Below, in pieces: positions 1-64,000 of a DNA stretch of 64,000 nucleotides. The notes beneath the pieces are model-generated. The model was not told the origin of the DNA, ran no database searches, and saw nothing but the letters and a program-made list of their open reading frames with translations. Within the stretch, counting starts at the first letter, position 1. Each line of letters begins with the position of its first letter. The position numbers were made by a program, and so were the translations under genes. The stretch covers positions 2,647-66,646 of the forward strand of contig CAYGRZ010000004.1 of assembly GCA_964352425.1 (NCBI GenBank). Direction: 5' to 3'. The DNA comes from an uncultured Planctomycetia bacterium (GTDB lineage: Bacteria > Omnitrophota > Gorgyraeia > 2-01-FULL-45-10).

Positions 1-424
1 CGGTGAAGAATTCGCCTCCCCAAACGCATCCGTCCCAGCCGGCCCCCGTCCCGTCGAACGCCACGCCGATCACGTCGGTCTTTATGCCGTTGTCGACGAT
101 CGCGCTCGCGACGTGCGCCTCATGATGCTGGACATCGCAGAGCTCTATGATGAAGCGCTCGAGCCCGTACATCTCGGCAAAGCGCGTTGAGTGGTACGAG
201 GGGTGATGGTCGCACGCAATCAGCTTCGGCCGGATGCCGGTCAGCCGTCCGCTCCGCCGAACGGCATCCTCGTATCTGGCAAGGTTGGCGAGGTCACTCA
301 GGTCGCCGAAGCCTTCGAACAGGAATGCCTTATCGGCCTTCGCGATCGCGAAAGCCCCCTTCAGGTCAGCGCCGGTGGCCAGGATCGGTTTTTTCAGCCT
401 GAACGGCAGATGGATGGTCTTCAC
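1..424 (-). CDS. hypF: Partial CDS (GTG start at 424, runs off the window at 1) encoding only the C-terminal Kae1-like carbamoyltransferase domain of a HypF-type [NiFe]-hydrogenase maturation protein. The N-terminal acylphosphatase, Zn-finger and YrdC parts are absent upstream.
   Basis: My translation of the reverse complement gives VKTIHLPFRLKKPILATGADLKGAFAIAKADKAFLFEGFGDLSDL...LIACDHHPSYHST...VQHHEAHVASA...FDGTGAGWDGCVWGGEFF with no stop down to coordinate 1. The HHxAH and LDG-G-G-WGGE motifs are typical of the HypF Kae1-like domain. There is an in-frame stop 3 codons upstream of the GTG, and a TATAAT box sits just upstream. Confidence 0.55.
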   Translation of the reverse strand, partial: MKTIHLPFRLKKPILATGADLKGAFAIAKADKAFLFEGFGDLSDLANLARYEDAVRRSGRLTGIRPKLIACDHHPSYHSTRFAEMYGLERFIIELCDVQHHEAHVASAIVDNGIKTDVIGVAFDGTGAGWDGCVWGGEFFT

Positions 425-505
425 AGGGTAATATTATATCAAATGGGCGCGCTTTGGGGGAGATTTTTCGGCAGCTACAAGAGCGGCGGTGACTTTTGGG
501 CACTC

Positions 506-539
506 GCCTCCGCCTGCCTGCCGGCAGGAAGGCGGAGGC
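506..539 (-). terminator. GC-rich near-perfect hairpin (gcctccgcctgcctgcc / ggcaggaaggcggaggc) downstream of the MetE-like gene. It is a possible terminator or attenuator but has a weak U-tract.
   Basis: A 17-bp inverted repeat with one mismatch lies between the stop of the 588..1607 CDS and the start of the hypF fragment. Confidence 0.4.
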
Positions 540-587
540 ACCTTCCGAAAGTAAACGCCCTCAGGTGAAGCAGAAAAATTTTCCTAT

Positions 588-1607
588 CTATTTCTGGAGA
601 TTTGCGGAGACGATGCGGGCGGTCTCGAGGACCTTCGTCGCGCGGTCTTCGTCGAGCGTGCCGACGCCGCAGCTCGGCGTGACGATCGACGATATGCCGT
701 CTCCGGGGATACCCTTATCGGTGAGGACGTTAAGCTCTGCCTTAAGCTTCTCGGCGAGCGCCTTGCCGGATTCCCTGTCGATAGCGTCCGAGCTCGGGAC
801 GATACCCCAGGCTATCGTAGAGCCCCTGGCCAGGAACGCCCTGATATCGGCGCTGTAGAGGAGGAACTCCTTTGAGAAGCCGTAGGCGTCGAAGTTCACT
901 ATGTCGAGGTTTCGCTTCAGGAGAAGCGACCAGTCGGTGTTGCCGCAGCAATGCAGGCCGGCCAGCGCCCCCTCTTCCTTGATCGCCGCTATGAGCTCGT
1001 CGAGCTTCGCGACCGCCTCCTGGAGATTGATATTCACGTAACTCGAGCCTATCGAGACCAGATATGGCTCATCGATGAATATGATTACCGCGCCAAACGC
1101 CTTCTTCAGCTTCCTGATCTGCCAGCGCGCGCGCATGCAGAGCATTTTGGTGAGGATCTCGAACAGGTCTTTATCGTATATGATCGAGCGCTTGTTCTCG
1201 TCGGTAACGGTCAGCGCGTAGCTTATCGGGCCCGTCACGTGACCCTTGACGTACTTGATGTCCCTGGGGGCGGTCTTGAGCTGCTCGAGGAACTCATAGA
1301 AACCTTCGGCAAAGCGCTCCGATATCCTGAAGAACTCGACGTTGCCGTCGAGGTAGTTCTTATAGACCTCCTCCGCGGTCTCGGCGACGCCTGCGGTCTC
1401 GAGATGTATGGTCTTATTACCCTCGTCGATGACGATCCCGGGAAGGTGCTCGGAGAACTGCGCGTACATGTTCTCGAGGAACGACCTGCGGGGAAGCTGG
1501 GGCCAGAACGGGATGGTCCTGAAATTATCGAAGACGACGCGGCATGCGGATTTCGCGTCCTTGAACGGGACGCTCCCGATGCCGGTGGCGTCGAAATTGA
1601 ACTTCAT
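588..1607 (-). CDS. Cobalamin-independent methionine synthase-like protein (MetE C-terminal domain / UroD-MetE fold, about 339 aa).
   Basis: A 339-aa ORF. IIFIDEPYL resembles MetE IQIDEPA, GLHCCGNTDW resembles the His-Cys Zn-ligand region, and VTPSCGVGT resembles the MetE C-terminal Cys ligand. The single-domain size matches short MetE-like proteins. Confidence 0.6.
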   Translation of the reverse strand: MKFNFDATGIGSVPFKDAKSACRVVFDNFRTIPFWPQLPRRSFLENMYAQFSEHLPGIVIDEGNKTIHLETAGVAETAEEVYKNYLDGNVEFFRISERFAEGFYEFLEQLKTAPRDIKYVKGHVTGPISYALTVTDENKRSIIYDKDLFEILTKMLCMRARWQIRKLKKAFGAVIIFIDEPYLVSIGSSYVNINLQEAVAKLDELIAAIKEEGALAGLHCCGNTDWSLLLKRNLDIVNFDAYGFSKEFLLYSADIRAFLARGSTIAWGIVPSSDAIDRESGKALAEKLKAELNVLTDKGIPGDGISSIVTPSCGVGTLDEDRATKVLETARIVSANLQK

Positions 1608-1632
1608 ACAATTCCCATGATTGATTGCAGAT

Positions 1633-1692
1633 GATTACACAGATTAAAATAGATTACACAGATTTCATTGGATAGCTTTAATCTGTGTAATC
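1633..1692. repeat. Three copies of the 13-nt motif GATTACACAGATT. Two are direct (1633-1645 and 1652-1664) and one is inverted (1680-1692). This is a candidate operator upstream of the MetE-like gene and a terminator-like hairpin for the htpX-like gene.
   Basis: Direct reading of the 96-nt intergenic region 1608..1703. The inverted copy can pair with either direct copy, giving a 12-13-bp stem. Confidence 0.6.
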
Positions 1693-1703
1693 ATTTCTAA
1701 ATT

Positions 1704-2666
1704 TTAACTTTTATTCCACTCGCTCAGGCGCTTTATCCTCTTGAGCATGTTCGGGTGGGTGCTCAAGAGCTCCAGGAGCCTGTCGCCGGTGCCGAGCTTC
1801 ACCGCGCGGCCCTGCAGCGCGGCGAGCTCGCCCTCCGAGATGGTGCCGCTCTTGTCGAGGTCGAGGTCGCGCAGGGATTTAAGTTCTTTCATCGCCCTCG
1901 AAGGGTCGTTGGCGAAGAACGCCTTCATCCCCTCGACATCCTTGATCGCGTCTTTCGGCATCCGCGCCGAGCCGTAGACGAGCTTATAGAGCGCCGAGGC
2001 CAGCCACGCCGGCTGGTTGCCGAGGTCCATCGAGCCCTTGTCGGCGAAATATTCCCTCACGCGAGAGCCATAGAGGACGAGCAGGTTCGTGATAAAGTAA
2101 AAAACGAGCGCGACCAGCCCGACGAGGGCGGTATTGCCCGAGTTCCTGTCGCGCCTGTTCCCGTAGAAGAGGAACTGCCAGGCAATCCTGTAGAGTATGA
2201 CCGGTATGACGGAAAGGAGAGTTATTGTGAGGACGTCCCTGTTCTTGATGTGGCTCATCTCGTGGCCGAGTACGGCCCTCAGCTCCTGCTGGTTCAGCAG
2301 GTTCATGACGCCCTCGGTTACGCATATCCTGCCGTCCTTTATCGAGCGGCCGAACGCGAACGCGTTCGGGATCGAGACCTGCGCGATGCCTATGCGCGGC
2401 ATCGGAATATTGGCTGCCGTGGCGAGGTTGCGCACCATCGCCTGCAGCTCCGGGTGTTCGCCCGGCTTCAGGTACCGCACGCGCATCGACCACTCGACGA
2501 TCGTCGGGCCGAGCATATACTGGACAAGCATCATCACCAGCGACACGACCAGGTAGAAATTGAAGTTCCTGACGCCGAGGGAGTAGCTTATCATCGATAC
2601 AACGGCGTAGATTATCGCAAAGAGCAGAGCCGTCAGGAGCCACATACGGAGTCGTAATCCTATCAT
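1704..2666 (-). CDS. htpX: HtpX-like M48 zinc metalloprotease (membrane) with an EF-hand-like Ca-binding loop in its C-terminal tail.
   Basis: There are N-terminal TM helices, a HEMSH zinc motif (HExxH) and additional TM helices as in HtpX. The C-terminal DLDLDKSGTISEGEL matches the EF-hand loop pattern DxDxDGxIxxxE. Confidence 0.7.
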   Translation of the reverse strand: MIGLRLRMWLLTALLFAIIYAVVSMISYSLGVRNFNFYLVVSLVMMLVQYMLGPTIVEWSMRVRYLKPGEHPELQAMVRNLATAANIPMPRIGIAQVSIPNAFAFGRSIKDGRICVTEGVMNLLNQQELRAVLGHEMSHIKNRDVLTITLLSVIPVILYRIAWQFLFYGNRRDRNSGNTALVGLVALVFYFITNLLVLYGSRVREYFADKGSMDLGNQPAWLASALYKLVYGSARMPKDAIKDVEGMKAFFANDPSRAMKELKSLRDLDLDKSGTISEGELAALQGRAVKLGTGDRLLELLSTHPNMLKRIKRLSEWNKS

Positions 2667-2681
2667 CGCATCACCTCTATG

Positions 2682-3911
2682 TTATGCCTGTATGAACACT
2701 TCCCGTGCCGCCAGGGACGCCGCGCCGAGCACGATCGCGTTCTCCCCCAGCAGGCTCGGGGTCATCTTCACGACGCTCATCGTCTCTTCGAACCCGTACT
2801 TCCTCACCGCTGCCCTGAGCGGGTCCATGAATATATCCCCCGCCTTCTCGACGCCGCCGCCGATGACGACCACATCCGGGTTGAAGAAGTTGACCAGGTA
2901 CGCCAGCTTTACGCCCAGCGTCCTGGCAGCACCGGCGACGAGCTCGATCGCCACCTTGTCGCCCTTCTTCGCCGCGGCGATGACCGTCTCCTTGGTTATC
3001 GCCTTTACATCGCCCTGGGCCAGCCCCAGGATCTCGGTCGATATGCCTTTTTCGATGGCCTTCCGCGTCTCGGAGACGATGCCGAGATCGACGCCCCACG
3101 GCCTCAGGTGCGTGAACTCTTTCGGGTAGTTCTTCTCATCGCGCTGGAGGCCCTCGAACAATATCTGTAATTCGCCCGCGCATCCGCTCGAGCCTATGTA
3201 GACGTCGCCGTGGACGACGAGCCCGCTCCCCACGTCCGAATACATGTAGAGCATGTTCTCGACATCCGCGCCCGGGTTCAAGGTCTTCTCGCCGAATGCG
3301 GCGCAGGAGGCGTCGTTACCGATATAGGCAGGCATATTGAACTTGTCCTCGAGCGTCTTGACGACCTTCAGGAAGCCGACCTTCGTCCTCCCGCGCACCG
3401 GATCGGTGTCGTGCATGGTGCCGGACGAGTAATCGACGATGCCGGAGAGGCCGATACCGATGCACTGTATCTGGCTGCGGTCGATCTTGCTCTTGGCTAT
3501 GACGTCGTCAATGATCGTGATCACGGACGGGACAAGCTCCTCCATATTCACGTGCGGCCTGACCATCCTGGCCAGGCTTATCGCCTTTATCTTCAGGTCG
3601 GCGATGATGGCGATGATATTGTCCGGCCCGATGTCGACGCCGACGATGTAAGCGCTCCTGGCGTTCAGCTCCAGCAGCTCCGCCCTCCTTCCTCCGGTCG
3701 ATACGTCGAGGCCGACTTCGAGGACCATCCTCTTATCGATATAATAGTCGAGGTAGTTGGTGATCGTGACGATATTATAGCCGAGGATCCTCGATATCTC
3801 CGCTTTCGAGATCGGGCTCTTCTTCCTGATCAACTCAAGGATGGCAAGGTTCTTTCGCTCCCTGTCATGCAGGATATGGTACGTGAACATGCCGTCCGAT
3901 TTTAAAGCCAT
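2682..3911 (-). CDS. ROK-family transcriptional regulator (N-terminal HTH plus ROK sugar-kinase-like domain; NagC/Mlc-like).
   Basis: N-terminal winged-helix segment (ILELIRKKSPISKAEISRILGYNIVTITNYLD), a glycine-rich ROK signature (GIGLSGIVD) and an actin-like ATPase fold pattern. Confidence 0.75.
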   Translation of the reverse strand: MALKSDGMFTYHILHDRERKNLAILELIRKKSPISKAEISRILGYNIVTITNYLDYYIDKRMVLEVGLDVSTGGRRAELLELNARSAYIVGVDIGPDNIIAIIADLKIKAISLARMVRPHVNMEELVPSVITIIDDVIAKSKIDRSQIQCIGIGLSGIVDYSSGTMHDTDPVRGRTKVGFLKVVKTLEDKFNMPAYIGNDASCAAFGEKTLNPGADVENMLYMYSDVGSGLVVHGDVYIGSSGCAGELQILFEGLQRDEKNYPKEFTHLRPWGVDLGIVSETRKAIEKGISTEILGLAQGDVKAITKETVIAAAKKGDKVAIELVAGAARTLGVKLAYLVNFFNPDVVVIGGGVEKAGDIFMDPLRAAVRKYGFEETMSVVKMTPSLLGENAIVLGAASLAAREVFIQA

Positions 3912-4711
3912 CGCATCTTCCTCGCTTTGGAAAGGTATATATCTTTCAGGAATATTGTGGCGCCGGCGCTGTTGCCGACGGTAAGGTTGCCGAACTCGAA
4001 TTTTACCGCGATGATGCTCGACAGGTCGACCGCCTTCCTGACCGGTATGAAATTTATCTTGTAGAGCTGCCAGTCCCTCGACAGCGTCGTCGAGGCGTCA
4101 TGCTCCATCCTGTACGAGCGCTTGTCGATATCGACGATCACAAGCCCAAGCAGCTCGCCGCCGGAATTGCCCCGCGCGACGAACTTCAGGTCGAGCTTGC
4201 CCAGGTCAACCGGCTCTTTCAGCTCTATCGCGTAATTCGCCCAGCCGCTGCCTTTGGCGTTCGAGAGCACGATATGCTCGTCGGTCGTGCTGCTGCCGGT
4301 CAGGGCGTCGCCCATGAACGACGTGCTCTTCACAATATCGCCGTTGGTGGACGTGCCCTTCAGCAGGAAGACGCCCTTATCCTTCAGGTTCTCGAAGTTT
4401 ATCCTGCCGCCCTCGACCGTCACCGACGGTATCTCACCCAGTATCCTGACCCTGACATCGACCTGGCTCTTCGTGAACATCGCTGTGACGGCGACCGCGA
4501 TCGAGAACGCGGCGATGAGCCACGGAAGCATCTTCAGGGTGAACATGCCCCTCAAGATCTCTTTTTTGGTCTTCTTCCGCGGAGCCGTCTTAAGGTAGGT
4601 GTTCGCTATCTCGTCGCGCAGCGACGCCTGCAGGTTCCTCTCTCGAAGAGGTTTTTCCGGGGCCTTCGCGTCGCACCCCGCGTCTTTTTTCTCAGCCATA
4701 GTGACCGCCAT
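3902..4711 (-). CDS. Membrane-anchored hypothetical protein carrying a CBM-like beta-sandwich domain (paralog 1 of 5 in this window).
   Basis: Single TM anchor (LPWLIAAFSIAVAVTAMF). Its C-terminal block GATIFLKDIYLSK is paralogous to GVIYVDNIRF (19177..19800), GTLYFDDIGF (6633..8699), KGVVYVDEMIF (16814..19105) and GIIYFDLNFY (8696..14938). Confidence 0.5.
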   Translation of the reverse strand: MAVTMAEKKDAGCDAKAPEKPLRERNLQASLRDEIANTYLKTAPRKKTKKEILRGMFTLKMLPWLIAAFSIAVAVTAMFTKSQVDVRVRILGEIPSVTVEGGRINFENLKDKGVFLLKGTSTNGDIVKSTSFMGDALTGSSTTDEHIVLSNAKGSGWANYAIELKEPVDLGKLDLKFVARGNSGGELLGLVIVDIDKRSYRMEHDASTTLSRDWQLYKINFIPVRKAVDLSSIIAVKFEFGNLTVGNSAGATIFLKDIYLSKARKMRWL

Positions 4712-4716
4712 CTCTT

Positions 4717-5598
4717 TTAGCCCTTCATGCCGGTGAGCTTGATGCCTTCGACAAAGAACCTCTGGTTAAACAGGAATATGATGATGACCGGGACCATGGT
4801 GACGAGCGACCCCGCCATGAGGAGCCCCCAGTCGGGCTGCGCGTACTGGTACAGCTCCTGGAAGTACGCCAGGCCGACCGGCAGCGTCCTCTTCTCTATC
4901 GAATTCGTCACGAGGAGCGGCCACATGAAGCTGACCCAGTTGCCGAGCGATACAAAGATCGTCAGTGTCGCGAGCGCCGTCTTCGAAAGCGGCAGTATCA
5001 CCTTCGTAAAGATGCCGAACAGCGTGCACCCGTCTATCGTGGCGGCGTCCTCGAGGTCGCGCGGTATCGTCATGAAGAACTGCCGTAAGAGGAACGTCCC
5101 GTAGGCGGAGAATATCGCCGGTATGATCAGCGCCTTGTACGTATCGATCCAGCCGAACGTCCTCATCAGCGCGAATACGGGTATCATCGTCACAGAGCCG
5201 GGTATCATCATCGTCGCGAGATACGCGAAGAATATCTTGTCCCTGCCGGGGAACTTAAGCCGCGCGAACGCGTACGCCGCGAGCGCGCTCGTCGCGACCT
5301 GGCCGAACGTGACGCACGTAACGACGAAGAGGCTGTTCAGGTAGAACCGCGCGAACGGCACGACCTTCCAGACATCTATGTAGTTCTTCCAGTACATGCT
5401 CTTCGGTATCCACTGGATGTCGGCGAGGTTGAATATGAATACGGACGAATAAGACTTCAGCGACGTCGAGAGCATCCACAGGAACGGGATCACCATCGTG
5501 GCGCCGCCGACGATCAGGAAGAGGTAGACCGCCGCCTTCTTCAGGAATCCGGCGAGCGTCTTATCCATCCCTACCTGTATCAGGTCATCCTGCTGCAT
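4717..5598 (-). CDS. Carbohydrate ABC transporter permease (MalG-like).
   Basis: Six TM helices and the EAA-loop motif DLEDAATIDGCTLFGIFTKVILPL. Confidence 0.8.
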   Translation of the reverse strand: MQQDDLIQVGMDKTLAGFLKKAAVYLFLIVGGATMVIPFLWMLSTSLKSYSSVFIFNLADIQWIPKSMYWKNYIDVWKVVPFARFYLNSLFVVTCVTFGQVATSALAAYAFARLKFPGRDKIFFAYLATMMIPGSVTMIPVFALMRTFGWIDTYKALIIPAIFSAYGTFLLRQFFMTIPRDLEDAATIDGCTLFGIFTKVILPLSKTALATLTIFVSLGNWVSFMWPLLVTNSIEKRTLPVGLAYFQELYQYAQPDWGLLMAGSLVTMVPVIIIFLFNQRFFVEGIKLTGMKG

Positions 5599-5611
5599 CC
5601 GCCCCGCCCCC

Positions 5612-6556
5612 TTAATAATGCGAATACTGGACTAACTTTCCGCCGAACCGCCAGTTGAACAGCGTGATGATAAAGACGACAATGAAGACGAACCACGCGA
5701 TCGAGGCCGCATAGCCGACGTGCTGCCAGCTGTACAGGTGGTTGTAGATCAGGTACTCGAGCGTCGTCGTCGAGCGGTCCGGGCCGCCGCCCGTCATGAT
5801 ATACGCCTGCATGAACCCTCCCTGGAAGCCGCCGATCACCGCCATGACGAATACGAAGAACGTGGTCGGGCTTATCATCGGCCAGGTGATGTTCCAGAAC
5901 TTGTGCCACGCGCCTGCCCCGTCCATCTCCGCGGCCTCGTAGAGCTCCCGCGGCACGCCCTGCAGCGCCGCCATAAACAGGATCATGTTATAGCCGCCGA
6001 CCATGATCCACAATCCCATCAGCATCAGCGACGGCTTGGCCCACGCCGTCGAGGTCAGCCACGGCACCTGCGCGAGCGGCAGCGAGAGAAATGTACCGAT
6101 CCTGACGATGATATTGTTCATCAGGCCGAAATCGTAGTTGTATATCCACGCCCAGAGGAGGCATATCGCGACACCGTTCGTGATCGTCGGCAGGAAAAAG
6201 ACGGCCCTGAAGAAGTTGATGAGTCTCACCTTCTGGTTCATCACCAGCGCAAGCGCAAGCGACGCCATGATCTCGACCGGTATGATGAGCATCAGGAAGA
6301 GCGTATTGGAGACGCATTTCCAGAATAGCGGATCGTTGGATACGACACACCCTGCCTCCCTGTGGAAGCCCAGCAGGCTGACGAAATTATGGAAGCCGAC
6401 GAACTTCGGCGCGGAGAGCATGTCCCAGCTCACGAAGCTTAAGACAAGCGAAAGCGCGACCGGCACCAGCGTGAAGACGAGGAACCCCAGAAAATTCGGC
6501 ATCACGAAGAGATACCCGGCAACAGCCTCCCTGTCGGCGCTCCTTATCCGTGCCAA
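5612..6556 (-). CDS. Carbohydrate ABC transporter permease (MalF-like).
   Basis: EAA-loop YEAAEMDGAGAWHKFWNITWPMISP and a polytopic profile. It lies 13 nt upstream of the MalG-like gene. Confidence 0.8.
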   Translation of the reverse strand: MARIRSADREAVAGYLFVMPNFLGFLVFTLVPVALSLVLSFVSWDMLSAPKFVGFHNFVSLLGFHREAGCVVSNDPLFWKCVSNTLFLMLIIPVEIMASLALALVMNQKVRLINFFRAVFFLPTITNGVAICLLWAWIYNYDFGLMNNIIVRIGTFLSLPLAQVPWLTSTAWAKPSLMLMGLWIMVGGYNMILFMAALQGVPRELYEAAEMDGAGAWHKFWNITWPMISPTTFFVFVMAVIGGFQGGFMQAYIMTGGGPDRSTTTLEYLIYNHLYSWQHVGYAASIAWFVFIVVFIITLFNWRFGGKLVQYSHY

Positions 6557-6632
6557 AACTGTCTCCTTTTAGAATGTCTGTAATATCAGGGCAAAAAACA
6601 ATTACGGCCGCTTCATTGTGAATATACCACAA

Positions 6633-8699
6633 TCAGTCGAAAAAGTCCTCTACTTTTAACAATTCTTCTGCCGTTTTTGCTATCGGGTCGTTGTGGAAGC
6701 GCTTCCGTATCGCGCCGTTATTGAGGTAGTTATTGAGCGCTACGAAGCTCATCGCCTGGTCGAGACAGAGGTACTTGACCGCCACCTTGCCGGTCTCGGG
6801 GTCGATCGCGTCGTAAAAACCGTATTCGCCGTAGGCATTGTACTTCTCGAGCATTGTCCGCAGGTTCCGAATGGCCTCTTTCGGGATGAACTCAAGGGCC
6901 AGGAACGTCGCATGGGGCGTGATCACGCCGCTCTTATATCCCTTCATACCGAGCGCCTTCACGCCGTATTCCGAATATCCCTCTCCCGGCACGCACGACG
7001 GCGACATGCCGAAGACCTGATAGCCGAGCTTGTCGAGCGCGTACTGCGCCTGGATCTTCGCGTGCACAAAATCGTTGGCGCCCAGACCCTTTGGAGCCAG
7101 GCCTTTCTCATCGATTATCAGCGTGGGCATCAGCGCCTCGAACATGCTGCCGCCCCAGCTCGGCACGAACTTCATGCCCTCATATTCGTAGTAGCCGCCC
7201 ATCGTCGTGCAGCCCAGATACGTCTTCTCGCGCCGGTCTTTCGGGGCCTGGGTCTGCCAGTACCAGTCTTCGGGGAACGTCCTGGCCAGGGAGAACCAGT
7301 GCTGTGTGGGCACATCGCCCTTGCCGATCGCGATGTAGCTTACGGCCCGGGGCTCGGTGTAGAACGCGCCGTAGCGGTACTCGGCGTAATAATCGATGTT
7401 CGTGTAGAACCCGTGGTACATGTACTCTTCGACCGGGTCATAGAAGAACGAGAAGTTCATGCTGTCGATGATGGTCTGGCACGCGGGCGCAAGTTCATCC
7501 GGGAACGCGTTCTTGGCAACGATGAGGCCGGCAACGAGCCACCCCGAGTCGACGAACGAGATGAAGTTCGACGTCCTCTGGAAGATGGTGATGTCGTAGT
7601 AATTGTACGGGAAGTTGTTGAACTTTTCGAGCTTCTGTATCGAATCGAGCGTGAGCTTAAGCCGTCGCACCGCCTCTTCCTTTGTGATAAATCCGAAGTC
7701 GCAGCCGGAGACGATGCACATCATGTAGACGCCGACATTCGTGATATTCGTGTAATCGCCGACCTTCGTATCCGCCGATATGGCCGCCTTCTCGCTGAAC
7801 TGGATATTGTCGAGCGGCAGGCCGTACTGCCTATCGACGATCTGGTCGAAATACTTCCACGTGTCCCTGGCGATCTCGAGGAGGAATTCACGGTCGCTGT
7901 TCGAGAACGTCTTCTTGACAAATACCGTGGAGGGAAAACCGCGGAGCCGCGCTATGAGGAACCTCGCGAACTCCTCGGGCGGGAGATCTTTGGGCGTCTT
8001 CTGCACCCTGTGGGGTACCGGGTCGCTGATGCTCGGGCCGGGCGCGCCGGTGCTGACGAAGCCGATGTCGTCGAAATAGAGCGTTCCCGACTTGTGGTCG
8101 GCGCGCTTTTTTTCGAACGTGATCACGAACTCCTTGATGTCGTGCCAGTCGAGGATACCGTTCATCACATTGAGCGGGATCGAGACTTTCCGCCAGTCTT
8201 TCGTTACGCCCCGCACGATGTAGTCGGCCCTGATCGTCTCATCCCGGCCCTCGGCGTCCTTCTGCGATTTCTTGAACTCGATCTTGAAGACCGTCGTGAA
8301 GCCTTTCGCCTCGTCGCCCTTCACCCAGAACTCGAAGTGGTCGTACGGTGAGGCGTCCAGGTTGCGCAGCTGCGTCCAGAAGCCGTTGGCGGCGTTCTGC
8401 GGGGAATTGACATTGTATTCGAGCTTCAGCGACGAGCCGACCGTGCCGTGCCGCTCGGTGCCGTCGAGCGATGCGGCGATCCCCTGCGCCCTGTCCTCGG
8501 GGTCTTTCTCCCACGCTCCCGACTCGCCGCCGACGTTGTTGTTGAGCGCGTTCGCGTTGAAATCGGCGACCACGATCGACGCGAGTTTCGGCTCCCCGGA
8601 CGCGCCCTTCGCGGGGTTACCCCGCGACACGTACGCGCCCAGCATCAACACCGCCGCCAGGACCGCGGCAAAGAACGTGAAACGGAATTTTTTCATCAA
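6633..8699 (-). CDS. Secreted protein with an N-terminal CBM-like domain and a C-terminal six-hairpin (alpha/alpha)6 glycoside hydrolase-like domain (GH144/DUF3131-like, putative endo-beta-1,2-glucanase family). The likely ATG is at 8696.
   Basis: Signal peptide (MKKFRFTFFAAVLAAVLMLGAYVS). The CBM block is GTLYFDDIGFV. The C-terminal region is paralogous to 16814..19105 and 25089..26366 (PYNYYDITIFQRTSNFISFVDSGWLVAGLIVAKNAF). The family call comes from my reading of motifs and needs HMM confirmation. Confidence 0.5.
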   Translation of the reverse strand: MMKKFRFTFFAAVLAAVLMLGAYVSRGNPAKGASGEPKLASIVVADFNANALNNNVGGESGAWEKDPEDRAQGIAASLDGTERHGTVGSSLKLEYNVNSPQNAANGFWTQLRNLDASPYDHFEFWVKGDEAKGFTTVFKIEFKKSQKDAEGRDETIRADYIVRGVTKDWRKVSIPLNVMNGILDWHDIKEFVITFEKKRADHKSGTLYFDDIGFVSTGAPGPSISDPVPHRVQKTPKDLPPEEFARFLIARLRGFPSTVFVKKTFSNSDREFLLEIARDTWKYFDQIVDRQYGLPLDNIQFSEKAAISADTKVGDYTNITNVGVYMMCIVSGCDFGFITKEEAVRRLKLTLDSIQKLEKFNNFPYNYYDITIFQRTSNFISFVDSGWLVAGLIVAKNAFPDELAPACQTIIDSMNFSFFYDPVEEYMYHGFYTNIDYYAEYRYGAFYTEPRAVSYIAIGKGDVPTQHWFSLARTFPEDWYWQTQAPKDRREKTYLGCTTMGGYYEYEGMKFVPSWGGSMFEALMPTLIIDEKGLAPKGLGANDFVHAKIQAQYALDKLGYQVFGMSPSCVPGEGYSEYGVKALGMKGYKSGVITPHATFLALEFIPKEAIRNLRTMLEKYNAYGEYGFYDAIDPETGKVAVKYLCLDQAMSFVALNNYLNNGAIRKRFHNDPIAKTAEELLKVEDFFD

Positions 8700-11600
8700 C
8701 GCACCTTTATGCCGGCAAGCGGGCTCTTATTGATATCCCGGCGCACGGCCTTTATCTTCAGGTCACCCCTCGGTTTGTCGAGGTCGGAAGGCAGATGGAG
8801 CTCGTTACCCGCCAGGGTTGCCCCCACCACGCCTTCCATCGCCTGGCGCAGCATCCACCCGGCGGCGCCGGTGTACCCGTGCCAGATCATGCGCCCCGGC
8901 TCGAAATTTGTCAGCATGTCGGCCGACTGCTTGTTCGGCTGCCCGCCGTAGATCTCCTGCTCCGGGCCCTTCACGTGCGGTATCGGCGAGATCTTGAGCC
9001 AGAGACGATAGGCTGTCGCACGGTACTCGTCCGCTTTCGCGCGGTCGCCCCGCCTCTCAAACTCTTCGGCAATAAGGCGGGCAGCCCTGACGAGCCACTG
9101 CACGCCGTGGCAGTACATGCCGTTCTCACGCACGCCTTCGGGATATTTGCTCGAGCGCCCGAGGTACGGCTTGGTATCCTCGCGCAGCGCCGGCCACCCG
9201 AGGAGGATCGCATTGTCCTTCTCGAGGATCTTGAGGGCCGTGTTAAATATGGTCAACCCCCGCTCGAAGTTGATGCCGCTGGTAACCGCCCATGAGGCGG
9301 TGAGCGCGTCTATCTCCCATATCCCGCTGCCCTTCATGCCGATCTCAGTTCCGTCGTCGTGGATCGCGCGCAGGTACCGGTCGCCCCTCCAGGTCTTTTC
9401 GAGCGCCTCCTCGAGGAGCTTCATCCTCTTCACATAATGTTCTTTGCGGGCCGCTCCGTCCTTCCGGCCGATACAATCGGCCATCCCTTTCAGGATGTAA
9501 TGAAGGAAAAACCCGAGCCATATGCTCTCGCCGCGGCCCTCGCTTCCGATCTCGTCGAGGCCGTCGTTCCAGTCTCCCATCTGTATAAGCGGAAGTCCGT
9601 GCTTTCCCATCCGGTCATTCAGGACAAGGTCGATCGAGCGCATGCAGTGCCGGTACACGGTGTCGGAGCGGGTCGTGCGGTGATAGAGGTGCCCCCACCC
9701 CTGCTTGTTCTTTGGGAGCTTCGCGAATGGGAACTCCGAGTACGCGTAAAAGGTCATCTCGTCAAGGATCGACCGGTCGCCCGTCATCCTGATGTACTCG
9801 GCGACGCCCCAGGCAAGCCATACGGGGTTATCGGAGGCATGCGTGCGGCAGGAAAACGCCATCCGGCCGTCAGTGAGGGTGAAGAACCAGTGAAAGACGT
9901 CGCCCTCGAGGAACTGCTGGGACGCGGCCAGTACGATATGCGTGCGCGCCAGCGCCGGGTCGACCCATATCAGGTTTATCGTATCCTGGAGCTGGTCGCG
10001 GAAGCCATAGGCGCCGCTCGTCTGGTAGAATCCGCGGCGCGCCCAAATACGCTCGGCGAGCGCCTGGTACTTAAGCCAGTTCTGGTACCGGTCGAACTCG
10101 GGCGAGCTCGTCTCGACCTTCACGGTCTCCATGAGGCCCAGCCACCATCTTCTGGTATCGGCGAGGCTCTTCTTGGCCGCTTCGATATCCTTATATTTCT
10201 TTATGATGCCGACGGCCTCTTTCATCCGGTCGGTCTGGCCGAGGATGATCGCCACCGAAGCTTGCCCGCGCGCGGGGACCTCCAGCGTCGCCAGAAATGC
10301 AGCCACCTGGCCGTCGTCGGTCAGCTGCGTGGCATCCGGGGAACCCATCTCGACCATGTACGGCCGCGCGACAGTGCGGCCGGTCCCGAAGAAACGCCCT
10401 CGCCGTATCTCGTGGGATTCCGACTGCACCGACATCGATACGAACGCAGGACCTGAACGGAAGATGTTGCGCGGGTTCTCGTAGAAGAGCGCGTCGAGCT
10501 TCTTATCATAGCGGGTGGGCAGCGGCCCCGACTTCTCGGGCATGAACCCGAGCACCATCTGGAAGTACGGCGCGACCCTCATCTTTCTCGGATGGTCGGC
10601 GCTATTCTTTATCGTCAGCAGGTACACCCCCGTCGGCTCGTCCGGCGGAACGAAGACGGCCAGTTCCGTCGAGATCGTCCCGTCCGTCATGCGGAAGACA
10701 GCACTGCCGTCGACCGAGAACGCGCACTCGTGCGCGGCACCCGGCTTATTCAGCGGGTGGTATGTCGGGGAGTACCATTCGTTGGTGTCCCGGTCATAGA
10801 GGTAGATCGCCTCGGACGGTATCTCGCGCGTCACCATATCGGCCCAGTCGGGCGTCAGGCGGTTCTGCTGCGAATTGCCGTTGCACGAGGTGTGTAAGCC
10901 CCGGTTCGTCACCATGACCGAATGTATGGCGTTGGAGACCGCGTGGTCGATCGGCCTGGGCGTGAACGGCGTCTTCACGACGAGCGTGTTGCCGTCCTTG
11001 GTAAAGTCCGAGTACGGCACCGGCGTCCCCAGGGGTATCTCGCCGTGGCCGATCAAGAGAGCCCTCTTCTTCTTTTCCGGCGGCGGCGTCTTCGGAACCT
11101 GAGCCTTGATATACTTTTTGGCGAGCTCAACAGCCTTCTCTTTGTTCTTGGCGTACCCGATTAAAAGCTGCATCGTCACGGATCCCTTCGCTCCCACTGC
11201 CGCGTTCAGCATGAGGCTGCCGATCGGATCGAAGGTCGGGTATTCGTCGGTGTCGCGCGGGCTTAAGAAATCGAGCGTCTCGAGGATGCGGGGCGACCAG
11301 ATGCTCCTGGCGCGGCCGATAAAATCGAAGCGTGACGTCGAGAACCCCTCCGGCGCGACATCGCTTGCGAGAACACCGGTCGACTTGGTGCTCTTCTGCG
11401 ACGAGACGATAGCGTTGACCGAGCTGTCATACCCCATCTCAGGATAGAGGCGCTGGTACTGCGTGTGGAACCTGTCGTGGAGGCCGCCATTCAGGACCCA
11501 CTCGAGATACGGTACGACTTTAAGCGCTCGCGGCTTGTCCGTCAGGTTCTCGATCTTTATCTTCCAGATCTCAGCGGTCGCGTCCTGGTCGGGCAGGCTG

Positions 11601-14600
11601 ATCTCGACGGTCGTCAGGATGCCGTTCGCGGAATTGATTACCTTGAGCGAGCCGTCGCACTGCTCGACGATCGAGGGGGCGAACTTCTCCGCCGGGCAAT
11701 TACCCACGACCGGCCAGAACCGCTTGGGGCTTGAGGCGCTCTGGGCCGTATCGACGACGAATATGATCCTGCCGCACGGATCGACCGTGTCATACGAGCG
11801 CCGCGTGATATCGCATTCCTTGCCGGTGAGCTCGCTGTAACCCGCGCCGTCTTCTCTCACGATCGTTTTGTATTCCCTGTTGCAAAGTTCGTAGCTCGCC
11901 AGGCGGCACTTGCGGTTTCTGAGGCTCAGGGTGCGAAGGATAAATGAGGCCGCGATACAGACGAGGAGAGCCACTATTATTAGGATGGCAACCTGGCCAG
12001 GCGACATCGCCTGCAGGGCCGGGACTATCCCCTTGCCCCTGGCGGCCTCCTGGATGGCCCCTGACGTTGTCCACGCGTAATCCCAATCCTTGCCGCGCGG
12101 CAGGTAAAAAGGTATGAGGAGCGGCGCCCATGTCGCGAAACGCTTGACGCCTTCGGGGATATATCGCTGTGCCGATGCCTTCCCTATAAAGCGGCCTATT
12201 CTTTCGTCGAGCCTGTCCATGCCGAGGAAGCTTAAGTTCACCAGTGTGGCGACTCTTAAGCCCATATGGTCCATCCATATGAGAACGCGGAACCAGTCGA
12301 AGGCCAGCACCCAGACAAAGACCTGGAGGCTCCACTGCCGGAATGCTTCCGGCGTCATCGCGAAATTATTAAAGATGCACGTGAAGGTGTGGATCATGCC
12401 GTCCTGGTTATACCAGGTCGGGTCCGGCATCATGCGCAGGAACGTGAAGATGATGGGCGACATCCAGAGGCCCCACCGGAGGACGTATATCATGTGCTCG
12501 ACCAGCTGCGCGAACCCCGCCTTCGAGAAGAAGAACTTGATAGGGGTCTTGTCTTTCTCAAAATACGCCTGCATGAAGACCTTGTTGATGGCAAAGAGCC
12601 ACGCGGCGATGGACCAGTTGATGACACCCGCCAGAGATTCAAGAAAAAGCAGCTTGGCTCCTCCGGTGCACTGCCCCAAATCCATGTGCCCCCATTTCAT
12701 AACCAAGGGCCACGTGTTATAAAAACCTTCCGAAGAAAAAGTCGCCGCATTGTACTGATTTAATCGAGCCGGTGCTAAAACGGTGCTTACATAAAGGTTG
12801 AACTTTTCCACGATCACCGGGACTTGTAGAGTATCCAGATAGAATGCCATGGCGCTTCCCAAAAATGCGCCCAGGCACGAATCGACGAAGTAGAGCCGCC
12901 ATGTCTGGATCTTGCCCTGGCGCTTCATTGCCCAGACGGCATCTCTTAGGAAGCTTACGCCGCCTGAGGACAGGACTCCTATAATAAGGCCGAAGAGGCA
13001 GCGGTGTCCCATCGGCCACTGAACCATACCCCTGGTCAGGGCGAAGGCAAATCCGAACCCGACGACCACTCCCCTGGCGTAGAGGCTCCCGTCACTGTAG
13101 CTATACTGCGCGCGTTCGAAGAACTTGAGGCTGCCGTCAAAGGTCTCGATTATGGTCTTGAGGAGCGGAAAGATTAGTGCGCCGCAGACGATGCCGATCA
13201 GTATCGGCATGCCGCCCATTATCTTCTGGGCCACGGGCCAGCTCACGATCATGTAGAGAGCGTACATAATCGCCACAAGGATGGCGCTGTAAGCCATACC
13301 CTTCTTCATGCCGGCGTTTACGTGCTTTGAGATCGTCTCAGCCGTAGGCGCGACGCTGTGGCCGCCGTCCAGGAGGCCGCCCGTTATGAGATAGACTTCC
13401 GCCCACAGGCCGCCGTATGAAAGCATCGTCGTTACTATCGCGGTGATTGCCCTCAAGCCGATCGGCAGTTTTGCGACGAAGGCAACCGAACCGAGGTTTG
13501 CGATGACCGGGGCAACGACGGCACCGAGCGAGACAAGAAATATCGAAAGGTGCGCCTTGGGGGCCTTGAGCAGCCTCGACTTCGTCACGAGGCCGATCCC
13601 GTTCATGACGATCTCGTTGAAGACGAACATGACGATGATCCTGCCGATGAATTCTGTTATGTGCGGCCACGCGGCGAGGAGCCCCGCGCTTATGGTGCCG
13701 CCCAACACTTTTAGGAGGCCGACGCTCTCCAGGAGCAGCAGCCAGTTGAAGATGTACGGCGCGGCAAAGATGAACGCGGCGCTTGCCGCTTTCAGGTGCC
13801 TGCCGGACGAGGCGATCGAGCGGGCATTGGCCGCATGATAGACGACGACGGTGATCGTCGCTACCCAGTTACTGAACATGAGAAGCTGCATCCACGAGGA
13901 CGGGGCCGCCAGGACGCCAAGCTTGCTCGAGGCGACCGCTAGTAACCCCGTGAAGAGAGTATTCTGGAAAGTCTCCGCCGGTGTCAGGTGCCTGCCGGTC
14001 AGCCCGCGCTTCAAAAGCTCTGCTATGGCTGCGCCCGCAAGCCCGGCTCCGAGAAAACCGAATGAGGTGGTGGCCTGCAGCGAGGGCGCAAAGCCCTGAG
14101 AATAAACGAAGAGAGCGACAGCTGCAATCAGCATGGCGACAATGCCGTAGAGGACGTCCCGTGCAAGCCTCGTGAGAAGCGTCGCCGGTGATGACGATAA
14201 TTTCGCTATTTCTCTCATGACCTCATTGCGCGTGCATACGACGCGGGGACGGAAGATCATGCCAAGGAGCGCAGCTATGAGCGCCAATAGCGCCGCGAGC
14301 GCCGCGGCCGCGGCTGCCTTTACGAAGATGATATTCTTCTGGAACAGCGACATCTTATAGAAGTTGAGGTCAAAATATATTATACCCTCGAGCTTCTTGG
14401 ACATATCCCGCGGGATGATGAGAATAACGACCTCCTTAAGCTCACCTATCCTGTTCCAGTCAACCGGTTCCCGGATATAGTTCCAGCCTGTGCTGACGGG
14501 AAGCGAGACGACCTGCGCGGAAGGCCTGTCCCCCTTGACCTCCAGCCTTATCGAGATCTGGCCCAGCTGTTCCGGGGTCGAGACCCTGGCAGCGGCCATG

Positions 14601-14938
14601 AAAGCGTCCACAACGTCAGCCTTGAATTTCGGCGGATACTTCTTTATTACGGGGCCGATGAGCCCTCCCGGCAATATCGTGTAGTCGAATTTTATGACAT
14701 CTTTCTTGAGGGATCCGTCAGCCTCGGAGGTCACGTCGCCCATGGCCGGGCCCTCATTGTACATGACCTTCTCTTCGGCTTCCAGGATGCTGAACCCCGT
14801 CGGATCGTTCACGATCGTGGCGCGCTCATCGGCACACTCGGCGATAGACGCCGAGGCAGCCGCCAGAACCGCCAGGGCCGCCATGATGCGAAGACCTCTC
14901 CGGAACATTCTTCCTCCCCACATGTTATCATGTGCCAT
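8696..14938 (-). CDS. 2080-aa fusion protein: signal peptide, periplasmic CBM-like domain, about 800-aa polytopic membrane region and a cytoplasmic GH94-family glycoside phosphorylase-like module (cellobiose phosphorylase / Cgs-NdvB C-terminal type).
   Basis: GH94 hallmarks appear in the last ~1050 aa: tandem N-terminal beta-sandwich domains, then an (alpha/alpha)6 region with GFRDQLQD, QMGDWNDGLDE and VRENGMYCHGVQW. No GT-A (DxD) glycosyltransferase domain is recognisable in the membrane part. It has a strong SD (AAAGAGGAG) and a 1-nt stop/start overlap (TGATG) with the downstream GH144-like gene. Confidence 0.6.
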   Translation of the reverse strand: MAHDNMWGGRMFRRGLRIMAALAVLAAASASIAECADERATIVNDPTGFSILEAEEKVMYNEGPAMGDVTSEADGSLKKDVIKFDYTILPGGLIGPVIKKYPPKFKADVVDAFMAAARVSTPEQLGQISIRLEVKGDRPSAQVVSLPVSTGWNYIREPVDWNRIGELKEVVILIIPRDMSKKLEGIIYFDLNFYKMSLFQKNIIFVKAAAAAALAALLALIAALLGMIFRPRVVCTRNEVMREIAKLSSSPATLLTRLARDVLYGIVAMLIAAVALFVYSQGFAPSLQATTSFGFLGAGLAGAAIAELLKRGLTGRHLTPAETFQNTLFTGLLAVASSKLGVLAAPSSWMQLLMFSNWVATITVVVYHAANARSIASSGRHLKAASAAFIFAAPYIFNWLLLLESVGLLKVLGGTISAGLLAAWPHITEFIGRIIVMFVFNEIVMNGIGLVTKSRLLKAPKAHLSIFLVSLGAVVAPVIANLGSVAFVAKLPIGLRAITAIVTTMLSYGGLWAEVYLITGGLLDGGHSVAPTAETISKHVNAGMKKGMAYSAILVAIMYALYMIVSWPVAQKIMGGMPILIGIVCGALIFPLLKTIIETFDGSLKFFERAQYSYSDGSLYARGVVVGFGFAFALTRGMVQWPMGHRCLFGLIIGVLSSGGVSFLRDAVWAMKRQGKIQTWRLYFVDSCLGAFLGSAMAFYLDTLQVPVIVEKFNLYVSTVLAPARLNQYNAATFSSEGFYNTWPLVMKWGHMDLGQCTGGAKLLFLESLAGVINWSIAAWLFAINKVFMQAYFEKDKTPIKFFFSKAGFAQLVEHMIYVLRWGLWMSPIIFTFLRMMPDPTWYNQDGMIHTFTCIFNNFAMTPEAFRQWSLQVFVWVLAFDWFRVLIWMDHMGLRVATLVNLSFLGMDRLDERIGRFIGKASAQRYIPEGVKRFATWAPLLIPFYLPRGKDWDYAWTTSGAIQEAARGKGIVPALQAMSPGQVAILIIVALLVCIAASFILRTLSLRNRKCRLASYELCNREYKTIVREDGAGYSELTGKECDITRRSYDTVDPCGRIIFVVDTAQSASSPKRFWPVVGNCPAEKFAPSIVEQCDGSLKVINSANGILTTVEISLPDQDATAEIWKIKIENLTDKPRALKVVPYLEWVLNGGLHDRFHTQYQRLYPEMGYDSSVNAIVSSQKSTKSTGVLASDVAPEGFSTSRFDFIGRARSIWSPRILETLDFLSPRDTDEYPTFDPIGSLMLNAAVGAKGSVTMQLLIGYAKNKEKAVELAKKYIKAQVPKTPPPEKKKRALLIGHGEIPLGTPVPYSDFTKDGNTLVVKTPFTPRPIDHAVSNAIHSVMVTNRGLHTSCNGNSQQNRLTPDWADMVTREIPSEAIYLYDRDTNEWYSPTYHPLNKPGAAHECAFSVDGSAVFRMTDGTISTELAVFVPPDEPTGVYLLTIKNSADHPRKMRVAPYFQMVLGFMPEKSGPLPTRYDKKLDALFYENPRNIFRSGPAFVSMSVQSESHEIRRGRFFGTGRTVARPYMVEMGSPDATQLTDDGQVAAFLATLEVPARGQASVAIILGQTDRMKEAVGIIKKYKDIEAAKKSLADTRRWWLGLMETVKVETSSPEFDRYQNWLKYQALAERIWARRGFYQTSGAYGFRDQLQDTINLIWVDPALARTHIVLAASQQFLEGDVFHWFFTLTDGRMAFSCRTHASDNPVWLAWGVAEYIRMTGDRSILDEMTFYAYSEFPFAKLPKNKQGWGHLYHRTTRSDTVYRHCMRSIDLVLNDRMGKHGLPLIQMGDWNDGLDEIGSEGRGESIWLGFFLHYILKGMADCIGRKDGAARKEHYVKRMKLLEEALEKTWRGDRYLRAIHDDGTEIGMKGSGIWEIDALTASWAVTSGINFERGLTIFNTALKILEKDNAILLGWPALREDTKPYLGRSSKYPEGVRENGMYCHGVQWLVRAARLIAEEFERRGDRAKADEYRATAYRLWLKISPIPHVKGPEQEIYGGQPNKQSADMLTNFEPGRMIWHGYTGAAGWMLRQAMEGVVGATLAGNELHLPSDLDKPRGDLKIKAVRRDINKSPLAGIKVR
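8699..11851 (-). other. GH94-like phosphorylase module (residues ~1030-2080).
   Basis: See the parent CDS. DWNDG and ENG-Y-H motifs lie in the (alpha/alpha)6 barrel. Confidence 0.6.
11939..14326 (-). other. Polytopic membrane region (about 15 predicted hydrophobic helices, residues ~205-1000) of the GH94 fusion protein. Its function is unknown.
   Basis: Repeated 18-25-residue hydrophobic stretches with short loops. I did not recognise any enzyme motif. Confidence 0.5.
14354..14830 (-). other. CBM-like beta-sandwich domain (paralog 3) at the periplasmic N-terminus of the GH94 fusion protein.
   Basis: Residues ~37-195 end in KLEGIIYFDLNFY, matching the shared C-terminal block of the other four copies. 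Confidence 0.45.
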
Positions 14939-14987
14939 GGTGAATGATACTCCTCTTTATGCTTCGACAGTGCTTGGTATAAATCTA

Positions 14988-16817
14988 TTATTTAACGACC
15001 ACGACCAGCGTCAGGTCCTTCGCCGCGTCTTTCCTTAAACCCTTATCCGGCGTGCGCACGAGCCCAAAATCATCCAGCTTCGCGGATATCTTGTAGGTTC
15101 CCGGCTCGGACGGCGCCTTCCAGGACTTGGACGGTGATTCCTTGTCGTCGGCGAAACTGCCGTTCTCAGAGGCCCAGTGCAGGACGAGCAGATCCGGCTC
15201 CGTCTCTTCCCTCAGCTCCTTCGGCAGGCGCGAGAGGTCCTCCTTGTCGAGTTGGTACTCATTGAACCGGTCTTTATCGTCCAGCCCCTCAAGGGCGACC
15301 TGTATCTGCGTGCCGGGGCCGACTTCGACCTGCAGCGAACCGTCGCCGGCAGTCGTCGTCTCGAGCTTCTGGCCGCCGGCCGTCGGAACGATCGCGCCGT
15401 TCGTCGGCATGTGAGGATCCCACACTTTGTACGAATCGCTGATGTCGCTGCCGAACTTGGGCGCGGCCTTCTGCTCCCGTATCTGCTTGATATCGTCGAG
15501 GATCGTCTGCGCCGCGAAGGAATACATGCTCGTCGGATCGACCTTCTGCAGCTTCTCGACAGCCGTCTCGTAATTCTTGGCTCTGTAATAGAGGAGTCCT
15601 ATCAGGACCTGGGCGAAATCGCCGGTGTTCTTCCTGTAATAGTTGTCGACGAGGCGCTGCAGCCCCTCTATCGCCTGCACCCTCGGCAGCTGCTCATAAT
15701 AGAGCTTCGCGAGCATCTCGAATGCCTTGTCGAACCAGACGCTGTTCTGATACTTTGTCAGGAAGCCTTCGAGCGCATCCTGGGCCTTCACGTAATCCTT
15801 CTCCAGGTTGTAGCACATCGCTATCTTGTAACTGCAGTAGTCGACGACCTTCGACTCGCCGTAGCTGGCGCAGTAGGCCTCATAATACCGCCTGGCCTCT
15901 TTATGCTTGCCCGCGGCGAAATACTTCTCGGCGATCTCCATCACCTTCGTCGCCATCTCTTCTTTCTCGAAATACGCGGGCGCGGAGGCCGCATACTGCT
16001 CATACAGGTACGTGGCGTTCTTCAGGTCGTGATTGGCAAAGCGGCCGTCGGCCGCCTTCTTTATTTCGTCGAGGACGCCGCGCGCGGTCGCCCTGTCAGC
16101 CTTTGCGGCAAAGATGATCTTCAGCTTCGTGCCGTATTGCACCAGCCCCATACGGTCCAGCTCGCCGCATACCCTGGCAAGCTCCCGCAGGTTCGCCCGG
16201 GGGTCGCTGCTGTACCGGGCTATCGCGGCCGCTATCCCGTCGAGTATCGCGTCCGACTTCTCCGACTGGAACTTCTCTTTGAAGACGAGGAACTTCAGCA
16301 GGTTCACGTCGATGATAAGGCTTTTCGACGCGGTCGCGGCCGCCCGATCCAGGTAGTGAAGCGCTTCGCTGTAATAACGGTCGTTCACCGACATGTAGAG
16401 CCGTCCGGCCTCCAGGTCGTTAGATTTTGAAAGGCAGAGCAGCTGCTCGATCCTGATCCTGCCCAGGCCATAATAGAGGACGTCCTTATTTTCTGCCGAG
16501 GCGTCCTGGGCCATGCTCTTCAGGTCGGAGGCGAGTTTTTCGTAATCGTCGTACGTCCTGCATTCCGAGCATGTCTCCTTGATCACGCCGAGCGCCGACT
16601 CCCCGTCCTTCGCCGCCAGGAGCCTCAACATGATATCGTTAAAGTCCAGCGTGTAGTTCGGCGCGTGGCCTGCGGCCGCATTTTCGGTTGCGGCGCTCCC
16701 GCCGCCGGCCGGCGAGGGGCCCTCGTCCTGCGTTGCTCGGGCCGCGCACCGGGTGTGCGCACACAGCGCAAAAATAATCACGGATACAGCAAGGTCTATC
16801 TTTCTCATCACGGTCAC
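14988..16817 (-). CDS. Secreted TPR-like repeat protein (609 aa) with a C-terminal beta-rich domain.
   Basis: Signal-peptide-like N-terminus. Helical-repeat segments such as AKLYYEQ and IGLLYYRAKNYETAVEKLQK. ATGA-type 4-nt overlap with the upstream gene. Confidence 0.45.
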   Translation of the reverse strand: MTVMRKIDLAVSVIIFALCAHTRCAARATQDEGPSPAGGGSAATENAAAGHAPNYTLDFNDIMLRLLAAKDGESALGVIKETCSECRTYDDYEKLASDLKSMAQDASAENKDVLYYGLGRIRIEQLLCLSKSNDLEAGRLYMSVNDRYYSEALHYLDRAAATASKSLIIDVNLLKFLVFKEKFQSEKSDAILDGIAAAIARYSSDPRANLRELARVCGELDRMGLVQYGTKLKIIFAAKADRATARGVLDEIKKAADGRFANHDLKNATYLYEQYAASAPAYFEKEEMATKVMEIAEKYFAAGKHKEARRYYEAYCASYGESKVVDYCSYKIAMCYNLEKDYVKAQDALEGFLTKYQNSVWFDKAFEMLAKLYYEQLPRVQAIEGLQRLVDNYYRKNTGDFAQVLIGLLYYRAKNYETAVEKLQKVDPTSMYSFAAQTILDDIKQIREQKAAPKFGSDISDSYKVWDPHMPTNGAIVPTAGGQKLETTTAGDGSLQVEVGPGTQIQVALEGLDDKDRFNEYQLDKEDLSRLPKELREETEPDLLVLHWASENGSFADDKESPSKSWKAPSEPGTYKISAKLDDFGLVRTPDKGLRKDAAKDLTLVVVVK

Positions 16818-19105
16818 CTCTTCTTTACGTTGGTAAAGCCCGCTTTCACAAGCGCTTCCTTTACATATGTGTTCTTCATGAAGTTCTTCCAGACGAACCC
16901 CGTCCGGAAGTTCTCTACCGGTATCAGGAACATCCCCACCCCTATGCCGTAGTAGGTCGGGGCGTACCAGTTCAGGTCGAGGTTATATGAGTCCTTGAGG
17001 CCGTACTGCCCCCAGAGGTTCGGATAGGTCACGTACATATATTTCAGCGCGGATATCGATAAGTACGGAGCGAAGACGATGGAGCCCGCGGGCCCCGTCG
17101 GCGAGATGGTGCCGTCGTACTGCGGCTCGCCGTTGCCCGCCGGCGGCGGCCCGAAATGCATGACATAGCCGCCCGGCCTCGCCATCGATGTGATGCCCCA
17201 GCTGTTCGGCCCGTATCCCTTGAACTTGTCGGCGTTATCGATGCAGAACTGCCGGTTGGCCAGCGTCGCGTTGGTGGAGTTCTCGAACCAGTTGACGCCC
17301 TTCCTGTCGGTCATGCCGCGGAAGTCGAACCAGAGGTTGGCATACTGGTAGGAGAAGAGCGCCCCGTGCCAGCTGTAGATGAAGCTCTTTCCGTTCTCGT
17401 AAGCGCCGGACTGCCGTGTCCACGCGTAAAAGGAGTCGGGGGTGACCGGGTGCGTCGGCGAGCCTATCGCCAGCAGCGATATCAGGATGACTTCGTCGGT
17501 GTAGTAGTCCCAGTATGAACCGAGGAAGCCCCGTTCGGGCGACCACCCCATCGAGAAGGTGTTGAGGTACGGCCCCGCGTCCTTCGAGAGGAATTTTTCC
17601 CACTCCACCCTCATGTATATCGCCTCCGCCCTCGTCTGCACGTCGCCGCCGAAATATTCACCGGCCGCCAGCGCCCCGGCGACGAGGATCGCGGTGTCGA
17701 CGGTAGATATCTCCGCCTTGCCGGCGCGGCGCGCCGTGTGCCTGTTCAGGAAATGATAAAAAAATCCGTATCTGCCTTCCGCGAGGCTCTCCTCGGCGCC
17801 CGGCAGGGGCAGGAAGGTGTCCAGCGTCATCAGGACCCTCTGCCTCGCCTCATCCTTATCGATCCATTTCCTCTCGGCGCCTATGCACAGCGCCGCGAGC
17901 CCCAGCCCCGTCGCCGCGATCGACGCGTCGCCGCCCCCGGAGGTATCGGCAAAGAGGCCCGTCTTCGGGTCCTGGTGGTCCCTGAAGAATTCGAACGCCT
18001 TCCTTTCGATGAGGTTAAGGAATTCGTCATCGGTGATCGATTCGACGCCGCACTCTATCAGCGCACCGGTCGGTTTCTCATTACCCCGTATGTCGGCGGC
18101 GAGGGCCCGCACCTGGTAGGTGTGAAGCTGCCTGACCGTATCCGGGGCCCAATCTATCTTGAAAACCCTCTTGTTGACATTGTAATCGGTGCCTATGGTC
18201 CGCCACGTGGCGCCCGTATCGGTGGAATATTCGAACCTGACGCTCTCGAGAAAATGGTTGTCGCGTATGCCGTCCGAGCGTATCTCGAGCTGGTTGGCGC
18301 CCTTGAAGACGGGGCACTGGGCCCCGGGCGCGCCGTTGACCTTAAAGCTGTTCGGGTCGGGCGCCTTTACGGGCTTGACATCCTCGTCTTTGGCGAACAA
18401 TACCTCATCCGGCCTGTAACCGAAGATCATCTCATCGACGTACACGACCCCTTTCTTGTTGCCCGCCTTGTTCTCGAAGACGAAGACCAGCTCCAGCAGT
18501 TTCGACCGGTCGGAGATCTTCGCAAAGGCCTTCAGCGGTATCGTCACCTTCCTCCAGTCCTGCCCCATGATCCCGCCTTTTATATAGGCGTTCATGTATA
18601 CATAAGTCGTGATGTCCCTGCCATACGTGAAGGCGCCGTCGCCGTCCGTATCCTCGTGCAGCTCGACCTTTATATTGCCGCCCTCCTCGAGGCCCCGCAC
18701 CCAGAACGAAAGGTAACTGTACTCCGTCAGGTCCAGCGTCTCGGTCGCGCCGGGCTTGCCCGTGACCTCTTTGCCGAGCTTTATCCAGTAGTAGGTGAAC
18801 TCGCCCGGGTTCTGCACATCGTAGTCGAGCCTTACCGCGTAGCCCGTATTGCCCAGCACGCAGCCGTCATCGTGCTCGACAGCCACAGAGAGCGTGCCCG
18901 GCCTGTTGTCGTCGCCGCCCGACATGCCGCCGAGTTCGGTGAACGCGGTGCCGTTCGAATAATCGGCCAGGAGAAGCGGTTTTACGAATTTTATCGGGAA
19001 GCGCTGTTCCTGCGCCAGAGAGTGCGTATGTAAAAAGAGGGTAAAAAGTGCGGGGACAAAAGCTGACAATGCAAGTTTTCGAAACGCGCCGTTCCAGGCT
19101 CCCAT
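16814..19105 (-). CDS. Secreted CBM-like plus GH144/DUF3131-like (alpha/alpha)6 hydrolase (paralog 2). Start corrected to ATG at 19105.
   Basis: The track ORF extends to 19330. However, the signal peptide (MGAWNGAFRKLALSAFVPALFTLFLHT) begins at the ATG at 19105, which has a GAGGA SD. The CBM block is KGVVYVDEMIF. The C-terminal region (GLFADTSGGGDASIAATGLGLAALCIG...FFYHFLNRHT...VDTAILVAGALAAGEYF) is paralogous to 25089..26366. Confidence 0.55.
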   Translation of the reverse strand: MGAWNGAFRKLALSAFVPALFTLFLHTHSLAQEQRFPIKFVKPLLLADYSNGTAFTELGGMSGGDDNRPGTLSVAVEHDDGCVLGNTGYAVRLDYDVQNPGEFTYYWIKLGKEVTGKPGATETLDLTEYSYLSFWVRGLEEGGNIKVELHEDTDGDGAFTYGRDITTYVYMNAYIKGGIMGQDWRKVTIPLKAFAKISDRSKLLELVFVFENKAGNKKGVVYVDEMIFGYRPDEVLFAKDEDVKPVKAPDPNSFKVNGAPGAQCPVFKGANQLEIRSDGIRDNHFLESVRFEYSTDTGATWRTIGTDYNVNKRVFKIDWAPDTVRQLHTYQVRALAADIRGNEKPTGALIECGVESITDDEFLNLIERKAFEFFRDHQDPKTGLFADTSGGGDASIAATGLGLAALCIGAERKWIDKDEARQRVLMTLDTFLPLPGAEESLAEGRYGFFYHFLNRHTARRAGKAEISTVDTAILVAGALAAGEYFGGDVQTRAEAIYMRVEWEKFLSKDAGPYLNTFSMGWSPERGFLGSYWDYYTDEVILISLLAIGSPTHPVTPDSFYAWTRQSGAYENGKSFIYSWHGALFSYQYANLWFDFRGMTDRKGVNWFENSTNATLANRQFCIDNADKFKGYGPNSWGITSMARPGGYVMHFGPPPAGNGEPQYDGTISPTGPAGSIVFAPYLSISALKYMYVTYPNLWGQYGLKDSYNLDLNWYAPTYYGIGVGMFLIPVENFRTGFVWKNFMKNTYVKEALVKAGFTNVKKR

Positions 19106-19127
19106 GGCAAGGCTTCCTCTACATAAA

Positions 19128-19162
19128 GCGGATAGGCGCTTCTGTGAGATGCGCCTATCCGC
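19128..19162 (-). terminator. Perfect 12-bp GC-rich hairpin (gcggataggcgc / gcgcctatccgc, 11-nt loop) 15 nt after the stop of the CBM-only gene. It is probably a partial terminator or an mRNA-stabilising stem-loop.
   Basis: Read directly. It is followed on the minus strand by a TTTATG context and the RBS of the next gene. Confidence 0.5.
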
Positions 19163-19176
19163 TGCGATACCGGTGC

Positions 19177-19800
19177 TTATTTGTTCTTCGTGAACCTGAT
19201 GTTGTCTACGTAGATAACGCCCTTCTTGTTCGATGCGATCCTGTCTTCGAACACGACGACGAACTCGGTCAGATTCGAGAAATCGGTCAACCCCTTGAAC
19301 TCCTTCAGCGGGATGACGATATCCTGCCACGTATCGGTGACGCTGGTCACGTAGTAGCGGCCGATCTGCTTCGCGGTGTTCTTTAGCTCCACCTTGAAGA
19401 CGGTGGTGTAACCGACTTTGCCGTCACCTTTGACCCACAAAGCGACGTTGTCATACTTCGACGCATCGAAGTTCTGGAGCATCATCCAGAAACCGTTGTA
19501 CGCCGGGTTCTTGGACTCGACCGAATAGTCGAGCTTCATCGCGAAACCCGTCGAACCCTGCCTGTTGACGCTGTCAAACGCTTCGTTGCACCCCTGCGAG
19601 AAATCTGTGGGGTCTTTGTTCCACGCTCCGAAGTCACCTCCGATATTGTTCGGCTTCTCACCGCTGTTGAAGTCAGCGATAATGAACTCGTTCCCGCTGG
19701 CCTTTGCGGCAGCAGGCGCATCGGCTGCGCACGCGATGCCGGCCACGAGCACGACCGTCATGACCACTATCATGGCGGCATAGATACATCTCTTAACCAT
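19177..19800 (-). CDS. Small secreted protein consisting only of a signal peptide and a CBM-like beta-sandwich domain (CBM11-like; paralog 5).
   Basis: Signal peptide VVMTVVLVAGIACAA, then a ~170-aa domain ending in KKGVIYVDNIRFTK. Confidence 0.55.
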   Translation of the reverse strand: MVKRCIYAAMIVVMTVVLVAGIACAADAPAAAKASGNEFIIADFNSGEKPNNIGGDFGAWNKDPTDFSQGCNEAFDSVNRQGSTGFAMKLDYSVESKNPAYNGFWMMLQNFDASKYDNVALWVKGDGKVGYTTVFKVELKNTAKQIGRYYVTSVTDTWQDIVIPLKEFKGLTDFSNLTEFVVVFEDRIASNKKGVIYVDNIRFTKNK

Positions 19801-20015
19801 AACCTCCTCCTTTCTTTTTCTTTTTAAACCCTTCGACGCATCCCTGAGCTTAACTCCGGGGTATTTGCTCAGGGTTTATACTGAGCCGTGTCGAAGTATA
19901 AGTCTTTCACCACAGAGTATACTACAGGGCCCATTAAAAACAGGTTAGAAGAATATTATAATTCTCTAATGTGGGGGGCGCCTTCAACCATATTTTTGGG
20001 ACAGTGCCTGACGTG
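19801..20015 (-). promoter_or_regulatory. 215-nt promoter/operator region upstream of the CBM-GH144-TPR-GH94 gene string. It contains an inverted repeat GCTCAG-N8-CTGAGC and three GTATA/TATAC half-sites spaced ~20 bp apart, making it a candidate response-regulator binding site.
   Basis: Direct reading. It lies immediately downstream of the histidine-kinase gene and upstream of 19177..19800. Confidence 0.35.
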
Positions 20016-21488
20016 CTAGGCTATAGGCAGGGTAACGGTGAACGTGGTGCCGGCGCTGTACCGGCTCTTCACCGTGATCGTGCCGCCGTGGGCGTCGACG
20101 ACCGACTTGACGATGCTGAGTCCCAGGCCGAACCCCTGGTCTGTCCTGGACTTGTCCGCGCGGTAGAAGCGGTCGAATACGTGGGCGAGGTGCTCTCCGG
20201 TCATGCCGATGCCGGTGTCCTGTATCTCTATCCTGGCCAGCCCGCCGTCCCGTGCGGCGCGTACCGTTATCATGCCGGAGGGGTTCGTGTACTTTACGGC
20301 GTTGTCGAGCAGGTTGAAGAAGAGCTGCTTCAGCTGCTGCTCGTCGGCCTTCACCATTATCCCGTCGGCTTTGATGACCCTTACCTCTATATCCTTCTTC
20401 AGGGCAAGCTTCCCGATCGTGTTGGCGATGCCCTGCACGAGGATGCCCAGGTCGAGGTCCCTGCGCTCCTGCAGGATCTTCTTCGATTCGAAGCTCGCCA
20501 GCATCAGCAGGTTGTCGACGAGGCGTATGATCTTGTTCGCTTCTTCAAGGCTCGACTTCAGGACCGCCTCATACTCTTCGGCTGAGCGCATCTTCTTCAG
20601 TATCACCTCGAACTCCCCCTTCATGACGGTGAGCGGCGTCTTCAGGTCATGGGAGAGGTCTTCGAACAGCCGTTTCTGCGAGGTGAAGGCGCTGTCGAGC
20701 CGTGCGAGCATATCGTTGAAGGTCTCGGCGAGCTTCTCTATCTCGTCGCGGGTGCCGGGCAGGGCGAGCTTCAGCTTCATATTCTCGGCGGTGATCGCGT
20801 GTATCGTCTTTATCATGCTGTCGACCGGCCGCAGCGTGATCGTCGCCAGGAGCGAGCCCATGATACCGGTCAGGAGCACCGTGAGCGGGAAGAGTATGAA
20901 GAGCGTGACCTTCATTGTATCGAGCGTCGTCTGGATCGAGGTTAAGGGGCTGGCGACCTCGACAACGTATTCGACGCGCTCATTCTGGACCGCGGGCGTG
21001 ATGAAAACGCGGAACCGGACGAGCTTCTTCGTCGGAAATGACGGCTCAAGCGTATCGAAGATCGATGTGCCGTCCAGGGCCGAGATAAAGACATCTTCGG
21101 AAATTCTCGCTATCCCCTGGGTATTCCTTGATGAGGCCACGACCGTACCGTCGGGGTCATAGATCTGGATGATGATGTCGAGGAGCTTCGGGTCCTTGTA
21201 GCGCTCCTGGACCCATTTCTGGGCTATCGTGGCGAAGTCTATCATCTCGTCCTTGGCGTACTGGTCCGGACCGGTGCCGTACCGCTTGGTGCCGAGCTTC
21301 TCGGTCGCCCAGTAGGTGTTGATAGCGTGGATGATGCCTTCGGCCTTTGAGCGCAGGAGCGTGTCCATGTTCTCGTGGAGGCTCATCCTGACGTAGTGGT
21401 GGAGGGCGGCGCTGAATACGGAAAGCGTCAGCGCCAGTATCGCCATATAGACGATCGTGATCTTGAAGCGGATGGATTTGTAGAACAT
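20016..21488 (-). CDS. Sensor histidine kinase (2 TM, periplasmic sensor, HAMP, HisKA, HATPase_c).
   Basis: H-box LSHDLKTPLTV. The N, G1 and G2 boxes are present (QLFFNLLDNAVKYT, IQDTGIGM, GFGLGLSIV). Confidence 0.85.
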   Translation of the reverse strand: MFYKSIRFKITIVYMAILALTLSVFSAALHHYVRMSLHENMDTLLRSKAEGIIHAINTYWATEKLGTKRYGTGPDQYAKDEMIDFATIAQKWVQERYKDPKLLDIIIQIYDPDGTVVASSRNTQGIARISEDVFISALDGTSIFDTLEPSFPTKKLVRFRVFITPAVQNERVEYVVEVASPLTSIQTTLDTMKVTLFILFPLTVLLTGIMGSLLATITLRPVDSMIKTIHAITAENMKLKLALPGTRDEIEKLAETFNDMLARLDSAFTSQKRLFEDLSHDLKTPLTVMKGEFEVILKKMRSAEEYEAVLKSSLEEANKIIRLVDNLLMLASFESKKILQERRDLDLGILVQGIANTIGKLALKKDIEVRVIKADGIMVKADEQQLKQLFFNLLDNAVKYTNPSGMITVRAARDGGLARIEIQDTGIGMTGEHLAHVFDRFYRADKSRTDQGFGLGLSIVKSVVDAHGGTITVKSRYSAGTTFTVTLPIA

Positions 21489-21512
21489 GCGAGGTGCTTA
21501 TGCCCTTTTCCT

Positions 21513-22181
21513 TTATTCTTTCAGAATGTATCCCCTGCCGCGGACCGTCTGGATCAGCTTCTTGTCGAAGTCAGAGTCTATCTTATTGCGCAGGTAATTT
21601 ATGTAAACGTCGATGACGTTCGTGAAGGTGTCGAAATCGATGTCCCAGACGTGCTCGGATATCATCGTCCTCGTGACGATCGTGTTCTTGTTGCGCATCA
21701 GATATTCGAGCAGGGAATATTCTTTGGCGGTCAGCTCGATCTGCCTGGCGCCGCGGGTGACCTTGTGCGTCAAAAGGTCGAGCGCCAGATCCCCCGCCAG
21801 GAGATTCGTGGCCGCCTGCGGGCCCTTCTTCCTTAATATGGCGCGGACGCGCGCCAGCAATTCTTCGAACGCGAACGGTTTCGTGATATAGTCGTCGGCG
21901 CCGGAATCGAGGCCGGTGACCTTGTCCTGGACGGAGGTCTTCGCGGTGAGCATGATGACGGGCGCGGCAGTTCTCTTCTCTTTGAGGGTTCTGCAGACGG
22001 CCATGCCGTCCATCTTCGGGAGCATCAGGTCGAGCAGGATGAGGTCGTAGTCGTTCGTCGTGGCCAGGAAGAGCCCCTGCTCGCCGTCATACGCCACGTC
22101 GACGGCGTAGCCCTCCTCTTTCAGGCCGCGCTTCACGAAATCGGCGATCTTCTTTTCGTCTTCGATGACAAGGATGCGCAC
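21513..22181 (-). CDS. OmpR-family response regulator (receiver domain plus winged-helix domain). The true start is GTG at 22181.
   Basis: VRILVIEDEKK...DLILLDLMLPKMDG...LTAKT for the receiver, and a C-terminal wHTH (TRGARQIELTAKEYSLLEYLM...VRGRGYIL). The longer track ORF (to 22406) overlaps the SBP gene and codes for a Arg/Gln-rich low-complexity N-extension. Confidence 0.8.
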   Translation of the reverse strand: MRILVIEDEKKIADFVKRGLKEEGYAVDVAYDGEQGLFLATTNDYDLILLDLMLPKMDGMAVCRTLKEKRTAAPVIMLTAKTSVQDKVTGLDSGADDYITKPFAFEELLARVRAILRKKGPQAATNLLAGDLALDLLTHKVTRGARQIELTAKEYSLLEYLMRNKNTIVTRTMISEHVWDIDFDTFTNVIDVYINYLRNKIDSDFDKKLIQTVRGRGYILKE

Positions 22182-22183
22182 TG

Positions 22184-23509
22184 CTAGTAACTCTTCTCGC
22201 CCTTCAGCAGGCTGTCGACTTTTCCCTTGAAAGCCTTCACGGCCTCTTCGACGGTCTTTGTGCCGCTGAAGACGAGGTCCCACTCCGGTATGATGTACAT
22301 CTCCCTGGCCTCCCGCCACGACCCGCTGAACGGCTCGTAGACGACGTAGCGCATGGCGTCGTTCAGCATCTTCTTGTTGTGGGGGACCTTGCCGTCGTAG
22401 GCCCACAGGTTCGACATCGCTATTGTCATGATCGCCGGCTGCGCCAGGCCCGTCTCCGCGAGCTTCATCTGCGCTGCCCGCCCGGTGAGCGCCTTGATGA
22501 CCTCAAAGGCCTCCTTCGGGTGTTTCGTATCCTTCAATATGCAGTAACCGGAGCCGCCCGTGCCGAAGCCGCGCTTGCCATTGGGGCCCCTCGGGAACAT
22601 CGCGACGTCCCAGTCGAATTCCGTTATCTTCCGCAGGCCCGGCGTCTCCCATATACCCGACGAGAACATCGCCAGGCGCCCCGTCATGAACATGCCCTGG
22701 ACCCCCATCGCCATATTGCTCATCGTCACCGACGACGGCTGGACTTTGTATTTGTTGATGAGGTCTGTGTAGAACTGCATGCCGGCGAGAGCCTCTTTCG
22801 AGCCGAGCGTGCACTCGGTCGGGTTCTTCACGTTGTTGACGAGCGTCCCGCCGAACGCGTAGACGAAGTTCTGCCAGGCCCACGCGTAGAAGCCGTACTG
22901 GGTGACGCGCCCATCCTTGTCGAGCCTGGTGAGCTTCTTTGCCTTATCGAGCATGTCGTTTACATCCCAACCGTCATCCGGATACGGGATGCCCGCTTCG
23001 TCGAAGAGCTTCTTGTTGTAGTAGACGCAGGCGAACGGCGCGGTGTCGCGCGGTATCGAATAGAGCTTCCCGCCGACGGTAAAACGGTTGATGATCTCAG
23101 GGTAGAACTCCTGGAGCTTGAAGTCGGGGTCGCCGGTGACATACGGGGTGAGGTCTAAGAGGACATCCTTGGTCTGGAACGTGACGAAGAGGTCGACCTC
23201 GGTGCAGATGATATCCGGCGCCGCGCGGCCGGCGATGCGTGTCAAGAGCTTATCGATGTAGCCGCGGTACGGTGTGTGCTCGAGCCGCACGATGATGCCG
23301 GGATGGGACGCCTGCCATGCGCTGATGATATCGCTTGTGATATTCACTTCGTCGGGCGCGCCCCAGAAGGCGACCTTTATCTCGACGGGGCCGGGGAGCC
23401 CTGCGCCGCCTTTCGGAGACGGAGCCTCTTTACTGCCGCATCCGGAAAAAACGAGCACCAGTGACAGCGCTGCCACCAGGAAGGACGCGTGCGACTTTCG
23501 TATTCTCAC
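22184..23509 (-). CDS. Extracellular solute-binding lipoprotein of a carbohydrate ABC transporter (SBP family 1).
   Basis: Lipoprotein signal (LVLVFSGCGS) and a periplasmic-binding fold of typical ~440-aa length. Its stop lies 2 nt before the RR start. Confidence 0.75.
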   Translation of the reverse strand: MRIRKSHASFLVAALSLVLVFSGCGSKEAPSPKGGAGLPGPVEIKVAFWGAPDEVNITSDIISAWQASHPGIIVRLEHTPYRGYIDKLLTRIAGRAAPDIICTEVDLFVTFQTKDVLLDLTPYVTGDPDFKLQEFYPEIINRFTVGGKLYSIPRDTAPFACVYYNKKLFDEAGIPYPDDGWDVNDMLDKAKKLTRLDKDGRVTQYGFYAWAWQNFVYAFGGTLVNNVKNPTECTLGSKEALAGMQFYTDLINKYKVQPSSVTMSNMAMGVQGMFMTGRLAMFSSGIWETPGLRKITEFDWDVAMFPRGPNGKRGFGTGGSGYCILKDTKHPKEAFEVIKALTGRAAQMKLAETGLAQPAIMTIAMSNLWAYDGKVPHNKKMLNDAMRYVVYEPFSGSWREAREMYIIPEWDLVFSGTKTVEEAVKAFKGKVDSLLKGEKSY

Positions 23510-23538
23510 CCCGTATGATCCTTTCCTTTATGCCGATG

Positions 23539-25017
23539 TTACATGAAGAAGTAGACTTTAAAATAAACCGTTGGCAGGAAATCGTCGATATTGTAGAAGT
23601 GGTTGCCGCGCACACCGACGTCGACCCGTATGACGCCGGGCGCATAATATTCGAGGCCCGCCAGCCATCCGATATTATCAAAATCAGACATATTGAGACC
23701 GGCGCTGAGATCGAACCCTGCCTGGACCCACAACTTGTCATAGACCCTGTACTGGGCTCTCGATTCCCAGGTAAGGGCCAGAGCCGTGACGTCGAACGGA
23801 GCCGGGAGCGGCATGCCACCTGCATACCCCGGAGGAGCAGCCCACCACGCATTATCCTGGGAATTAGTGTGGCCTAATGCGTATTTCAGCATGGTGTAGC
23901 CTTTGAACCTGTCATTGAAGTCGTGGCCGACACGGCCCGATATCTCGTATTTTTCATATATGTTGCTGAACGGCGAATAGACGTCGATCGAATAGCTGAA
24001 CCGGCCTGTGTAGCTGGTCTTCATGTCTTTCGATTTGAGCCTCAGCTCGCCGGCGATAAGATAATGGTCGGGCTTATACGCCCAATCGCAATTGTAATGA
24101 TTGGATTTAAAATACTCACCCTGAGCGAAGAGTTCGCAGCGGGGGTTCGGCGCGAGCGCCTGATTGATATAGTAGGTGCTTCTATATTCCGTCGACGAAT
24201 GGAAATCCCAGTTATGCAGGGTATCGAATGATTTTTGATTTATATTCGAGAACCGGTACCCTATATTGGACGTGTACATCCACCCGATGGGATCGATCTT
24301 GTCCATCGAGATTATCGAGATGTCGTGCTGGAACCAGTTTGAGGCTTTGAGGTCGGGATATTTCGGATAGTATTCCCTGTACACATCGCGGTAATCCAGG
24401 GTATACCGTATCTGGCCTTGCGTGTCACTCTTGGATGCATTCGGATCGCTTACCGTGAACTCGGTACCGTAGGCCCGCACGGCAAGCGGCACGATGATAC
24501 TTCGGTAATTAGCATGCGTCATCTCTACGCTATTTTGCCGCCAGCGATGGAAATCACTCCATATATACTGCATCTCTTTCGCCATGATCATATAGGCGTC
24601 GATCGGCTTCGGCTCGTTGTATATCTCGATCCTCTGGCCGACGCCTATCGATGGGCTCTTCAGGATCTTTTCGGGTATCTTCACACCGGCGAATGTCTCG
24701 TACGATACCTCGGTGCCTATCCTGTTGGGGTCTATCTTCTTAAGGACATATATCTCTTGCGGCTGTTCGACGGTGGGCAGGTCGATCTTCTCCGCCGGCT
24801 GGCTCAGGGTAAGCTCCTGCTTGGCGTCCGCAGGCTGGCGTGCGGGTTGGGACGGCGCCGGTTGACTCGGCGAGCTCTCTTGGGTGCTCTGAGCCGTCTT
24901 GGTCAGGTTGAGTTCGTCATAATTCTCGGCAGCTGCGAGAGTTATAAAAATAACGGCATACAGGCATGAGATGAAGGTAATGGCGTTGAAGATGGCGCGG
25001 TATTCCTGTCTTCCCAT
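23539..25017 (-). CDS. Putative outer-membrane beta-barrel (porin-like) protein, 492 aa.
   Basis: N-terminal signal-like segment. The sequence is very rich in Tyr/Trp/Gly/Asn with alternating amphipathic beta-strand patterns (LALTWESRAQYRVYDKLWVQAGFDLSAG), and the C-terminus is aromatic-rich (VYFKVYFFM). I recognised no enzymatic motif. Confidence 0.35.
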   Translation of the reverse strand: MGRQEYRAIFNAITFISCLYAVIFITLAAAENYDELNLTKTAQSTQESSPSQPAPSQPARQPADAKQELTLSQPAEKIDLPTVEQPQEIYVLKKIDPNRIGTEVSYETFAGVKIPEKILKSPSIGVGQRIEIYNEPKPIDAYMIMAKEMQYIWSDFHRWRQNSVEMTHANYRSIIVPLAVRAYGTEFTVSDPNASKSDTQGQIRYTLDYRDVYREYYPKYPDLKASNWFQHDISIISMDKIDPIGWMYTSNIGYRFSNINQKSFDTLHNWDFHSSTEYRSTYYINQALAPNPRCELFAQGEYFKSNHYNCDWAYKPDHYLIAGELRLKSKDMKTSYTGRFSYSIDVYSPFSNIYEKYEISGRVGHDFNDRFKGYTMLKYALGHTNSQDNAWWAAPPGYAGGMPLPAPFDVTALALTWESRAQYRVYDKLWVQAGFDLSAGLNMSDFDNIGWLAGLEYYAPGVIRVDVGVRGNHFYNIDDFLPTVYFKVYFFM

Positions 25018-25088
25018 CGGGTCTTCCCCCTTATCGGTTAGATACCAGTATAGTAATATTATGTTCTAATAACATACCTGCATTATCG

Positions 25089-26366
25089 CTATTTGTCAAA
25101 TTTATTTTCGGTTTTACCGGCACTCGTGTCTTTGACGGTGAGGCAGAGGGCTATCCACTTTTTTACGGCATCCAGCCGCATGAACTCGCTCCAGATAAGA
25201 GACGTCCTGTAGTTCTCGATCATGAGAAGCGTGATCCCCACGTCTATGCCGAGATACTCTTCCGCCCACCACCCCTTATCGAGGTTAAAGGCATCCTTGA
25301 AGCCGTATTTGCCGTACAGGAAGTTCTTATGTTGTTCGTGGAGGTTCTTCAGGCCGGCGATCGATGCCTGCCAGTCAAAGACGATCGAACCTGCCATCGC
25401 GCAGGGCGCGATCGTGCCGTCATTCAGGGCCGCGCCGGGTTTGGCGCCGTATCCCTTGTAGCCTTCCGGCCCGAGGCAGGCTGTCAGCCCCCACGAGTTC
25501 TCATCGTATGTCGTGTAGCTGACGGCATTGTCCGCGCAGAAGGCGCGGTTCGCCTTGACCGCGTTGACCGAATTCTCGAAATAGTTTATGCCGCCGTCGT
25601 AGAGGTTGCGGAAGTCGATGAAGGCGTGCGAATACTGGTACGTGAAGAGGCTCCCCGTATAGCAATAGACGACCTTGAAATCTTTGTACGTATCCACGGG
25701 CCGCGCCCACGCCTTCCATGACTCGGCCGGGATCGGATGGGTCGGGGAACCTATCGCGAGGGCGTAGAGTATCATCGCCTCGCTGTACGAGTCCCAGTAA
25801 TACCACAGGAAACCCGATTCCGGTCTCCAGCCCATACACAGGACGGACTTACCGTTCAGCATCCACGGCCAGTCGACCCGCTCGTAGATCTGCCGTGCTA
25901 TCAGCTGGGCCTCTGTCCCCTTAAAATGTTCGCCCGCGTAAAGCGCGCCGGCGATGAAGAGCGCGGTGTCGATCGATGAGACCTCGGAATTCCACGTCCT
26001 TGAGCCCGTACGCATATCGAGGAAATGGTAGAGAAAGCCGTGCTCGTTCGGGACGACGTCCCTGAAGGTCTTCAGCGTCGTTAAGATCCGCTCGTACGCC
26101 TTCTCGCGGTCTATCCAGCCGCGCGATTCGCCGACGCATATCGCGGCGAGGCCGAAGCCCACCGCCGCGACGCTGCAGGGCGCCCCGGGGCGGGAGCTGT
26201 CCTTGATAAGGCCGTTGGCGGGGTTCGCCTGCTGCGCGAAATAGAGGATCGAGTCGTACTCGAGCCGGTCGAGAAATCTTTCGTCGGGAGTGGAAGCTTC
26301 GAGAGGGCAGGCATATCCGAGTACGAGCGATACGGATACCAAAAGGGCTACGGTCTTCAGGGTCAT
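25089..26366 (-). CDS. Secreted GH144/DUF3131-like (alpha/alpha)6 glycoside hydrolase (paralog 3, no CBM). The start is ATG at 26366.
   Basis: The signal peptide MTLKTVALLVSVSLVLGYA starts at the internal Met. The 29-aa Arg/Gly-rich extension in the track ORF overlaps the upstream gene and is rejected. Domain motifs are EHGFLYHFLDMRTG and SIDTALFIAGALYAGEHF. Confidence 0.55.
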   Translation of the reverse strand: MTLKTVALLVSVSLVLGYACPLEASTPDERFLDRLEYDSILYFAQQANPANGLIKDSSRPGAPCSVAAVGFGLAAICVGESRGWIDREKAYERILTTLKTFRDVVPNEHGFLYHFLDMRTGSRTWNSEVSSIDTALFIAGALYAGEHFKGTEAQLIARQIYERVDWPWMLNGKSVLCMGWRPESGFLWYYWDSYSEAMILYALAIGSPTHPIPAESWKAWARPVDTYKDFKVVYCYTGSLFTYQYSHAFIDFRNLYDGGINYFENSVNAVKANRAFCADNAVSYTTYDENSWGLTACLGPEGYKGYGAKPGAALNDGTIAPCAMAGSIVFDWQASIAGLKNLHEQHKNFLYGKYGFKDAFNLDKGWWAEEYLGIDVGITLLMIENYRTSLIWSEFMRLDAVKKWIALCLTVKDTSAGKTENKFDK

Positions 26367-27031
26367 GTCTTGTACTTCGCCAGGACGGCGTCTATCTCCT
26401 TTATCGCCTGCCTCATCGCGTCGGCGTCCTGGCCCTTCACCTGGCCCAGACATGCGCCCATCTTTGATTCGAGCGCCGCGGTAGCCGCTTTTATCCTGCC
26501 AAAATCGCTCTGGAGCGAATCGACCATCGACTCCAGCGCGCCGGCCGTGTCCTTCATCTCGTCCGATTTCCGCAGGCGGAAACTGACGCGAAGGTCGCCG
26601 CCCTGTATGGCAGCGGCCGAGCGCTCTATCCGGTACATGGGGCCGGCGATCTTATGCGAGAAGAATATGCCGGCGATGAAGATGAGGACGAAGAGTATTA
26701 TTATCTTGGGAAGGAGCGACCGGTTGACCGAATGGAGCGCGTCCTTGATCGCCGCGCGTTCCCGCTCGCTCAGGAGCTCCGCCTCCCTGAATATCCGCTC
26801 GAGGCGGTAGTCGCCCTTCTGGTACCTGGCCTGCTCGTAGTCGGCAATGCGACGCGCGGTCTCGAGGTTCTGGGAGACCTTGAACTTCGAGAAATTCTCG
26901 ATGATCGAACCCCACATGCCCAGGTACAGGCCCAGGAAGCTTGCGGCCATCACGACCACGAGCATTCCCACGATCATGAAGGTATATTTGAGCTGGAACT
27001 CTTTCTTGATGAGATAATTCCTGCGCTTCAT
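26363..27031 (-). CDS. Small membrane protein with two TM helices and a HAMP-like domain but no output domain.
   Basis: TM1 and TM2 flank an ~80-aa periplasmic segment. It carries a HAMP-like amphipathic helix pair (HKIAGPMYRIERSAAAIQGGDLRVSF...DEMKDTAGALESMVDSLQ). ATGA overlap (TGA at 26363-5, ATG at 26364-6) couples it to the GH144-like gene. Confidence 0.5.
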   Translation of the reverse strand: MKRRNYLIKKEFQLKYTFMIVGMLVVVMAASFLGLYLGMWGSIIENFSKFKVSQNLETARRIADYEQARYQKGDYRLERIFREAELLSERERAAIKDALHSVNRSLLPKIIILFVLIFIAGIFFSHKIAGPMYRIERSAAAIQGGDLRVSFRLRKSDEMKDTAGALESMVDSLQSDFGRIKAATAALESKMGACLGQVKGQDADAMRQAIKEIDAVLAKYKT

Positions 27032-27086
27032 ATTCCCCTCCCGTATTTAGTGCTCATGATTATATCATACTGGCATAAATAAACAA

Positions 27087-27116
27087 GGGGTCAGGCCCCG
27101 CAATGGGCCTGACCCC
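27087..27116 (-). terminator. Rho-independent terminator following the 2656-aa giant gene.
   Basis: Perfect 12-bp GC stem (ggggtcaggccc / gggcctgacccc) with a 6-nt loop. On the minus strand it is followed by TTGTTTATTTAT. Confidence 0.75.
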
Positions 27117-27146
27117 TGTCAGTAGTGAACGGCCAGTCAGTATGTG

Positions 27147-30100
27147 TTACATGGACCGCAGCGCGGCGAGCTCGGCCTCGTATTTCGCGTGGGCGTCGTT
27201 CAGATTGGCCGGCGTGATGGAAGCAAGCCCCTCGAGCAGCATCTTTACCAGGTCGTCCTTCGTGAACATCTCACCGTTGCTATTCCGCCCTGCCCGGTTC
27301 AGCGCCATAAGGATCTTATCCGGATCCCGGTTGAACCCGATATTGAGCAATATGTTATAGAGGGCGGTCGGCGACATCGGCTTCTCGACCTTTATGATTG
27401 CACTCATGGGCCCGTCGAGCACATTCTTCCTCTTTTCGTCGCTCTTCGCCTTCATCGCATCGTTCACTCTCTTGATGATGGGCTTAAGCCTCGTCTCGAT
27501 TGCCGAGAACGTGTCATTCCCTGTCGCGGCGACGATCGCGAGCTTCTTGCCCGACTTCTCCGCGTCTTTGATAATTTCATTGATCTGGTCTTCGGTATCC
27601 TGGTCGAGAAGATTCGTGCCCTTTCCCCTGAACTCCGTGACCGAGCCGCCGAGGTATTTATTGATGACGACACCGACCTTCTGGACGACCTGCTGGGCAG
27701 CGGGATCGATCGCCGTATCATAGAGGAGTATGATTTTGGTATTGTCGGCGATCGACTTATCGAACCACATCGGCCCGATCGTATTACGGAGAGCGGCCGC
27801 GTCGTCGTCCGCTTCCTTCCGGAGCGCGGCCAGGCGGCCCGCTTCCGCAGGCGTCCGGGCAGGCGGTTCCGTCGAAGCGCCTATACCGATACCCGACAGT
27901 TCCCCGGGAGCCGGAAGCGCCGGTACCGAGGGCTGCGGAGTCTGGCCTGCTTCCTCATCATACGCGGGTTCTGCCGTTTCAGGCTTTACCTCTTCGGGCG
28001 TTTGGGCCTCGAGTCCCTTAAGCCTCGCTATCTCCTTATCGAGCGGGGCGACATTGACCGCGCCCTCCTGGCGCAGGCGTTCGGTGACCTCTTCAGTGAT
28101 GCTGACGAGATCCGCCGGCGTCCTGCCCTCGAATATCGTGGTGAGCTTTTCGCTCGTATTGGACCAGCGCACGAGCGCGGTCCTGCCGTCCTTGAGCTGT
28201 ATCTTGAAGCCTGAAACGGTCACAAATCCATCGTCTTTGGGCTGTATCGTATAATCGTTCTCTTTTTTCGCGTCGCTATAGGCCTTAAGGTCGTTCTTGA
28301 ACCGCTCCTTCATCCACGCGCCGATCTTTTTCGCCGTGGCTATTTTGATAGCATTCGGTATATCGGCCGTCACCTCGCGGCTTGAATACGCGGGCGGGAA
28401 CTTATCGAAAAGCTCCGCAAGCTCGTAGCGCTCCTTGCCGGGCTGAAGCTTGAGCGCAGGCGCCTCATAACGGCTTATCGTCTCGCGTATGTTCATGAGC
28501 GTCACGAAGCCGGAAATGGCGCAGTCGCATACCCTCGACGGATAAGCCTTTGATATGTGGAAGAAGTTGTGGCCCGACGCCTCCGCCGTGAAGTACGTGC
28601 GTTTCAGATTGTCAAAATTCTTCATGAACGCCGCATCGTTCCTGAGTTCCGGCTTACCTGCCACGAACTTTTCGAGCTCGGCGATCCGGTTCTGCATAAA
28701 ACCGAGCTGCGGCGGATAACCCGTCGTGATGAAGTACCCTTCGATGATATTCCTGTCCGTTATGCCTGCCCCGGCCTGCAGCTGGGCGTTGATAGTGTTG
28801 ATGAGGTTTAAGAGCTTCGAGTTTGCCCTGACATCGCAGACGATCCTGATGGGCTCGGCACCCGTCTGCACAAGCCGCATCATGACCTCCTGATTAGACG
28901 GGTTTATAAGGAAGCGCTGGTAATACGGCAGCGTCATCTCGAAGGCCGGGATAGCGCGGCCGGTCTCGTCGATGGCCGATATCCTGTCCGCGTCGCCGTC
29001 GAACACCGCGCCGAAGGCGCGCGGGGTGATCGGGCTGACAGGGTTCGCGTTAATGAGCTTCACCAGCCTCTGCGTCGGCTCAAGGGCTTCCGGAAGCGAC
29101 GGGTCCCATATGCCGCGCCCCATATTGCCGTCGGGAGCCATGTTCAGCATGACGGCTATCCTGCGCGCTCCGCCGTCCCACTCTTTCTTTATTGCCGCAA
29201 TAAGATCGGGCTCTTTCGTCTTGTCCATGTCGATGATCTTGAAACCTCTCTTTTCCAATAGCGCCGTGATGATAGGCCCCGCGGCGCCGGCCCTCGGATC
29301 GATGACCACTATCTCGTCCTTGAGGGTGGCGGGAAGCGTCTCGTTCAGCATATTCACGACGTACTGTTCTATACCGCCCGTCTGGGTTACAGAACCGGCC
29401 GGCACATCGGTACGGACGACCGACCTCTGCTTATACAGGTCTGCGAGCTTCTCCGCATAAAGGGGCTCGAGGACCTTGTTGCCGAGATCGACCTTTATCT
29501 TGAAACCGTTCTTCTCCTTAGGGCCGTGGCTGCCCGAAACCTGGACCATGAACTTGTAGCCGCCGCTGTTCTCGGTCGCCATAAGGTTGTGCGCGCCTGT
29601 CGTGAGGAGGTCCGGTGCATATTCGACATTAACGCCCACCGATGAGATGCCGAGCGCCATGCAATACCTTGATATAGGCGTGTGAAGACGTATGTCGCCG
29701 GTAAGGAGCGCCTTGTCGCCCGGTTTCGCATGATAGGTGCCGAGGAGCTTTCCGACAAGGTACATGTTGGCCGGAGTAAGGTTGGCCTCGATGGTCTTGC
29801 CCATTACTTTGATAGGCTGGGCATTACCCCTGACGTCATACCCATTGCCGAAGCCGAATATGTCCTCCGGCAGCTTCGCGGTGGTTTCACTCAGGTTAGA
29901 TTCGAAATATTTGATGAGGTCCTGTTTCGGCATCGCGACTATCGTCTTGTATGCCTGCGGCAACCCGTCTATAGCGAGCTTGAAATTCGCCTCTAATTCT
30001 GACATTCCGTCTCTCATCAGGAGTGCCTTTCTTACATCATACGTGGACCATTTCGCCTCGATCTGCGCTTCGGATAATTTTCGATTTTCAATATGCGCCT

Positions 30101-33100
30101 TCTCATGCCTGAGCGCTTGAACTATTTTACCCACGCCATCGGGTAAAGACAAGAGATATAATAGGTCCTCCTCGTCCAGATAGGCGACGCGCCTGCCGAT
30201 GCCGGGATGGAATACCATGTCCGTCGCAACCTCACGTTTTTCAAGTTCTTTCGTAAGCCCTTTCACGATAACAACGCCGATGTTGATCGCCGGCAGTTCG
30301 GCCATGAGTTTGCTCAAGTTCCTTTCCTGAATCTCGCTGAGCTGCTGCGTAGGCGCGGAGAAGGGGATATCTATCTCACCCGGCCCGGAAAGGTCGGGCT
30401 GTTTCGCCAGGTAAAGGGTATAGACACTGTCTCTTGCGCGGAACCGCGCGCCGAGGGCCGCGTTCGCGCTTCTTTCATCTTCGTTTATTGTGCCGGCCGT
30501 AAGGCCCCGCGTGCCATGCTCGGCTTCCGTCAGGGCGCCGCCGGCCCCGCGTATCGCGCCGACGGCGCCGGAGGCGATAAGTTCGCTCTGCGGCGCCCAA
30601 CTGCCGAAATACTTTTCCAGCATCGAATAGTCGCCCCGGCTCGCAGCATCTAAATCCATAAGATTCTTTCTCCTGCGCTCATCGGTACGCTTATAGTTTA
30701 TCCTCTTTTGGGCCTGCGAGAACGTGAATCCGCCCAGGCCGGGGTTGGGAAGGCTGAAGAATCCCCCCGGCACATTCTTGACCTTGCTCCACACCAATTC
30801 GGGATCGAGCAAGATATCTGAATGTTCATCGCGGAGGGCATTATACACCACTTCCGCTATGTTATCTTTCGCCGTATCGCTGAGCGCGGACAGATGGAGC
30901 GGGAGCGCTTTGACACCGTCTTTCCTGACTTCATTGGGTATCCCCGCACCATTCGCCAAATACCATCCGAGCGTATCATTGATATTGGGATAGACATCCA
31001 ACAATACTGCCCACCTGCCCATATCGCTCAGATAGTCATTGATCATCGCCTTTATCCCTTTGTCAAATTTAAAAGGCAGGAAGATGGAGCTTCTTGAGAT
31101 CATGACATTGTACCCTCCGCCCGGGGTACCGATGCGGACCGTATTGACATTTTCATCACTGCGCACATTGATGCTCGTCGTGCTCACTTCAGGGAAGAAG
31201 TTGGATATCCTTATATACCCCCGCTTATAGGCGCCCCTGCTGAATGTCACCCTGTCCCAGCGGAAAGCGGCATCCAACACATGCGTCCTGGGCGGCACTC
31301 TCCATACCTTTCCCTTCGGGACGTAGATGGCAACGTTGGACATCACGATCCGGTCAGAGTCTTCCGGTATCTCTATGCTTCCGCCCCCTATTACGCGAAC
31401 GTTGTCTATAAGGTATACCGCATTCCTATTCTTCACTATCAGGTTCTTGCCGACCTCGAGGTTCGTATTGATGAGGTTCTGGTTGGATTCTTTCGGGATC
31501 TGCATACTCATCCGGCCTTCCGGATTAAAAGCGATATACTCGAATAATTGATGGACGGGCGTCAGGTGGCCCGTATCCTGCCAGATATGGCCTTCGCCGA
31601 AATCGAAGCAATACAGCCTCGTCCTGTCTTCTTTCTCAATGTCAAACAAGTTGTCAAACACCTTCTTCAGCTCACGCCAGTCATCCAGATCGATCTTCCC
31701 CTTTTCGCCGGCGATCTCAACGGTAGGCACCATCCCTTCCCACGTCTTCATATCACAGAACCTCGACTGGTAGGCCACGGTCATGTAGCTTACAGGAAGG
31801 GCATCCAGGCCGCAGTAATCTAAGTTGTACCTGGCAAGGGTCTTGCTATTTCTCCTAGAAAATTCCTTCGTTACCTTGACCGCGAATTCTTTGTGAAGGA
31901 TCTCGCCGAATGGGTTCTTATAAAGAGAACCCTTGTCTTCATTCAAATGCGCGATCTGGATGATCTTGAGGTCATCCTTGCACTTCTCCCAGAAACCGCT
32001 CATTTCATAGGCCCTGCGATGGCCCTTCGGATATGCGGTGTATATGCCGAGCTCCTGCAGGTTCTCCGCCTTGATGCGTTGCCTGATCTTCGCCAGCCCC
32101 TCGGAGTTAAGTACGTCCGAAAGCTTTTTCCTCAATGCCTCGTTTGCCATAATTGTATTCCACGCTTCTTTGAGATCACTCTTTCCTGAGATCTCCTGAA
32201 CCGCCTGATCCAGCATCTGCAGCTCTGTCGCTGTATCGATGAGCTGAACACGGGAACCTGAAGTGAGGACGGCGAACTTACCCGCTATCGCCGGATCCTG
32301 CAGAAGTTCCGGAAGATTTGACTTGCCGAGCCACGTGTAATTATCCGACGCGGACCATATCAGCACTTGATCCCGCAATTCTTTGGGCATCATCTTGAGC
32401 ATGGTGAGGTCGACTATGAGGTTAAGCATCCTGGCATCGAGCCCCCTGACAAAGGTCCAGAGGCCTGAATGGAGTCTCCCCAGGGTCTCATTCCCTGCGC
32501 GTGTCTTAAGACCGCCGTCCGTGATGACAACAACGATCTCATTGAGCATCTGCTTATAGAATGCCGCCCACTCATCGTCCGTCAATGAGGGAACCTTCTT
32601 CATCAGGAAATCCTCATACCTGGCGATACCCATCTTCTCCAAGGCGGCTTTATTAAGTTCAAAATACATGCGCAACATATTATTTGTGAACGCGGGGAAG
32701 TCGTGCTTGCGTTCTTCACTGTCCTCAACGGCGAGAACCGGCCGTATTCTGCCTTTCGATATTCTCAGAAGTTCGGCATCTGCCCTGGCATAGAGGTCGG
32801 GGGATTCTTCGTTCATCTGCTTAATATTGGTAAGCGAGTAGGCTTCTACCGTCCCCTCGTAGATCTGGTTCAATGTCGCGTAGACTTCCGCTATGAACTG
32901 ACCAATGTTCTCCACCTTGATCTGCGGGCTGTCCTTGACCGCGTCCCAACCAAGCCGTTTCTGGCCTGCCCTATCGGGTTCCGCTAGATCAGGCATACTG
33001 ACGCCACCCGCTGCTATGTCCCATTTGCCGTTGTTCTTATACGCGACAACTGATGGATTTCCTCTATTACGCATCATGAAGCCGTTCACCCTCTCCCACT

Positions 33101-35117
33101 CGGCCCAGTCAACTTGTGCTCCGCCAGAGAAATATTCGTCCGCCGGCTGCACTATCCCGATCTCCGGCGCCTGAGCAGCTAACGCGTACGTTTCGTTGAA
33201 AGCCCGCTTGAACGGGCTCGAGGACATGATAGCGTCGATGCGAGTCTTGCGCACCTCCGGCTCCACGTTGAGCGTGGCAGCCAGATTTTCGCACGCGACC
33301 TTGTACGCGTTAGACATGAAGTCCCTGTCGTGCGGGATATGTTGCTCGCTGGCATACTTGATCTTCTTCTGCAGCCATAGTTTCACCTGCAGGTAGACAG
33401 CTTCCTCTATAAACCTGTCCATCCTCCCTTTGAGGTAGGGCCCATAAACCTGTTCGAAGCCTTCGGGGTCCGCTTGCTCGAACGCGACGCCGTATGTCGC
33501 CGGCAGCGGCGCGAGCATCCCCTGCTTCGTATCCTGCGGGGCGCCGACGAGGATCTCCTCGAACGGCGTGCGCTGGTTGGTCAGTATCTGGATATAGTTG
33601 GTCGGGACGTCCTTGGTGATCGACGGGCAGACGACGATATATGAGACATCCTGTTTTTCCAGGAGCTTCGCGATGCCTTCCGAGTGGAACCCTCCGGTGA
33701 CGAGCACCGCTATTTTCTGGCCGGCCTTCTCCATACCGTTCAACGTATTTTCGACGAGCGCCTTGTCGCGCTTGATCGCGATATAGTAGAACTCTTCCAG
33801 CTTCGAAACGGCATCCGCGACGGTATCGCTCGGCTCATCGAGTTCGTAGGCCAGGCCGTACTGGATGATCTTGTCCTTTATAAAGGAGCCGAATGCCTCA
33901 TGGGTAAACTCCTCCTTGTGGGTCTTGTAATATTCGAAATCGTCATTGAGGAGCTTTATGCTGACGAGGCCCAGCAGGGTATCTATGTGGCGGGAAAGCT
34001 TCTCGAGGGTGCGCTGGTCGTCATTCTGGAAGAGCTTCTCCTTGATGGCCGTCTCCAGTTTTTTGATCTCCTTGAAGAGCTCTTCGTTCTCTATCTTTGA
34101 ATAGACGCTGTTGTAGATGATATAGTTGTAGAGGTTCGGGTAATCCTTCATCAGGTCGATACCGTTCCTGGTGGCGAGGTTCCTTACGTATACGTAGTAT
34201 TCGGCGGACGACACCTTGCCGACCTTGAACGCGATAGACTGGTTGACGAGTTCCGTGAGGACATCCTTGGTTATACGTTTCGACAGGTCATCGATGAGGG
34301 CGCTGCGCTCCTTGTCGGTCACGTCAAAATCGATCTTCTTCTCGTAGACAAGGACATTGATGAGCTTGAAGAGGTTATCGTACTCGCGCAGGTTTATCCT
34401 GTACTTCTCGGCCTCTGCCTGCAGAAAGCGGATATAGTCGTTGAACGGCAGCTTCTTGGATTCATATTCCGCGGCTTTCGCGTCCATCGCCCTGAGGTCT
34501 TCATTATAGATATAGCCTTTGAGCGTATTGAGGAGCGACTTGATCTGGTTAAAATATTTTTCGGTCTGTTCTTTGAGAGGATAGCTGGAGGTGAACGCGT
34601 TCAGGTTCTCGATGTAATATTCGCGCGTTTCGGCGCCGAAAAGCTTGATTGGAAGGTCAGTGGTGATCGAAAGGAATTCGGGGCCGGTGATCTCGCCCTT
34701 CTTCATGAAGTAGCTGGCGACCTCCTTGCGGACCTCGGCATCGGGGAATGACTTGAACCACGACGTGTCGATGAGCCCGTCCGCACCCTCAACCGATACA
34801 AAGCTCAAATTGTCGTTCTTTATCAGCGTTTCGATGATCTTCGCGATATTTGACTGTGCCTCGAAATTGCAATGGGCGTCCTGGATATGGACTATGAGCA
34901 TGCCGCTCTTTCCGGTGAACTTGGACTTGACGAGGCCGCAATCCCTCGGAATGATGATCTTTTCCGGATCGGTAACACCCTCTTTGGAGGCAGCCGTCTC
35001 GCTCTCAGTCCCTGCCGGGACCGCGAACGCTATGCTCGAAAGGACAAATGACTGCACGATCACGACGCTGATAATCTTCAATAATACTTTACGCGTGCGC
35101 ATTGATTCGATCACCAT
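27147..35117 (-). CDS. Giant secreted multidomain protein (2656 aa) with an embedded alpha-D-phosphohexomutase (phosphoglucomutase/phosphomannomutase) domain and two HExxH-type motifs. The rest is of unknown function.
   Basis: Uninterrupted 7971-nt ORF with an AGGGG SD 5 nt upstream and N-terminal signal peptide MRTRKVLLKIISVVIVQSFVLSSIAFA. The PGM hallmarks appear in the correct order: the phosphoserine loop SGSHGPKEKNGFKIKV (cf. TASHNPKEDNGFK), the metal loop FDGDADRISAIDETG, and the sugar loop TAEASGHNFF (cf. GEESGH). Confidence 0.8.
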   Translation of the reverse strand: MVIESMRTRKVLLKIISVVIVQSFVLSSIAFAVPAGTESETAASKEGVTDPEKIIIPRDCGLVKSKFTGKSGMLIVHIQDAHCNFEAQSNIAKIIETLIKNDNLSFVSVEGADGLIDTSWFKSFPDAEVRKEVASYFMKKGEITGPEFLSITTDLPIKLFGAETREYYIENLNAFTSSYPLKEQTEKYFNQIKSLLNTLKGYIYNEDLRAMDAKAAEYESKKLPFNDYIRFLQAEAEKYRINLREYDNLFKLINVLVYEKKIDFDVTDKERSALIDDLSKRITKDVLTELVNQSIAFKVGKVSSAEYYVYVRNLATRNGIDLMKDYPNLYNYIIYNSVYSKIENEELFKEIKKLETAIKEKLFQNDDQRTLEKLSRHIDTLLGLVSIKLLNDDFEYYKTHKEEFTHEAFGSFIKDKIIQYGLAYELDEPSDTVADAVSKLEEFYYIAIKRDKALVENTLNGMEKAGQKIAVLVTGGFHSEGIAKLLEKQDVSYIVVCPSITKDVPTNYIQILTNQRTPFEEILVGAPQDTKQGMLAPLPATYGVAFEQADPEGFEQVYGPYLKGRMDRFIEEAVYLQVKLWLQKKIKYASEQHIPHDRDFMSNAYKVACENLAATLNVEPEVRKTRIDAIMSSSPFKRAFNETYALAAQAPEIGIVQPADEYFSGGAQVDWAEWERVNGFMMRNRGNPSVVAYKNNGKWDIAAGGVSMPDLAEPDRAGQKRLGWDAVKDSPQIKVENIGQFIAEVYATLNQIYEGTVEAYSLTNIKQMNEESPDLYARADAELLRISKGRIRPVLAVEDSEERKHDFPAFTNNMLRMYFELNKAALEKMGIARYEDFLMKKVPSLTDDEWAAFYKQMLNEIVVVITDGGLKTRAGNETLGRLHSGLWTFVRGLDARMLNLIVDLTMLKMMPKELRDQVLIWSASDNYTWLGKSNLPELLQDPAIAGKFAVLTSGSRVQLIDTATELQMLDQAVQEISGKSDLKEAWNTIMANEALRKKLSDVLNSEGLAKIRQRIKAENLQELGIYTAYPKGHRRAYEMSGFWEKCKDDLKIIQIAHLNEDKGSLYKNPFGEILHKEFAVKVTKEFSRRNSKTLARYNLDYCGLDALPVSYMTVAYQSRFCDMKTWEGMVPTVEIAGEKGKIDLDDWRELKKVFDNLFDIEKEDRTRLYCFDFGEGHIWQDTGHLTPVHQLFEYIAFNPEGRMSMQIPKESNQNLINTNLEVGKNLIVKNRNAVYLIDNVRVIGGGSIEIPEDSDRIVMSNVAIYVPKGKVWRVPPRTHVLDAAFRWDRVTFSRGAYKRGYIRISNFFPEVSTTSINVRSDENVNTVRIGTPGGGYNVMISRSSIFLPFKFDKGIKAMINDYLSDMGRWAVLLDVYPNINDTLGWYLANGAGIPNEVRKDGVKALPLHLSALSDTAKDNIAEVVYNALRDEHSDILLDPELVWSKVKNVPGGFFSLPNPGLGGFTFSQAQKRINYKRTDERRRKNLMDLDAASRGDYSMLEKYFGSWAPQSELIASGAVGAIRGAGGALTEAEHGTRGLTAGTINEDERSANAALGARFRARDSVYTLYLAKQPDLSGPGEIDIPFSAPTQQLSEIQERNLSKLMAELPAINIGVVIVKGLTKELEKREVATDMVFHPGIGRRVAYLDEEDLLYLLSLPDGVGKIVQALRHEKAHIENRKLSEAQIEAKWSTYDVRKALLMRDGMSELEANFKLAIDGLPQAYKTIVAMPKQDLIKYFESNLSETTAKLPEDIFGFGNGYDVRGNAQPIKVMGKTIEANLTPANMYLVGKLLGTYHAKPGDKALLTGDIRLHTPISRYCMALGISSVGVNVEYAPDLLTTGAHNLMATENSGGYKFMVQVSGSHGPKEKNGFKIKVDLGNKVLEPLYAEKLADLYKQRSVVRTDVPAGSVTQTGGIEQYVVNMLNETLPATLKDEIVVIDPRAGAAGPIITALLEKRGFKIIDMDKTKEPDLIAAIKKEWDGGARRIAVMLNMAPDGNMGRGIWDPSLPEALEPTQRLVKLINANPVSPITPRAFGAVFDGDADRISAIDETGRAIPAFEMTLPYYQRFLINPSNQEVMMRLVQTGAEPIRIVCDVRANSKLLNLINTINAQLQAGAGITDRNIIEGYFITTGYPPQLGFMQNRIAELEKFVAGKPELRNDAAFMKNFDNLKRTYFTAEASGHNFFHISKAYPSRVCDCAISGFVTLMNIRETISRYEAPALKLQPGKERYELAELFDKFPPAYSSREVTADIPNAIKIATAKKIGAWMKERFKNDLKAYSDAKKENDYTIQPKDDGFVTVSGFKIQLKDGRTALVRWSNTSEKLTTIFEGRTPADLVSITEEVTERLRQEGAVNVAPLDKEIARLKGLEAQTPEEVKPETAEPAYDEEAGQTPQPSVPALPAPGELSGIGIGASTEPPARTPAEAGRLAALRKEADDDAAALRNTIGPMWFDKSIADNTKIILLYDTAIDPAAQQVVQKVGVVINKYLGGSVTEFRGKGTNLLDQDTEDQINEIIKDAEKSGKKLAIVAATGNDTFSAIETRLKPIIKRVNDAMKAKSDEKRKNVLDGPMSAIIKVEKPMSPTALYNILLNIGFNRDPDKILMALNRAGRNSNGEMFTKDDLVKMLLEGLASITPANLNDAHAKYEAELAALRSM
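28098..29780 (-). other. Phosphoglucomutase/phosphomannomutase-like four-domain module (residues ~1780-2340) inside the 2656-aa protein.
   Basis: The Ser loop at residues 1861-1866 is encoded around nt 29520-29537 and the metal loop FDGDADR at nt 28983-29003. Confidence 0.7.
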
Positions 35118-35172
35118 AAACCCCTCTCTTATAATATATACAGTGAATATACCATAGATAGCATATCAGTAC

Positions 35173-35276
35173 AATTTATGTAGCCCACCCCCGCCCTCTA
35201 AAAGGCTGCTTGGCGGGCCCTAAAGAAGGCGGAGGCGGCTTGGGGGGTAATCTCCATTTCCCCTGCTACATAAATT
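35173..35276 (-). promoter_or_regulatory. Structured element in the 239-nt spacer between the two giant genes. A 12-bp long-range inverted repeat (aatttatgtagc at 35173-84 and gctacataaatt at 35265-76) encloses three copies of GCTTGG(C/G)GG and G/C-complementary tracts.
   Basis: Direct reading of 35118..35356. It could be a transcript-processing site, an attenuator, or the promoter/leader of the 2656-aa gene. Confidence 0.4.
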
Positions 35277-35356
35277 CCGCGCTCAGGGGTGCTTGGCGGC
35301 TCCCTGACGCGTCAAAGATCAATATCAAACTGCTGACTCCCGAATGCCGACCAATC

Positions 35357-38300
35357 TTATGCCGAGCTACGGATCAAGGCTATGCCGTCCCAGTATGCCC
35401 TGAGCTCCGTTCCGTAGTTGAGCGGCAGTATCGGCGGCATGAAGTTATATATATCGCCATTCTTGGTGACGCCCGGAGGCAGCTGGCCTTCCGCGACTGC
35501 ACCCGTTACCATCAGGAAGAGCGCCTCGTACGAATTGATCGCCGGCACGACCTTCACGCCGTTCATCTCGATCTCTTCGGCGACGAGCACCTTTTCTCCG
35601 GCGGACGTGGGCTTTCCAAGTTCTGAGGCCTCTGCAGTGATACCGATATTGCCCATACTCTTCTCGTCCAGGCCTGCGGCATCTACTACATCCGCCCTGA
35701 TGTCGGCGTATGACCGGTCCTTCTTATTGATGAGTTTGATATCATTGACATTGCCCGTGTAACCGGATGCCGCGATAAAGGAGCGCGCTGCTTCCTCTGT
35801 CTTATATATATCTCCATAGATGAAGCAATTGACGACCTCTCCTCCGGCCTGTTTGCCTAGCGCTTCGGCCCTGTTCATGCCCTTGCCGAAGCGTATGTTG
35901 GACATGGCCATCTTCTCTGTCGTCGCCATGGCGAATTTCTTAACCGCGCTCCGGGCCATCAAGCTCTTGAGGGAGGAGGCGTCCGGAAGCTCCATAGGCC
36001 TGTATGCCTTCGTCTTCGTAGCGAGCTCGTCCCTCCGCTTCTCGACGATCGACGTTACTGTGTCGTGTAACCGCTGCCGCAGGGCAGGGTCCTTGGCTGC
36101 TGCCATGCTCGCTGCATCCAGGAGATTGTCCCAGTCCATCTTTTCTGTTCCCGGCAGCATGGCCTTGATCGCCTCGGCGATCTCCTGCCTCGTCGCATCA
36201 TCGATACCGGCCATCGCGAATATCACGTCATAGGCGCGGGCCAGCCTGATCGAGGCGATGTCCTGCTTGAATTCCGCGGATGTTATCTGGCTTACGGGCA
36301 TCGTACCGTCAAGGAGTATGCGGGCGGGGCTTCCTTCTGAAGCCATCTTCCTGAGCTCTTCCTCGCCCGTAACACTGACGACCCTGGTCCCGGTGCCGTA
36401 CGCGCGCCCAACCGCCTCCACCGTTTCGGCGGACGCGCCAGCCAGGCCGATGATGAATGCCGCAGCGCTGACTTTCGCCGGCTTCGGGAGCGGGAGGCCT
36501 TCGGCGGGTTCTTTCATCTCAACTGTCTCTTCCAACCGGTGTATGAGATCGCCGACATATCCTTCGCCCGATGGCTCCCGCGCAGATTCCATCATAAGCG
36601 CCGTTTTGACCGCCTGGTCGGTGATGTACCTTTCATTCACCGTCACGGGCGCAGGGCGCATCCTGTCAAGCTGTTTCCATATGACGTATGCCGCGGCGGC
36701 CGCGGCACCGATCGCAAGCACCATCCACGGCGGGAGCGCCAGATAGACGAATATCCCGAGAAGAATGAACGAACCGGCTTCCACGAGCCTCGGCGTGGTC
36801 GTCGTGGTGGTGGACTGGCCCATCCTCGCGGTGAACTCGGCAATAAATTCCGGCTCATTCTCTATCCTCTCGACGACGACCTGCGTCTTATTTCTGACGA
36901 TCTTATTGATCTCATCGTCCGTTTTCGCCTGCCAGTTTTCGAGCAGGTCGCCGCAGGCAGCGGCAGAGCACTGCCCCGCAACCGTCTTCAGCTCGGGTAT
37001 CATGCCGTATATGACGCCCGGTATCATGAATATATTATATTTTTTCTGCAGGTACAGGCTGAACATGAGCGTTTTATGATACCGCGCCGCGTCGCCGCAG
37101 ATCGTGACCGGCAACCCCCGCTGCGCTGCCTCTTTCACAACGCCTTCGATGATCCCGAGTATCTGTTTGTCATAATCATGGGCGGTGATCCCGCTCCTGT
37201 CCTTCTCCTTGACGCTCGCCGTCATGTCGTTCGAGCCGATACTCAGGAACCGTATCGGCACGAGCCCGTTATCGAGGATCAGCATGAGATTCTCGAACGT
37301 CAGGTTGCCGGCCTTGTCCATAACGAGGTCCCGGTGCTCGACCATGATGCCGATGGGCATCTCGTCCAGCAGCCTGACCACCTCCGCTTTCTCTTTGCGG
37401 GCACTTCTGAACATCTTGTGGTGCTGCGCGGCGAGTTCGTCCATGAACTGCTCGGTCTTTATCTCTTTCAGGAGGTCGCTGATGAAGACGATATCATCCA
37501 TCGTCTTCACCATCGGGAACATCATCCTCAGGTTGTGATAGTCGGATAACATCTGGGCCCGCAGGATCGCGGTTATCTGCGTCTTCAGCGCCTCGCGGCC
37601 TGTCTTCGTCCTGTAGTAATCGAAGCTGTACGGCTTGCCATTCACGCCGGCCAGGCGCTCCGTATCGGGCAGGGCGGGGCATGCTTTATCATCCTGCTTG
37701 TCGAACGTCCTTATCGTGACGGTCTTGTTGGCGAGATTCGCCAGGCCCATATACAGCCGCTCCTGATGAGCAGCGTCAGGCGCCTGGCTTCTGCCGTACA
37801 TAAATTCCGTCCTCGCCAGCGCATTGCCGTTCGCCCCGCTGCTATATGCCGTTCTCAGCGCGCCGAGAGCCCCTTCATCCTCGATGCCGAATTCACCCTT
37901 CTCGAGGTTGTAACCGACGTTGATGTTGGCATAGACCGGGGTTTCGACGCCGTCGAGGGTCCTGACCACCTCATCCGGTTCTTTACTCTGTTTGGAGAGG
38001 TAGTAATCTTTGAGCGCCTTCGCCCTTGCTACCTTGACCGCCATCGCGGCGCCCTGATCGCTCGTCGCGGGTCCGGCATAGAAGTAGGCCTCGAAACCGG
38101 CCTCCGACACGTAGAAAGAGCAGGACGCGTTCGTGTGGGCGAGCTTTGCCAGGACGATCTTCGGCGGGCCCAGCAGCAGCGTCGCGCCCCGCGCCGTAGC
38201 GACGAGGGCGGCATGCTGCGAGGTCGAGCCGCCGGACGAGACGAATGCCTTGACTTTGTATTTCTCCGTGAGCGCGCGCAGGATAAGCTCGTCTTCGATG

Positions 38301-41300
38301 AGGCCCGCGGACACGACGACGATCTCCCTCTTCTCCTGCCTCGCCCTTTCCGCCACTTCGTCGATATCCTCGAGCCTGACCTCTTCGATATCGAGCTTGA
38401 GGCATATATTCTTCACGATCTCCTCGGCAAGCCGGCCCTCGTCGCTCCGCTTGCCTTGCGCATCCACAGGATAATTTGCTTCGAGCCATTGCCACAGGGC
38501 GAAATGCGCGGTATGGCGGGCCGTCTTTATCGTTTCGCTGACACCGCGGAACATGCGCTCGGCGACCTGGGCGGCGGTTGTAGAGGGCGACATCTCCGCC
38601 ATAGCCGCCGTGTGGCAGGCAAAATACTTGCCCTGTTCCGCCTCGACCCCGTCCTCGCTTATCACGTATCCTTCGTCAACGGCTTTTATGACGCGGATGA
38701 TCCTGCTCTTCGTGTCAGGCCTGGCGAACACAGGCACCTTCAGGAGCATTTCACAGGCTTTCCTTACCTGGGCCGCTGCGCTGTCACTGCCGTTCTCGAC
38801 CCTGACATTCTCCAGGATGTGGTCATACAGGGCGATCATCGCCTTGAACACTTCCGCCATCTCTCCCGTCGCCGTCTTGAGATCTTTCTCAACCCGGTAG
38901 ACCTGCGGACGTATCCTGCTTATCAGGTGCGTCATCTCGTCGGCGGGTGATGTCCTGATGTGTTTGACCCGGTCGCCGACCTTGTACCCCGACTTCAGGC
39001 CATCGAGCGTGAGGCTGTCTTCAACATAGTTCAATATGATGCCGTTCCATACGCCGCCGGGCACACCGTTCGTCGCGCACTTATGTATGCCGCGCAGTTT
39101 TTCGTAACAGAGCCCGTACGCCTTATCGGACAGGGCCTTGGCGCCTTCAAGATTAACGGCGTTGGCCCTGCCAAGCAGCTCGGCCGCCGTCTCGGCGGAA
39201 AGCTCTTCCGCTACCGCAGGCGATTTCTGGAGCTGGAGCAATTCGATATACACGCCGTCGTAGATAAGGTCGAGCGTCCTGGCCCTTTCTATCCCGCGGT
39301 CGCCGACCATTGTTACAAATTCCTTATCGGCGCCGATCCTGTTCGGCGTGGCGATCAGGACCTGCGTCACCGGCACGTCGTGGGACGTGACCCTCTTCAG
39401 GTCATTCAGCGCAACGTGGGTAGCCGTCTGGCCGGCTTCTTTCGTCTTGCGTGCCAGCAGATACAGCTGCCACAGCTCGAATATCTCGTTATACAACTTG
39501 CTCTTGTTCTTGGGATCGACGACGTGGTTTTCCGTGAACATCTCGGTCAGGCATTTCTGCACAAAATCGACAGGCATGGGCTCTAAGCCGCGCAGCTCAT
39601 CGGGCAGCGTCTCTTTGAATACTTCATAGACATCGCGCTCTTCCCTTGCCCTGTCAAGCATCGCCTTCTCAATGCCTTCGCGGCCTGTCGCTTCGCCGAC
39701 AACGTCTTCGCCGACGGCCCTTGAGATGTAAGGAGCTGTCGCGCCTTCGGGAGGAGCCCCGACGGCGCCTTCCTGTCCGGCGGTGACCATGCCGAGCATC
39801 ATGCCTGCCGCCGCTATATTCATGGAGCTGATCTCGTGCCCAAAGGCTATGGAGGCAAGCGTACCGATGCCGGCAAGGAGCATCATCTTCGTCGTAGCAC
39901 TGAGGCTCTTGGACCTCTTTGTGAACCTTTCCACCACGCGGCTAACCCTGTCTTTAAGAGGCGCCGCTGCTGTAACGGCCTCTGCCGGAATAAACGACTG
40001 TTCGTTGATATCCACACCGACATCGAGATCGTTATTAAGCTTTTCGAGCAGGAGGTTGACATTATTCTCGTACACATTGCAGGACGGGCATTTATGTATG
40101 TCGAAATCTTTTCTGGCGCGCGTCGTCCCTACCAATATGTCATGGAGCCGCTTGCCGCCCGTGCTCAGATCACCTATCTGGAAGATCCTGTCTTCGAATG
40201 TCGGCTGGGCAGTGAGACAGCACCTGTATACTTCGCCCCACGGGTTGATGACGATCTTGGTCAGGGTGGCCCAGCAATCCCTGGGCATCTTGACCGGCTT
40301 GGCCGATTTTACAAGGCCTCCGGCCAATACGTTGAAACGCTCGGCTATATCTATCCTCATATTCCCGAACTCCCCGAGCCTCTGCATCTTCCTTATCTTG
40401 AATATCATCTTGAGGAGCCCTTTCATCTCCTCCTCGCTGAAGTCTCCGATCTTTCCTATGATGTCGGCCCTTATATCGAAGAAGTCCGCTCCCATGAGGT
40501 GTGCGAGCTTGATGGCCATGTAAAGCTCTTTATAATTCTGGGACATCGCGAGGAAGCTCACGCCGATGCTGACGTCGCTCTTAGTCTTCCTCTTTATCTC
40601 CACCATACCTCTTATATTGCTCTTTATCCACTCGACATCCGAGCCGGGCCTGCGGTAGACCGCCTCATAGGTTTCCGGCGTGGCCGCGTTGAAGCTGACT
40701 CGGATCTGTTTTGCGTGAGTGACGACCTCCTGAGCCCTGGCGGTATCAAGGAACGTACCTTCGGTATATATGTAGACATTCAGCCCTTTCCCTGCGGCAT
40801 ACTGCACGACATCTACACTATCCTTATTTGTAAACGGCTCTCTGCCGCCGGAGAAATAGATGTCTCTCACGCCGTTTGCTGCAAAATCGTCTATCAGGGC
40901 GAAGAGCCTCTCCTTATCAATGGCGGGCTTGCCCTGCCTGTCGGCATAGTCCCGGCCCTGGCTATAGCAGAAGATGCAATTGCTCGGACACTTCAGGCCA
41001 AGATGCAGCTCCACGATCTTCGGATATACCGGCTCACCATTAAGGATCTTCCTGACGTAATCCTCATCCTCCATGAGCAGCCGCGCTATCTTGATAAAGG
41101 TGGCGTTCGGCGACTCCATGGCGAGCATCTCCTGCATGAACTGGCTCGACTTCACTATCTTATACAGCTCCTTCAGGTCGCCTATATCGAGCCCTGTCTT
41201 TTTCATCACCTCATGGGAGGAGCTATACGGATAGAGCAACAACTCCCGCAATAGCCGCAGGAGCGGGATCCTCAGCCTGTCTCTCACCTCTATCCCATCC

Positions 41301-44300
41301 GCCTTCAATGCCTCCATGGCAAGTTCAAGTGCCTTATTATCCTGCGTTATGTCGACACGGGCATCCTTCAGCCGGCGTGCGAGGTTGCCGACAGGCTCAT
41401 ATAGCGAATGTATGTAGTCTTCGAGGTAAGTGGATGACCTGCTGATGCCGTAATCCCGGGCATACTGCAGCACCTTGTGGAATTTGAAATCATCCAGGTC
41501 ATCGCTGTTTTTGAGAGCACTGAGTATATTGTCCTGTGTCTTTTGCGGGAATGCGAGGAACAGCTCTACTTCTTTGGAGGTGATATACATCTCTTCTTCC
41601 ATGGGAGAAAGAGGCGGCGCGTTCGTCGGCATGCTGCGGAGCCTGGCGTGCATGAGCTCATGGATAAATTCCATGAATAAGAGCTCGTTATTCGCCGCCA
41701 ATGAGTCGACATCGAGCGTTATACTATCAGCACCTTCCGTGAAATGCATGAGGCGGTCGTTCCCCTCGACGATCCGGATAGATTTTTCTTTCATGAGCGC
41801 CTTTCTCTTTATGGCTGCGGCATCTCCGCTTCCCATTTCCAGGAGCTCCTCTACCTTTTCCCTGGCGGATTCGCTTAAATCATGGAGCGTGATAACTCTC
41901 TGCAGCAATGCTTCCAGAGCCGCCTTCATGCCGTTATCTATACCTTTGTAATTCTCGACCTGTCCATCGATGATGGTGGCCCAGGCCAGGTCGTGCCTGC
42001 CGCCGAGGACACCTGCCTTCATCGCTATGGGCGACGGCGCGAGTGCAGCGGGGGCCGCCGGAGCCGCAGCCGGCGCAGGAAGATCTAACAATCGCTCTAA
42101 GCCTGTCGCGCCGCTCTTTGTTACGACCGCCTGCCTTTTCGCGATATCCAAGTCGGGCCAGTATTTTTCAAAAAACCGCCGCGGGCCGGCAGCTTCCAGG
42201 ACCTCCATTATTCTGTTGATACGCTCCAGTTTTACGGCATCGACCTGTCCGGCCAGAAGGCCGCCCTTCTGCCGTTTAACTATTTCATTCAGTACCCGCA
42301 CCCTGGCGAATTCATTCAGCTGATCCCATGCGCCCTTCCATTCCGTCTCGGTCCACGCCTTTATTTTCTTATGCTGCAGTTCTATTTCGGAGAGATCCAT
42401 CATCTTCATCGCATCAGCGACCTCGTTGCGCAGATCCTGCTTATCGGTACCGGCCAGGTCCAGTTCTGTGAGATAAAGTATATAGAGCCTTAACGCGTGC
42501 CTGTCCTTATTGTATATCGTCTCATTTTTTGTAAGCTCTTTTATCTTTTGTATGGCCGCGCCGTCCGACAGCGCCGCTTTCCCCATCACCGTACCCGTCT
42601 CTTTCATCCAGGCGTTCAGTTCGTGTATCATGAACTGGAAAGGCTGGGTCCTGTGCTCCCTGGTCCCGCCGTACTTCGCCGTATACCAGGCGGCATATGG
42701 CCCGAATACCCATGACAGGATAAATATCGGGAAGCCCTTGAAGACAAAAGCCGGGTCAAATATTCTGAAAAGGAAATAGTCGCTCGGGAAGAATACCCCC
42801 ACAAGGACAAGGACAAGCAGCGTGATCCCGGCTATCGGCGCCCATTTAAACTCTTTATACGCCTGCCAGACAGTCATTCCCTTTTCCAGTCTGGCCTCGA
42901 CTGCTGTAAGCGTATCCCACCTGAATTCTCTTCCTTGTATGACAGCCTTTGTAGATTTTTTAAGATCGAGAGGGCCGTATATCAGGTTCATCATCATGAT
43001 CGAGGTATGCAGGAAGGTCTCGACAGCTAGGCGCTTTGTCGTCAGATAGACCTTATTCACCATGCCAAAAAAGTCTTTGACAAATAAGGCCGGTCCTGAT
43101 GCGGCGCGTGCCATGGCGTGTTGTAACATACCCGCAAGCGTCGCGATCCCGACGTAGATTATAGTATATGCACAGATACCGAAGTTGTGCTTAAGCAGGT
43201 CTTCCGTAAGGTAAGCCGCTGACGGCACACTCCTTAAACATAGCTCGATATACGGCGTGGCGGCCCAGAACATGGCCACCAATCCGGCGGGCATACCGAT
43301 CTTAACCGGTATCTCCGTCCACTTCATGCCGACGCTAATAAGTTTCTTGACCGGATTCCGCAAGATCACGATGAGCAATACTACGACTGCCGCCCAGACC
43401 GCCAATGCCGGTGCCGCTATTATTATCTTCGGCAAGGCGACCAATAACGCCACGGACGCGAGACCGCCCGCTACGTTTGCCCAGGTCTTCAGGCTCCGGG
43501 GGCCTCTTTCGAACGTCTCTCGCAGTATAGGACTGCCTTTCTGGCCTATCAGTATGAGCATCACGATCGCGAAGAGGTCGCGTGCTGTGACCGGATGAGT
43601 TCCGGTAAGGACAGCGGGAATCTGTGTAGCAATCAATCCTAAGACGACGAGCCATATTGTAAAGACCGGAGTGGACAGCATCCCCCGTATTATGCCTGAA
43701 ATGTGGTGTTCCGATTCAAGGTTCACGTTTGCGCTTCCCAGTACCGATTCTCGTATCTGTTTTTTCGCGGCGATCATAGCCTCTATGCCATGGCCCTGAG
43801 CATACGCGAACATGGCTTTTGCCGCGTTCCATTCCCTGCGCAGCGCCTCGACATCGCCCGGCACCCACCGCCTCATCCTTATGATCATTGAGGAGAAACT
43901 GGTCACCGTCTCTTCGAGTATATATATCGGCGCTAAGAGCGTCCCTACAAGATATGCGGTCGCCGTCCACATCGCCTCCCAGAAATCATGGCTTCTGACC
44001 GTCCAGGGAAGGACCTGCTTCTTGATAACATCGTTCAGATACTTTGGACCGTAAAACGTCATCTTGCCGACTGCCGAGCCCTTGCCGAAGATCCAGAAAA
44101 AGACAAGGGAGATATAACTGAGCATGCTCTGCGCCCAGCTCTGCAGCCGTGCGAACAGGGACTTACCGATATTGGGGTATTGTATCTGCGGCTGGTACAT
44201 CCCCCAAAGCTCCTTGCCCAATATGTCATACGCGGCCCTGCTGCCTATCCGCTTGGCCACTCCCGAGATGACCTCATTCTTATTATCTATCTCTATCGGT

Positions 44301-47300
44301 AACTGTATATATATATCCGGTTCCACCTCATTACCCAGCATATCTTTGGCATACACGTATCCGGCGTCTCTCTTCACTAAAATATAGGTCCCGACCCGCG
44401 CTATCCTGTTCTTGCCGTTATCTATCGCCCACCCCTCTTCATCGATATCAAAACCGTCTTTTTGCTGTAAGGTCCTCTCGACAATGAGATCGCCCGTCTT
44501 CTCATCGACCGCGACCTCTCCGGCGCCGAATGTCCCGTTCATATTTATGACAGGATCGCCGGCGTCAACGGCTATCCTGCGTAAATTATTATCTTCATCT
44601 AAAACGAATTCGCCGCTGGCTGCCAGCTCCCCGTCCGTAGTCTTCAGATGAGCATTCCCGTAGCCGTCAAAATAGACATCGTCATATTGCGCGAGGAGCC
44701 TTCGCGTCCTGTAGATGCCGTTGTTGTCCTTGGCGAATGTTCCGTATCTGGCAAGCCGCTGCGATTGTTTCAGGGCCTCCGTCTTCTGGTCCAGTATAAT
44801 GTTATCCTGCACAACGCTCGTGATGCCATCCTTAGCGAGATCCCACCTTCTCAGGGGTTCCTTATCATACCGTGACACGCTGCCATCCATGGGATACTGT
44901 AGAAGTTCTCCGCCTTTTATTACAAACCCGTCTTTTTCATTTGCAAGATAGCCGTCCTCGACCTCTCTCAACCTCAATGCGCTCGTGTCTGCTATTAACA
45001 TTCCGCCTGCGTCCCTGGTGAGCGAATGAGCGCGATCGGCTATAAAGTAAGTGGTCTCCCTGCCGGTCTTGCCGAGCCCAAGCTCAAAGAAGTCGGTTAT
45101 GGCGCCCTCGCGCGCGTATAACTTTGCCTCTTGCTTGGTTATCCCTCCTGCGTACAGGTCGCCTTTCAGGTCTTTCTTCCATGTCCCGTATTTTGCGAGT
45201 ATACGGCCGCTTGCAGTATGTATGGCATCTCCTGTGGCCTTCTCTACGTGCCATGAGCCGGCCAGGGCTTTCAACCCCTCGTCCACGATCAGGTTGCCAT
45301 CCGCATCCGCAGACCACCACCCGACGGGAACGAGGACATCGCCCGTAATTGTAACGGCGTTGCCTGTTTCAGGATCACGCTTCCATTCGCCTTCTTTTGC
45401 CCTTGTCTTTACAAAGGCTCCGCCCCTCTCTGTAATGACGCCGTTGGCGTCCAGCGTATCTATGAATGTCTCCAAGTTCTCCGGAATGATCGGCCTCTGC
45501 CCGTCGAACTCGGCCGCGCGGGTCAGGAGATATTCGCCGCCATATTCGTTTACAGCGGGGGTAATCTTGCCGTCCGCGCCTAATATATATTTCTTATATG
45601 CTACACCTTGATCGATATGCCCTATCTCATCTATCGACGCGAAATATGCCCCTGTCGCGGCATCCAACAGCTTGCCGTCTTTCGTCAATATCAGCGTATG
45701 CCGTATCGCGCCGCTTTTATCCTTCAGATAGATATGCTGGTCATATATAGTGGCGACCCTGTCCGGCAGCTCCTGGCCGTCCTTTCCCTTGGCCCTCTGC
45801 GTACTGTCATTCCTGTCCCTGAGCAGGCCTGACTTGGGAAGCTCGTCATACATATCCTTTGTCGCGATAAGTTTTCCCGTCGCGTCATCATAGATGTCCC
45901 CCTTAAGGAGCCTGTAACGGCGGGCCGGATTATCCGCGTCAATATAGTATACCTCTGACTCGGCGCTGACCTGCCACTCACGGTCATCTATCTTGATCGT
46001 GCGCCTTTCTATAGCATACTCGCCCTTAAGTAGCTCCACCGCAAAGTCTGTTACCAGCTCAAACCCTTCATTCTCTTCATCATATACGGGACTGCGCGTG
46101 TATGTGCCGCGCGGGAACCTCTTCACTTCGGTAGTCTTGCTGGTGTCGCTGTATACGATCGCCTCTCCGGTCACGCCGTCTATGGTATATGTTCCCGGCT
46201 CTGCCAGGATACCCTGCCTGAGAGTGCCGGAGGCGTCTTCCGCTACTGTGATCTTAGGCCTGTCATCATCCAGTCTTGTGACATAGAGATGCGGGTGGGT
46301 CCAGCACTCCAACATCCACTCAAAATCCGACCTGTAAGAGCCGGGCTTCATCATATGCGTCGGATTATACACGTGTTTCTGGAAATTTCTGTGCGCATAG
46401 GTAACCTTGTCGCGGCCCCACAGCCTTCTCGCATTTAATATCTGGGCTATCTCTTCCATTATAAGCCCGGCTTCCTTCAGCGCCGTATCGCTGTGCATCC
46501 ATGCGCCGAGATTATCCTGCTCATCAGGAACAAATTTATTGCCGGCTGAATCCTCATAGAGATATTTCGCCTTGTCCGCGCCGACCCTCTCCATCTTCAC
46601 GCTGTTTATCATGGAATCAAACAATGTTTTCGCGATAAGTTTTACGTCAAGCGGCCCTTCCTGGCGGCCGATGTCATAGATGACGGCCTTATATTTTTTG
46701 GCTATCCTCTGCGTCTTTTCGACAAGTTTATATTTTGGCAGGTCCCACGGCGCTCTTTCCTTAAATAGGCCTACCATGTTGCCTAGGAATAATGCGCCAT
46801 TTGCCACTGTAAGGGTACCGATGGCGACAAATAGCTCTGCCATGCAGTAATTGCAATAGGTATACAGGACCGCTGCCACGGCTATAATGCCGAGCAGGGA
46901 CGTGTCCGCGTTTATGGTGCTTAATGCGTAAATAGCCGTAACTGAGGTGGCGGCCGTGGTTATCGCCAGTTTCGCCAGGCGCGCGAAGAAGGTGTGGGTC
47001 AGCTCTCTCTGATTGCCTCTTCCTGTAATGGCTGTGGCCGCCAATTTCAAGGTATCCCGTCCGAAATCGACCGCGGCGGATATAGTGATATATACCAGGA
47101 TGCCGGACGCAAGCGCCATTAATGTATAATTTAATCCCGGGATCCCCGATATATAAATACACGAGAAGACCGCCAGGGGGACCGCCCACTTTATGACAGG
47201 CCGTATAGGAGGCTTTGTCGCTTTATCGATAAAATAATTCCACCACACCAATACTGGCGCGAGCAGTATGAAGAGCCAGCTTGAATATGTACCCAGCACC

Positions 47301-50300
47301 GTAAAGTGGGTTATGTCATTAAAGTGGTAGAGCGTAAGCCCGGTAAGCACCAATTTTGAGATAAATACCATAGCGCGGAAAAGCCCCATCAACGCTTCGA
47401 TCGTTACGGCTCCTGCCTGGCCGGAGGTGTCTTTCGGGGCCGCGGCAGGCTTCGCGCCGGCTACCGGCGGCGTGGGCGCCGCGGGAGCTGTACCAGGCGC
47501 CGGTACGTTGGCGTTGGGTCCGTATAATATCTTCTTATTTTTACGGATCTCTCTGCGGTGGCGGTAGAGGGCTATCTTGTAGAATCCCATAATGCTAAGG
47601 ATAGAGATAAGCATATAGGTAAGGCCGGCTATAAGCTTGTGCTTCGGTTCCGGCGCTATTTTCCCCAATTCCATTTCAATGATGCTCCGGATGACTTTCT
47701 GCAGCCGCGCATCCTGATCTGCGGAAAAAGCGCGAACAGCGCGGGGCCGAATTATCGCCGTGTCGCCCTTTCCTTCTTTGACATAGTCTATCTTTACAAG
47801 GCCCCGGCTTATGATCCTGTCTTTGATCCGCGCTGTCATCTTCTCTCTGTCCCTACGCGACATCCCTTCGATCTTCTCCTGAGCTTCAAGAGATAGCTTT
47901 ACGTCAGACAGCGGGTCTTTGCCTTTGAATACGTTATCGTCCAGATAATTCTTTAACGTCTCATGCAGTGACAGGAGGCGATCATTCTGAAAATCGTTCC
48001 AGGTGACATCCATGGGCGCCTTGACATCCTGTATCAATAATTTCTCCCGAGGAGAACCGGTTTTTATGCCCAGGGCCTTGAGCTCCATGATGCCTATGAC
48101 CTTATCCTTATCAAACCCGTCTTTATCGAGCACGGCCAATATCTCAAGATCCCCCCTTTCGATACGTATCTTTTCGAGCCTTCCGAGCATCGTCGGGTCC
48201 TTGATACTCTGGCTGATCGCGGCATTGGCTTCCTTCACCTCTATGAGCCTGTTAACAAGCTTCACGAAATTTGCGGGGTGTATATTCCTTGCTTTAAGTT
48301 TCTGCGAGATCTCTCGTATGATGCTATCGCGGTCCTTTTCGAATTTCCCGAGCTCGATCCTGCCATCCTCGAACTGGGAAGCCACGATCTTCTGTATCTT
48401 GTCCGCCTCTATGTCAACTATCTCTGCTTCCGGCGGTTCGATGATATTTGTGTTGAGAGAAAGGCCGATGATATAGAAAAGATCTTCCCGGGTCTTTTTA
48501 TCCAGCGTGTACTTTTCGCTCGCCAGCTTATCCGTCATCTCCTTAACCATTTTTATGGTCCTGCTCACGGGCAGGTCCATGCCCTGAAGATCTTCCACCG
48601 TAAGCGTATCGGCCCTCCTGCCGAAAACCTCGTAGTAGTCGGTTCCCGGCGCTTTCATCGGCACCGGCATGATGCCGTTATATATCATGTGGCTGACGAG
48701 TATTTCCAGGGCGTCCTCATTAAGCGTTACGCCCAGTTTTTCCATCTCCCCTTTCAGGTATATGCCGTAGAGCAATTGCACCCTGATATAGTCGATCGGC
48801 CATCCGTCCATATCTATTTGCGTGACGTAATACTTTAACTTTTTCTCCATGGGAGGCGTCAGTTTGCTCTTACTGTAAATATTCTTTAACAGCTCCCGCA
48901 CCTCGAGCGGATGGACAAACGTCTTGGTCAGGTAGTCGCTGGCTGTCATGCCGCTTAAATATATCTGCCTCTGGATATCCCATATACTGTTTTCATCCGC
49001 GGGATCTATCCTCTTCTCAGGCGGCAGTTGCTCGTTAATGCCGGGCAGCACCGCTTCAATATCTTCCCTTATGGCAGCCAGATCCTGATCCTTGAGCGCC
49101 TTGTCGGCTGTCCGCGTCTTGTAAGCGGAAATTTTTCCCTGCCGCTCATCCTTAACCGGTTCGCGGAGATCGATCCACTTATCGATCTGCTGTTTGTTGG
49201 CTATGGTCCATTCTTTATTTCTTTCGCTCAGTTTAAGGTTGATGTTCCTGATGATATCCGGGAATATCATCGAGTCCAGGGACTTGACATCACCGGCTAT
49301 CTTTTCCCCGGGTACATCCTGTGTCTTCAGCAGCATATAGGTTATCTGCTTATGAAAACTGCCCAATTTTTCAATGGCCTCGGCCCTGGCTTTTCTCATA
49401 TAGCCGGGCCTGGTCTCCGTGATGGCCTTCAGTTGCTCCATATGCTCATTGTAACGCTGGATATCTATATCGCTGAACTGATCCTGGTCGTTAAAGAGGT
49501 CATTCCTCTCCTCTTCGATCGACGGGCCGAGGTTCGTGTAATATTGTCTCTGGGACTGGAACTCTATATTGATCCTCCTCTGCATCTTATCTCTCTGGGT
49601 CATCACGCCGGTCTCGCTTTGAGCCATCTCCCGTATAGTGTTTCTCAGCATCTTCTGCCCGAGATAATAACCAAGCGGTGAATTATTGGCCCATTCCTGG
49701 ATAAGCGAGGCATCATAGAAGTCGCGCCGGATCCTTGCCGTTTCCCGCTCCTCGCCTTTTCCTGCCTCATCCAGCTCCATGAACGTGCCGGTTATCTGGC
49801 CGTAACTTAAACGGGGAACGCCGTTGGGGTCTGTCTGGTTCTTGACCATCGCCTCTTCTTCTCTCTTTATGAGGGCTTCAAACCGTATATATTTTGCTAT
49901 CTTATTCCTGATGAACCAGTCCCCGGTCTCCTTGCGCTCCGGCTGGCTCAGGTTCTTGAACCGCGGTTGTGAAAGATATTTCTCCTTTGCATCCTGCAGA
50001 TAATTCCCGAACCTGATGGCCGCCTGCAGGAATCCCAGCTCGCCTATCTCTATCTCCTGGCCGCTCGCCCTGGATATCGCTTTGAGATAAACGGCATTCA
50101 CCAGCTCTCCCTTCGCCTCCGCCATCTTTTCCTTCATCAGATCAGCCGGCTCCTTCCCCTGCTTGGCGGCAAGAGCCTGCATCTTCTTATACATTATCTG
50201 CGCTCCGGAGGTCGCCAGAGTATCCTTGACTTTTTCCCGGTACGTGTCCAGGCTATAGAACAACCGTGCGTTATACACCGCCTTGACAAGGCCTTCCCAT

Positions 50301-53300
50301 TCTTCTCTCTGGGTGGACACCGGGCTAAAGATATTTTTTATCCGCTGCCGCATCCTCGGGAAGAACCATTCTTTAGCGAACGGAGAGGCCGCTTTTTCCG
50401 CGAGCCTTAATTTTTCTCCGAGGGCCTTCTCCCGATCGGCTACCGCATCCCGCAGCCGCTCTCTGAGCTTGAGTTCTTCTTTCCTGGCATTAGCCGCCTT
50501 CTTCCTAACCTCATCGAACTTTTTTAACAGGCTGTCGGCCTTTATAAACGAGCTCTCGAGCGGTTCCTCCTTCGCGAACTCCTCTATGTCTGCATCGTTG
50601 TCCCGCAAGTCGGCCGCGAGCTCCTCAAGCTCCCGGATCAGATTGAATTCCGCCATCCCCCGCATCTTCGGGTCACTGCGATATGCGTCCGTCAATTCCT
50701 TGATGTCCGATAATATCTGGCGTAACTTTGCGGGCTTTTCTTTGGTGAATCTCTCCTGCTGGTACACGTCGTTCGCTTTCGCCACTTTTTCTATGCTGCC
50801 GCGCAGGGCCTCCCATGCGATGAATTTCGGATCTTTTACGGACTTCCGCAATTTCTGTATCTTGCCGTCCAGGACACCCGCCTTCTCCAAAGCGATGAAT
50901 AGATCATTAAAAGTTTTTTTGTCATCCATGCCCTCGACCTGCTTGAGGCGCTTCTTTATGCTGTCTACGGCCGCTATATATCCGTTTTGTTCAAAATATA
51001 TCAATGTATACACGTTGGTGATATCGCGGATCGCCTTTCCAACGGTGCCGGTATAATTCCCGGTGACCGCCAGCATCTGCTTGACGTTATCCTGCCATAT
51101 GCTGAGATCTGCGGGGTCCGCCATCCTCCCTGTCAGAATCTTATATTTTTCGTCATCCGGCAGGTCTTTCTCGGCGGGGCTTACATATATGAAATTCAGC
51201 AGCACCTGAGCCCAGTTTGCCACTTCTTCGCCGTTGAGCGGCCTCCAATGATGTTTCGCAAGCGCGTCAACGATAAATTCGGCGGAGAGCCTCTTCTCAA
51301 TCGTAGCGGCGTCCGTTACGCCTTCGTCGTAGAAGTTGTCTACCCGTGAATTTATTACGCCCTGGCGGTGGACCAGATAGAAATCCTTCCTGAACGCCTC
51401 CATGTAGCTGCTCACCGTCCGGGGATCAAGGGCCACGCCATATCTATCCGCCTTCTTCTCCAGCTCCTTGATCTTCTTGTCGACCTCATGGTCCCTCACC
51501 ATCTCAAAATCGGTTCCCTTCCTGGAGATGGCAACGACCCTTTTATCGGCGAGGTCCGACACAAGCTCCCGCAGGTTCAGTTTAACCGCTATATCTTTCA
51601 GGGGGACGGGCTTTCGAATGCCGGACAGTCTCCTGTAATTATCATCGACTATGAACGGATCGGCTACGGACGAAAGATATCCGTCCCTGTAGATATCGGC
51701 AAATTCTTCCTCCGCGCGGTCCCGTATCAGCTTCTTCTCCTCTTCGGGGAGTGCCGCGCCGAATGCCGCTTCTTTCTGCTTGATCTTTATTGCGACGAAC
51801 AGTTCCTTCTCGGCCTGATTTGCCGCTATCGGTTTGTCCAGTATTAACCTGTTCACCTCGTTGCGGTACGCGATGATATCGTCCATCAACGTCGTATCGC
51901 TTTCTTCTATGACCTCTTTCCCCAGCAGCTCTACAAAATCCCGTGCCATGGCCATATGCTTCCCGAACATCACGGCATCGCTGTACCCGGCGAGGTTCTT
52001 GAAATTCTTTGCCGCGGGGTAGGCCTTTGTAAAAAGGAGCCTTATATTATCTTTCTGCTCATCGGCCGGAGCGAGCCCGTCGCTATTTAAGAACCGGCCG
52101 ACCCACGTGTTCTTATTGATAAGCACATCTATGGTTATGGCGAGCCTGAGACCTTCTCTCTCCTCCTCGCTCCCTGTTATGAGGTGTATATAGGGCTCTA
52201 TTGTTTTGGATACGTTTGCCAGTATGGTTAAAACACGTTCCACCTGAGATGCCGAGAGGTCTCTGTCGCTGGCGAACTGCGTCCACCACATCGTCTTGCC
52301 CATCAGGATGGTGTCGGTCACCTTGGCCAATTCCTGCCTGTACGCAGGGGTCTCGCGCTTGCCCATGAGCTTCAATACCATGAGGCGCGCGCCCTCCGGC
52401 ATCTTAAGCACCGCCTCTTCGTTCAGGTTATAAAAGCCTTTGATGAACGGCGCGATCGCGTTCATGAGTTCCACGTTTTTCGCCAACTGGGCGCCGGTCC
52501 AGTCATTCCGTATGGGCAGAGCCGCAACGGCTCCCAATACTCCGGAGTCGAGGGCATCCCCCTGTTCATATACGGCTCTTCCGTGGATCAGCTGGGCTAT
52601 GTCGCGCGACCGGTTGGCGGCGTCTATCCTTTCATCGGTCGATAATTTTGCCCATTCAGCACGGTCGAGGCGCCTGGTCACGGCGTCCTCCCACGCCAGA
52701 TACTGCCGGCTCGGCTCCAGTTTATTTGCCAGGTCAGCATCGAACCGGTTATACAGGCCGATGTTCTCAAGATCCTCCCTGGCCTCTTTTGCCATGATCC
52801 TGTCCCTGGCCTGCGCTCTGGTCATGCCAGGGTTCTCGGCCATAAGGAAAGCGACCCTGCGCGCGTAATAGGCCGGCAGCCCTATCTTCGCGTAGCTCAG
52901 GTCGTCTTCCCAGCTTAACGGCTTCAGGTGGTCTTCGAAGAAGCTGGGCAGTTTGGGGATCTTTGCCATCTCACCCTTCAGAACATCCGAAAAATACGCC
53001 AGATCTTCAACGAACTCCCCGAAATCTTTGTCGGCGGGATTCAACTTATGCGCGATACCATACCTGTACAGCATATTGGCGACGCTGACCGCCTGCTTTT
53101 CCTTTATGCCCAGGGCGCCCATTATCTTCGAAACCTCGTCGCTGTTAACGGCCTTCCGGGCCTCCGCGGAAACGGCATTTTCGATCTTTTTCCTGTACAG
53201 GTTGTTTTCGCCCTTTTCGAGAGCCTTGGCCAGGTTCATATCGGGTGCTATGCGCGATTTTATCCTGGCGGCATCTCCATCTAATTCCTTCATCCTGCCC

Positions 53301-56300
53301 TTGAGGATATCCACCTTCTGCCGTGCAATGGCAAGCTCGGCGGAGACGGCCGCAAGTCTTTCGGCGTCCGCGGCCGGCGCCGGCTTTTCGGCGACCTCTG
53401 CCGGCATCCCGGCAGCCGGCAGCGCTTCGGCCTCTTTCTTTTTCTCAAACGCCTCGCTGTCTTCCTTGGTGATGAGGTTATTGAACAGCATCTCTATCCG
53501 CATATCGATCGCGCTGATCTTCGCGATGGTATCCGCAAGGGTCATCTCGTCACGCCGCAGCCACTCTTCCTGCTCTTTAAGCTGCGTTATCCCGATCTTC
53601 CCCTCAAGATACGCCTTCCTCATGTGCGCAACGATCTTCGGCCTGTCATGATACGCTTTTTGCGCCGCCTCGAGCTCCTTCAGCGCGCCGGTCCGCTCTT
53701 TCATAAGATCGTCTAGTTGCTTCCTGAGGTCCTTTAAGGCCTGCGCTATGTCGCGCTTGAGCTGGTTGGCGGTCTCTTTAGCCTTTGCTCCTCCGCCGAA
53801 CCAGCTGAACAGCCGGAACTTGTTGAGCTTAATATTCAGATTGATGCTCCACGCCAGGTCAACCTTGTTGACGAACTTTTTGGCCGCCTGATCGTACGAT
53901 TTGTCAAATCTCGAGGCGCTCAGAGAGAGCCATATGTTCTCCCATCTTCCCATCGCCGCCTCTATCAGGGCCGCCTTCTGCCGGTTTTCCAGCTCCCTGA
54001 TATGCGGGTTATTTTTAACGATATCCGCCCATATCGCATCAAGGTCCACGGGCAGCTTCATTTCCGGTTCTTTAGTAAGGGCCGCGAGCAGTTGGTTAAC
54101 ATCTGCGGGCTTCCCTTCCTTTTCGTCCTTGCCGGCTGCGGTTATCGACGTTATGTCTCCGACCTCCTTCAGGTCGTACAGTATGCTAAGCTGCAACAAA
54201 CGGATCCTGCTCTCGGCCGCGCGCTTTATCTCTTTGGTTTTATCGATGAGCGCCTTATATTCGTCAAGGCGGGTATCGTTCAGGACGGGGTTGTGGGCAT
54301 TATACTCCTCGATCTTGCGGAGCTGGGACTCCTGCTCATTCAGCATGACCAGCAGCGATGCGACCTTCCCGCGCTCGCCGGCCAGCTGCGCGTATAATTG
54401 CTCTATCTCCATCCTCTTGTTGAATTCGACGCCTTTTCTGCTCCATACGTCCGCTTCTTTATCAAGATTTGCCTTTCTCAGGCCCCTGAAGAAGATATCA
54501 GGCTCGCTGACCGCCTTGAAGCCGTATCGCTCGGCATCCTCTGCCCGGTAATTTATCTTCCAGAGCGTCGCAGCCTCCTTTTTTTCTATCTCCTTATTCA
54601 CGTTATCTGCTCCGCCGTACTTCTCGTAGGCGGGACCAACATCTATATTGAACGTCCTCCACCACGCGCTTTGCACGTCGATATTCGCTTTATCGACCGC
54701 CGCCTGCGCAGCCGCAACCTCTTCGGATCTCTGTATCGCATCTTCCTTGACCGCCTTCCCGTCAAGCGCCGTAATCGCGTCCTTTTTGGCAAGGGCCGCT
54801 TCTACATACTTCCTGAATTTGATTATCTCTTTGGATTCGCCGTCTCTCGGCGCCGTCTGTTGTTCAAGAGCCTTGATCCTGTCGCCCGACCGCTCAAGGG
54901 CCGCCGTCACCTCCTGAAGGACGAGTTCCGCCTCTACGACCCTCTTCGAGGCATCGGCGAGTTCCGCCCGTTTCCCCGTTATGGCGGCCGGCGTCGAAAC
55001 CGTCGAGGCCTCCAGGTCGGCCAGCCCTTTTGCTATTTTGTTTTTGTGCTCTTTCGCGGCATCAAGGCCGGCCGTAGCGCTTATTACCTCGTCCCGGTCG
55101 GCCCTGTATCCATTGATCCAGCCGATAACCACCCGTTCGGCCCCGCCGATTGCCATTTGCTGGTCCTTCTTCGTCCTGGCGACATCCGGCTTGAACTTGC
55201 CTACTGTCACATTATGGAAGAACGGTATGAGGCTCGTGAACGCGCCAAAGCTCCACGTATCCTCAAGGATGTTATATTCGCCCGTCAGTGATATGTCATA
55301 CGGCTCGCCGGTCCTCGCTGCCGCCACCGCATATTCCCATGCCTCCAGGTAGCGCAGAAGCGCCATTATCGCGGCCGCGTCCGCCTCGGCCTTGTCATAC
55401 TTGCCGGCGGCCTTCAGGTCGCTGATCTCTTTGGCGATGCTTTGCAGGCTTTCGATCTCTACGGCAAGGTCCGCCCCCTCGGCCTGGAGCCTCAAGAGCT
55501 CATCCTCAGAGCTCTTTATCTGCCTGTTAACCACGTTTACTTCATCGGGGGCCACGCCTGCATACACCCCTTCTTTTTGCTGGTACTCCAGCGAGCTCTC
55601 GAGCTGTTTTTTTAATTCCTGCTCGAGCTCTATCCTGTCTCTTAACGCGGCTATCCTTTTTGTGTTCGCTTCAAGCGCCGCCCCGGCAGCCTCCTCCCTG
55701 TGCATAAGCTCATTCTTCGCGGCGACCAGCTCCCGTTCTTTCATCAGCAGGAAGGCAACCCTCTGCATGACCATGGGCTTCTTTTTGCTCGGCAATCCCT
55801 CTATCCGTATATCGAGGCCCGCGCCTATAGGCTTCGATTCCCAATCGTACACGAAATTGAGGACTTTACGGTCTTTCGGCGGAATAGCGCGCGTTTCCGG
55901 CGTAAGACGCCCTTCCGCTTCGGCCATGAACTGCTCCCGCGCATCTTTAACAGACTGCGGCAGGGGCCCTTCCTTCTGACTGGTCAAGGTTACGCTGTAT
56001 CGCATCGCGTCTTTTGCCTTAGTGCCGTAAGGAGCTGCTGAAACCGACATGCCCGGCACCATTACCGTCTTCCAGATCTTGTATTTATTATTGATCTCGT
56101 CGATGTGCGCCTGCTGTATCGCACCTGCCACCGTGATCCGCTCCAGCGCCCTTCTGTTCTGCTCGGCCCTGGCCCTGGCATCCTGGCCCTCCTTCAGCCT
56201 CTCCATATCCTGCTCGAGGGTATCGGCCGCCTGTTTCAGCCTGTCAGCATATTCTCTGGTGTTCTGGAATAAAAGCCACGTCTTCTCGGCGCCTATCTTT

Positions 56301-59300
56301 TCGCTTAAAGCGCGCAGATATGCGACCACTTCCCTGCTCATCGTGTCTATGCGTTTATCGACGATCGCGTCTATGGTTTCATCATTCAGCGCGCCTGCCG
56401 GTATAGCCGCCCTGTCAAAACCCATCTCCTCCAGCGCGCTCAGGATGTTTTCGATTGTCGCTGCGATGCGCGCGGCATCTCCCCTGCTCGAGACGGCTAT
56501 CATTTCTGCCTTCACATAATCGACCTGAGAGATGATTCCTTTGTCCGCTCTCTCCTTAGCTATCTTGGCGGAGGCGGCGGCATCGGCCTCGATCCCCTGT
56601 AAAACTTCAAGCCTGGCACGGCTTAGCGACAGCAATTTCATGAGGCGCACGCTATTCACATATCTCGCCCCCAGCTCCTCCATCAGGTCCGTCCTGGAAA
56701 GAGCCGTGTTCAGCTTCTGTATCTCTGCCGTTGAGGTGGTCGGGAATTTTATAGTAAGGCCCACCCCGAGCGGCGTCGTTGTCGTAACGGAGTATGCCTT
56801 TTCCGTGGCTGTCGCGTCAACGTCTCTGGTTGTCGTGCTGAATTTTGCGTGTAATGCCAGCCTGAAATTGCTGTTCTTATCGGCAAATATCTCATTCAAT
56901 ATGCTGCTCTGTATCCCGAATGCCTTAAGCAGCGCCCTGGCATCCCCGCCGCTTTCTTTTCCCCTTGACCGCACGGCCTTTTCTTTCAGGGCAAGAAGTT
57001 CGCTTTGCAGGGCCTGGTTCACAGCCGTCATATCGTCCGTGTCTATCGCTACGGCGTCCGCGCCGTCGTAATCACCCAGGTCCCGTATCATGGCGAGAGA
57101 CCGCTCCCGCGCTTGCCTGGCGACCTCGTAGAGCCGCTTGGCGTCTTCTTTTCTGGCCGTCAGGTCCTGTATGGGCCACGCTTTGGAAGGCCGGGCTCTC
57201 GCCTGTTTATATGCCTCCCCGAGCGCCCGGAGATTCTTCTCGTAGGCATCTTTTGCCAGCGCTTCGGCGGTCCCGGCCGCCTTGTAAATATCCATCGCCT
57301 TCCTGATGTTTAACAGGAGATCGTAACAGTAGAGATACTCTTCGAGCTCTCCGCCTTCCATGTTCTGTCTGGCGATGACCCGGCTTATATCTCTCGTGGC
57401 ATCCCATACGACCCAATCGAGCTGGGCTCCGTACGATACGAAATTCCCCGTCGCTGACGAACCTATGCCGGCGCTCAGCGTAAGCTCCGGAGCATACTGC
57501 GCCCACTTGCTCTGCTTCTTCGCCAGTATCCGCTGTATCCTTGTATTCGACCTCGTGGCCTCCGCCCGTGCCGATTCCATACCATGCCTGTACACATCTC
57601 CGAGCGTGACTTTTTTCTGAGCCTCGACAGCGCCCGTCGTAAGAAGCCCGAGCTCGCTGTTCACGGATTCTATTTCGGAATCTACGGACCTTTGCAGCTC
57701 TTTCTGCTCTCCTTCAAGGCGCAGGCTCTCGGCTTCCTTCCTCTTCAGTTCCTCTGCGGCTCTGGTACGCTTCGCGTTAAGCTCATTTTCAGAGGCCTTG
57801 ATCATGAACGCAAACTCTTTTTCGGCGGCCTCTTTGGCTGCGGCGCGCGCGGCGGCGAGATCGGGTTTCTGTCTGACTATGCCCCGTATGCCGGCCTTGA
57901 CGCGGTCGAGCATCGAGGGCGCCGGCGCGGGGATGGTTGTAGCCGGCAGTTGCACCGAAGGCTTCGGCATTGAAAGCGCGGGTGCCGTCGGTACCGGCGC
58001 TGTCGGTACCGGCGCCGGCGCTGCCTTCTCAGGCAGTATATTCTCGGGCTTTACCCCGGCAAAATCGAACTTCTGAGCGCCATAGATCTCGGCCAGGAGG
58101 CTGTATTTACCGACCGATTTTAAATACTTTTCGACATATTCCGAGTTCTTCGATCCTGCGAGCCCCAATACGAGCATTCCCTGGTCAAACGCGAGTATGG
58201 TCCTGCCCTTTGTCCCTTCTTTCGTTATGACATCGACCCATCCTTGCGGCGTCATTACACTGGGATACGCCGCCTTCAGGCTGTTGATAAGGCTGGATCC
58301 GACCCGCGGGATCACAAGGCCTGTAAGCGCGGAAGCATGAGGCGATCCTGCGCTGGTAAAGACATCCTTAGTATTATTGAATACTGCTACCGTCTCGGCT
58401 ATCGCGGGAACGCCGAATACCGGATATGTGCCGCGCTTGAGCCCGCTTGCCGTAGACAGGAGGGCCGGCAATCCCCTGACGTTAAGCGCATAATCGATGT
58501 GAATTGCAATAGTGTTGAGGTTGGCCTTCGCATAGCCTTCGGGCGATAAGGCGCTTTCGTTGATCCAGGCGTTCGGCAGCAAGGCCTGGAAGACCGTCCC
58601 GTCCCACGTATAGACGGCGTATATCTCCTCGCCCTCCCGCGTAATGTATGGAGTCTTGGTTACCGGTAATTCCATGTTAGTGAACGCCTTGACCGGTACC
58701 TGGCCGTCGCTGAACAGGATCGCCCACAGGGGTGCTATCCTGCTCTCATTGTACCTTCTGTCCAGGTGATATTCGGTTTTCAGTTTATAGCCGGCCCGCA
58801 GCAATCCGCTGCCTATTGTGGTCTTTTTGTTTCCATCATACAATGCCGCCCAACCCTTCTTCTGCGCATCTATGATCTTTTGTGCGGCCGCGGCTATATC
58901 TTTATTCTTCCCGTCATCCTGGAATCTTCCTATCAAAGCGGCCAGGGACCAGCAGAGGTTCCCGTTATCTACCGCGGACACGCCGCGCGCCTCATCCTTG
59001 ACCGCTGTGCCGTGTTTAAACTGGTACCACCAGAACAAGCCGCTGATATTTTGGCTCTTATCCGCCTGCAGTTCCTGCAGGGACCCTAAGGCTTTTCTTA
59101 TTCTGGTGAGGGCCTCGGCAGGCGTAACGCCTTCCATCTCGGCGTCGCCCGAGGCGACCAGCATCATGCAGTTCAGGTATACACCCGCATCCGTCGGGTT
59201 AAAATATTTCCCGGTACTGTCAATGGACTTCCTGCTGCTGTCCAGCAGGATGTGGTTGTACGGCAGGCCCGTAGAACTGTCTATGTTGTCCTTAAAATAC

Positions 59301-62300
59301 CTCAGGTTCTCTTTTATTGCTGCTTTTCTGCCGTTCTCTTCTATCTGTGCCGTATCAAGCGTCTTCACTTCGCTGGGAAGCTGCTCGCGCGAAGGGATCG
59401 CTGCCGCAGGCGGGGCGACTCCGGTGTGCGGCGCGGCCTCCGGCTTAGTGATCGCAACCTGCGGCGCTTGCGGCACAACGAGTTCGCTCTTCTCGAGAGC
59501 GTCAAATATGATACGTACATTTTTCCTCAGCCGCTTGAATCCGTCAAGCTCCTGAGGAGAATACTTCGATATCACTTTAAGCATGGCGGCCTGGGCTTCA
59601 TTCAGCTTTTCGCCGCGCGCCTGCGCAACCAGCGCTTCCGCTCTAAGCCTGTACTCTTCCTGCGGATACACGAGCGTCGGCGTAATGCCTGCGGATATTG
59701 CCACTGCCATGCCGAGCATCCGCGATAAGGATTGCGTAAACTCCCTTCCTGTGCGTTTTTCGATATTCATGTTATACGCGTAGATCACGCACGCCGCGAT
59801 GACCGTGACCGTAGCCGCGATCAGGTAGATGCCCAGGGCTGTGAGCGTAGCGCCCATGGCGCCGAAGAGGAAGTACGCCGAACCGCCGATCGTGAAGGCG
59901 TACATTATCACACTTCTCGAATTCGGTATAAAAGACATGAAGAACTGCCTCCAGAATCCCTGTCCCAGCTTCTCCGTCTCGCGGCCTATGCGCACGGCCA
60001 GCAGCGTCTGCATGGTGAGCATCGCTATGCCTATGATCGCTATCGGAAGCCCTATCATCCCTCCCATTATGGCGGTGGGAGTAACGACCGACAGGAGTCC
60101 GACAAGCCCGATACCTGCGGCCAGGCCCAGCACGCCTCCGGCCAGGACCGGCCATTTTGCCCTGTCGGCCTCGGCCTTCTGGGACATCGTGCTGGCACCC
60201 AGCATCACGGCCATGGACGCGCCTGCCGCGCCTTTAGCCGCGATCGAGGCGGCGATCTCGTCCGCCCCGAACTGAACCAGGAACATCACTACAACTGAAA
60301 CGGTAAGCGCCATTATAAAAGCATTGACGGCCCTGCCGAACCTGCCGGGGGCTATATCCTTTGCCTTTGACTCGAAATCTTTATTATAAATCATCGCGAG
60401 CATGATACTGGATATCAAAGCAAACAGGCTCGACCCGAATGCCAGGACGATGATGGGTATGCCGCCCAGGGCGATGCCGGGATGCGCGACCGCGATAGCG
60501 AGCGCGCCTATCGATGCCGGGATCCCCATCTGCGCCAGTACCTGCGCGACCATCATGCCGATCCATTTTATGGCGGCCACCGTGCCGCCCGTGAAGCCGC
60601 CCTTGCCTCTGCCCTGTACATATGCCATGAAGTGGTCGCTGGTCCTGTCGAGGGCCGATATCTTCAGTCCGGTCGCAAGGCGAAGCACCAGGGCCGGTAT
60701 CAGCATAGCACCTATGGAAAGGCCCGCGCCCATAAGATCGCTGTTCAACGTCGCAGTAAAAGGCGTAATAAGAGAATCTGTCAAAGGCCGTACGCCGTAA
60801 TAAGAGAATATGATGCCGACCCCCAGAATGAAAGTTATCATGGCTATCGACTTTATAAAGTTCGCCAGGAATGGGCTCAGGAAACCGGGCCTCGGAACAT
60901 CTTTGACATCCGCGACACTGCCCTTTAGAGCACCCGCCATATTATCGGCCGCGCCACGCCACAGACCATCTAAAATCGCCCTGAATTCTACCGCCACGGC
61001 ATCAAACTCCGTAAACTCTGTCGGCGGCTGGGCGAGCTGTATGCCGCGGGCGAGCTTCTGGGACAAATACCCCATCCGCTTTCTTATCTTCTGCTGACCT
61101 GTCTGGAATTTGGCGACCGCGCGTACCGCCTTCTCATTCGTGACCTGCCTGGCCGTTTCAAGCTCCACCGGATTCAGGCCGGCTTTTACCTTCTCGTATA
61201 CCGATTCCCCCTTCTCGTCTTTTCCTAACGATGCCTCAACAAGCCACTTGAATTTTTCCGGTGTGCTGGTGCCGTCTATGATATGCGCGATCCGTTTCTG
61301 TAAGTCGAAGATCTCTTTCTCTTTTTCGCGGCGCCTCTCGTCGTTCCTGTTCTCGGCGCTCACTATCATGTCCCACGCCGTGCCAACAAGCCCGCTTAAA
61401 TACGCTTTGTCCTCTGCAGAGCCTGTCGCCCTCGCTTTTCGGGCCGCATCCGCAAGCTCGTCGTATACCGACTTCAGCGTCTCTTTATTCTCCTTAAAGA
61501 CCGACTCGTCGAACGAGAAGAGGCACTCGTAGGTGCCTTCGTTTATTCCTCTGTCCGCACGCAATTTAGTCTGCGTCGCGAGGGCCCGGTATTTGTCGAG
61601 GTCAAGTGACAGGACAGCAAGCCCGGGGGCAAGCTTTCCTACTGGCGGCACCTCTACGGGGACCTGCTTACCGTCGGCAGCCGTTTCGGTCCGCTCGACA
61701 GGGTTGCCCTCAGGATCCAATACGGCTTTGCCGTCAGCGCCTTTTTCAAGATACCGTCCTTTTATACCTATATTTATAGCGCGGTGGAGTACGTTAGTGG
61801 CGATCGTGATCACATTGGCATACCCGCCCATGGCCACCGCCCTGCGCAGCTCTTCCGGATTTTCTCCGCTCGCCATGTTTATGATTATTCCGCGGGCCTC
61901 CAGCTCATTGTGCAGATTTTTCTCTATATAGTCCCTGAAGTCTTTGGCTTCCTCATCATCCCCCAGCTTTATGAGGATCGGCCGATTGTTCGCAAGCCTG
62001 TCACGAAGCTTTGCGAGAGACGCCGACCACTTCTCATCCCGCGTAGCGAAGCCCTCGTGGCCGAGATCCTTAAGCGTTATCTTCACGCCCTCGACGCGCC
62101 GCACCTCTCTTCCGAATATAGCCTTAAAGCGCGAGCCCTCCAGGGTACCGCTGGTGGCCGCAAAACCATCCGTCATCTCATTCTGGGTAAGGTACTGCAC
62201 TATGTTCTGGGCCGCCAGCGTCTCTGTCTCAGGCGAGATCTTCTCCGCTTTCAGCGCTATTTCGATAGCCTGCTGGAGCCCTTCGCCGAAATTCATCCCG

Positions 62301-63910
62301 ATCTTCTCGAACCCCGTAACCTCGTCGCGGACCGTAATCTTGCGGGTCGTTGGATCAATATACAGGTTCCGCCCGGAACCGTAGCGGACATAGAACCTGT
62401 GGGCCCTCAGGGCATCTACCGCGAACTCTTCCCACATGTCGTCTATTAACGCCGTAAGGTCGGGATATTTTGCCGTAAGCTTCCCTATCTCATCTTTGAC
62501 CCCCGGGCTCTTCAACCACGTTTCCATAAATAACGCCTGCTGCGGGTCGTCGTTGGGTTCCATAAAGGAGCTCCCGTTCTCCATCCATTTTTGCACAAGC
62601 GCATCTATCTCTTTCCGGATACGTATCCTGTCCTCGGAATCCGGGAGCGCGTCACCGGAGATTATGCAGGGCGTGGCAGACCCGAATACCAGCATGAGGT
62701 CCGCCTCATCGAACAGATCGAAATATTTGGTATTGCGCAGCGCCTTGGGCGCCCTGCCGAGCATCTCTCGTAAGTCCCTGTGGAGGAACCAATCCCATTT
62801 ACCATATATGATCGCGCATTTTTCGAATACATCTTCGATGGACGCCTTGTCTGTCACAAGCCGGCCATTCTCAAATATGACCCCCCGCTCTTCGCCGTCG
62901 GGACCGGTCAGTATGAAGCCGATGACACCGCCCTTCAACGTACCGCTCAGGATCTCGCCATAATGTTCATCTATAGCCTGCTGGACAGCGCTCTCTTCAT
63001 GGAGCATGATGATCGACTTCTTGCCCTGCTCTTCAAATTTCATAAGGCCGGCGCCTCCGAGGACGAGCGCCTTGCCGCCTCCTGCTCTCAGCTCTGTGGA
63101 CTCGCCGTCTTTCAGCGCGTTCATGGTCGGGATCTGACCTTCCCTGTAGCCTGTCCTCTTATCTGTGGGAATATTGTTTGCGTCCGCGAATCTCTCGTAT
63201 AGAACGCTTTGTAATTCTGTCAGTTTGATACCTTCCGGCGACAAGCGCATATAGCCTTTAACCGCCGGCGCTGCTGCTGGCGCCTCTTCTTTACGTGTTT
63301 CTTCGACTTTCCTTGCTTCATCCGTTATCCGCACTTCTTCCTTGCGTTTTTCCTCGGTTATCCGCGCCGCTTCCTTACGGGTCTCTTCGGCTTTGCGTGC
63401 CGCTTCGGCTATTTCTGCTTCCTCCGCGGCCTTCTTCGCGGCAGCCGCAGCTATTCGCGCTTCCTCAGCATTGCGCCGTTCCTCGGCTTTCTGCGCTATT
63501 TCTCTGGCTGCCTCTTCTGCCTTCCTTGTCTCTTCAGCTACCCGCTCTGCTTCGATCTTCTGCGCAATGACTTCCCGGGCTCTTTTGATATACGCGGCGA
63601 TACGCTCGGCCTCTTCGGGAGGCCTTTTGCTGATATTGCTAAGGAGGACGCCGAGCGCATGCTCTGCTCTCTCCTTGGTGACATTTTTATCCTCAATCGT
63701 AGCCATGGCAGCCGCGATTATATCCGGGGAAGCAACTTCTGCCGGCGGAGTGATGGCGGCCTTTTCCGTGGTAATCAACAGGGCGTTAGCAAGGTCAGAA
63801 ACTTTATTCATAAAATCTTTATAGCTATTTATTTCGGCGCTCGCTAGATAGTAGTCTTTCCCCTCCTTTATCGACTTTTGTACTATAGGGGCATTAATAA
63901 GATACGACAT
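35357..63910 (-). CDS. Giant 9517-aa composite protein (28,554-nt ORF). In order it contains a coiled coil, a SecA-like motor, 3 TM clusters, a GH144-like domain, TolC/OEP-like repeats, a YD-like beta-repeat region, an HExxH motif, a radical-SAM domain with SPASM/twitch extension and a PtsI-like PEP-utilising module.
   Basis: Single uninterrupted frame. I counted the residues in full and the count matches 9517. I verified an anchor: the CxxxCxxC motif at residues 7641-7648 maps exactly to nt 40967-40990. An in-frame stop lies 5 codons upstream of the ATG at 63910. Domain calls come from motif-level reading and are listed as separate features. Confidence 0.9.
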   Translation of the reverse strand: MSYLINAPIVQKSIKEGKDYYLASAEINSYKDFMNKVSDLANALLITTEKAAITPPAEVASPDIIAAAMATIEDKNVTKERAEHALGVLLSNISKRPPEEAERIAAYIKRAREVIAQKIEAERVAEETRKAEEAAREIAQKAEERRNAEEARIAAAAAKKAAEEAEIAEAARKAEETRKEAARITEEKRKEEVRITDEARKVEETRKEEAPAAAPAVKGYMRLSPEGIKLTELQSVLYERFADANNIPTDKRTGYREGQIPTMNALKDGESTELRAGGGKALVLGGAGLMKFEEQGKKSIIMLHEESAVQQAIDEHYGEILSGTLKGGVIGFILTGPDGEERGVIFENGRLVTDKASIEDVFEKCAIIYGKWDWFLHRDLREMLGRAPKALRNTKYFDLFDEADLMLVFGSATPCIISGDALPDSEDRIRIRKEIDALVQKWMENGSSFMEPNDDPQQALFMETWLKSPGVKDEIGKLTAKYPDLTALIDDMWEEFAVDALRAHRFYVRYGSGRNLYIDPTTRKITVRDEVTGFEKIGMNFGEGLQQAIEIALKAEKISPETETLAAQNIVQYLTQNEMTDGFAATSGTLEGSRFKAIFGREVRRVEGVKITLKDLGHEGFATRDEKWSASLAKLRDRLANNRPILIKLGDDEEAKDFRDYIEKNLHNELEARGIIINMASGENPEELRRAVAMGGYANVITIATNVLHRAINIGIKGRYLEKGADGKAVLDPEGNPVERTETAADGKQVPVEVPPVGKLAPGLAVLSLDLDKYRALATQTKLRADRGINEGTYECLFSFDESVFKENKETLKSVYDELADAARKARATGSAEDKAYLSGLVGTAWDMIVSAENRNDERRREKEKEIFDLQKRIAHIIDGTSTPEKFKWLVEASLGKDEKGESVYEKVKAGLNPVELETARQVTNEKAVRAVAKFQTGQQKIRKRMGYLSQKLARGIQLAQPPTEFTEFDAVAVEFRAILDGLWRGAADNMAGALKGSVADVKDVPRPGFLSPFLANFIKSIAMITFILGVGIIFSYYGVRPLTDSLITPFTATLNSDLMGAGLSIGAMLIPALVLRLATGLKISALDRTSDHFMAYVQGRGKGGFTGGTVAAIKWIGMMVAQVLAQMGIPASIGALAIAVAHPGIALGGIPIIVLAFGSSLFALISSIMLAMIYNKDFESKAKDIAPGRFGRAVNAFIMALTVSVVVMFLVQFGADEIAASIAAKGAAGASMAVMLGASTMSQKAEADRAKWPVLAGGVLGLAAGIGLVGLLSVVTPTAIMGGMIGLPIAIIGIAMLTMQTLLAVRIGRETEKLGQGFWRQFFMSFIPNSRSVIMYAFTIGGSAYFLFGAMGATLTALGIYLIAATVTVIAACVIYAYNMNIEKRTGREFTQSLSRMLGMAVAISAGITPTLVYPQEEYRLRAEALVAQARGEKLNEAQAAMLKVISKYSPQELDGFKRLRKNVRIIFDALEKSELVVPQAPQVAITKPEAAPHTGVAPPAAAIPSREQLPSEVKTLDTAQIEENGRKAAIKENLRYFKDNIDSSTGLPYNHILLDSSRKSIDSTGKYFNPTDAGVYLNCMMLVASGDAEMEGVTPAEALTRIRKALGSLQELQADKSQNISGLFWWYQFKHGTAVKDEARGVSAVDNGNLCWSLAALIGRFQDDGKNKDIAAAAQKIIDAQKKGWAALYDGNKKTTIGSGLLRAGYKLKTEYHLDRRYNESRIAPLWAILFSDGQVPVKAFTNMELPVTKTPYITREGEEIYAVYTWDGTVFQALLPNAWINESALSPEGYAKANLNTIAIHIDYALNVRGLPALLSTASGLKRGTYPVFGVPAIAETVAVFNNTKDVFTSAGSPHASALTGLVIPRVGSSLINSLKAAYPSVMTPQGWVDVITKEGTKGRTILAFDQGMLVLGLAGSKNSEYVEKYLKSVGKYSLLAEIYGAQKFDFAGVKPENILPEKAAPAPVPTAPVPTAPALSMPKPSVQLPATTIPAPAPSMLDRVKAGIRGIVRQKPDLAAARAAAKEAAEKEFAFMIKASENELNAKRTRAAEELKRKEAESLRLEGEQKELQRSVDSEIESVNSELGLLTTGAVEAQKKVTLGDVYRHGMESARAEATRSNTRIQRILAKKQSKWAQYAPELTLSAGIGSSATGNFVSYGAQLDWVVWDATRDISRVIARQNMEGGELEEYLYCYDLLLNIRKAMDIYKAAGTAEALAKDAYEKNLRALGEAYKQARARPSKAWPIQDLTARKEDAKRLYEVARQARERSLAMIRDLGDYDGADAVAIDTDDMTAVNQALQSELLALKEKAVRSRGKESGGDARALLKAFGIQSSILNEIFADKNSNFRLALHAKFSTTTRDVDATATEKAYSVTTTTPLGVGLTIKFPTTSTAEIQKLNTALSRTDLMEELGARYVNSVRLMKLLSLSRARLEVLQGIEADAAASAKIAKERADKGIISQVDYVKAEMIAVSSRGDAARIAATIENILSALEEMGFDRAAIPAGALNDETIDAIVDKRIDTMSREVVAYLRALSEKIGAEKTWLLFQNTREYADRLKQAADTLEQDMERLKEGQDARARAEQNRRALERITVAGAIQQAHIDEINNKYKIWKTVMVPGMSVSAAPYGTKAKDAMRYSVTLTSQKEGPLPQSVKDAREQFMAEAEGRLTPETRAIPPKDRKVLNFVYDWESKPIGAGLDIRIEGLPSKKKPMVMQRVAFLLMKERELVAAKNELMHREEAAGAALEANTKRIAALRDRIELEQELKKQLESSLEYQQKEGVYAGVAPDEVNVVNRQIKSSEDELLRLQAEGADLAVEIESLQSIAKEISDLKAAGKYDKAEADAAAIMALLRYLEAWEYAVAAARTGEPYDISLTGEYNILEDTWSFGAFTSLIPFFHNVTVGKFKPDVARTKKDQQMAIGGAERVVIGWINGYRADRDEVISATAGLDAAKEHKNKIAKGLADLEASTVSTPAAITGKRAELADASKRVVEAELVLQEVTAALERSGDRIKALEQQTAPRDGESKEIIKFRKYVEAALAKKDAITALDGKAVKEDAIQRSEEVAAAQAAVDKANIDVQSAWWRTFNIDVGPAYEKYGGADNVNKEIEKKEAATLWKINYRAEDAERYGFKAVSEPDIFFRGLRKANLDKEADVWSRKGVEFNKRMEIEQLYAQLAGERGKVASLLVMLNEQESQLRKIEEYNAHNPVLNDTRLDEYKALIDKTKEIKRAAESRIRLLQLSILYDLKEVGDITSITAAGKDEKEGKPADVNQLLAALTKEPEMKLPVDLDAIWADIVKNNPHIRELENRQKAALIEAAMGRWENIWLSLSASRFDKSYDQAAKKFVNKVDLAWSINLNIKLNKFRLFSWFGGGAKAKETANQLKRDIAQALKDLRKQLDDLMKERTGALKELEAAQKAYHDRPKIVAHMRKAYLEGKIGITQLKEQEEWLRRDEMTLADTIAKISAIDMRIEMLFNNLITKEDSEAFEKKKEAEALPAAGMPAEVAEKPAPAADAERLAAVSAELAIARQKVDILKGRMKELDGDAARIKSRIAPDMNLAKALEKGENNLYRKKIENAVSAEARKAVNSDEVSKIMGALGIKEKQAVSVANMLYRYGIAHKLNPADKDFGEFVEDLAYFSDVLKGEMAKIPKLPSFFEDHLKPLSWEDDLSYAKIGLPAYYARRVAFLMAENPGMTRAQARDRIMAKEAREDLENIGLYNRFDADLANKLEPSRQYLAWEDAVTRRLDRAEWAKLSTDERIDAANRSRDIAQLIHGRAVYEQGDALDSGVLGAVAALPIRNDWTGAQLAKNVELMNAIAPFIKGFYNLNEEAVLKMPEGARLMVLKLMGKRETPAYRQELAKVTDTILMGKTMWWTQFASDRDLSASQVERVLTILANVSKTIEPYIHLITGSEEEREGLRLAITIDVLINKNTWVGRFLNSDGLAPADEQKDNIRLLFTKAYPAAKNFKNLAGYSDAVMFGKHMAMARDFVELLGKEVIEESDTTLMDDIIAYRNEVNRLILDKPIAANQAEKELFVAIKIKQKEAAFGAALPEEEKKLIRDRAEEEFADIYRDGYLSSVADPFIVDDNYRRLSGIRKPVPLKDIAVKLNLRELVSDLADKRVVAISRKGTDFEMVRDHEVDKKIKELEKKADRYGVALDPRTVSSYMEAFRKDFYLVHRQGVINSRVDNFYDEGVTDAATIEKRLSAEFIVDALAKHHWRPLNGEEVANWAQVLLNFIYVSPAEKDLPDDEKYKILTGRMADPADLSIWQDNVKQMLAVTGNYTGTVGKAIRDITNVYTLIYFEQNGYIAAVDSIKKRLKQVEGMDDKKTFNDLFIALEKAGVLDGKIQKLRKSVKDPKFIAWEALRGSIEKVAKANDVYQQERFTKEKPAKLRQILSDIKELTDAYRSDPKMRGMAEFNLIRELEELAADLRDNDADIEEFAKEEPLESSFIKADSLLKKFDEVRKKAANARKEELKLRERLRDAVADREKALGEKLRLAEKAASPFAKEWFFPRMRQRIKNIFSPVSTQREEWEGLVKAVYNARLFYSLDTYREKVKDTLATSGAQIMYKKMQALAAKQGKEPADLMKEKMAEAKGELVNAVYLKAISRASGQEIEIGELGFLQAAIRFGNYLQDAKEKYLSQPRFKNLSQPERKETGDWFIRNKIAKYIRFEALIKREEEAMVKNQTDPNGVPRLSYGQITGTFMELDEAGKGEERETARIRRDFYDASLIQEWANNSPLGYYLGQKMLRNTIREMAQSETGVMTQRDKMQRRINIEFQSQRQYYTNLGPSIEEERNDLFNDQDQFSDIDIQRYNEHMEQLKAITETRPGYMRKARAEAIEKLGSFHKQITYMLLKTQDVPGEKIAGDVKSLDSMIFPDIIRNINLKLSERNKEWTIANKQQIDKWIDLREPVKDERQGKISAYKTRTADKALKDQDLAAIREDIEAVLPGINEQLPPEKRIDPADENSIWDIQRQIYLSGMTASDYLTKTFVHPLEVRELLKNIYSKSKLTPPMEKKLKYYVTQIDMDGWPIDYIRVQLLYGIYLKGEMEKLGVTLNEDALEILVSHMIYNGIMPVPMKAPGTDYYEVFGRRADTLTVEDLQGMDLPVSRTIKMVKEMTDKLASEKYTLDKKTREDLFYIIGLSLNTNIIEPPEAEIVDIEADKIQKIVASQFEDGRIELGKFEKDRDSIIREISQKLKARNIHPANFVKLVNRLIEVKEANAAISQSIKDPTMLGRLEKIRIERGDLEILAVLDKDGFDKDKVIGIMELKALGIKTGSPREKLLIQDVKAPMDVTWNDFQNDRLLSLHETLKNYLDDNVFKGKDPLSDVKLSLEAQEKIEGMSRRDREKMTARIKDRIISRGLVKIDYVKEGKGDTAIIRPRAVRAFSADQDARLQKVIRSIIEMELGKIAPEPKHKLIAGLTYMLISILSIMGFYKIALYRHRREIRKNKKILYGPNANVPAPGTAPAAPTPPVAGAKPAAAPKDTSGQAGAVTIEALMGLFRAMVFISKLVLTGLTLYHFNDITHFTVLGTYSSWLFILLAPVLVWWNYFIDKATKPPIRPVIKWAVPLAVFSCIYISGIPGLNYTLMALASGILVYITISAAVDFGRDTLKLAATAITGRGNQRELTHTFFARLAKLAITTAATSVTAIYALSTINADTSLLGIIAVAAVLYTYCNYCMAELFVAIGTLTVANGALFLGNMVGLFKERAPWDLPKYKLVEKTQRIAKKYKAVIYDIGRQEGPLDVKLIAKTLFDSMINSVKMERVGADKAKYLYEDSAGNKFVPDEQDNLGAWMHSDTALKEAGLIMEEIAQILNARRLWGRDKVTYAHRNFQKHVYNPTHMMKPGSYRSDFEWMLECWTHPHLYVTRLDDDRPKITVAEDASGTLRQGILAEPGTYTIDGVTGEAIVYSDTSKTTEVKRFPRGTYTRSPVYDEENEGFELVTDFAVELLKGEYAIERRTIKIDDREWQVSAESEVYYIDADNPARRYRLLKGDIYDDATGKLIATKDMYDELPKSGLLRDRNDSTQRAKGKDGQELPDRVATIYDQHIYLKDKSGAIRHTLILTKDGKLLDAATGAYFASIDEIGHIDQGVAYKKYILGADGKITPAVNEYGGEYLLTRAAEFDGQRPIIPENLETFIDTLDANGVITERGGAFVKTRAKEGEWKRDPETGNAVTITGDVLVPVGWWSADADGNLIVDEGLKALAGSWHVEKATGDAIHTASGRILAKYGTWKKDLKGDLYAGGITKQEAKLYAREGAITDFFELGLGKTGRETTYFIADRAHSLTRDAGGMLIADTSALRLREVEDGYLANEKDGFVIKGGELLQYPMDGSVSRYDKEPLRRWDLAKDGITSVVQDNIILDQKTEALKQSQRLARYGTFAKDNNGIYRTRRLLAQYDDVYFDGYGNAHLKTTDGELAASGEFVLDEDNNLRRIAVDAGDPVINMNGTFGAGEVAVDEKTGDLIVERTLQQKDGFDIDEEGWAIDNGKNRIARVGTYILVKRDAGYVYAKDMLGNEVEPDIYIQLPIEIDNKNEVISGVAKRIGSRAAYDILGKELWGMYQPQIQYPNIGKSLFARLQSWAQSMLSYISLVFFWIFGKGSAVGKMTFYGPKYLNDVIKKQVLPWTVRSHDFWEAMWTATAYLVGTLLAPIYILEETVTSFSSMIIRMRRWVPGDVEALRREWNAAKAMFAYAQGHGIEAMIAAKKQIRESVLGSANVNLESEHHISGIIRGMLSTPVFTIWLVVLGLIATQIPAVLTGTHPVTARDLFAIVMLILIGQKGSPILRETFERGPRSLKTWANVAGGLASVALLVALPKIIIAAPALAVWAAVVVLLIVILRNPVKKLISVGMKWTEIPVKIGMPAGLVAMFWAATPYIELCLRSVPSAAYLTEDLLKHNFGICAYTIIYVGIATLAGMLQHAMARAASGPALFVKDFFGMVNKVYLTTKRLAVETFLHTSIMMMNLIYGPLDLKKSTKAVIQGREFRWDTLTAVEARLEKGMTVWQAYKEFKWAPIAGITLLVLVLVGVFFPSDYFLFRIFDPAFVFKGFPIFILSWVFGPYAAWYTAKYGGTREHRTQPFQFMIHELNAWMKETGTVMGKAALSDGAAIQKIKELTKNETIYNKDRHALRLYILYLTELDLAGTDKQDLRNEVADAMKMMDLSEIELQHKKIKAWTETEWKGAWDQLNEFARVRVLNEIVKRQKGGLLAGQVDAVKLERINRIMEVLEAAGPRRFFEKYWPDLDIAKRQAVVTKSGATGLERLLDLPAPAAAPAAPAALAPSPIAMKAGVLGGRHDLAWATIIDGQVENYKGIDNGMKAALEALLQRVITLHDLSESAREKVEELLEMGSGDAAAIKRKALMKEKSIRIVEGNDRLMHFTEGADSITLDVDSLAANNELLFMEFIHELMHARLRSMPTNAPPLSPMEEEMYITSKEVELFLAFPQKTQDNILSALKNSDDLDDFKFHKVLQYARDYGISRSSTYLEDYIHSLYEPVGNLARRLKDARVDITQDNKALELAMEALKADGIEVRDRLRIPLLRLLRELLLYPYSSSHEVMKKTGLDIGDLKELYKIVKSSQFMQEMLAMESPNATFIKIARLLMEDEDYVRKILNGEPVYPKIVELHLGLKCPSNCIFCYSQGRDYADRQGKPAIDKERLFALIDDFAANGVRDIYFSGGREPFTNKDSVDVVQYAAGKGLNVYIYTEGTFLDTARAQEVVTHAKQIRVSFNAATPETYEAVYRRPGSDVEWIKSNIRGMVEIKRKTKSDVSIGVSFLAMSQNYKELYMAIKLAHLMGADFFDIRADIIGKIGDFSEEEMKGLLKMIFKIRKMQRLGEFGNMRIDIAERFNVLAGGLVKSAKPVKMPRDCWATLTKIVINPWGEVYRCCLTAQPTFEDRIFQIGDLSTGGKRLHDILVGTTRARKDFDIHKCPSCNVYENNVNLLLEKLNNDLDVGVDINEQSFIPAEAVTAAAPLKDRVSRVVERFTKRSKSLSATTKMMLLAGIGTLASIAFGHEISSMNIAAAGMMLGMVTAGQEGAVGAPPEGATAPYISRAVGEDVVGEATGREGIEKAMLDRAREERDVYEVFKETLPDELRGLEPMPVDFVQKCLTEMFTENHVVDPKNKSKLYNEIFELWQLYLLARKTKEAGQTATHVALNDLKRVTSHDVPVTQVLIATPNRIGADKEFVTMVGDRGIERARTLDLIYDGVYIELLQLQKSPAVAEELSAETAAELLGRANAVNLEGAKALSDKAYGLCYEKLRGIHKCATNGVPGGVWNGIILNYVEDSLTLDGLKSGYKVGDRVKHIRTSPADEMTHLISRIRPQVYRVEKDLKTATGEMAEVFKAMIALYDHILENVRVENGSDSAAAQVRKACEMLLKVPVFARPDTKSRIIRVIKAVDEGYVISEDGVEAEQGKYFACHTAAMAEMSPSTTAAQVAERMFRGVSETIKTARHTAHFALWQWLEANYPVDAQGKRSDEGRLAEEIVKNICLKLDIEEVRLEDIDEVAERARQEKREIVVVSAGLIEDELILRALTEKYKVKAFVSSGGSTSQHAALVATARGATLLLGPPKIVLAKLAHTNASCSFYVSEAGFEAYFYAGPATSDQGAAMAVKVARAKALKDYYLSKQSKEPDEVVRTLDGVETPVYANINVGYNLEKGEFGIEDEGALGALRTAYSSGANGNALARTEFMYGRSQAPDAAHQERLYMGLANLANKTVTIRTFDKQDDKACPALPDTERLAGVNGKPYSFDYYRTKTGREALKTQITAILRAQMLSDYHNLRMMFPMVKTMDDIVFISDLLKEIKTEQFMDELAAQHHKMFRSARKEKAEVVRLLDEMPIGIMVEHRDLVMDKAGNLTFENLMLILDNGLVPIRFLSIGSNDMTASVKEKDRSGITAHDYDKQILGIIEGVVKEAAQRGLPVTICGDAARYHKTLMFSLYLQKKYNIFMIPGVIYGMIPELKTVAGQCSAAACGDLLENWQAKTDDEINKIVRNKTQVVVERIENEPEFIAEFTARMGQSTTTTTTPRLVEAGSFILLGIFVYLALPPWMVLAIGAAAAAAYVIWKQLDRMRPAPVTVNERYITDQAVKTALMMESAREPSGEGYVGDLIHRLEETVEMKEPAEGLPLPKPAKVSAAAFIIGLAGASAETVEAVGRAYGTGTRVVSVTGEEELRKMASEGSPARILLDGTMPVSQITSAEFKQDIASIRLARAYDVIFAMAGIDDATRQEIAEAIKAMLPGTEKMDWDNLLDAASMAAAKDPALRQRLHDTVTSIVEKRRDELATKTKAYRPMELPDASSLKSLMARSAVKKFAMATTEKMAMSNIRFGKGMNRAEALGKQAGGEVVNCFIYGDIYKTEEAARSFIAASGYTGNVNDIKLINKKDRSYADIRADVVDAAGLDEKSMGNIGITAEASELGKPTSAGEKVLVAEEIEMNGVKVVPAINSYEALFLMVTGAVAEGQLPPGVTKNGDIYNFMPPILPLNYGTELRAYWDGIALIRSSA
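36941..38353 (-). other. PtsI (PTS Enzyme I) / PEP-utilising-enzyme-like module: phosphohistidine swivel domain plus PEP-binding TIM barrel (residues ~8520-8990).
   Basis: Colinear matches to E. coli PtsI as I recall it:
- KAFVSSGGSTSQHAALVATARGATLLLG vs [27 protein letters not shown] (His shifted by one position);
- ALARTEFMYGR vs GLYRTEFLFMDR;
- VTIRTFD vs VIVRTMD;
- LRMMFPMVKTMDDI vs LRIMFPMIISVEEV;
- IGIMVEHR vs IGVMVETP;
- FLSIGSNDMTA vs FFSIGTNDLTQ;
- TICGD vs GMCGE. Confidence 0.65.
40061..41038 (-). other. Radical-SAM domain with a SPASM/twitch-like C-terminal extension (residues ~7625-7950).
   Basis: CPSNCIFC (CxxxCxxC) at nt 40967-40990, verified on DNA. A glycine-rich SAM-binding segment IYFSGGREPF follows. 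Downstream lie CWATLTKIVINPWGEVYRCC (C-x13-G-x4-CC) and CPSC. Confidence 0.75.
41648..41662 (-). other. HExxH zincin-like motif (HELMH, residues 7417-7421) in a helical region upstream of the radical-SAM domain.
   Basis: Local context LFMEFIHELMHARLRS. The motif alone is weak evidence for a metalloprotease. Confidence 0.25.
42641..44143 (-). other. Transmembrane cluster 3 (about 10-12 helices, residues ~6590-7090).
   Basis: Helices such as SYISLVFFWIFG, TIWLVVLGLIATQIPAVL, LAVWAAVVVLLIVIL, ITLLVLVLVGVFF and PIFILSWVFGPYAAW. Confidence 0.55.
44231..46273 (-). other. Beta-hairpin repeat region (residues ~5880-6560) with recurring xDxxTGxxI / YDxxG units (YD/RHS-like, low confidence).
   Basis: Units such as DIYDDATGKLIATKDMYDE, TKDGKLLDAATGAYFASIDEIG, YDDVYFDGYGNAHLKTTDGELAASGEF and DEKTGDLIVERT. 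Confidence 0.35.
46751..47638 (-). other. Transmembrane cluster 2 (residues ~5425-5720), containing a Pro/Ala-rich linker (APGTAPAAPTPPVAGAKPAAAP).
   Basis: Hydrophobic helices, e.g. LIAGLTYMLISILSIMGFYKIAL and WLFILLAPVLVWWNYFI. Confidence 0.55.
53411..57763 (-). other. Region containing several TolC/outer-membrane-efflux-protein (OEP)-like repeats (beta-strand pairs followed by long helices), residues ~2050-3500. It is preceded by a Pro-rich linker (PAPVPTAPVPTAPA).
   Basis: Pattern matches to the OEP family: LSAGIGSSATGNFVSYGAQLDWVVWDATRDISRV..., ARLEVLQGIEADAAASAKIAKERADKGIISQVDYVKAEMIAVSSRGDAARIAATIENILS, and DLAWSINLNIKLNKFRLFSWFGGGAKAKE...LEGKIGITQLKEQEEWLRRDEMTLADTIAKISAI. Confidence 0.45.
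58061..59353 (-). other. GH144/DUF3131-like (alpha/alpha)6 domain (residues ~1520-1950), paralogous to the three standalone hydrolase-like proteins of this window.
   Basis: STGLPYNHILLDSS...GVYLNCMMLVASGD matches NGLIKDSS...VAAVGFGLAAICVG. GLFWWYQFKHG...VSAVDNGNLCWSLAALIG matches GFLYHFLDMRTG...VSSIDTALFIAGALYAGE. YTWDGTVFQALLPNAWIN matches CYTGSLFTYQYSHAFID. Confidence 0.5.
59651..60883 (-). other. Transmembrane cluster 1 (about 10 hydrophobic helices, residues ~1010-1420).
   Basis: Repeated 20-25-residue Ala/Gly/Ile/Leu-rich stretches (e.g. MITFILGVGIIFSYYGV, GIPIIVLAFGSSLFALISSIMLAMIY). Confidence 0.6.
61481..63148 (-). other. SecA-like preprotein-translocase motor module (NBD1, preprotein-binding domain and NBD2; residues ~255-810) with degenerate catalytic motifs.
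   Basis: Colinear matches to SecA from my memory of its sequence:
- ELRAGGGKALVLGG vs EMRTGEGKTLTATLP (Walker A: GK kept, T replaced by A);
- AIIYGKWDWFLHRDLRE vs DITYGTNNEYGFDYLRDN;
- LFDEADLMLVFGSATPCIISG vs [21 protein letters not shown];
- ALRAH identical;
- GLQQAIE vs GLHQAVE;
- VITIATNVLHRAINIG vs VTIATNMAGRGTDI (motif VI);
- LRADRGINEGTYECLFSFDE vs [22 protein letters not shown]. Confidence 0.65.
63281..63628 (-). other. N-terminal Lys/Glu/Ala-rich coiled-coil segment with degenerate tandem repeats (residues ~95-210).
   Basis: The protein repeats (RKAEETRKEAARITEE / KRKEEVRITDEARKVEETRKEEA). A matching ~24-36-nt periodicity (cttcc...gcg units) is visible in the DNA. Confidence 0.6.
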
Positions 63911-64000
63911 ATTAGCTGCGAGCGATTTTAATAGCTTTATGACTATTTCTCTATCTTCGGCCGGTATCGTTCTAAGCTCTTTAAATTGTAAAGAAAGATT

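Follow-up and report, generated by a model that had tools for sequence, protein, structure and literature searches.

The window, the whole 64,000-nucleotide stretch analysed here, carries on its minus strand every ORF of its ORF list from 63910 down to 588 (Table 1). Two giant genes, G1 and G2, are the only occupants of positions 27147-63910; the G1 ORF has a length of 28.55 kb and starts 90 nt from the end of the window. A glucan cassette follows; between G2 and its GH94 gene, G3, there are 12 kb and nine genes. The sequence-only reading had placed the giants and the glucan locus together within 27147-63910, a span that covers the two giants only, and had spoken of three adjacent, co-directional genes; co-directional they are, but the nine genes between G2 and the GH94 gene mean that they are not adjacent. 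Its module assignments fared better. The GH94 phosphorylase was recovered with supersandwich and catalytic domains (Pfam, E 1e-62 to 1e-66), as were the PGM-like domain (PGM_PMM domains I, II and IV, G2 aa 1773-2345), the PtsI-like domain (PEP-utilizers_C in G1, E 1e-21 to 1e-23; TIGR01417 PTS_I, E 1.8e-23) and the export-machinery motifs (the SecA-like region of G1, plus a weak OEP match of 21-23 bits). The GH144-like domains were found in three genes (PF10091, E 7e-23 to 1e-70), and a further module of this kind, inside G1, had been only half seen.

Table 1. Features of the giant-gene and glucan locus, with positions counted in the window.
Feature	Position	Strand	Basis
G1, 9517-aa giant membrane protein of the Omnitrophota giant-gene type, with SecA-like domain	35357..63910	-	single ORF
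G1 aa 364-807, divergent SecA-like ATPase core (NBD1, PPXD, NBD2)	61490..62821	-	phmmer
G1 aa 1530-1949, β-1,2-glucanase module, SGL clan 'Group 1' (EeSGL1-like)	58064..59323	-	PDB match
G1 aa 3290-3475, OEP/TolC-like, weak and uncertain	53486..54043	-	PF02321
G1 aa ~7552-7945, radical-SAM/SPASM module, DesII-like	40076..41257	-	Pfam, NCBIfam-type profiles, PDB
G1 aa ~8526-8952, PtsI/PPDK-like PEP-utilising module (His domain and PEP-binding barrel)	37055..38335	-	PF02896, TIGR01417
G1 aa 9179-9517, C-terminal region common to other upstream giants	35360..36376	-	alignment, tblastn
G2, 2656-aa Omnitrophota family member	27147..35117	-	signal/anchor, conserved ~600-aa N-domain, variable sugar-phosphate enzyme modules
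G2 aa ~50-620, family-defining N-domain	33258..34970	-	conservation map
G2 aa ~1759-2345, PGM/PMM-like (α-D-phosphohexomutase) module	28083..29843	-	Pfam, TIGR03990
Intrinsic-terminator-like hairpin directly 3' of the G2 stop codon	27086..27117	-	13-bp stem, 10 GC pairs
Extended -10 promoter-like motif TGATATAAT, upstream of the HAMP gene	27059..27067	-	motif comparison
222-aa membrane protein with HAMP domain (PF00672), first cassette gene	26363..27031	-	
GH144a, secreted endo-β-1,2-glucanase homolog	25089..26453	-	PF10091 E 1.3e-70
Conserved 492-aa protein with signal or anchor	23539..25017	-	between GH144a and SBP
Lipoprotein SBP of ABC importer	22184..23509	-	SBP_bac_1 E 8.5e-41; lipobox FSGC
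Two-component system: OmpR-type response regulator and HAMP/HisKA histidine kinase	20016..22406	-	
Secreted CBM11-like protein	19177..19800	-	PF03425 E 3.4e-7; signal peptide
GH144b, β-1,2-glucanase homolog with CBM	16814..19330	-	PF10091 E 1.5e-63; weak CBM30 match
TPR protein with signal peptide	14988..16817	-	
G3, 2080-aa GH94 protein	8696..14938	-	Pfam GH94, Cgs alignment, AF2 model
GH144c/DUF3131, third β-1,2-glucanase-clan protein	6633..8699	-	PF10091 E 7e-23, DUF3131; signal peptide
Two MalFG-type ABC permeases	4717..6556	-	BPD_transp_1 twice
ROK-family protein, N-terminal HTH, NagC/Mlc-like	2682..3911	-	PF00480

A Kyte-Doolittle hydropathy scan, taken alone, counts 21 hydrophobic segments in G1, arranged in three clusters. 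The SecA-like region aligns with residues 162-577 of E. coli SecA (phmmer, E 2e-17) and has a DEAD motif at aa 401; its scores for Pfam P-loop_SecA and SecA_DEAD are under the cut-offs, and a motif scan of the first 1000 aa found no GxGKT Walker A. The OEP/TolC-like stretch is coiled-coil-rich and scores 20.9-22.9 bits for PF02321 against a cut-off of 22. The radical-SAM module matches PF04055 (E 1.6e-10), SPASM, TIGR04426 rSAM_desII (E 1.2e-20) and the PDB structure of DesII (8hzv, E 3.5e-12), with a CxxxCxxC motif at aa 7641-7648 (C7641/7645/7648) and further Cys at 7879-7944. In the PEP-utilising module (PF02896, E 1.7e-23), the RTE, IRTxD, SIGSND and CGD motifs are all kept relative to 2bg5, and the His loop, GGSTSQHAA, has one residue inserted. 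This module has in common with PTS Enzyme I the phospho-His domain and the barrel with catalytic Arg, Asn-Asp and Cys, but the TIGR01417 match, at 82.8 bits where the cut-off is 341.7, begins at position 151 of the 565 in the profile, the alignment shows no HPr-binding N-terminal domain, and Pfam searches of the cassette genes found no partner HPr/EII genes in the window. Over its C-terminal region G1 shares 32% identity with the C-terminus of P0147, a giant that precedes the G2-like gene at locus L006, and tblastn found this region at L002-L004 and L006. For about 80% of the G1 sequence no domain could be assigned.

G2 belongs to a family of 245 homologs; among the 120 listed, the named ones are from Candidatus Omnitrophota/Omnitrophica. 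The N-domain, 55-70% identical across the family, has invariant motifs that include IQDAHCN, VEGAxGxxDT, GEITGxE and GGFH; its AF2 model (pLDDT 81) shows an α/β core with a large helical insert, and Foldseek against the PDB returned nothing significant. The PGM/PMM-like module (PF02878 and PF02879 above cut-offs; TIGR03990, E 3.6e-25) keeps three loops of the α-D-phosphohexomutases when compared with 3uw2, namely the Ser loop GSHGP, the metal loop DGDADR and the phosphate loop RWSNTSE, whereas domain III and the sugar loop were not detected by Pfam or motif scan. Among the 120 family matches listed, Pfam content varies (PGM, UGPase, PFK, PGI, PGK, transaldolase, CofD, NTP-transferase and ROK), PGM being replaced in some members by GPI, PFK, UGPase or another module. 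A PGM module is found in G2 homologs ahead of glucan cassettes, of a mannan cassette (L005) and of another giant (L089). Likewise, the giant upstream of the G2 homolog has a PEP-utiliser module at loci with mannan (L005), glucan (L006, L088) and giant (L089) neighbours. Both modules had been proposed as specific partners of GH94, yet they are present irrespective of the downstream cassette; as far as sequence can tell, they are generic cargo of the giant families and not dedicated partners of the glucan genes. The proposed hand-off of glucose-1-phosphate fits no better, given that the Sec-type signal or anchor of G2, a crude hydropathy-based prediction, places the bulk of the protein outside the cytoplasm, at odds with a cytoplasmic phosphorylase.

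Giants of this kind are already known from Omnitrophota ('Archaeovorin'-type; West-Roberts et al. 2023, bioRxiv 10.1101/2023.11.21.568195; Seymour et al. 2023, PMC10066038; Nielsen & Lui 2026, bioRxiv 10.64898/2026.06.07.730766). The published proteins have divergent SecA_DEAD, many TM helices, and PGM/PMM, GPI and 'pyruvate-diphosphate kinase' domains, with SBP/ABC/GH genes downstream; West-Roberts et al. described such modules together with downstream sugar-import genes, which they report for the majority of giants. G1 resembles them in an ORF of >20 kb, many TM segments and a divergent SecA_DEAD-like domain without scaffold or wing (SecA residues ~162-577 only). The window giants likewise embed PGM/PMM-like, PEP-utilising and radical-SAM modules, are of Omnitrophota origin, and are followed by SBP, ABC-permease and glycoside-hydrolase genes. 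G1 is smaller than the published giants, at 9.5 kaa. Of their set of GT, methyltransferase, GH, peptidase and NUDIX domains, a Pfam search of G1 at E <= 0.1 yielded a GH (the SGL module) and no other; GGDEF was likewise not detected. The upstream T2SS/Tad locus of the published giants corresponds to a region outside the window, and Pfam found no PilZ downstream of G1 and G2, where the genes are G2, HAMP, GH144 and so on.

It could be proposed that the giants are themselves exported and carry active sugar-phosphate enzymes (PGM and others), along with a glucanase, to the cytoplasm or periplasm of a prey or host cell, redirecting its carbohydrate pools to exportable sugars that the cassette would collect. 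The Sec-type signal of G2, followed by enzyme modules with catalytic loops kept, agrees with such delivery. West-Roberts et al. likewise predict an extracellular position for such domains, and reports describe Omnitrophota as predatory or episymbiotic. We regard it as very improbable: delivery is without support, localisation is crudely predicted, little sugar phosphate or cofactor is to be had outside cells, and Nielsen & Lui favour cytoplasmic-face anchoring of the metabolic modules.

The β-1,2-glucanase module of G1 matches PDB 8xuj_A (E 3.1e-53, 184 bits), the structure of the endo-β-1,2-glucanase EeSGL1 (PMC12102758). The homology spans the entire enzyme, and the equivalents of D149 and E221 are kept, with the candidate catalytic D in VDNG (aa ~1648) and E in NESR (aa ~1723). 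In contrast to EeSGL1, it is one module within a membrane protein of 9517 aa, and its activity is predicted. Identity to the 688-aa GH144 protein of the window is 25% (E 1e-22). P0147 has the same module at a different position, 41% identical to that of G1 and with the catalytic residues conserved. The literature searched gave no joint mention of Omnitrophota and GH144, and the accessible portions of the published descriptions of Omnitrophota giants make no mention of an SGL module or of downstream β-1,2-glucan specificity. Because a β-1,2-glucanase module is built into one giant that lies beside a glucan cassette, the link between giant and glucan looks real, and it points to feeding on glucan rather than building it.

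The composition of the cassette also bears on this direction. The HAMP protein that opens it has homologs, 59-66% identical and directly before GH144a, at L002-L004, L006, L008-L011, L088, L099, L111 and L129. GH144a has a signal peptide after an internal Met, and the 492-aa protein, without a match in Pfam or NCBIfam, is kept between GH144a and SBP in all glucan cassettes. An SBP and two permeases are present, for which a sophoro-oligosaccharide ligand is predicted, together with a ROK-family protein that is probably a regulator; the cassette contains neither a β-glucosidase nor an ABC ATPase, a point against the reading we prefer. Known β-1,2-glucan utilisation clusters (GH144 SGL of Chitinophaga pinensis, SOGP of Listeria innocua, Sopn-binding SBP; PMC11842490, PMC12102758) likewise bring together endo-β-1,2-glucanases of the GH144 clan, an SBP-dependent ABC importer (here a candidate for sophoro-oligosaccharides), GH94 and local regulators, and GH144 and SOGP biology fits the catabolic direction (PMC11842490). 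This locus differs from them in having three GH144 paralogs and a fourth module within a giant protein, a GH94 that is a 2080-aa Cgs-type membrane fusion instead of a soluble SOGP, no β-glucosidase, and the extra conserved HAMP and 492-aa proteins. The exported glucanases and the SBP-dependent importer argue for glucan catabolism and not for envelope-glucan synthesis.

G3 consists of a signal peptide, a CBM11-like β-sandwich, a helical membrane domain of ~800 aa and a Cgs-type GH94 phosphorylase (GP1-3) that retains GDWND and other GH94 motifs. Its residues 1018-1280 and 1309-2058 align to residues 1544-1782 and 2031-2767 of the cyclic β-1,2-glucan synthase Cgs/NdvB (E 7e-109; PDB 8RF0/8RF9; PMC10901819), aa 1018-2080 corresponding by homology to its phosphorylase subdomains GP1 and GP2-3, and both are large membrane proteins. 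The GH94 domain is closer to this synthase than to the catabolic SOGPs, which counts against the reading we prefer. There are 24 matches in the G3 family, mostly of ~1820-2170 aa, and the named homologs are from Omnitrophota, save one partial Isosphaeraceae fragment. The sequence-only reading saw in giants and glucan genes one system that builds or remodels an envelope glucan. Worked out for β-1,2-glucan that the cell makes for itself, PGM would supply glucose-1-phosphate, the GH94 of G3 would polymerise it by reverse phosphorolysis and export the product via the membrane domain, and the GH144 enzymes would trim it. The reversibility of GH94 reactions, the synthase-like fusion to a large polytopic membrane domain, the GH144-like fold of the cyclase in Cgs and the PGM module of G2 are all in line with this, as is the alignment to Cgs itself.

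Synthesis nevertheless appears improbable. Elongation by Cgs requires GT84, its GH94 part trimming length only, and aa 1-1000 of G3 have no sequence match. The AF2 model of G3 (pLDDT 78, pTM 0.77) shows a β-sandwich and a region made up of helices, in which neither a Rossmann nor a GT-A fold is seen, and its Foldseek search retrieved CBM11 only. No match was found to the cyclase (CY/GH189; Cgs residues 979-1535), nor any GT84/GT2 glycosyltransferase or cyclase in the searches of G1, G2, G3 and the cassette, although the large unassigned part of G1 leaves room for a cryptic glycosyltransferase. Unlike Cgs/NdvB, then, G3 is without GT84, CY and the Rossmann-like insert, and its N-terminal part is instead an exported CBM11-like domain with an unrelated helical membrane domain. 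Moreover, the cassette encodes endo-glucanases for export and an importer that depends on an SBP, this set of enzymes is found elsewhere in catabolic-type operons without giants, some syntenic genomes have a soluble 790-aa GH94 beside the SBP, and the G2 that bears PGM has a signal peptide. The genes follow an import logic and do not support a system for building or remodelling an envelope glucan.

The order G2, HAMP, GH144, unknown, SBP is shared by nine loci (the window, L002, L003, L004, L006, L088, L099, L111 and L129) and persists at 54-65% N-domain identity and past mobile-element insertions. By our own tally of informative G2-family loci, the glucan cassette is found at ~9 of ~35; the remainder have GH113 mannan, GFO/ABC, MFS_2 or unrelated genes. 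Upstream of the close GH144a orthologs of L010 and L011 are ORFs of at least 1300-1800 aa, while at five more distant GH144 loci of Omnitrophota type the 9-10 kb upstream contain no giant, and GH144-SBP-permease-GH94 operons without giants occur in Phycisphaerae and Verrucomicrobia. The synteny of giant and glucan cassette is therefore conserved yet not obligatory, which weighs against the reading favoured here. Junctions of G2 loci were also seen to hold IS200/Y1, DDE transposase, ORF6N and toxin-antitoxin genes. A GC hairpin with a T-run follows the G2-family stop codon in all 10 loci examined, and the extended -10 motif before the cassette is identical at L088, reads TGCTATAAT at L006 and has one mismatch at L002. 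Both elements speak against a single transcription unit of G2 and cassette and, with the mobile-element insertions, make any co-regulation of the two putative.

In another explanation, the site past the G2 terminator would be a recombination hotspot that receives interchangeable uptake cassettes, the glucan one being inherited within a clade, and neighbourhood would imply no functional coupling. The hairpin, the extended -10 motif and the mobile-element insertions, which keep G2 and the cassette apart, agree with it and count against our preferred reading. Further points in its favour are the differing cassettes across G2 loci, the toxin-antitoxin genes at junctions, and the fact that the cassette works without giants in other phyla. 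We consider it rather unlikely, because G1 and the shuffled giant P0147 both keep a glucanase module that matches the specificity of the cassette downstream, the gene order survives the divergence and insertions noted above, and West-Roberts et al. find sugar-import genes downstream of most giants. The recurrence of the order at nine loci and the module in two giants bear out the earlier view that these genes are not unrelated passengers.

The reading that we favour, at a probability of roughly 60%, is that of a giant-gene pair and a separately transcribed β-1,2-glucan utilisation cassette in Candidatus Omnitrophota that work as follows. G1 would sit in the cytoplasmic membrane with its SecA-like ATPase, radical-SAM and PEP modules inside and its β-1,2-glucanase outside, just past a first cluster of nine hydrophobic segments, a topology drawn from crude hydropathy counts. 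The G1 module, the three exported GH144 enzymes and the CBM11 protein may cut external β-1,2-glucan to sophoro-oligosaccharides, as family membership and the catalytic residues suggest, and the lipoprotein SBP and two permeases would take these up. G3 may help uptake by coupling its outward CBM11-like domain, via the membrane domain, to the Cgs-type GH94. Release of glucose-1-phosphate by phosphorolysis is established GH94 chemistry, and here it would feed glycolysis. Control of the cassette may lie with the HAMP protein, the two-component system and the ROK regulator. As a speculation, the substrate could be periplasmic or secreted β-1,2-glucan (cyclic glucans, OPG) of Gram-negative neighbours or prey.

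Taken together, the locus looks catabolic, which corrects the earlier biosynthetic reading. Most of the sequence of Omnitrophota giants lacks annotation, and the one described here holds a module of an experimentally characterised, substrate-specific family, adjoining a cassette for the same rare polysaccharide; this yields a hypothesis for the target, namely β-1,2-glucans that Gram-negative neighbours secrete or keep in the periplasm. The G1 module, of ~450 aa, offers a concrete and cheap entry for a biochemical test. More tentatively, the giant apparatus of this clade may be specialised for the harvest of β-1,2-glucans (cyclic or osmoregulated periplasmic glucans of Gram-negative bacteria), its surface glucanase opening the pool of an attached host or prey and its cassette importing and phosphorolysing the products, of which the G3 family, a previously undescribed membrane-embedded CBM-GH94 fusion, would be a component. 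If this is true, a like pairing with mannan or other cassettes would hold for giants of sister clades, and the downstream cassette would be a read-out of the target of the giant.

All sizeable ORFs found in a scan of the window, between 63910 and 588, are on the minus strand (see the table). Two giant genes, G1 and G2, are followed by a cassette that includes a HAMP membrane protein, three GH144 proteins (GH144a-c), a solute-binding protein (SBP), permeases and the GH94 protein G3. The PGM-like, PtsI-like, GH94 and GH144 modules proposed in the sequence-only reading were all detected, but not on three adjacent genes as it had claimed: the span it gave covers G1 and G2 alone, and the GH94 gene lies 12 kb and nine genes downstream. 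The 492-aa protein gave nothing credible in Pfam at E <= 1, and it is kept between GH144a and SBP in every glucan cassette seen, at 36-67% identity. It is a candidate for a new β-1,2-glucan-related protein.

Genes, modules and expression signals of the window, in the order in which they are read
Feature	Place	Position	Strand	Size	Remarks
G1	gene 1	35357-63910	-	9517 aa	giant
Low-complexity stretch	G1 N-terminus, aa ~100-200	63300-63910	-		Ala/Glu/Lys/Arg-rich, AEEARKAEE-like
Radical-SAM/SPASM module	within G1	40076-41257	-		CxxxCxxC at aa 7641
G2	gene 2	27147-35117	-	2656 aa	giant
G2 N-domain	within G2	33258-34970	-		invariant motifs IQDAHCN, VEGAxGxxDT, GEITGxE, GGFH
Terminator hairpin	directly 3' of G2 stop codon	27117-27086	-	13 bp	GC-rich
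Extended -10 motif	between hairpin and HAMP gene	27059-27067	-		TGATATAAT
HAMP membrane protein	after G2		-	222 aa	
GH144a	after HAMP protein		-		
492-aa protein	between GH144a and SBP	23539-25017	-	492 aa	signal or anchor, no family match
SBP	after 492-aa protein		-		lipoprotein
Response regulator and histidine kinase	after SBP		-		regulator OmpR-type
CBM11 protein	after histidine kinase		-		
GH144b	after CBM11 protein		-		
TPR protein	after GH144b		-		
G3	after TPR protein	8696-14938	-	2080 aa	GH94
GH144c/DUF3131	after G3		-		
Two permeases	after GH144c/DUF3131		-		MalFG-type
269-aa protein	after permeases		-	269 aa	no assigned function
ROK protein	after 269-aa protein		-		with HTH
M48 peptidase and one further gene	after ROK protein		-		

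G3 aligns to the phosphorylase half of the cyclic β-1,2-glucan synthase Cgs (E 7e-109), with GP1 at aa 1018-1280 and GP2-3 at aa 1309-2058, and its GH94 motifs, GDWND among them, are intact. In Cgs, synthesis is carried out by GT84 and the cyclase, and the GH94 part does no more than trim the chains to length (PMC10901819). The phosphorylase half is common to both proteins, whereas GT84 and the cyclase were absent from G3 in phmmer against PDB, in the AF2 model and in Foldseek, so that a Cgs-type synthase was rejected. The glucanases of the cassette have signal peptides and its importer is SBP-dependent. Given a Cgs-type GH94 with neither GT84 nor cyclase, secreted glucanases and an SBP importer, these genes speak for catabolism, by uptake and phosphorolysis of β-1,2-glucan from outside the cell, and against the building or remodelling of an envelope glucan that had been proposed for the locus.

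The first 1000 residues of G3 comprise a signal peptide, a CBM11-like β-sandwich and an all-helical membrane domain of ~800 aa. Foldseek with the AF2 model (pLDDT 78, pTM 0.77) returned CBM matches alone, the ~800-aa helical domain having no structural match in PDB. The family of G3 has 24 matches, mostly of ~1820-2170 aa, and those that are named are Omnitrophota except for one partial Isosphaeraceae fragment. Most of its members share the order signal peptide, CBM11-like domain, ~800-aa polytopic helical domain and Cgs-type GH94. G3 could be a coupled machine that binds, translocates and phosphorolyses glucan. Some syntenic genomes have a soluble 790-aa GH94 beside the SBP.

The connection between the giants and the glucan genes comes from G1 itself. 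When G1 was scanned in 1000-aa pieces, a weak PF10091 match was followed up against PDB, and aa 1530-1949 were found to match the whole length of chain 8xuj_A (E 3.1e-53). This structure is that of EeSGL1, which has been characterised as an endo-β-1,2-glucanase of 'Group 1' of the β-1,2-glucanase (SGL) clan, and for which D149 and E221 are the proposed catalytic residues (PMC12102758). G1 keeps the equivalents of both (VDNG, NESR), and so do 12 homologous modules in an alignment. Exhaustive searching with HMMER brought up 287 relatives. The best, P0145 (49% identity), is within a 7976-aa protein, P0147 (41% identity to the G1 module) sits in one of 7316 aa, and several others are within proteins of 3000-4600 aa, two of which are named Omnitrophota. 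P0147 is the very giant upstream of the G2 homolog in L006, one of the loci of relatives (L002-L169) holding G2-family or GH144a homologs. G1 and P0147 have their SGL, radical-SAM and C-terminal modules in common, but arranged in another order; most of the remaining sequence cannot be aligned. As judged by sequence, the giants are mosaics. No published link of Omnitrophota with GH144 was found in the literature searched, and the substrate clue given by a β-1,2-glucanase module in a giant is new. A link between the giants and the glucan genes is plausible. The best evidence for it is the SGL module found in G1 and in the shuffled P0147, each of which precedes the glucan cassette, and in this respect the view that they are not unrelated passengers holds.

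G1 has five further recognisable parts. Residues 364-807 form a divergent SecA-like core (E 2e-17 against residues 162-577 of E. coli SecA) with a DEAD box; the ATPase competence of this core is uncertain, given that no Walker A GxGKT was found in the first 1000 aa of G1. An OEP/TolC match was set aside, being borderline (21-23 bits) and within a coiled-coil region. Hydrophobic segments form three clusters (aa 1013-1365, 5425-5690 and 6743-7040). The radical-SAM module is closest to DesII (TIGR04426, E 1e-20; PDB 8hzv, E 3.5e-12), which acts on a TDP-sugar, and is a further carbohydrate-flavoured module; the similarity is too weak for a substrate to be assigned. The PEP-utilising module at aa ~8526-8952 keeps the catalytic Arg, Asn-Asp and Cys motifs, has a one-residue insert in its phospho-His loop and lacks the HPr-binding domain.

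In G2, PGM_PMM domains I and II are above the Pfam cut-off, domain IV is weak and domain III was not detected. Alignment to PDB 3uw2 shows three loops to be kept: GSHGP as the phosphoserine loop, DGDADR as the metal loop and RWSNTSE as the phosphate loop. Pfam at E <= 1 gave nothing credible for aa 640-1500, aa 1490-1740 or the C-terminal domain. Judging from their sequences, it is plausible that the PGM-like and PEP-utilising modules are catalytically competent. The N-terminus of G2 has positive charge, then a hydrophobic stretch and an AFA motif, from which we infer that the bulk of the protein is outside the cytoplasm; a hand-off of glucose-1-phosphate from GH94 to the PGM of G2 is therefore not supported.

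G2 is one member of an extensive Omnitrophota family (245 matches, 120 of them listed), the hallmark of which is a signal or anchor and an N-domain of ~600 aa with 55-70% identity. The AF2 model of the G2 N-domain (pLDDT 81) weakly resembles erythromycin esterase and ChaN. Among the matches listed, the N-domain is followed by variable modules: PGM, UGPase, PFK, PGI, PGK, transaldolase, CofD, nucleotidyltransferase and ROK. Stand-alone N-domain ORFs of 520-570 aa occur in more distant metagenome loci, the N-domain loci being L141, L142, L150-L152, L155, L156, L158, L159, L163, L165, L168 and L169. West-Roberts et al. describe giants with divergent SecA_DEAD, many TM helices, PGM/PMM, GPI and 'pyruvate-diphosphate kinase' domains, most of them with SBP, transporter and glycosyl hydrolase genes downstream; Nielsen & Lui describe a 'sugar metabolism' Pfam module of PGM, radical SAM and ROK, and GH flanks. 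The module types of G1 and G2 agree with these accounts of Omnitrophota giants, and the general theme is therefore already known.

Ten loci with DNA downstream of a G2 homolog were compared, the window and nine fetched by contig look-up. The order HAMP, GH144, unassigned protein and SBP directly follows in six of them (window, L002, L003, L004, L006 and L088; N-domain identity 54-65%). Three carry different carbohydrate loci: GH113 mannan, ABC and ROK genes in L005, GFO oxidoreductases and ABC in L007, and GFO, GH113, GH94 and GH116 in L090. In the tenth, L089, another giant lies downstream: there (21861-30533) a small CBM11 protein comes after the G2-like gene, and next to it stands a second giant, 9457 aa long, in place of a sugar cassette. 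A metagenome scan gave 79 more G2-family loci, many without any match; it yielded glucan cassettes (L099, L111, L129), mannan cassettes (L120, L130, L131, L138), SBP/ABC (L145), an MFS_2 sugar transporter (L096), unrelated genes (nitroreductase and β-lactamase-like, L093) and transposases (L091, L124). The linkage of giants and glucan locus thus recurs in nine loci including the window, and elsewhere other cassettes or unrelated genes take its place. Within the final 10 kb of each upstream giant, PEP-utiliser modules lie near the C-terminus regardless of the downstream genes (L005, L006, L088, L089). Neither the PGM-like nor the PEP-utilising modules are confined to glucan-linked loci; they are also present in others, such as L005 and L089, and their proposed role as glucan-specific partners is not sustained.

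A single operon across giants and cassette is unlikely: a hairpin with T-run follows the G2-family gene in 10/10 loci (window, L002-L007, L088-L090), and an extended -10 box (TGnTATAAT) stands ahead of the HAMP gene in the window, L088 and L006. The motif of L088 is identical to that of the window, that of L006 is TGCTATAAT, and L002 has one mismatch. Mobile genes interrupt the hairpin-cassette junction in L003 and L004. Hairpin, -10 motif and inserts together indicate that giants and cassette are neighbours with separate expression signals. Mobile or defence genes (among them ORF6N, IS200/Y1 transposase, DDE transposase, MazE/AbiE, AAA_14) occur at G2-family gene boundaries, at L003 19195-20438, L004 21342-21602 and 5461-9853, L091 6193-7239 and L124 19886-20575, which suggests hotspots of insertion at these junctions.

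Starting instead from GH144a, 80 species-representative loci were retrieved. In L010 and L011, the close orthologs for which upstream sequence was covered, HAMP is preceded by ORFs of at least 1300-1800 aa; no such giant ORF was found within 9-10 kb upstream in the more distant Omnitrophota-type loci L012, L016, L019, L026 and L027. Compact GH144-(GH144c)-SBP-permease-permease-GH94 operons without giants are present in Phycisphaerae, Verrucomicrobia and unclassified genomes. The cassette is therefore self-sufficient, and its linkage to the giants clade-specific. Overall, the earlier observation is confirmed in part and its interpretation partly supported, and the reading that fits the locus best is a pairing of Omnitrophota giant genes with a cassette for harvesting β-1,2-glucan.

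Follow-up and report, generated by a model that had tools for sequence, protein, structure and literature searches.

Giant proteins of the Omnitrophota have been described in two recent studies. West-Roberts 2023 (bioRxiv 10.1101/2023.11.21.568195) reported proteins with numerous TM helices and a divergent SecA_DEAD domain lacking the scaffold and wing, together with Radical_SAM domains, pyruvate-phosphate-dikinase-type domains, glycoside hydrolases and adjacent carbohydrate importers, and proposed that these giants undergo proteolytic processing. Nielsen & Lui 2026 (bioRxiv 10.64898/2026.06.07.730766) described TM-anchored multi-enzyme long proteins that include PGM, radical SAM and ROK modules, as well as a SecA_DEAD architecture cluster of 20 proteins, and they read TM-only long proteins as cytoplasm-facing. 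In this literature, giant ORFs of the phylum were validated by long reads and manual curation.

The window analysed here, a stretch of 64,000 nucleotides of Omnitrophota DNA, carries a giant gene on its minus strand, the features of which are collected in Table 1. Its product belongs to the published class of SecA-domain-bearing and multi-enzyme Omnitrophota giants. The first-pass annotation, which held the domain combination to be undescribed, overstated its novelty, as comparable giants with SecA, radical SAM and PPDK-type modules had already been published and both end cassettes of the protein recur. The protein is a mosaic in which variable cargo is set between two conserved cassettes. At the N-terminus, a SecA-like ATPase is fused to a membrane domain of 10-11 helices; at the C-terminus, an ACT-like domain is followed by an Enzyme-I-like PEP phosphotransferase, a TM segment and a terminal domain. 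The cargo consists of a GH192 domain, a helical scaffold of about 3,500 aa, two TM clusters, a beta-rich region, an HExxH mini-module and a DesII-like radical SAM domain.

Table 1. Features of the giant gene and its product (residues of the protein; positions in the window)
Feature	Residues	Position	Strand	Basis or remark
Giant ORF, at least 9,517 aa		35357..63910	minus	5' end open at window edge
E/A/K/R-rich helical low-complexity stretch, putative coiled-coil or single-helix-like	~100-215	63266..63613	minus	sequence and composition
SecA-like motor: NBD1, PPXD-like, NBD2, first scaffold helix	~245-1010	60881..63178	minus	PDB/profile alignment
TM cluster 1, conserved polytopic domain	1011-1416	59663..60880	minus	hydrophobicity, relatives
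GH192-type endo-beta-1,2-glucanase domain (predicted), clan GH-S	1530-1949	58064..59323	minus	EeSGL1 match, PMC12102758
Alpha-helical region, ~3,500 aa, no confident domain or internal repeats	1950-5425	47636..58063	minus	profiles, composition
Lone marginal OEP (TolC-family) match	3290-3475	53486..54043	minus	20.8-22.9 bits vs GA 22
TM cluster 2, about 7 helices	5426-5716	46763..47635	minus	hydrophobicity
G/D/Y/T-rich, probably beta-rich region, not detectably YD/RHS	5717-6589	44144..46762	minus	composition, profiles
TM cluster 3, about 7-9 helices	6590-7078	42677..44143	minus	hydrophobicity
HExxH (7417-7421) in strand and helix context, candidate minimal zincin	~7380-7440	41591..41773	minus	motif scan, relatives
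Radical SAM domain, DesII-like, then 5-Cys partial SPASM/twitch	7527-7945	40076..41332	minus	profiles
Helical and ACT-like, EIN-like, PEP-binding barrel cassette	8070-9040	36791..39703	minus	profiles, fold searches
PEP-barrel motif residues R8700, R8734, E8858, D8894, C8938	within 8070-9040			
Terminal hydrophobic segment, long TM helix or hairpin	9042-9078	36677..36787	minus	hydrophobicity
Conserved C-terminal domain, fold unassigned, ends ...LIRSSA	9153-9517	35360..36454	minus	homologue alignment

The 28.5-kb gene is genuine. As first noted, it forms one uninterrupted frame (9,517 codons and a stop in the ORF listing, 44.6% of the window), and this frame shows uniform three-base coding periodicity in 19 of 19 segments of 1.5 kb, GC3 > GC1 > GC2 along its entire length and no in-frame stops, where either alternative frame has about 10-40 per 500 codons. 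Self-BLAST of the protein was empty at E<1e-3, with no internal repeats of any kind, and an artefact of collapsed repeats was dropped on this ground. The 90 nt between the candidate ATG and the window edge contain no stop in the giant frame, no Shine-Dalgarno motif was found in the sequence inspected before this ATG, unlike the neighbouring next gene which has AAGAGAGGGG, and relatives carry 150-3,180 aa ahead of the SecA module where 244 aa are present here; the start is therefore undefined, and the length of 9,517 aa a lower bound. Scans of the whole window for tRNAs and Rfam families gave no matches.

The nearest homologues of the protein are all from Omnitrophota MAGs. The SecA-like motor with its membrane domain recurs in at least nine other Omnitrophota giant ORFs; the unit shows 25-37% identity across nine genome or metagenome loci, over the full span of about 1,300 aa in eight of them, and its alignment against genomes and metagenomes yielded no relative above 41% identity. 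A metagenome scan with the N-terminal 360 aa and a word-indexed homology search with the TM domain of cluster 1 gave no matches, while the C-terminal 2,018 aa, searched in the same word-indexed way, gave a single one, to radical SAM. About 12 large proteins share the Enzyme-I-like cassette, and all those with a source name come from Omnitrophota. For the cargo between the cassettes, homology searches revealed no detectable homologue except for the GH192 domain. Of the modules for which profile searches had been proposed, radical SAM and the PEP-utilising domain scored above their gathering thresholds (GA), SecA was recovered by PDB match with Pfam scores below GA, and OEP was marginal.

The assignment of a SecA-like motor proved well founded, the module being divergent. 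It matches SecA in the PDB at E=5e-16, with residues 367-795 aligned to SecA 162-577 of solved structures, and canonical SecA proteins at 1e-11, whereas the Pfam SecA scores lie under GA (21.1 vs 27 and 18 vs 24.6). Walker B is intact (FDEAD, residues 400-404) and the PPXD and NBD2 regions can be aligned with SecA. Walker A reads AGGGKA (K280, A281), in which the Lys is kept and the Ser/Thr is replaced by Ala (codon GCG), so it departs from the GxxxxGK[ST] pattern of SecA, unlike five Omnitrophota relatives which have the Ser/Thr, and motifs V and VI are partly degenerate. Given A281 and these degenerate motifs, the motor may be weak or inactive. Only the first helix of the SecA scaffold aligns before TM cluster 1 begins. 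Neither a wing domain nor a C-terminal tail was found in the motor; SecA_SW (PF07516) was unmatched by Pfam in the giant protein and is absent from the precomputed Pfam lists of the fragments P0001-P0005, while it is present in canonical SecA hits.

The glucanase module matches EeSGL1 (PDB 8XUJ) over residues 44-444 of 447 with E=2.3e-53. Experimentally, the general acid and base of EeSGL1 have been defined as E221 and D149, respectively (PMC12102758). The predicted catalytic pair of the giant, D1648 (VDNGN) and E1722 (NESR), aligns with the EeSGL1 motifs and is intact. The module was first taken for a GH144-like (alpha/alpha)6 domain, which was right as to the clan but not the family: the Pfam GH144 model (PF10091, Glycoamylase) scores 20.6 bits, under its gathering threshold of 27. 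It is a GH192 module with a conserved catalytic pair and a predicted activity on beta-1,2-glucan.

This prediction is matched by the gene neighbourhood. The giant gene heads a locus that includes three GH144 genes (PF10091, 81-238 bits), a Cgs-type GH94 gene, an ABC importer (SBP and two permeases), ROK and a PGM-like protein, and the enzymes encoded nearby carry signal peptides. For the GH94 domain, the nearest match is the corresponding domain of cyclic beta-1,2-glucan synthase (E=4.5e-106). A role of this neighbour as a glucan synthase was considered and rejected, since the protein has no synthase part and matched neither GT84 nor GH189. Judged from its gene content, the locus is a beta-1,2-glucan utilisation cluster.

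Two enzymatic modules lie towards the C-terminus. The radical SAM domain (PF04055, residues 7640-7775, 40.8 bits vs GA 29.5; CxxxCxxC at C7641/C7645/C7648) was correctly identified, and the SPASM domain attached to it is partial, with a profile score of 18.3 against 21.5 bits and five Cys (7879, 7897, 7898, 7941, 7944) compared with the seven-Cys motif. The PtsI-like PEP-utilising module was likewise borne out by PEP-utilizers_C (PF02896, residues 8686-8950, 77.7 bits vs GA 22.8), by an EIN fold and by conserved catalytic motifs: ARTEF, TIRTFDKQDDK, GIMVEH, SIGSND and ICGDAA align with the C-domain of T. tengcongensis EI, and the residues of these motifs presumably have the roles established for E. 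coli EI. PTS_I_fam (TIGR01417) matches with 82.8 bits. The EIN-like domain carries a putative phospho-acceptor swivel His8566, at a position conserved in at least 90% of 10 aligned homologues, within a motif (GSTSQH) that is one residue longer than in EI. A PPDK/PpsA-type ATP-grasp had been a candidate for the additional domain of the cassette and was rejected when fold searches gave EIN and ACT-like domains. As a module, the Enzyme-I-like PEP phosphotransferase is complete. An HPr motif was sought in the giant chain and neither HPr nor another phospho-acceptor was identified, but two relatives (P0039, P0116) have true PTS-HPr domains after the cassette. The domain noted after the final TM segment is conserved in four homologues, and its profile found no matches in the PDB.

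We consider it reasonably likely that the giant is a membrane-threaded mosaic which combines motor-aided export of the glucanase segment and glucan harvest with cytoplasmic PEP-linked modules. At the inner membrane, the SecA-like motor and the membrane domain dedicated to it would help to thread the glucanase and the helical scaffold through to the periplasmic or outer face, where the GH192 module and the three secreted GH144 enzymes would cut beta-1,2-glucan, the likely substrates being the osmoregulated or cyclic glucans in the periplasm of other bacteria, possibly of prey. The ABC transporter of the locus would import the resulting sophoro-oligosaccharides, which the Cgs-type GH94, the PGM-like protein and ROK would then process. 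The chemistry of radical SAM and EI requires the cytoplasm, and these two modules would remain on the cytoplasmic face. There, the EI-like cassette may autophosphorylate at His8566 from PEP and hand the phosphoryl group to a partner, in relatives an HPr domain, and such phosphotransfer could couple or regulate the machine by PEP status.

Within the long helical region of the cargo, which includes a Pro/Ala linker at residues 1963-1982, multiple TolC/OEP-like repeats had been proposed, an outer-membrane-channel-like array. A TolC protomer contains two tandem OEP repeats; a single match is present here, for which no PDB relative was found at E<=10 and the single-sequence model, all helices with a pLDDT of 48, was unusable. 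The relatives L005 and L008 match OEP at 28-29 bits in regions that cannot be aligned with that of the giant. With a poor model, no PDB relative and no positional homology to these matches, the likeness to TolC was dropped. The YD-like beta repeats proposed further downstream also had to be given up, as residues 5717-6589 show no YD/RHS match in Pfam at E<=1, no Y.YD motif and no periodicity. The HExxH motif is present, as reported, and its strand-plus-helix context recurs in related giant proteins, in which set the motif is 8-fold enriched (13 observed, 1.5 expected). This enrichment, the Pro/Ala-rich linkers and the processing proposed by West-Roberts 2023 would favour a polyprotein, one chain being cut into separate enzymes, for example by its own HExxH module, so that their combination would provide for co-expression and co-localisation only. 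The mosaic cassettes also occur in proteins far shorter than the giant, of 987-1,726 aa, which would suit such processing, but several of these short homologues lie on short contigs and may be fragments. Moreover, profile searches matched no recognised peptidase family in the giant chain, and neither a third zinc ligand nor cleavage sites were identified. A polyprotein is possible, if somewhat unlikely, and is partly compatible with the membrane-threaded mosaic.

Three TM clusters and a final TM segment (residues 1011-1416, 5426-5716, 6590-7078 and 9045-9078) were correctly recognised from the outset, but the TM hairpin placed between the radical-SAM and PtsI-like modules was not found, residues 7079-9041 showing no hydrophobic segment. 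In relatives the domain of cluster 1 occurs only in fusion with the SecA-like motor. The profile of this domain gave no credible match in the PDB or Pfam. Topology was derived by hand. Cluster 1 has 10 clear helices, with its K/R-rich loops all on one side, and a conserved candidate 11th at residues 1398-1416 (19 residues, uncharged, weakly hydrophobic). Ten is an even number, so that the topology would be in/in and the glucanase cytoplasmic, unless this segment also spans the membrane. The TM clusters could then serve as tethers only for a cytoplasm-facing metabolic scaffold, in which essentially all soluble modules, GH192 included, act in the cytoplasm on imported sophoro-oligosaccharides and the SecA-like module is a relic that binds peptides or partners and translocates nothing. 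The altered Walker A and degenerate motifs V and VI, the lack of a signal peptide visible within the window, the cytoplasm-facing orientation which Nielsen & Lui 2026 assign to TM-only long proteins, and the three secreted GH144 enzymes that already cover the outside step are all in keeping with this arrangement. We nevertheless find it unlikely: segment 1398-1416 could form an 11th helix, the N-terminus extends beyond the window and could carry a signal peptide or anchor and, in relatives, modules of periplasmic or secreted types directly follow the TM domain, namely MdoG (52.7 bits), Glycoamylase of the GH144 type (55.8 bits) and PG_binding_1 (52.2 bits). In relative L008, a GH192-like domain occupies the position equivalent to that in the giant. 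The earlier proposal that the enzymes lie in alternating compartments is plausible in the light of these periplasm-type modules and of the need of radical SAM and EI chemistry for the cytoplasm.

A bolder extension of the membrane-threaded mosaic, quite unlikely in our estimate, would have the motor and its private membrane domain export their own downstream chain without SecYEG; the giants would form a trans-envelope machine that harvests periplasmic beta-1,2-glucans of prey or host and is coupled to a PEP-driven EI/HPr-type phosphorelay. It would span the subfamily, including the giant with GH192 and relatives with MdoG/GH186-type and GH144-type modules and a peptidoglycan-binding domain, and the glucans harvested would be OPGs and cyclic glucans.

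We judge it very unlikely that the locus and the giant, in an OPG-like manner, serve to build or remodel periplasmic beta-1,2-glucans of the cell itself rather than to consume foreign ones. Such a role could be read from the kinship of the GH94 domain with cyclic beta-1,2-glucan synthase and from the name of MdoG in one relative, 'periplasmic glucan biosynthesis protein', but OpgG/OpgD have been reclassified as beta-1,2-glucanases (GH186), searches of the GH94 protein and the giant revealed neither GT84 nor any other glycosyltransferase, and the ABC importer, the ROK and PGM domains and four endo-glucanase-type modules favour catabolism. That a chimeric join, indel errors or the collapse of repeats fused several genes artificially is highly improbable: GC3 does rise in the last ~1,500 codons (0.73-0.80 vs 0.60-0.71 in the rest), but the frame is stop-free and uniformly periodic over 28.5 kb, contains no repeats to collapse, and has counterparts in relatives from independent assemblies, with uninterrupted ORFs of 4,026 to >7,246 aa and a shared cassette, and in the validated giant ORFs of the phylum.

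If the membrane-threaded mosaic is correct, beta-1,2-glucan would be a concrete, testable substrate for one subfamily of Omnitrophota giants, whose proposed role in 'prey cell-wall degradation' has so far been drawn from generic lists of domains. The analysis also delimits two portable cassettes suited to separate expression and testing, the SecA-like motor with its membrane domain and the ACT-like and Enzyme-I-like domains with the terminal domain, and the insertion or crossing of membranes by a chain of at least 10 kaa, as well as the reason for PTS-type modules in giants, become approachable by experiment. For annotation purposes, GH192 and Cgs-type GH94 modules can mark beta-1,2-glucan loci in candidate phyla.

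Compared with the SecA preprotein translocase, the giant's motor shares the Walker A Lys, the DEAD Walker B, an insertion resembling the PPXD, NBD2 and the first part of the long scaffold helix. It differs in the Walker A Thr to Ala exchange, in the absence of the wing, the remaining scaffold and the C-terminal zinc tail, and in being covalently joined to its own 10-11-TM domain, which has no SecY-like or other recognisable relative. With EI (PtsI) and EI-Ntr (PtsP), the C-terminal cassette shares the EIN-like fold with its swivel His and a PEP TIM barrel with Arg, Mg-ligand and Cys motifs; like PtsP it has an extra N-terminal domain of a small-molecule-binding type, GAF in PtsP and ACT-like in the giant, and the HPr domains that follow it in relatives are a PTS-like trait which the giant chain itself lacks. 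Unlike PtsI, it lies far under the equivalog cut-off (341.7 bits), within a giant membrane protein, and is followed by a TM segment and a C-terminal domain. The radical SAM domain shares CxxxCxxC and a Cys-rich C-terminal extension with DesII and SPASM/twitch enzymes, and DesII, which modifies sugar nucleotides, is its best PDB and NCBIfam match, at 73.7 bits against an equivalog cut-off of 450 bits and with only five Cys in the SPASM region. The glucanase shares about 400 aligned residues and the catalytic Asp and Glu with GH192 EeSGL1, of clan GH-S together with GH144 and GH162, but is built into a giant chain, flanked by a membrane domain and a helical scaffold.

The closest likeness is to the Omnitrophota giants ('Archaeovorin'-type; 'multi-enzyme metabolic cluster'), with which the protein shares many TM helices, a divergent SecA_DEAD with a preprotein-binding region and no wing or C-terminal tail, glycoside hydrolase, Radical_SAM and PEP/pyruvate-utilising domains, an adjoining carbohydrate import system and sequence-unique cargo between common modules. 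The part within the window, 9,517 aa with the frame open at the edge, is shorter than the thresholds of at least 30,000 aa (West-Roberts 2023) and at least 10,000 aa (Nielsen & Lui 2026). Unlike the published giants, no GT, methyltransferase, NUDIX, C39/S8 peptidase or dockerin was detected within the portion in the window, and the PEP module is of the EI type (EIN fold, HPr in relatives) and not the PPDK type. The neighbourhood described by West-Roberts 2023 has T2SS/T4P-like genes upstream, a carbohydrate importer, and PilZ downstream; here the ABC importer is present, none of the downstream genes was recognised as PilZ and the upstream side is beyond the window. GH192 cargo in a beta-1,2-glucan neighbourhood is mentioned neither by West-Roberts 2023 nor by Nielsen & Lui 2026, and what is new here is the clear link, at the level of predicted function, of an Omnitrophota giant to beta-1,2-glucan breakdown.

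A single open reading frame encodes a protein of 9,517 amino acids from an ATG start, with its sole stop at its end. The uninterrupted frame proposed in the first-pass annotation is borne out by the ORF listing, by translation and by codon periodicity; the frame was stop-free in all 19 consecutive 1.5-kb windows, the other two frames each containing about 10–40 stops per 500 codons, and GC3 exceeded GC1, and GC1 exceeded GC2, in every window. Self-BLAST detected no internal repeats at E<1e-3 and collapsed repeats, which had been named as a possible source of error, are therefore of no concern. The proposed length holds within the window but should be read as a lower bound, because the same frame remains open from the ATG back to the window edge, a stretch of 90 nt, no Shine-Dalgarno sequence is present at the ATG (the next gene has AAGAGAGGGG), and the SecA-like module is preceded by 150 to 3,180 aa in homologous ORFs versus 244 aa here. 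The true gene start probably lies outside the window. Residue i of the giant corresponds to window position 63910-3(i-1). GC3 is 0.73–0.80 in the last ~1,500 codons (35360–39900) versus 0.60–0.71 in the remainder; this rise, which roughly matches the extent of the conserved Enzyme-I (EI)-like cassette and the C-terminal domain, may stem from a mosaic origin of the chain.

Although SecA Pfam models score below threshold on the motor, its SecA-like character was confirmed with phmmer, which aligned residues 367–795 with PDB SecA at E=5e-16, and canonical SecA proteins match it at 1e-11. The Walker B sequence FDEAD, a PPXD-like insertion, NBD2 and the first scaffold helix are present in the alignment, and the SecA wing domain and C-terminal tail are absent. 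In the Walker A sequence, AGGGKA, the Lys is kept and the Mg-binding Ser/Thr is replaced by Ala; five Omnitrophota relatives retain the S/T. Since motifs V and VI are also partly degenerate, the ATPase competence of the motor, as judged from these motifs, is uncertain. Residue A281 is encoded by GCG (63068–63070), the Thr codon being ACG, and could represent either a genuine inactivating change or an error in one base.

The transmembrane (TM) clusters described earlier were recovered at residues 1011–1416, 5426–5716 and 6590–7078, and also at 9045–9078; a further hairpin, placed between the radical SAM and PtsI-like modules, was looked for and not found. The first cluster contains 10 clear helices with all K/R-rich loops on the same side, and a conserved uncharged 19-mer (residues 1398–1416) could form an 11th. 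No Pfam or PDB relative of this domain was found. When an alignment of giant-type SecA modules was used as query, a genome scan yielded 23 loci, the best being Omnitrophota MAGs, some mislabelled 'uncultured Planctomycetia', and a metagenome scan yielded six more. A tblastn search with the whole giant defined the conserved unit as residues ~245–1500, encompassing the motor and the entire first TM cluster, with 32–37% identity across ~1,300 aa in the related giants of loci L001, L002, L004, L005, L006, L008, L024 and L026 and with invariant motifs in the membrane part.

Beyond this unit similarity to the relatives stops, except in L008, which carries a GH192-like domain at the equivalent place. 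The module types that follow the cassette in L001, L005 and L008 are, from their Pfam assignments, of periplasmic or secreted kinds, and this constitutes the main, indirect evidence for the chain exiting the cytoplasm beyond the first TM cluster. Two of these module types are likewise beta-1,2-glucan-related. The cargo of the three relatives suggests a subfamily of SecA and TM giants with periplasmic-glucan-related cargo.

The first-pass annotation placed a GH144-like domain after the first TM cluster. It is indeed a glucanase of the (alpha/alpha)6 clan; the GH144 Pfam model reaches just 20.6 bits and the family is GH192. Its PDB match, 8XUJ, is EeSGL1, the founding GH192 endo-beta-1,2-glucanase of clan GH-S, whose catalytic residues E221 and D149 were established by mutagenesis (PMC12102758). 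These align with NESR (E1722) and VDNGN (D1648) of the giant, so that the predicted GH192 enzyme would have an intact catalytic pair.

Features of the giant protein, its gene neighbourhood and the downstream cargo of three related giants (residue numbers are those of the giant)
Feature	Location	Strand	Content or basis
Giant ORF	35357-63910	minus	
SecA-like motor	residues about 245-1010		PDB/SecA homology
Glucanase domain	residues 1530-1949		E=2e-53 to PDB 8XUJ
PGM/PMM domains I-II protein	27147-35117	minus	2,656 aa; directly downstream of giant; signal-anchor
Glucan locus overall	588-27031	minus	three GH144, SBP, two permeases, ROK, HK/RR, CBM11, TPR, M48
GH144 (PF10091) genes	6633-8699, 16814-19330, 25089-26453	minus	three genes
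GH94 protein	8696-14938	minus	2,080 aa
HAMP protein	downstream of giant	minus	
Lipoprotein solute-binding protein (SBP)	downstream of giant	minus	with two ABC permeases
Histidine kinase and response regulator	downstream of giant	minus	pair
CBM11 and TPR proteins, ROK, M48 peptidase	downstream of giant	minus	
Related giant, locus L001	540-12617		downstream cargo MdoG (Pfam)
Related giant, locus L005			downstream cargo OEP (Pfam)
Related giant, locus L008			downstream cargo Glycoamylase, DUF3131, PG_binding_1, OEP (Pfam)

Every gene in the window lies on the same strand as the giant, and those downstream constitute a beta-1,2-glucan utilisation locus into which the GH192 module fits. Most of their products carry signal peptides. 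The GH94 domain matches that of cyclic beta-1,2-glucan synthase at E=4.5e-106 versus 1e-37 for cellobiose phosphorylases, and GT84 and GH189 parts are absent from the protein. Its N-terminus is signal-peptide-like, unusual for a phosphorylase, and no annotation covers the initial ~1,000 aa of the protein. The PGM protein adds another large member of the giant's class to the window; its N-terminal ~520 aa are 26–36% identical to the N-termini of the Omnitrophota giants P0116 and P0036. The response regulator ORF (21513–22406) overlaps that of the SBP (22184–23509) by ~220 nt, and as the receiver domain begins only at residue 78, the true start of the regulator is probably further downstream.

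The PtsI-like module of the C-terminal cassette is strongly supported. Exhaustive phmmer searching with residues 7950–9067 recovered 13 cluster representatives at E<1e-30, and BLAST mapping of residues ~8070–9040 gave 35–44% identity to proteins of 987–5,098 aa and 30% to one of 7,326 aa; none carries the radical SAM, SecA or TM parts of the giant. Where named, these proteins are annotated as 'putative PEP-binding protein [Candidatus Omnitrophota bacterium]'. A model of residues 8060–8640, built with nine homologues in the alignment, was confident (pLDDT 86, pTM 0.75), and ACT-like domains match the segment ahead of the EIN-like domain. ATP-grasp is absent, which excludes a PPDK/PpsA-type cassette in favour of an EI type. 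H8566, the swivel His in GGSTSQHAALVA, is near-invariant in the alignment, and the PEP-binding barrel motifs ARTEF, TIRTFDKQDDK, GIMVEH, SIGSND and ICGDAA are retained. Genuine PTS-HPr domains immediately follow the cassette in two relatives (45–48 bits); no HPr domain was found in the giant chain. The C-terminal domain proposed earlier is also real; residues 9153–9517 (35360–36454) are common to four of the cassette homologues, have no PDB or Pfam relative, and may be a shared terminal domain for anchoring or sorting. It ends in ...LIRSSA, and the homologues in ...IRTAA or ...LSAAA; a second C-terminal type in other giants, ending in ...YERYVxEVLxKA, is weakly related (E=4e-5).

Instead of multiple TolC/OEP repeats there is one full-length yet marginal OEP match (residues 3290–3475, 20.8–22.9 bits, gathering score 22), with no PDB relative at E<=10, and a single-sequence AlphaFold model of long helices throughout was unusable (pLDDT 48). 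OEP is also matched in two relatives (28–29 bits), in regions that do not align with that of the giant. The YD-like repeats were not recovered: no Pfam profile matched at E<=1, and neither a YD motif nor periodicity was seen; the region is G/D/Y/T-rich and probably beta-rich. The radical SAM domain is supported (PF04055, 40.8 bits, gathering score 29.5; CxxxCxxC at 7641–7648), its best named matches being to DesII (NCBIfam 73.7 bits; PDB E=3.5e-12), but the accompanying SPASM assignment fell below threshold, with five Cys in that region. The reported HExxH motif occurs once, at residues 7417–7421 (~41650–41662), against a chance expectation of ~0.1. Among 40 related large proteins (109 kaa) it is enriched 8-fold, with 13 observed versus 1.5 expected, mostly as a beta-strand followed by a helix terminating in HExxH. 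Given these counts and the recurring context, the element is probably a real minimal zincin-like module. It lies outside every Pfam model and is a candidate autoprocessing module.

Taken together, these modules could operate in a chain whose SecA-like cassette would drive its own export, with glucan being cleaved outside the cytoplasm and the EI-like module performing PEP-dependent phosphotransfer on the cytoplasmic side. This scheme is weakened by the ambiguous, hand-derived topology, by the Walker A substitution and by the lack of a phospho-acceptor in the chain.

Overall, the first-pass interpretation was about two-thirds right and the observation itself is real; there is high confidence that the giant is a true mosaic protein of the Omnitrophota type. 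The claim that it is of an undescribed kind does not stand, since the class has been published. What is new is the definition of both conserved cassettes at residue level, the putative GH192 enzyme within a beta-1,2-glucan locus together with the recurrence of glucan-related cargo in relatives, the demonstration of a complete EI homologue in the PEP module, fronted by an ACT-like domain, and the HExxH enrichment. No link between Omnitrophota and GH144 or GH192 was found in the literature searched, nor any report, in the searchable literature, of a complete beta-1,2-glucan utilisation-type locus in this phylum. The GH144, GH192, OEP and PEP-utilizers_C accessions appear in neither West-Roberts et al. 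nor Nielsen & Lui. The giant genes of Omnitrophota encode many TM regions (West-Roberts et al., bioRxiv 10.1101/2023.11.21.568195), as does this one. In a catalogue of long proteins (n=916), 94% carry TM helices or signal peptides, 80% are sequence singletons, one architecture cluster comprises 20 SecA_DEAD proteins, and a sugar-metabolism module consists of PGM, radical SAM and ROK (Nielsen & Lui, bioRxiv 10.64898/2026.06.07.730766). The giant is a new, sequence-unique member of this known Omnitrophota class.

Follow-up and report, generated by a model that had tools for sequence, protein, structure and literature searches.

A divergent Enzyme I-like module with a predicted intact catalytic set inside a 9,517-residue membrane protein

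The minus strand of the window (the whole 64-kb stretch of DNA analysed here) encodes a giant protein that an original prediction had described as a membrane megaprotein with a PEP-utilising module resembling Enzyme I (EI) of the PTS, in which the catalytic histidine appeared to be shifted by one residue. This raises the question of whether the module is a PEP-dependent phosphotransferase at all and, if it is, what would accept the phosphoryl group. All seven of the motifs quoted in that prediction are in frame within one 9,517-aa ORF (Table 1), and the protein is indeed multi-pass, with TM-like hydrophobic clusters at aa ~1011-1376, 5426-5709, 6749-7041 and 9042-9078 in a Kyte-Doolittle scan. 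The module does lie near the C-terminal end, but it is followed by a hydrophobic hairpin and a further domain, and it starts at aa 8320, ~200 residues ahead of the proposed start at aa 8520.

Table 1. Features of the giant ORF and its EI-like module (coordinates counted along the window)
Feature	Residues (aa)	Coordinates	Strand	Basis
Giant ORF, 9,517 aa		35357..63910	-	ATG to stop; ORF list
Whole conserved EI-like module	~8320-9032	36815..38953	-	Representative search, identities, family HMM
All-helical N-terminal domain	8318-8525	38336..38959	-	AF2 helices 5-208
Swivel (mobile) phosphohistidine domain	8531-8612	38075..38320	-	AF2 alpha/beta elements 214-295, PF00391, TIGR01417
His8566 codon, equivalent of EI His189 (phosphorylated His)	8566	38213..38215	-	Ungapped alignment
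Long linker helix, His domain to TIM barrel	8618-8643	37982..38059	-	AF2 helix 301-326
PEP-binding TIM barrel (EIC-like)	~8660-8979	36974..37933	-	PF02896, residue table, Foldseek
Two closing C-terminal helices	8983-9035	36806..36964	-	AF2 helices 681-700, 703-718
Thr-rich linker (TTTTTT), then ~35-residue hydrophobic hairpin	9036-9078	36677..36805	-	Translation, hydropathy
C-terminal domain without assigned function (375 aa)	9143-9517	35360..36484	-	
Motif GGSTSQHAAL, giant ORF	8560-8569		-	
Motif RTEF, giant ORF	8700		-	
Motif IRTFD, giant ORF	8733		-	
Motif LRMMFPM, giant ORF	8794		-	
Motif IGIMVEH, giant ORF	8853		-	
Motif FLSIGSNDMT, giant ORF	8888		-	
Motif TICGD, giant ORF	8936		-	

Alignment to the three suggested Pfam profiles gave a match far above chance for PF02896 (85 bits, E 7e-24, cut-off 22.8), a match of 14.7 bits for PF00391, which is under its cut-off of 23.1, and no detectable N-terminal domain with PF05524. 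Among family members, PF02896 (PEP-utilizers_C) is present in 12/12, PF00391 at E<=0.1 in just 4/12 and PF05524 in 0/12. The swivel domain is modelled as an alpha/beta domain and was aligned by TIGR01417, MAFFT and hhalign, and both it and the TIM barrel are recognisable, as had been proposed. The full EI profiles scored under their cut-offs (90.9 against 341.7 bits for TIGR01417, with the swivel region matching profile positions 151-413, and 49.6 against 824 bits for PRK11177). Comparison of the family with 48 canonical EI sequences by hhalign yielded a probability of 100% (E 1e-46), with positions 97-689 collinear with EI 28-566. This alignment includes the linker helix and the second half of the N-domain, which runs alongside the alpha (HPr-binding) subdomain of EI from EI residue 28 onwards; the N-domain alone gave a probability of 13% against EIN, with a pairwise E of 0.002. 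In the AF2 model of the module (overall pLDDT 80.8) the N-domain helices have pLDDT values mostly of 75-95, and the two closing helices are conserved across the family alignment. The top Foldseek matches to this model are full-length EI structures (2kx9, 2hwg, 2wqd and 2hro; E 3e-18 to 8e-17 over ~640 aligned columns), and the EIC structures 2bg5/2xz7 give a TM-score of 0.82.

On these sequence and model comparisons, the module is best described as a divergent Enzyme I with what appears to be the full EI domain order and a predicted intact catalytic set. It appears to have the same domain order as PtsI of E. coli, Thermoanaerobacter tengcongensis and Staphylococcus (2hwg, 2kx9, 2wqd, 2hro, 2bg5, 2xz7) and shares with it the catalytic His, the Arg/Lys phosphate site, the Glu/Asp Mg site and the Cys proton donor, although the identity is only ~20-25%. 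In contrast to PtsI, the module forms part of a membrane protein of 9,517 aa, is without the N-terminal beta-hairpin (EI residues 1-27), in place of which there are ~95 added helical residues, and has three insertions, one of ~16 aa just ahead of the barrel and two of ~20-30 and ~13 aa inside it. The PtsI sequence GWRAIR becomes F(D/E)YY(R/K/E)T in the module family.

Swivel and TIM barrel are common to the whole PEP-utiliser superfamily, and PPDK domains have been reported for Omnitrophota giants, with PPDK_N among the commonest domains of giant proteins (West-Roberts et al. 2023), so we considered whether the module might instead be a PPDK- or PEP-synthase-type enzyme interconverting pyruvate and PEP. 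The PPDK and PEP synthase structures (5jvj, 8a8e, 9dae) do share the swivel His and barrel with the module, and Foldseek returned PPDK at E 1e-9, but fold and profile matches are weaker than to EI. The family profile searched against PDB sequences gave E values of 2.7e-35 for EIC, 6e-29 to 4e-28 for full-length EI and 1.5e-7 for PEP synthase, so that the profiles place EI ~28 orders of magnitude ahead of PEP synthase, with PPDK unmatched. The region before the His domain is all-helical and EI-like, the relatives described below have fused HPr-like domains, and Pfam searches detected no ATP-grasp domain (PPDK_N, PF01326), either across the giant (E<=0.01) or, with the limit relaxed to E<=10, in the module and its flanks. 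Given the lack of an ATP-grasp domain, an assignment to PPDK or PEP synthase is very improbable.

The proposed shift of the catalytic histidine arose from the motif GGSTSQH, which on its own reads as GG plus TS plus an inserted Q plus H; a histidine out of register would mean a changed geometry or a novel mechanism. Against this, MAFFT and hhalign both set His8566 on EI His189 with the strand, loop and helix aligned free of gaps. The preceding strand (KAFV against GFIT) and the subsequent helix (HAALVATARGA against HTSIMARSLEL) are ungapped in three independent alignments. Across 16 relatives the motif is G-S-T-x-(E/Q/D)-H, where PtsI has G-G-x-T-S-H, with residues reading xGST(Q/T/K)(E/Q/D)H. 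In its longer form, C-x-G-S-T-x-(E/Q/D)-H, the relatives have a single G at -5, matching the canonical G(-5)G(-4), and so it is the coincidence of an additional G at -6 in the window's protein that made its loop resemble GG with an insertion. The loop differs from that of canonical EI at -4, -2 and -1 alone, the near-universal Thr-Ser preceding the EI His being replaced by x-(E/Q/D) in the module family. EI His189 sits at the N terminus of helix 6 (PMC8295985), and in the AF2 model strand 238-241 is followed by the loop and then by helix 249-256, whose first residue is His8566. The register is thus canonical, and displacement of the histidine is so improbable as to be nearly negligible.

We then compared the remaining active-site positions. 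The barrel equivalents are R8700 (EI R296), R8734 (R332), K8742 (K340), R8767 (R358), E8858 (E431), N8894/D8895 (N454/D455), R8905 (R465) and C8938 (C502), the last being the conserved Cys of TICGD picked out in the original prediction. We take R296, R332 and K340 of EI to contact the PEP phosphate, E431 and D455 to bind Mg2+, C502 to be the proton donor to the pyruvate enolate, and N454, R465 and R358 to make carboxylate or substrate contacts. On alignment the phosphate, Mg, substrate and proton-donor positions are all kept: R8700, R8734, K8742, E8858, D8895, N8894, R8905 and C8938, together with His8566, are invariant in 16/16 family sequences. The R358 equivalent varies among the relatives (R, K or E), and that of R361 is deleted in the module. 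We selected 11 active-site positions, numbered as in E. coli, on the basis of the EI literature, and the E. coli EI sequence used gave the expected residue at every numbered position. All 11 are invariant (n=16), set against 41/743 invariant positions family-wide (hypergeometric p 4e-15). EI itself requires dimerisation for its activity.

This conservation bears on whether the module is a dead relic or scaffold, binding PEP or pyruvate or serving a purely structural role in a mosaic giant. The His and N-terminal domain scores far under the equivalog and Pfam cut-offs, the altered T-S preceding the His, the disappearance of the HPr partner from the window's clade (see below) and the shuffled, mosaic nature of the giants would all be compatible with decay. 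However, 11 invariant positions, including the His and Cys, in sequences of ~33-48% identity are the pattern expected of retained catalysis and not of a scaffold, making a relic quite unlikely. On balance, the sequence comparisons moderately favour an active EI-type PEP:protein phosphotransferase.

To place the module among its relatives, we considered the proteins that share it. Besides the window's protein, a representative search turned up 11 large proteins that carry it (33-48% identity, ~700 aa), and four further loci (L001-L004) have it at 35-40% identity. Every named relative is a protein from a Candidatus Omnitrophota MAG; MDP2929072.1, MFH1552265.1 and MFQ5952261.1, annotated as 'putative PEP-binding protein', belong to this family and lie within large proteins, as do the JGI entries named 'PTS system EI component', all such database names being automatic. 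The literature searched yielded no analysis of this family's domain set, active-site motif or HPr fusion. An HPr-like domain with a G-(L/I/M/V)-H-x-R motif directly follows the module in P0073, P0076, P0079, P0208 (two copies), P0141, L001 and L004. By neighbour joining, without support values, the HPr-fused members come out as basal and those lacking HPr, the window's among them, form a derived clade. The presence of an HPr-like carrier right after the module in close relatives suggests that the giants hold a PEP-driven phosphorelay. By contrast with these relatives, two HMMs and a regex for the active site picked up no HPr-like sequence in the six frames of the 64-kb window, leaving the acceptor step unsupported for the window's own protein; of the HPr-like and EIIA-like segments that the original prediction had advised looking for elsewhere in the giant, neither was detected in its 9,517 aa.

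A reaction cycle can be proposed in which PEP and Mg2+ would bind in the TIM barrel, His8566 of the swivel domain would take the phosphoryl group with release of pyruvate, and the swivel domain would then rotate to the helical N-domain and deliver this group to a carrier of the HPr type. For the basal relatives, the domain fused directly behind the module would be this carrier. The window's clade appears to have dropped it from the polypeptide, and these 64 kb do not encode it, so the acceptor would be an HPr-like domain in trans or something else.

We weighed whether that something else could be a non-HPr acceptor phosphorylated directly by the swivel His, whether a domain of the giant, a domain of the neighbouring 2,656-aa protein, a small molecule or a sugar; priming of a PGM-like active-site Ser would be one example. 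The window's clade keeps all catalytic residues without a fused HPr, none was found in the 64 kb, and the neighbour encodes a PGM-like domain (SGSHGP and DGDADR motifs). Swivel-His enzymes that phosphorylate small molecules include rifampicin phosphotransferase and phenylphosphate synthase. These precedents, however, join the His domain to dedicated substrate-binding and ATP-grasp domains, neither of which is seen in the giant. In addition, the helical N-domain, the probable counterpart of the HPr-binding subdomain, is kept and conserved in the HPr-less clade, and the PGM neighbour is not conserved beside the module in relatives. Direct transfer to a non-HPr acceptor is therefore a doubtful reading, though less so than a relic. 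For the phosphotransferase itself, a protein phosphorelay is favoured over direct phosphorylation of a cargo sugar as originally proposed, which is the less likely of the two; basal relatives have HPr-like domains fused behind the module.

Fusion of EI to HPr has parallels in EI-HPr-EIIA proteins such as P0010, P0031 and P0226, and EI is also joined to other domains in one polypeptide in GAF-EI proteins (PtsP/EI-Ntr) such as P0051 and P0224. Known fusions are soluble proteins of ~750-950 aa that also have EIIA, with HPr on the N-terminal side of a canonical EI or flanking it, whereas in the module family the HPr-like domain, where present, is C-terminal and the host is a multi-pass membrane giant. 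The domain repertoire of the window's giant agrees with that of Omnitrophota giants (West-Roberts et al. 2023; bioRxiv 10.64898/2026.06.07.730766), as do its length, hydrophobic clusters, weakly matched SecA-like domain and enzyme mosaic. The window itself probably comes from a bacterium of the Omnitrophota type. The significance of these comparisons is modest: the relatives' HPr fusions point to a phosphorelay built into giants. A bolder and tentative proposal is that Omnitrophota giants have their own PEP-fuelled EI-to-HPr phosphorelay, and that in the window's clade, which is without the HPr step, the His domain with its altered loop phosphorylates a new acceptor. If true, PEP/pyruvate status, and hence carbon from host or prey, would be coupled to megaprotein activity through a device derived from the PTS that serves signalling or energising and lacks any attached sugar permease.

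The setting of the module was examined for signs of its role. Radical_SAM and OEP domains were also matched in the giant by the Pfam scan, with SecA_DEAD and P-loop_SecA matches that are weak and below cut-off (E 0.006 and 2e-4). The Radical-SAM and SecA-like ATPase domains argue for exposure of the EI-like module in the cytoplasm, a predicted placement whose basis includes the crude hydropathy scan. The GH94 phosphorylase gene, originally placed upstream of the giant gene, is in fact downstream of it on the minus strand. The sugar-phosphate theme drawn from this gene, the PGM domain and the module reduces to co-location: the relatives are shuffled mosaics, the module turns up in varied contexts among them, and the PGM neighbour shows no conserved partnership with it. 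No EII component was found within the 64-kb window. The module's role is likely to be a PTS-like sensory or regulatory input of PEP/pyruvate status to the giant and not sugar transport.

The segments that follow the module were also compared with those of relatives. Large Omnitrophota-type proteins share the C-terminal domain as a generic C-terminus, so it is not tied to the EI-like module. The hairpin is split by Pro-Pro and has Arg/Lys on both flanks, with hydropathy peaks at 9042 and 9049, and paired TM-like segments occur at the matching position in P0070, P0071 and P0084.

To judge the extent and divergence of the Enzyme-I-like module of the giant protein, we compared it with profiles of PTS Enzyme I (EI). 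All seven motifs quoted in the original prediction were found in frame in the giant, and the coordinates then assigned to them (36941-38353) correspond to giant residues 8520-8990. The start of the module lies some 200 residues upstream of that estimate, giving a conserved unit of about 700 aa (aa ~8320-9032). Among the three Pfam domains proposed at that time, PF02896 (the TIM barrel) recognized the module unambiguously (85 bits, E 7e-24, cut-off 22.8), PF00391 (the mobile His domain) gave a weak match below its cut-off (14.7 against 23.1 bits), and PF05524 (the N-terminal EI domain) was recognized by Pfam in neither the module nor the other family members. The NCBIfam profile TIGR01417 scored 90.9 bits, far under its equivalog cut-off of 341.7, with profile positions 151-413 aligning to a stretch that spans the His domain and reaches into the barrel. 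On this combination of profile scores the module is real but divergent.

When a collection of 5.8 billion proteins was searched through a word index with the module as query, every sequence returned was canonical EI, at 24-30% identity; querying with the family alignment recovered a single family member, P0068. This search missed members with 39-46% identity in the same collection, and an exhaustive search of representatives was needed to obtain the family. HMMER searching of 1.84 billion cluster representatives with the C-terminal 1,200 aa of the giant yielded 11 large proteins (987-7,326 aa) matching query residues ~6-735, with 39-46% identity across the matched stretches. Four further members are encoded by a species-representative Candidatus Omnitrophota MAG (L001) and by metagenome contigs (L002-L004), the metagenome scan yielding just three family loci. 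Identity to the window's protein over the aligned module is 33-48%, and all source-named members are from Candidatus Omnitrophota MAGs. Database entries label the relatives "putative PEP-binding protein" (NCBI) or "PTS system EI component" (JGI).

We modeled the module with AlphaFold2, using the family alignment as input (mean pLDDT 80.8, pTM 0.68). The model consists of four successive elements, listed in the table with the other features, and two closing helices. Its top Foldseek matches in the PDB were full-length Enzyme I structures (2kx9, 2hwg, 2wqd, and 2hro; E 3e-18 to 8e-17) aligned over ~640 columns, and the isolated PEP-binding TIM-barrel domain of EI (EIC) gave a TM-score of 0.82. 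In hhalign, the family matched 48 canonical EI sequences with 100% probability (E 1e-46), family positions 97-689 being collinear with E. coli EI residues 28-566; the N-terminal domain by itself reached 13% probability in the same register. Searching the literature on Omnitrophota giants for EI, HPr, or PTS returned a single remark, that such giants contain "pyruvate-diphosphate kinase" (PPDK) domains (West-Roberts et al. 2023), and no analysis of an EI/HPr relay. A PPDK or PEP synthase would share the barrel, and both appear among the more distant Foldseek matches (1e-9 and 1e-7, respectively). The family profile, however, matched EIC at 2.7e-35 and PEP synthase at only 1.5e-7, with no match to PPDK, and Pfam detected no ATP-grasp domain (PPDK_N) in the module or anywhere across the giant. 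We therefore discard the PPDK/PEP synthase reading and assign the module to the Enzyme I type. By sequence and model it is clearly homologous to Enzyme I, and an EI-like mode of working is predicted.

The original prediction had placed the catalytic His one residue away from its canonical position. Both in MAFFT alignments with canonical EI and in the hhalign profile-profile alignment, His8566 sits on EI His189 without a gap, and the strand before it (KAFV against GFIT) and the helix after it (HAALVATARGA against HTSIMARSLEL) are also aligned. The relatives have a C-x-G-S-T-x-(E/Q/D)-H loop, whose lone Gly at -5 takes the position of the first Gly in the canonical G-G-x-T-S-H; because the window's protein has an extra Gly at -6, it appears to contain the GG pair followed by an insertion. 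The geometry of the residue was assessed by secondary structure and alignment: helix 249-256 of the model begins with His8566, past strand 238-241 and the loop, and helix 6 of EI likewise has His189 at its N-terminal end (PMC8295985). On the ungapped alignments and the family motif we reject a displaced catalytic His; the shift is an anchoring artefact, and a false lead is removed. The loop itself differs from the canonical one in having Ser for Gly at -4, a variable residue for Thr at -2, and Glu, Gln, or Asp for Ser at -1.

Catalytic residues were numbered on the E. coli EI sequence, which has the expected residue at each numbered catalytic position. Invariant positions are few across the 16 family sequences (41 of 743 aligned), yet these include 11 of the 12 tabulated catalytic positions (hypergeometric p 4e-15). 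The exception is the equivalent of R358, which is Arg in the window and Arg, Lys, or Glu in the relatives. The module lacks the second Arg of "GWRAIR". The Arg and Cys residues of the barrel, on which PEP binding in the original prediction hinged, are present on alignment. Such invariance where few other positions are invariant argues strongly that PEP-dependent catalysis has been retained and that the module is not a relic. In structure and catalytic residues the module agrees with EI; its equivalog score is too low, and neither its His domain nor its N-terminal domain reaches the Pfam threshold. Omnitrophota giants are almost uncharacterized and their enzyme domains have hitherto been listed as metabolic parts; here, a recurrent part is a complete Enzyme I homologue with an intact set of catalytic residues rather than a PPDK fragment and, at ~720 aa, is short enough to be expressed and assayed directly. 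Relative P0073 has a second, partial EI-like barrel (aa 3013-3288), with Leu at the R358 equivalent, upstream of its complete module (aa 3827-4530). The large protein P0084 has, at aa ~1500-2000, an EI-like barrel that has diverged further (VRTE, LRMID, GIMIE, SIGTNDL, and ICGE).

Features of the giant, its Enzyme-I-like module, and the surrounding locus
Feature	Residues	Window position	Strand	Source
Giant ORF, 9,517 aa, uninterrupted		35357..63910	minus	
SecA_DEAD / P-loop_SecA near N-terminus, weak, below cut-offs	aa ~364-807	61490-62821	minus	Pfam
OEP/TolC-like, borderline (22.3 bits vs 22)	aa ~3290-3475	53486-54043	minus	Pfam
Radical_SAM + SPASM	aa ~7640-7945	40076-40993	minus	Pfam
All-helical N-terminal domain	model 1-208			AlphaFold2 model
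Alpha/beta swivel domain	model 214-295			AlphaFold2 model
Long linker helix	model 301-326			AlphaFold2 model
TIM barrel	model ~343-660			AlphaFold2 model
Two closing helices	end of module			AlphaFold2 model
EI H189 equivalent	H8566			
EI R296 equivalent	R8700			
EI E298 equivalent	E8702			
EI R332 equivalent	R8734			
EI D335 equivalent	D8737			
EI K340 equivalent	K8742			
EI R358 equivalent	R8767			
EI E431 equivalent	E8858			
EI N454 equivalent	N8894			
EI D455 equivalent	D8895			
EI R465 equivalent	R8905			
EI C502 equivalent	C8938			
Thr-rich linker (run of six Thr), then ~35-residue hydrophobic stretch split by Pro-Pro	aa 9036-9078	36677-36805	minus	
Second large ORF, 2,656 aa, after giant		27147..35117	minus	
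PGM/PMM domains I and II in 2,656-aa protein	aa 1773-2053	28959-29801	minus	
Three PF10091 "glycoamylase" (GH144-like) proteins		6633-8699, 16814-19330, 25089-26453	minus	
Solute-binding protein		22184-23509	minus	
Histidine kinase + response regulator pair		20016-22406	minus	
GH94 protein, 2,080 aa		8696-14938	minus	
Two ABC permeases		4717-6556	minus	
ROK protein		2682-3911	minus	

In canonical systems EI passes its phosphoryl group to the phosphocarrier HPr. An HPr-like domain of ~85-110 aa, with the active-site motif G-(L/I/M/V)-H-x-R, lies directly or after a short spacer behind the module of relatives P0073, P0076, P0079, P0141, P0208 (two copies), L001, and L004. In the relative MFH1552265.1 the HPr-like domain occupies residues ~4541-4629. 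P0084 has the order EI-like barrel, HPr, two TM segments, C-terminal domain. In a rough neighbour-joining tree, drawn without support values, the HPr-fused members are basal, and the window's protein belongs with P0068-P0072, P0074, and P0075 to a derived HPr-less clade. The carrier of the basal relatives points to a protein phosphorelay inside megaproteins. The original prediction called for a search for HPr- or EIIA-like segments elsewhere in the giant. Two HMMs (one of canonical plus fused HPr, one of giant-type HPr alone) and the regular expression G-x-H-x-R-P found no HPr in the six frames of the 64 kb, the giant, or the neighbouring ORF (best E ~3), and Pfam found no EIIA- or EIIB-like domain in the whole giant at E<=0.01. 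Since the helical N-terminal domain is retained, the most economical inference is phosphoryl transfer in trans, with an HPr-type domain as the candidate acceptor. Known EI fusions join EI to HPr and EIIA or to GAF domains; the module differs from these in being set in a multi-pass membrane giant and in its changed active-site loop, and its relatives differ in having the HPr-like domain C-terminal to the EI homologue. The enzyme type is ordinary; a putative relay built into the giants, with its carrier lost in the window's clade, poses a concrete, testable question in poorly understood proteins. Should the module prove to be a regulatory input, the known range of PTS-derived signaling would come to include a phylum whose members are ultra-small and depend on a host.

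A hydropathy scan of the giant gave four hydrophobic clusters (aa ~1011-1376, 5426-5709, 6749-7041, and 9042-9078). The last belongs to the stretch after the module, which is probably a membrane hairpin and is flanked by basic residues on both sides; paired hydrophobic segments occupy the same position in P0070, P0071, and P0084 and are absent from P0068 and P0069. Between the radical-SAM domain and the module, the segments at aa ~8005-8045 are paired and only weakly hydrophobic. PEP is a cytoplasmic metabolite. Given this, the radical-SAM domain and SecA-like ATPase in the same polypeptide, the weak paired segments, and the charged flanks of the hairpin, the module is, on a crude hydropathy scan, most likely cytoplasmic and membrane-tethered. 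PEP-utilizers_C is also among the Pfam matches on the giant, whose repertoire agrees with the Candidatus Omnitrophota giants described in two preprints, which combine many TM helices with a divergent SecA DEAD domain and with modules of the radical SAM, PGM, and ROK types (West-Roberts et al. 2023; bioRxiv 10.64898/2026.06.07.730766).

The hairpin is followed by a 375-aa C-terminal domain, at first impression a partner of the module. This domain is carried by 71 clusters, and the EI-like module co-occurs with it in only 6 of the 25 that have at least 900 residues upstream; it is generic to large Omnitrophota-type proteins, and we set it outside the finding. Giant segments aa 1523-1999, 7282-7500, and 7539-8018 (window ~57914-59344, 41411-42067, and 39857-41296, minus strand) recur at quite different positions in the large proteins P0090, P0086, P0088, P0093, and P0094. 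As its pieces recur in different orders, the giants are shuffled mosaics of common modules. The co-location of PGM and GH94, from which a sugar-phosphate theme had been proposed, is no evidence of a common pathway. No match to the EI-like module, to HPr, or to the C-terminal domain occurs in the 2,656-aa neighbour. Its PGM/PMM domains carry SGSHGP in place of TASHNP and the metal motif DGDADR, and from these motifs the mutase looks potentially active. The locus downstream of the giants (window 6633-26453, minus strand) is, from its domain set and the roles of these families, likely one for beta-1,2-glucan utilization.
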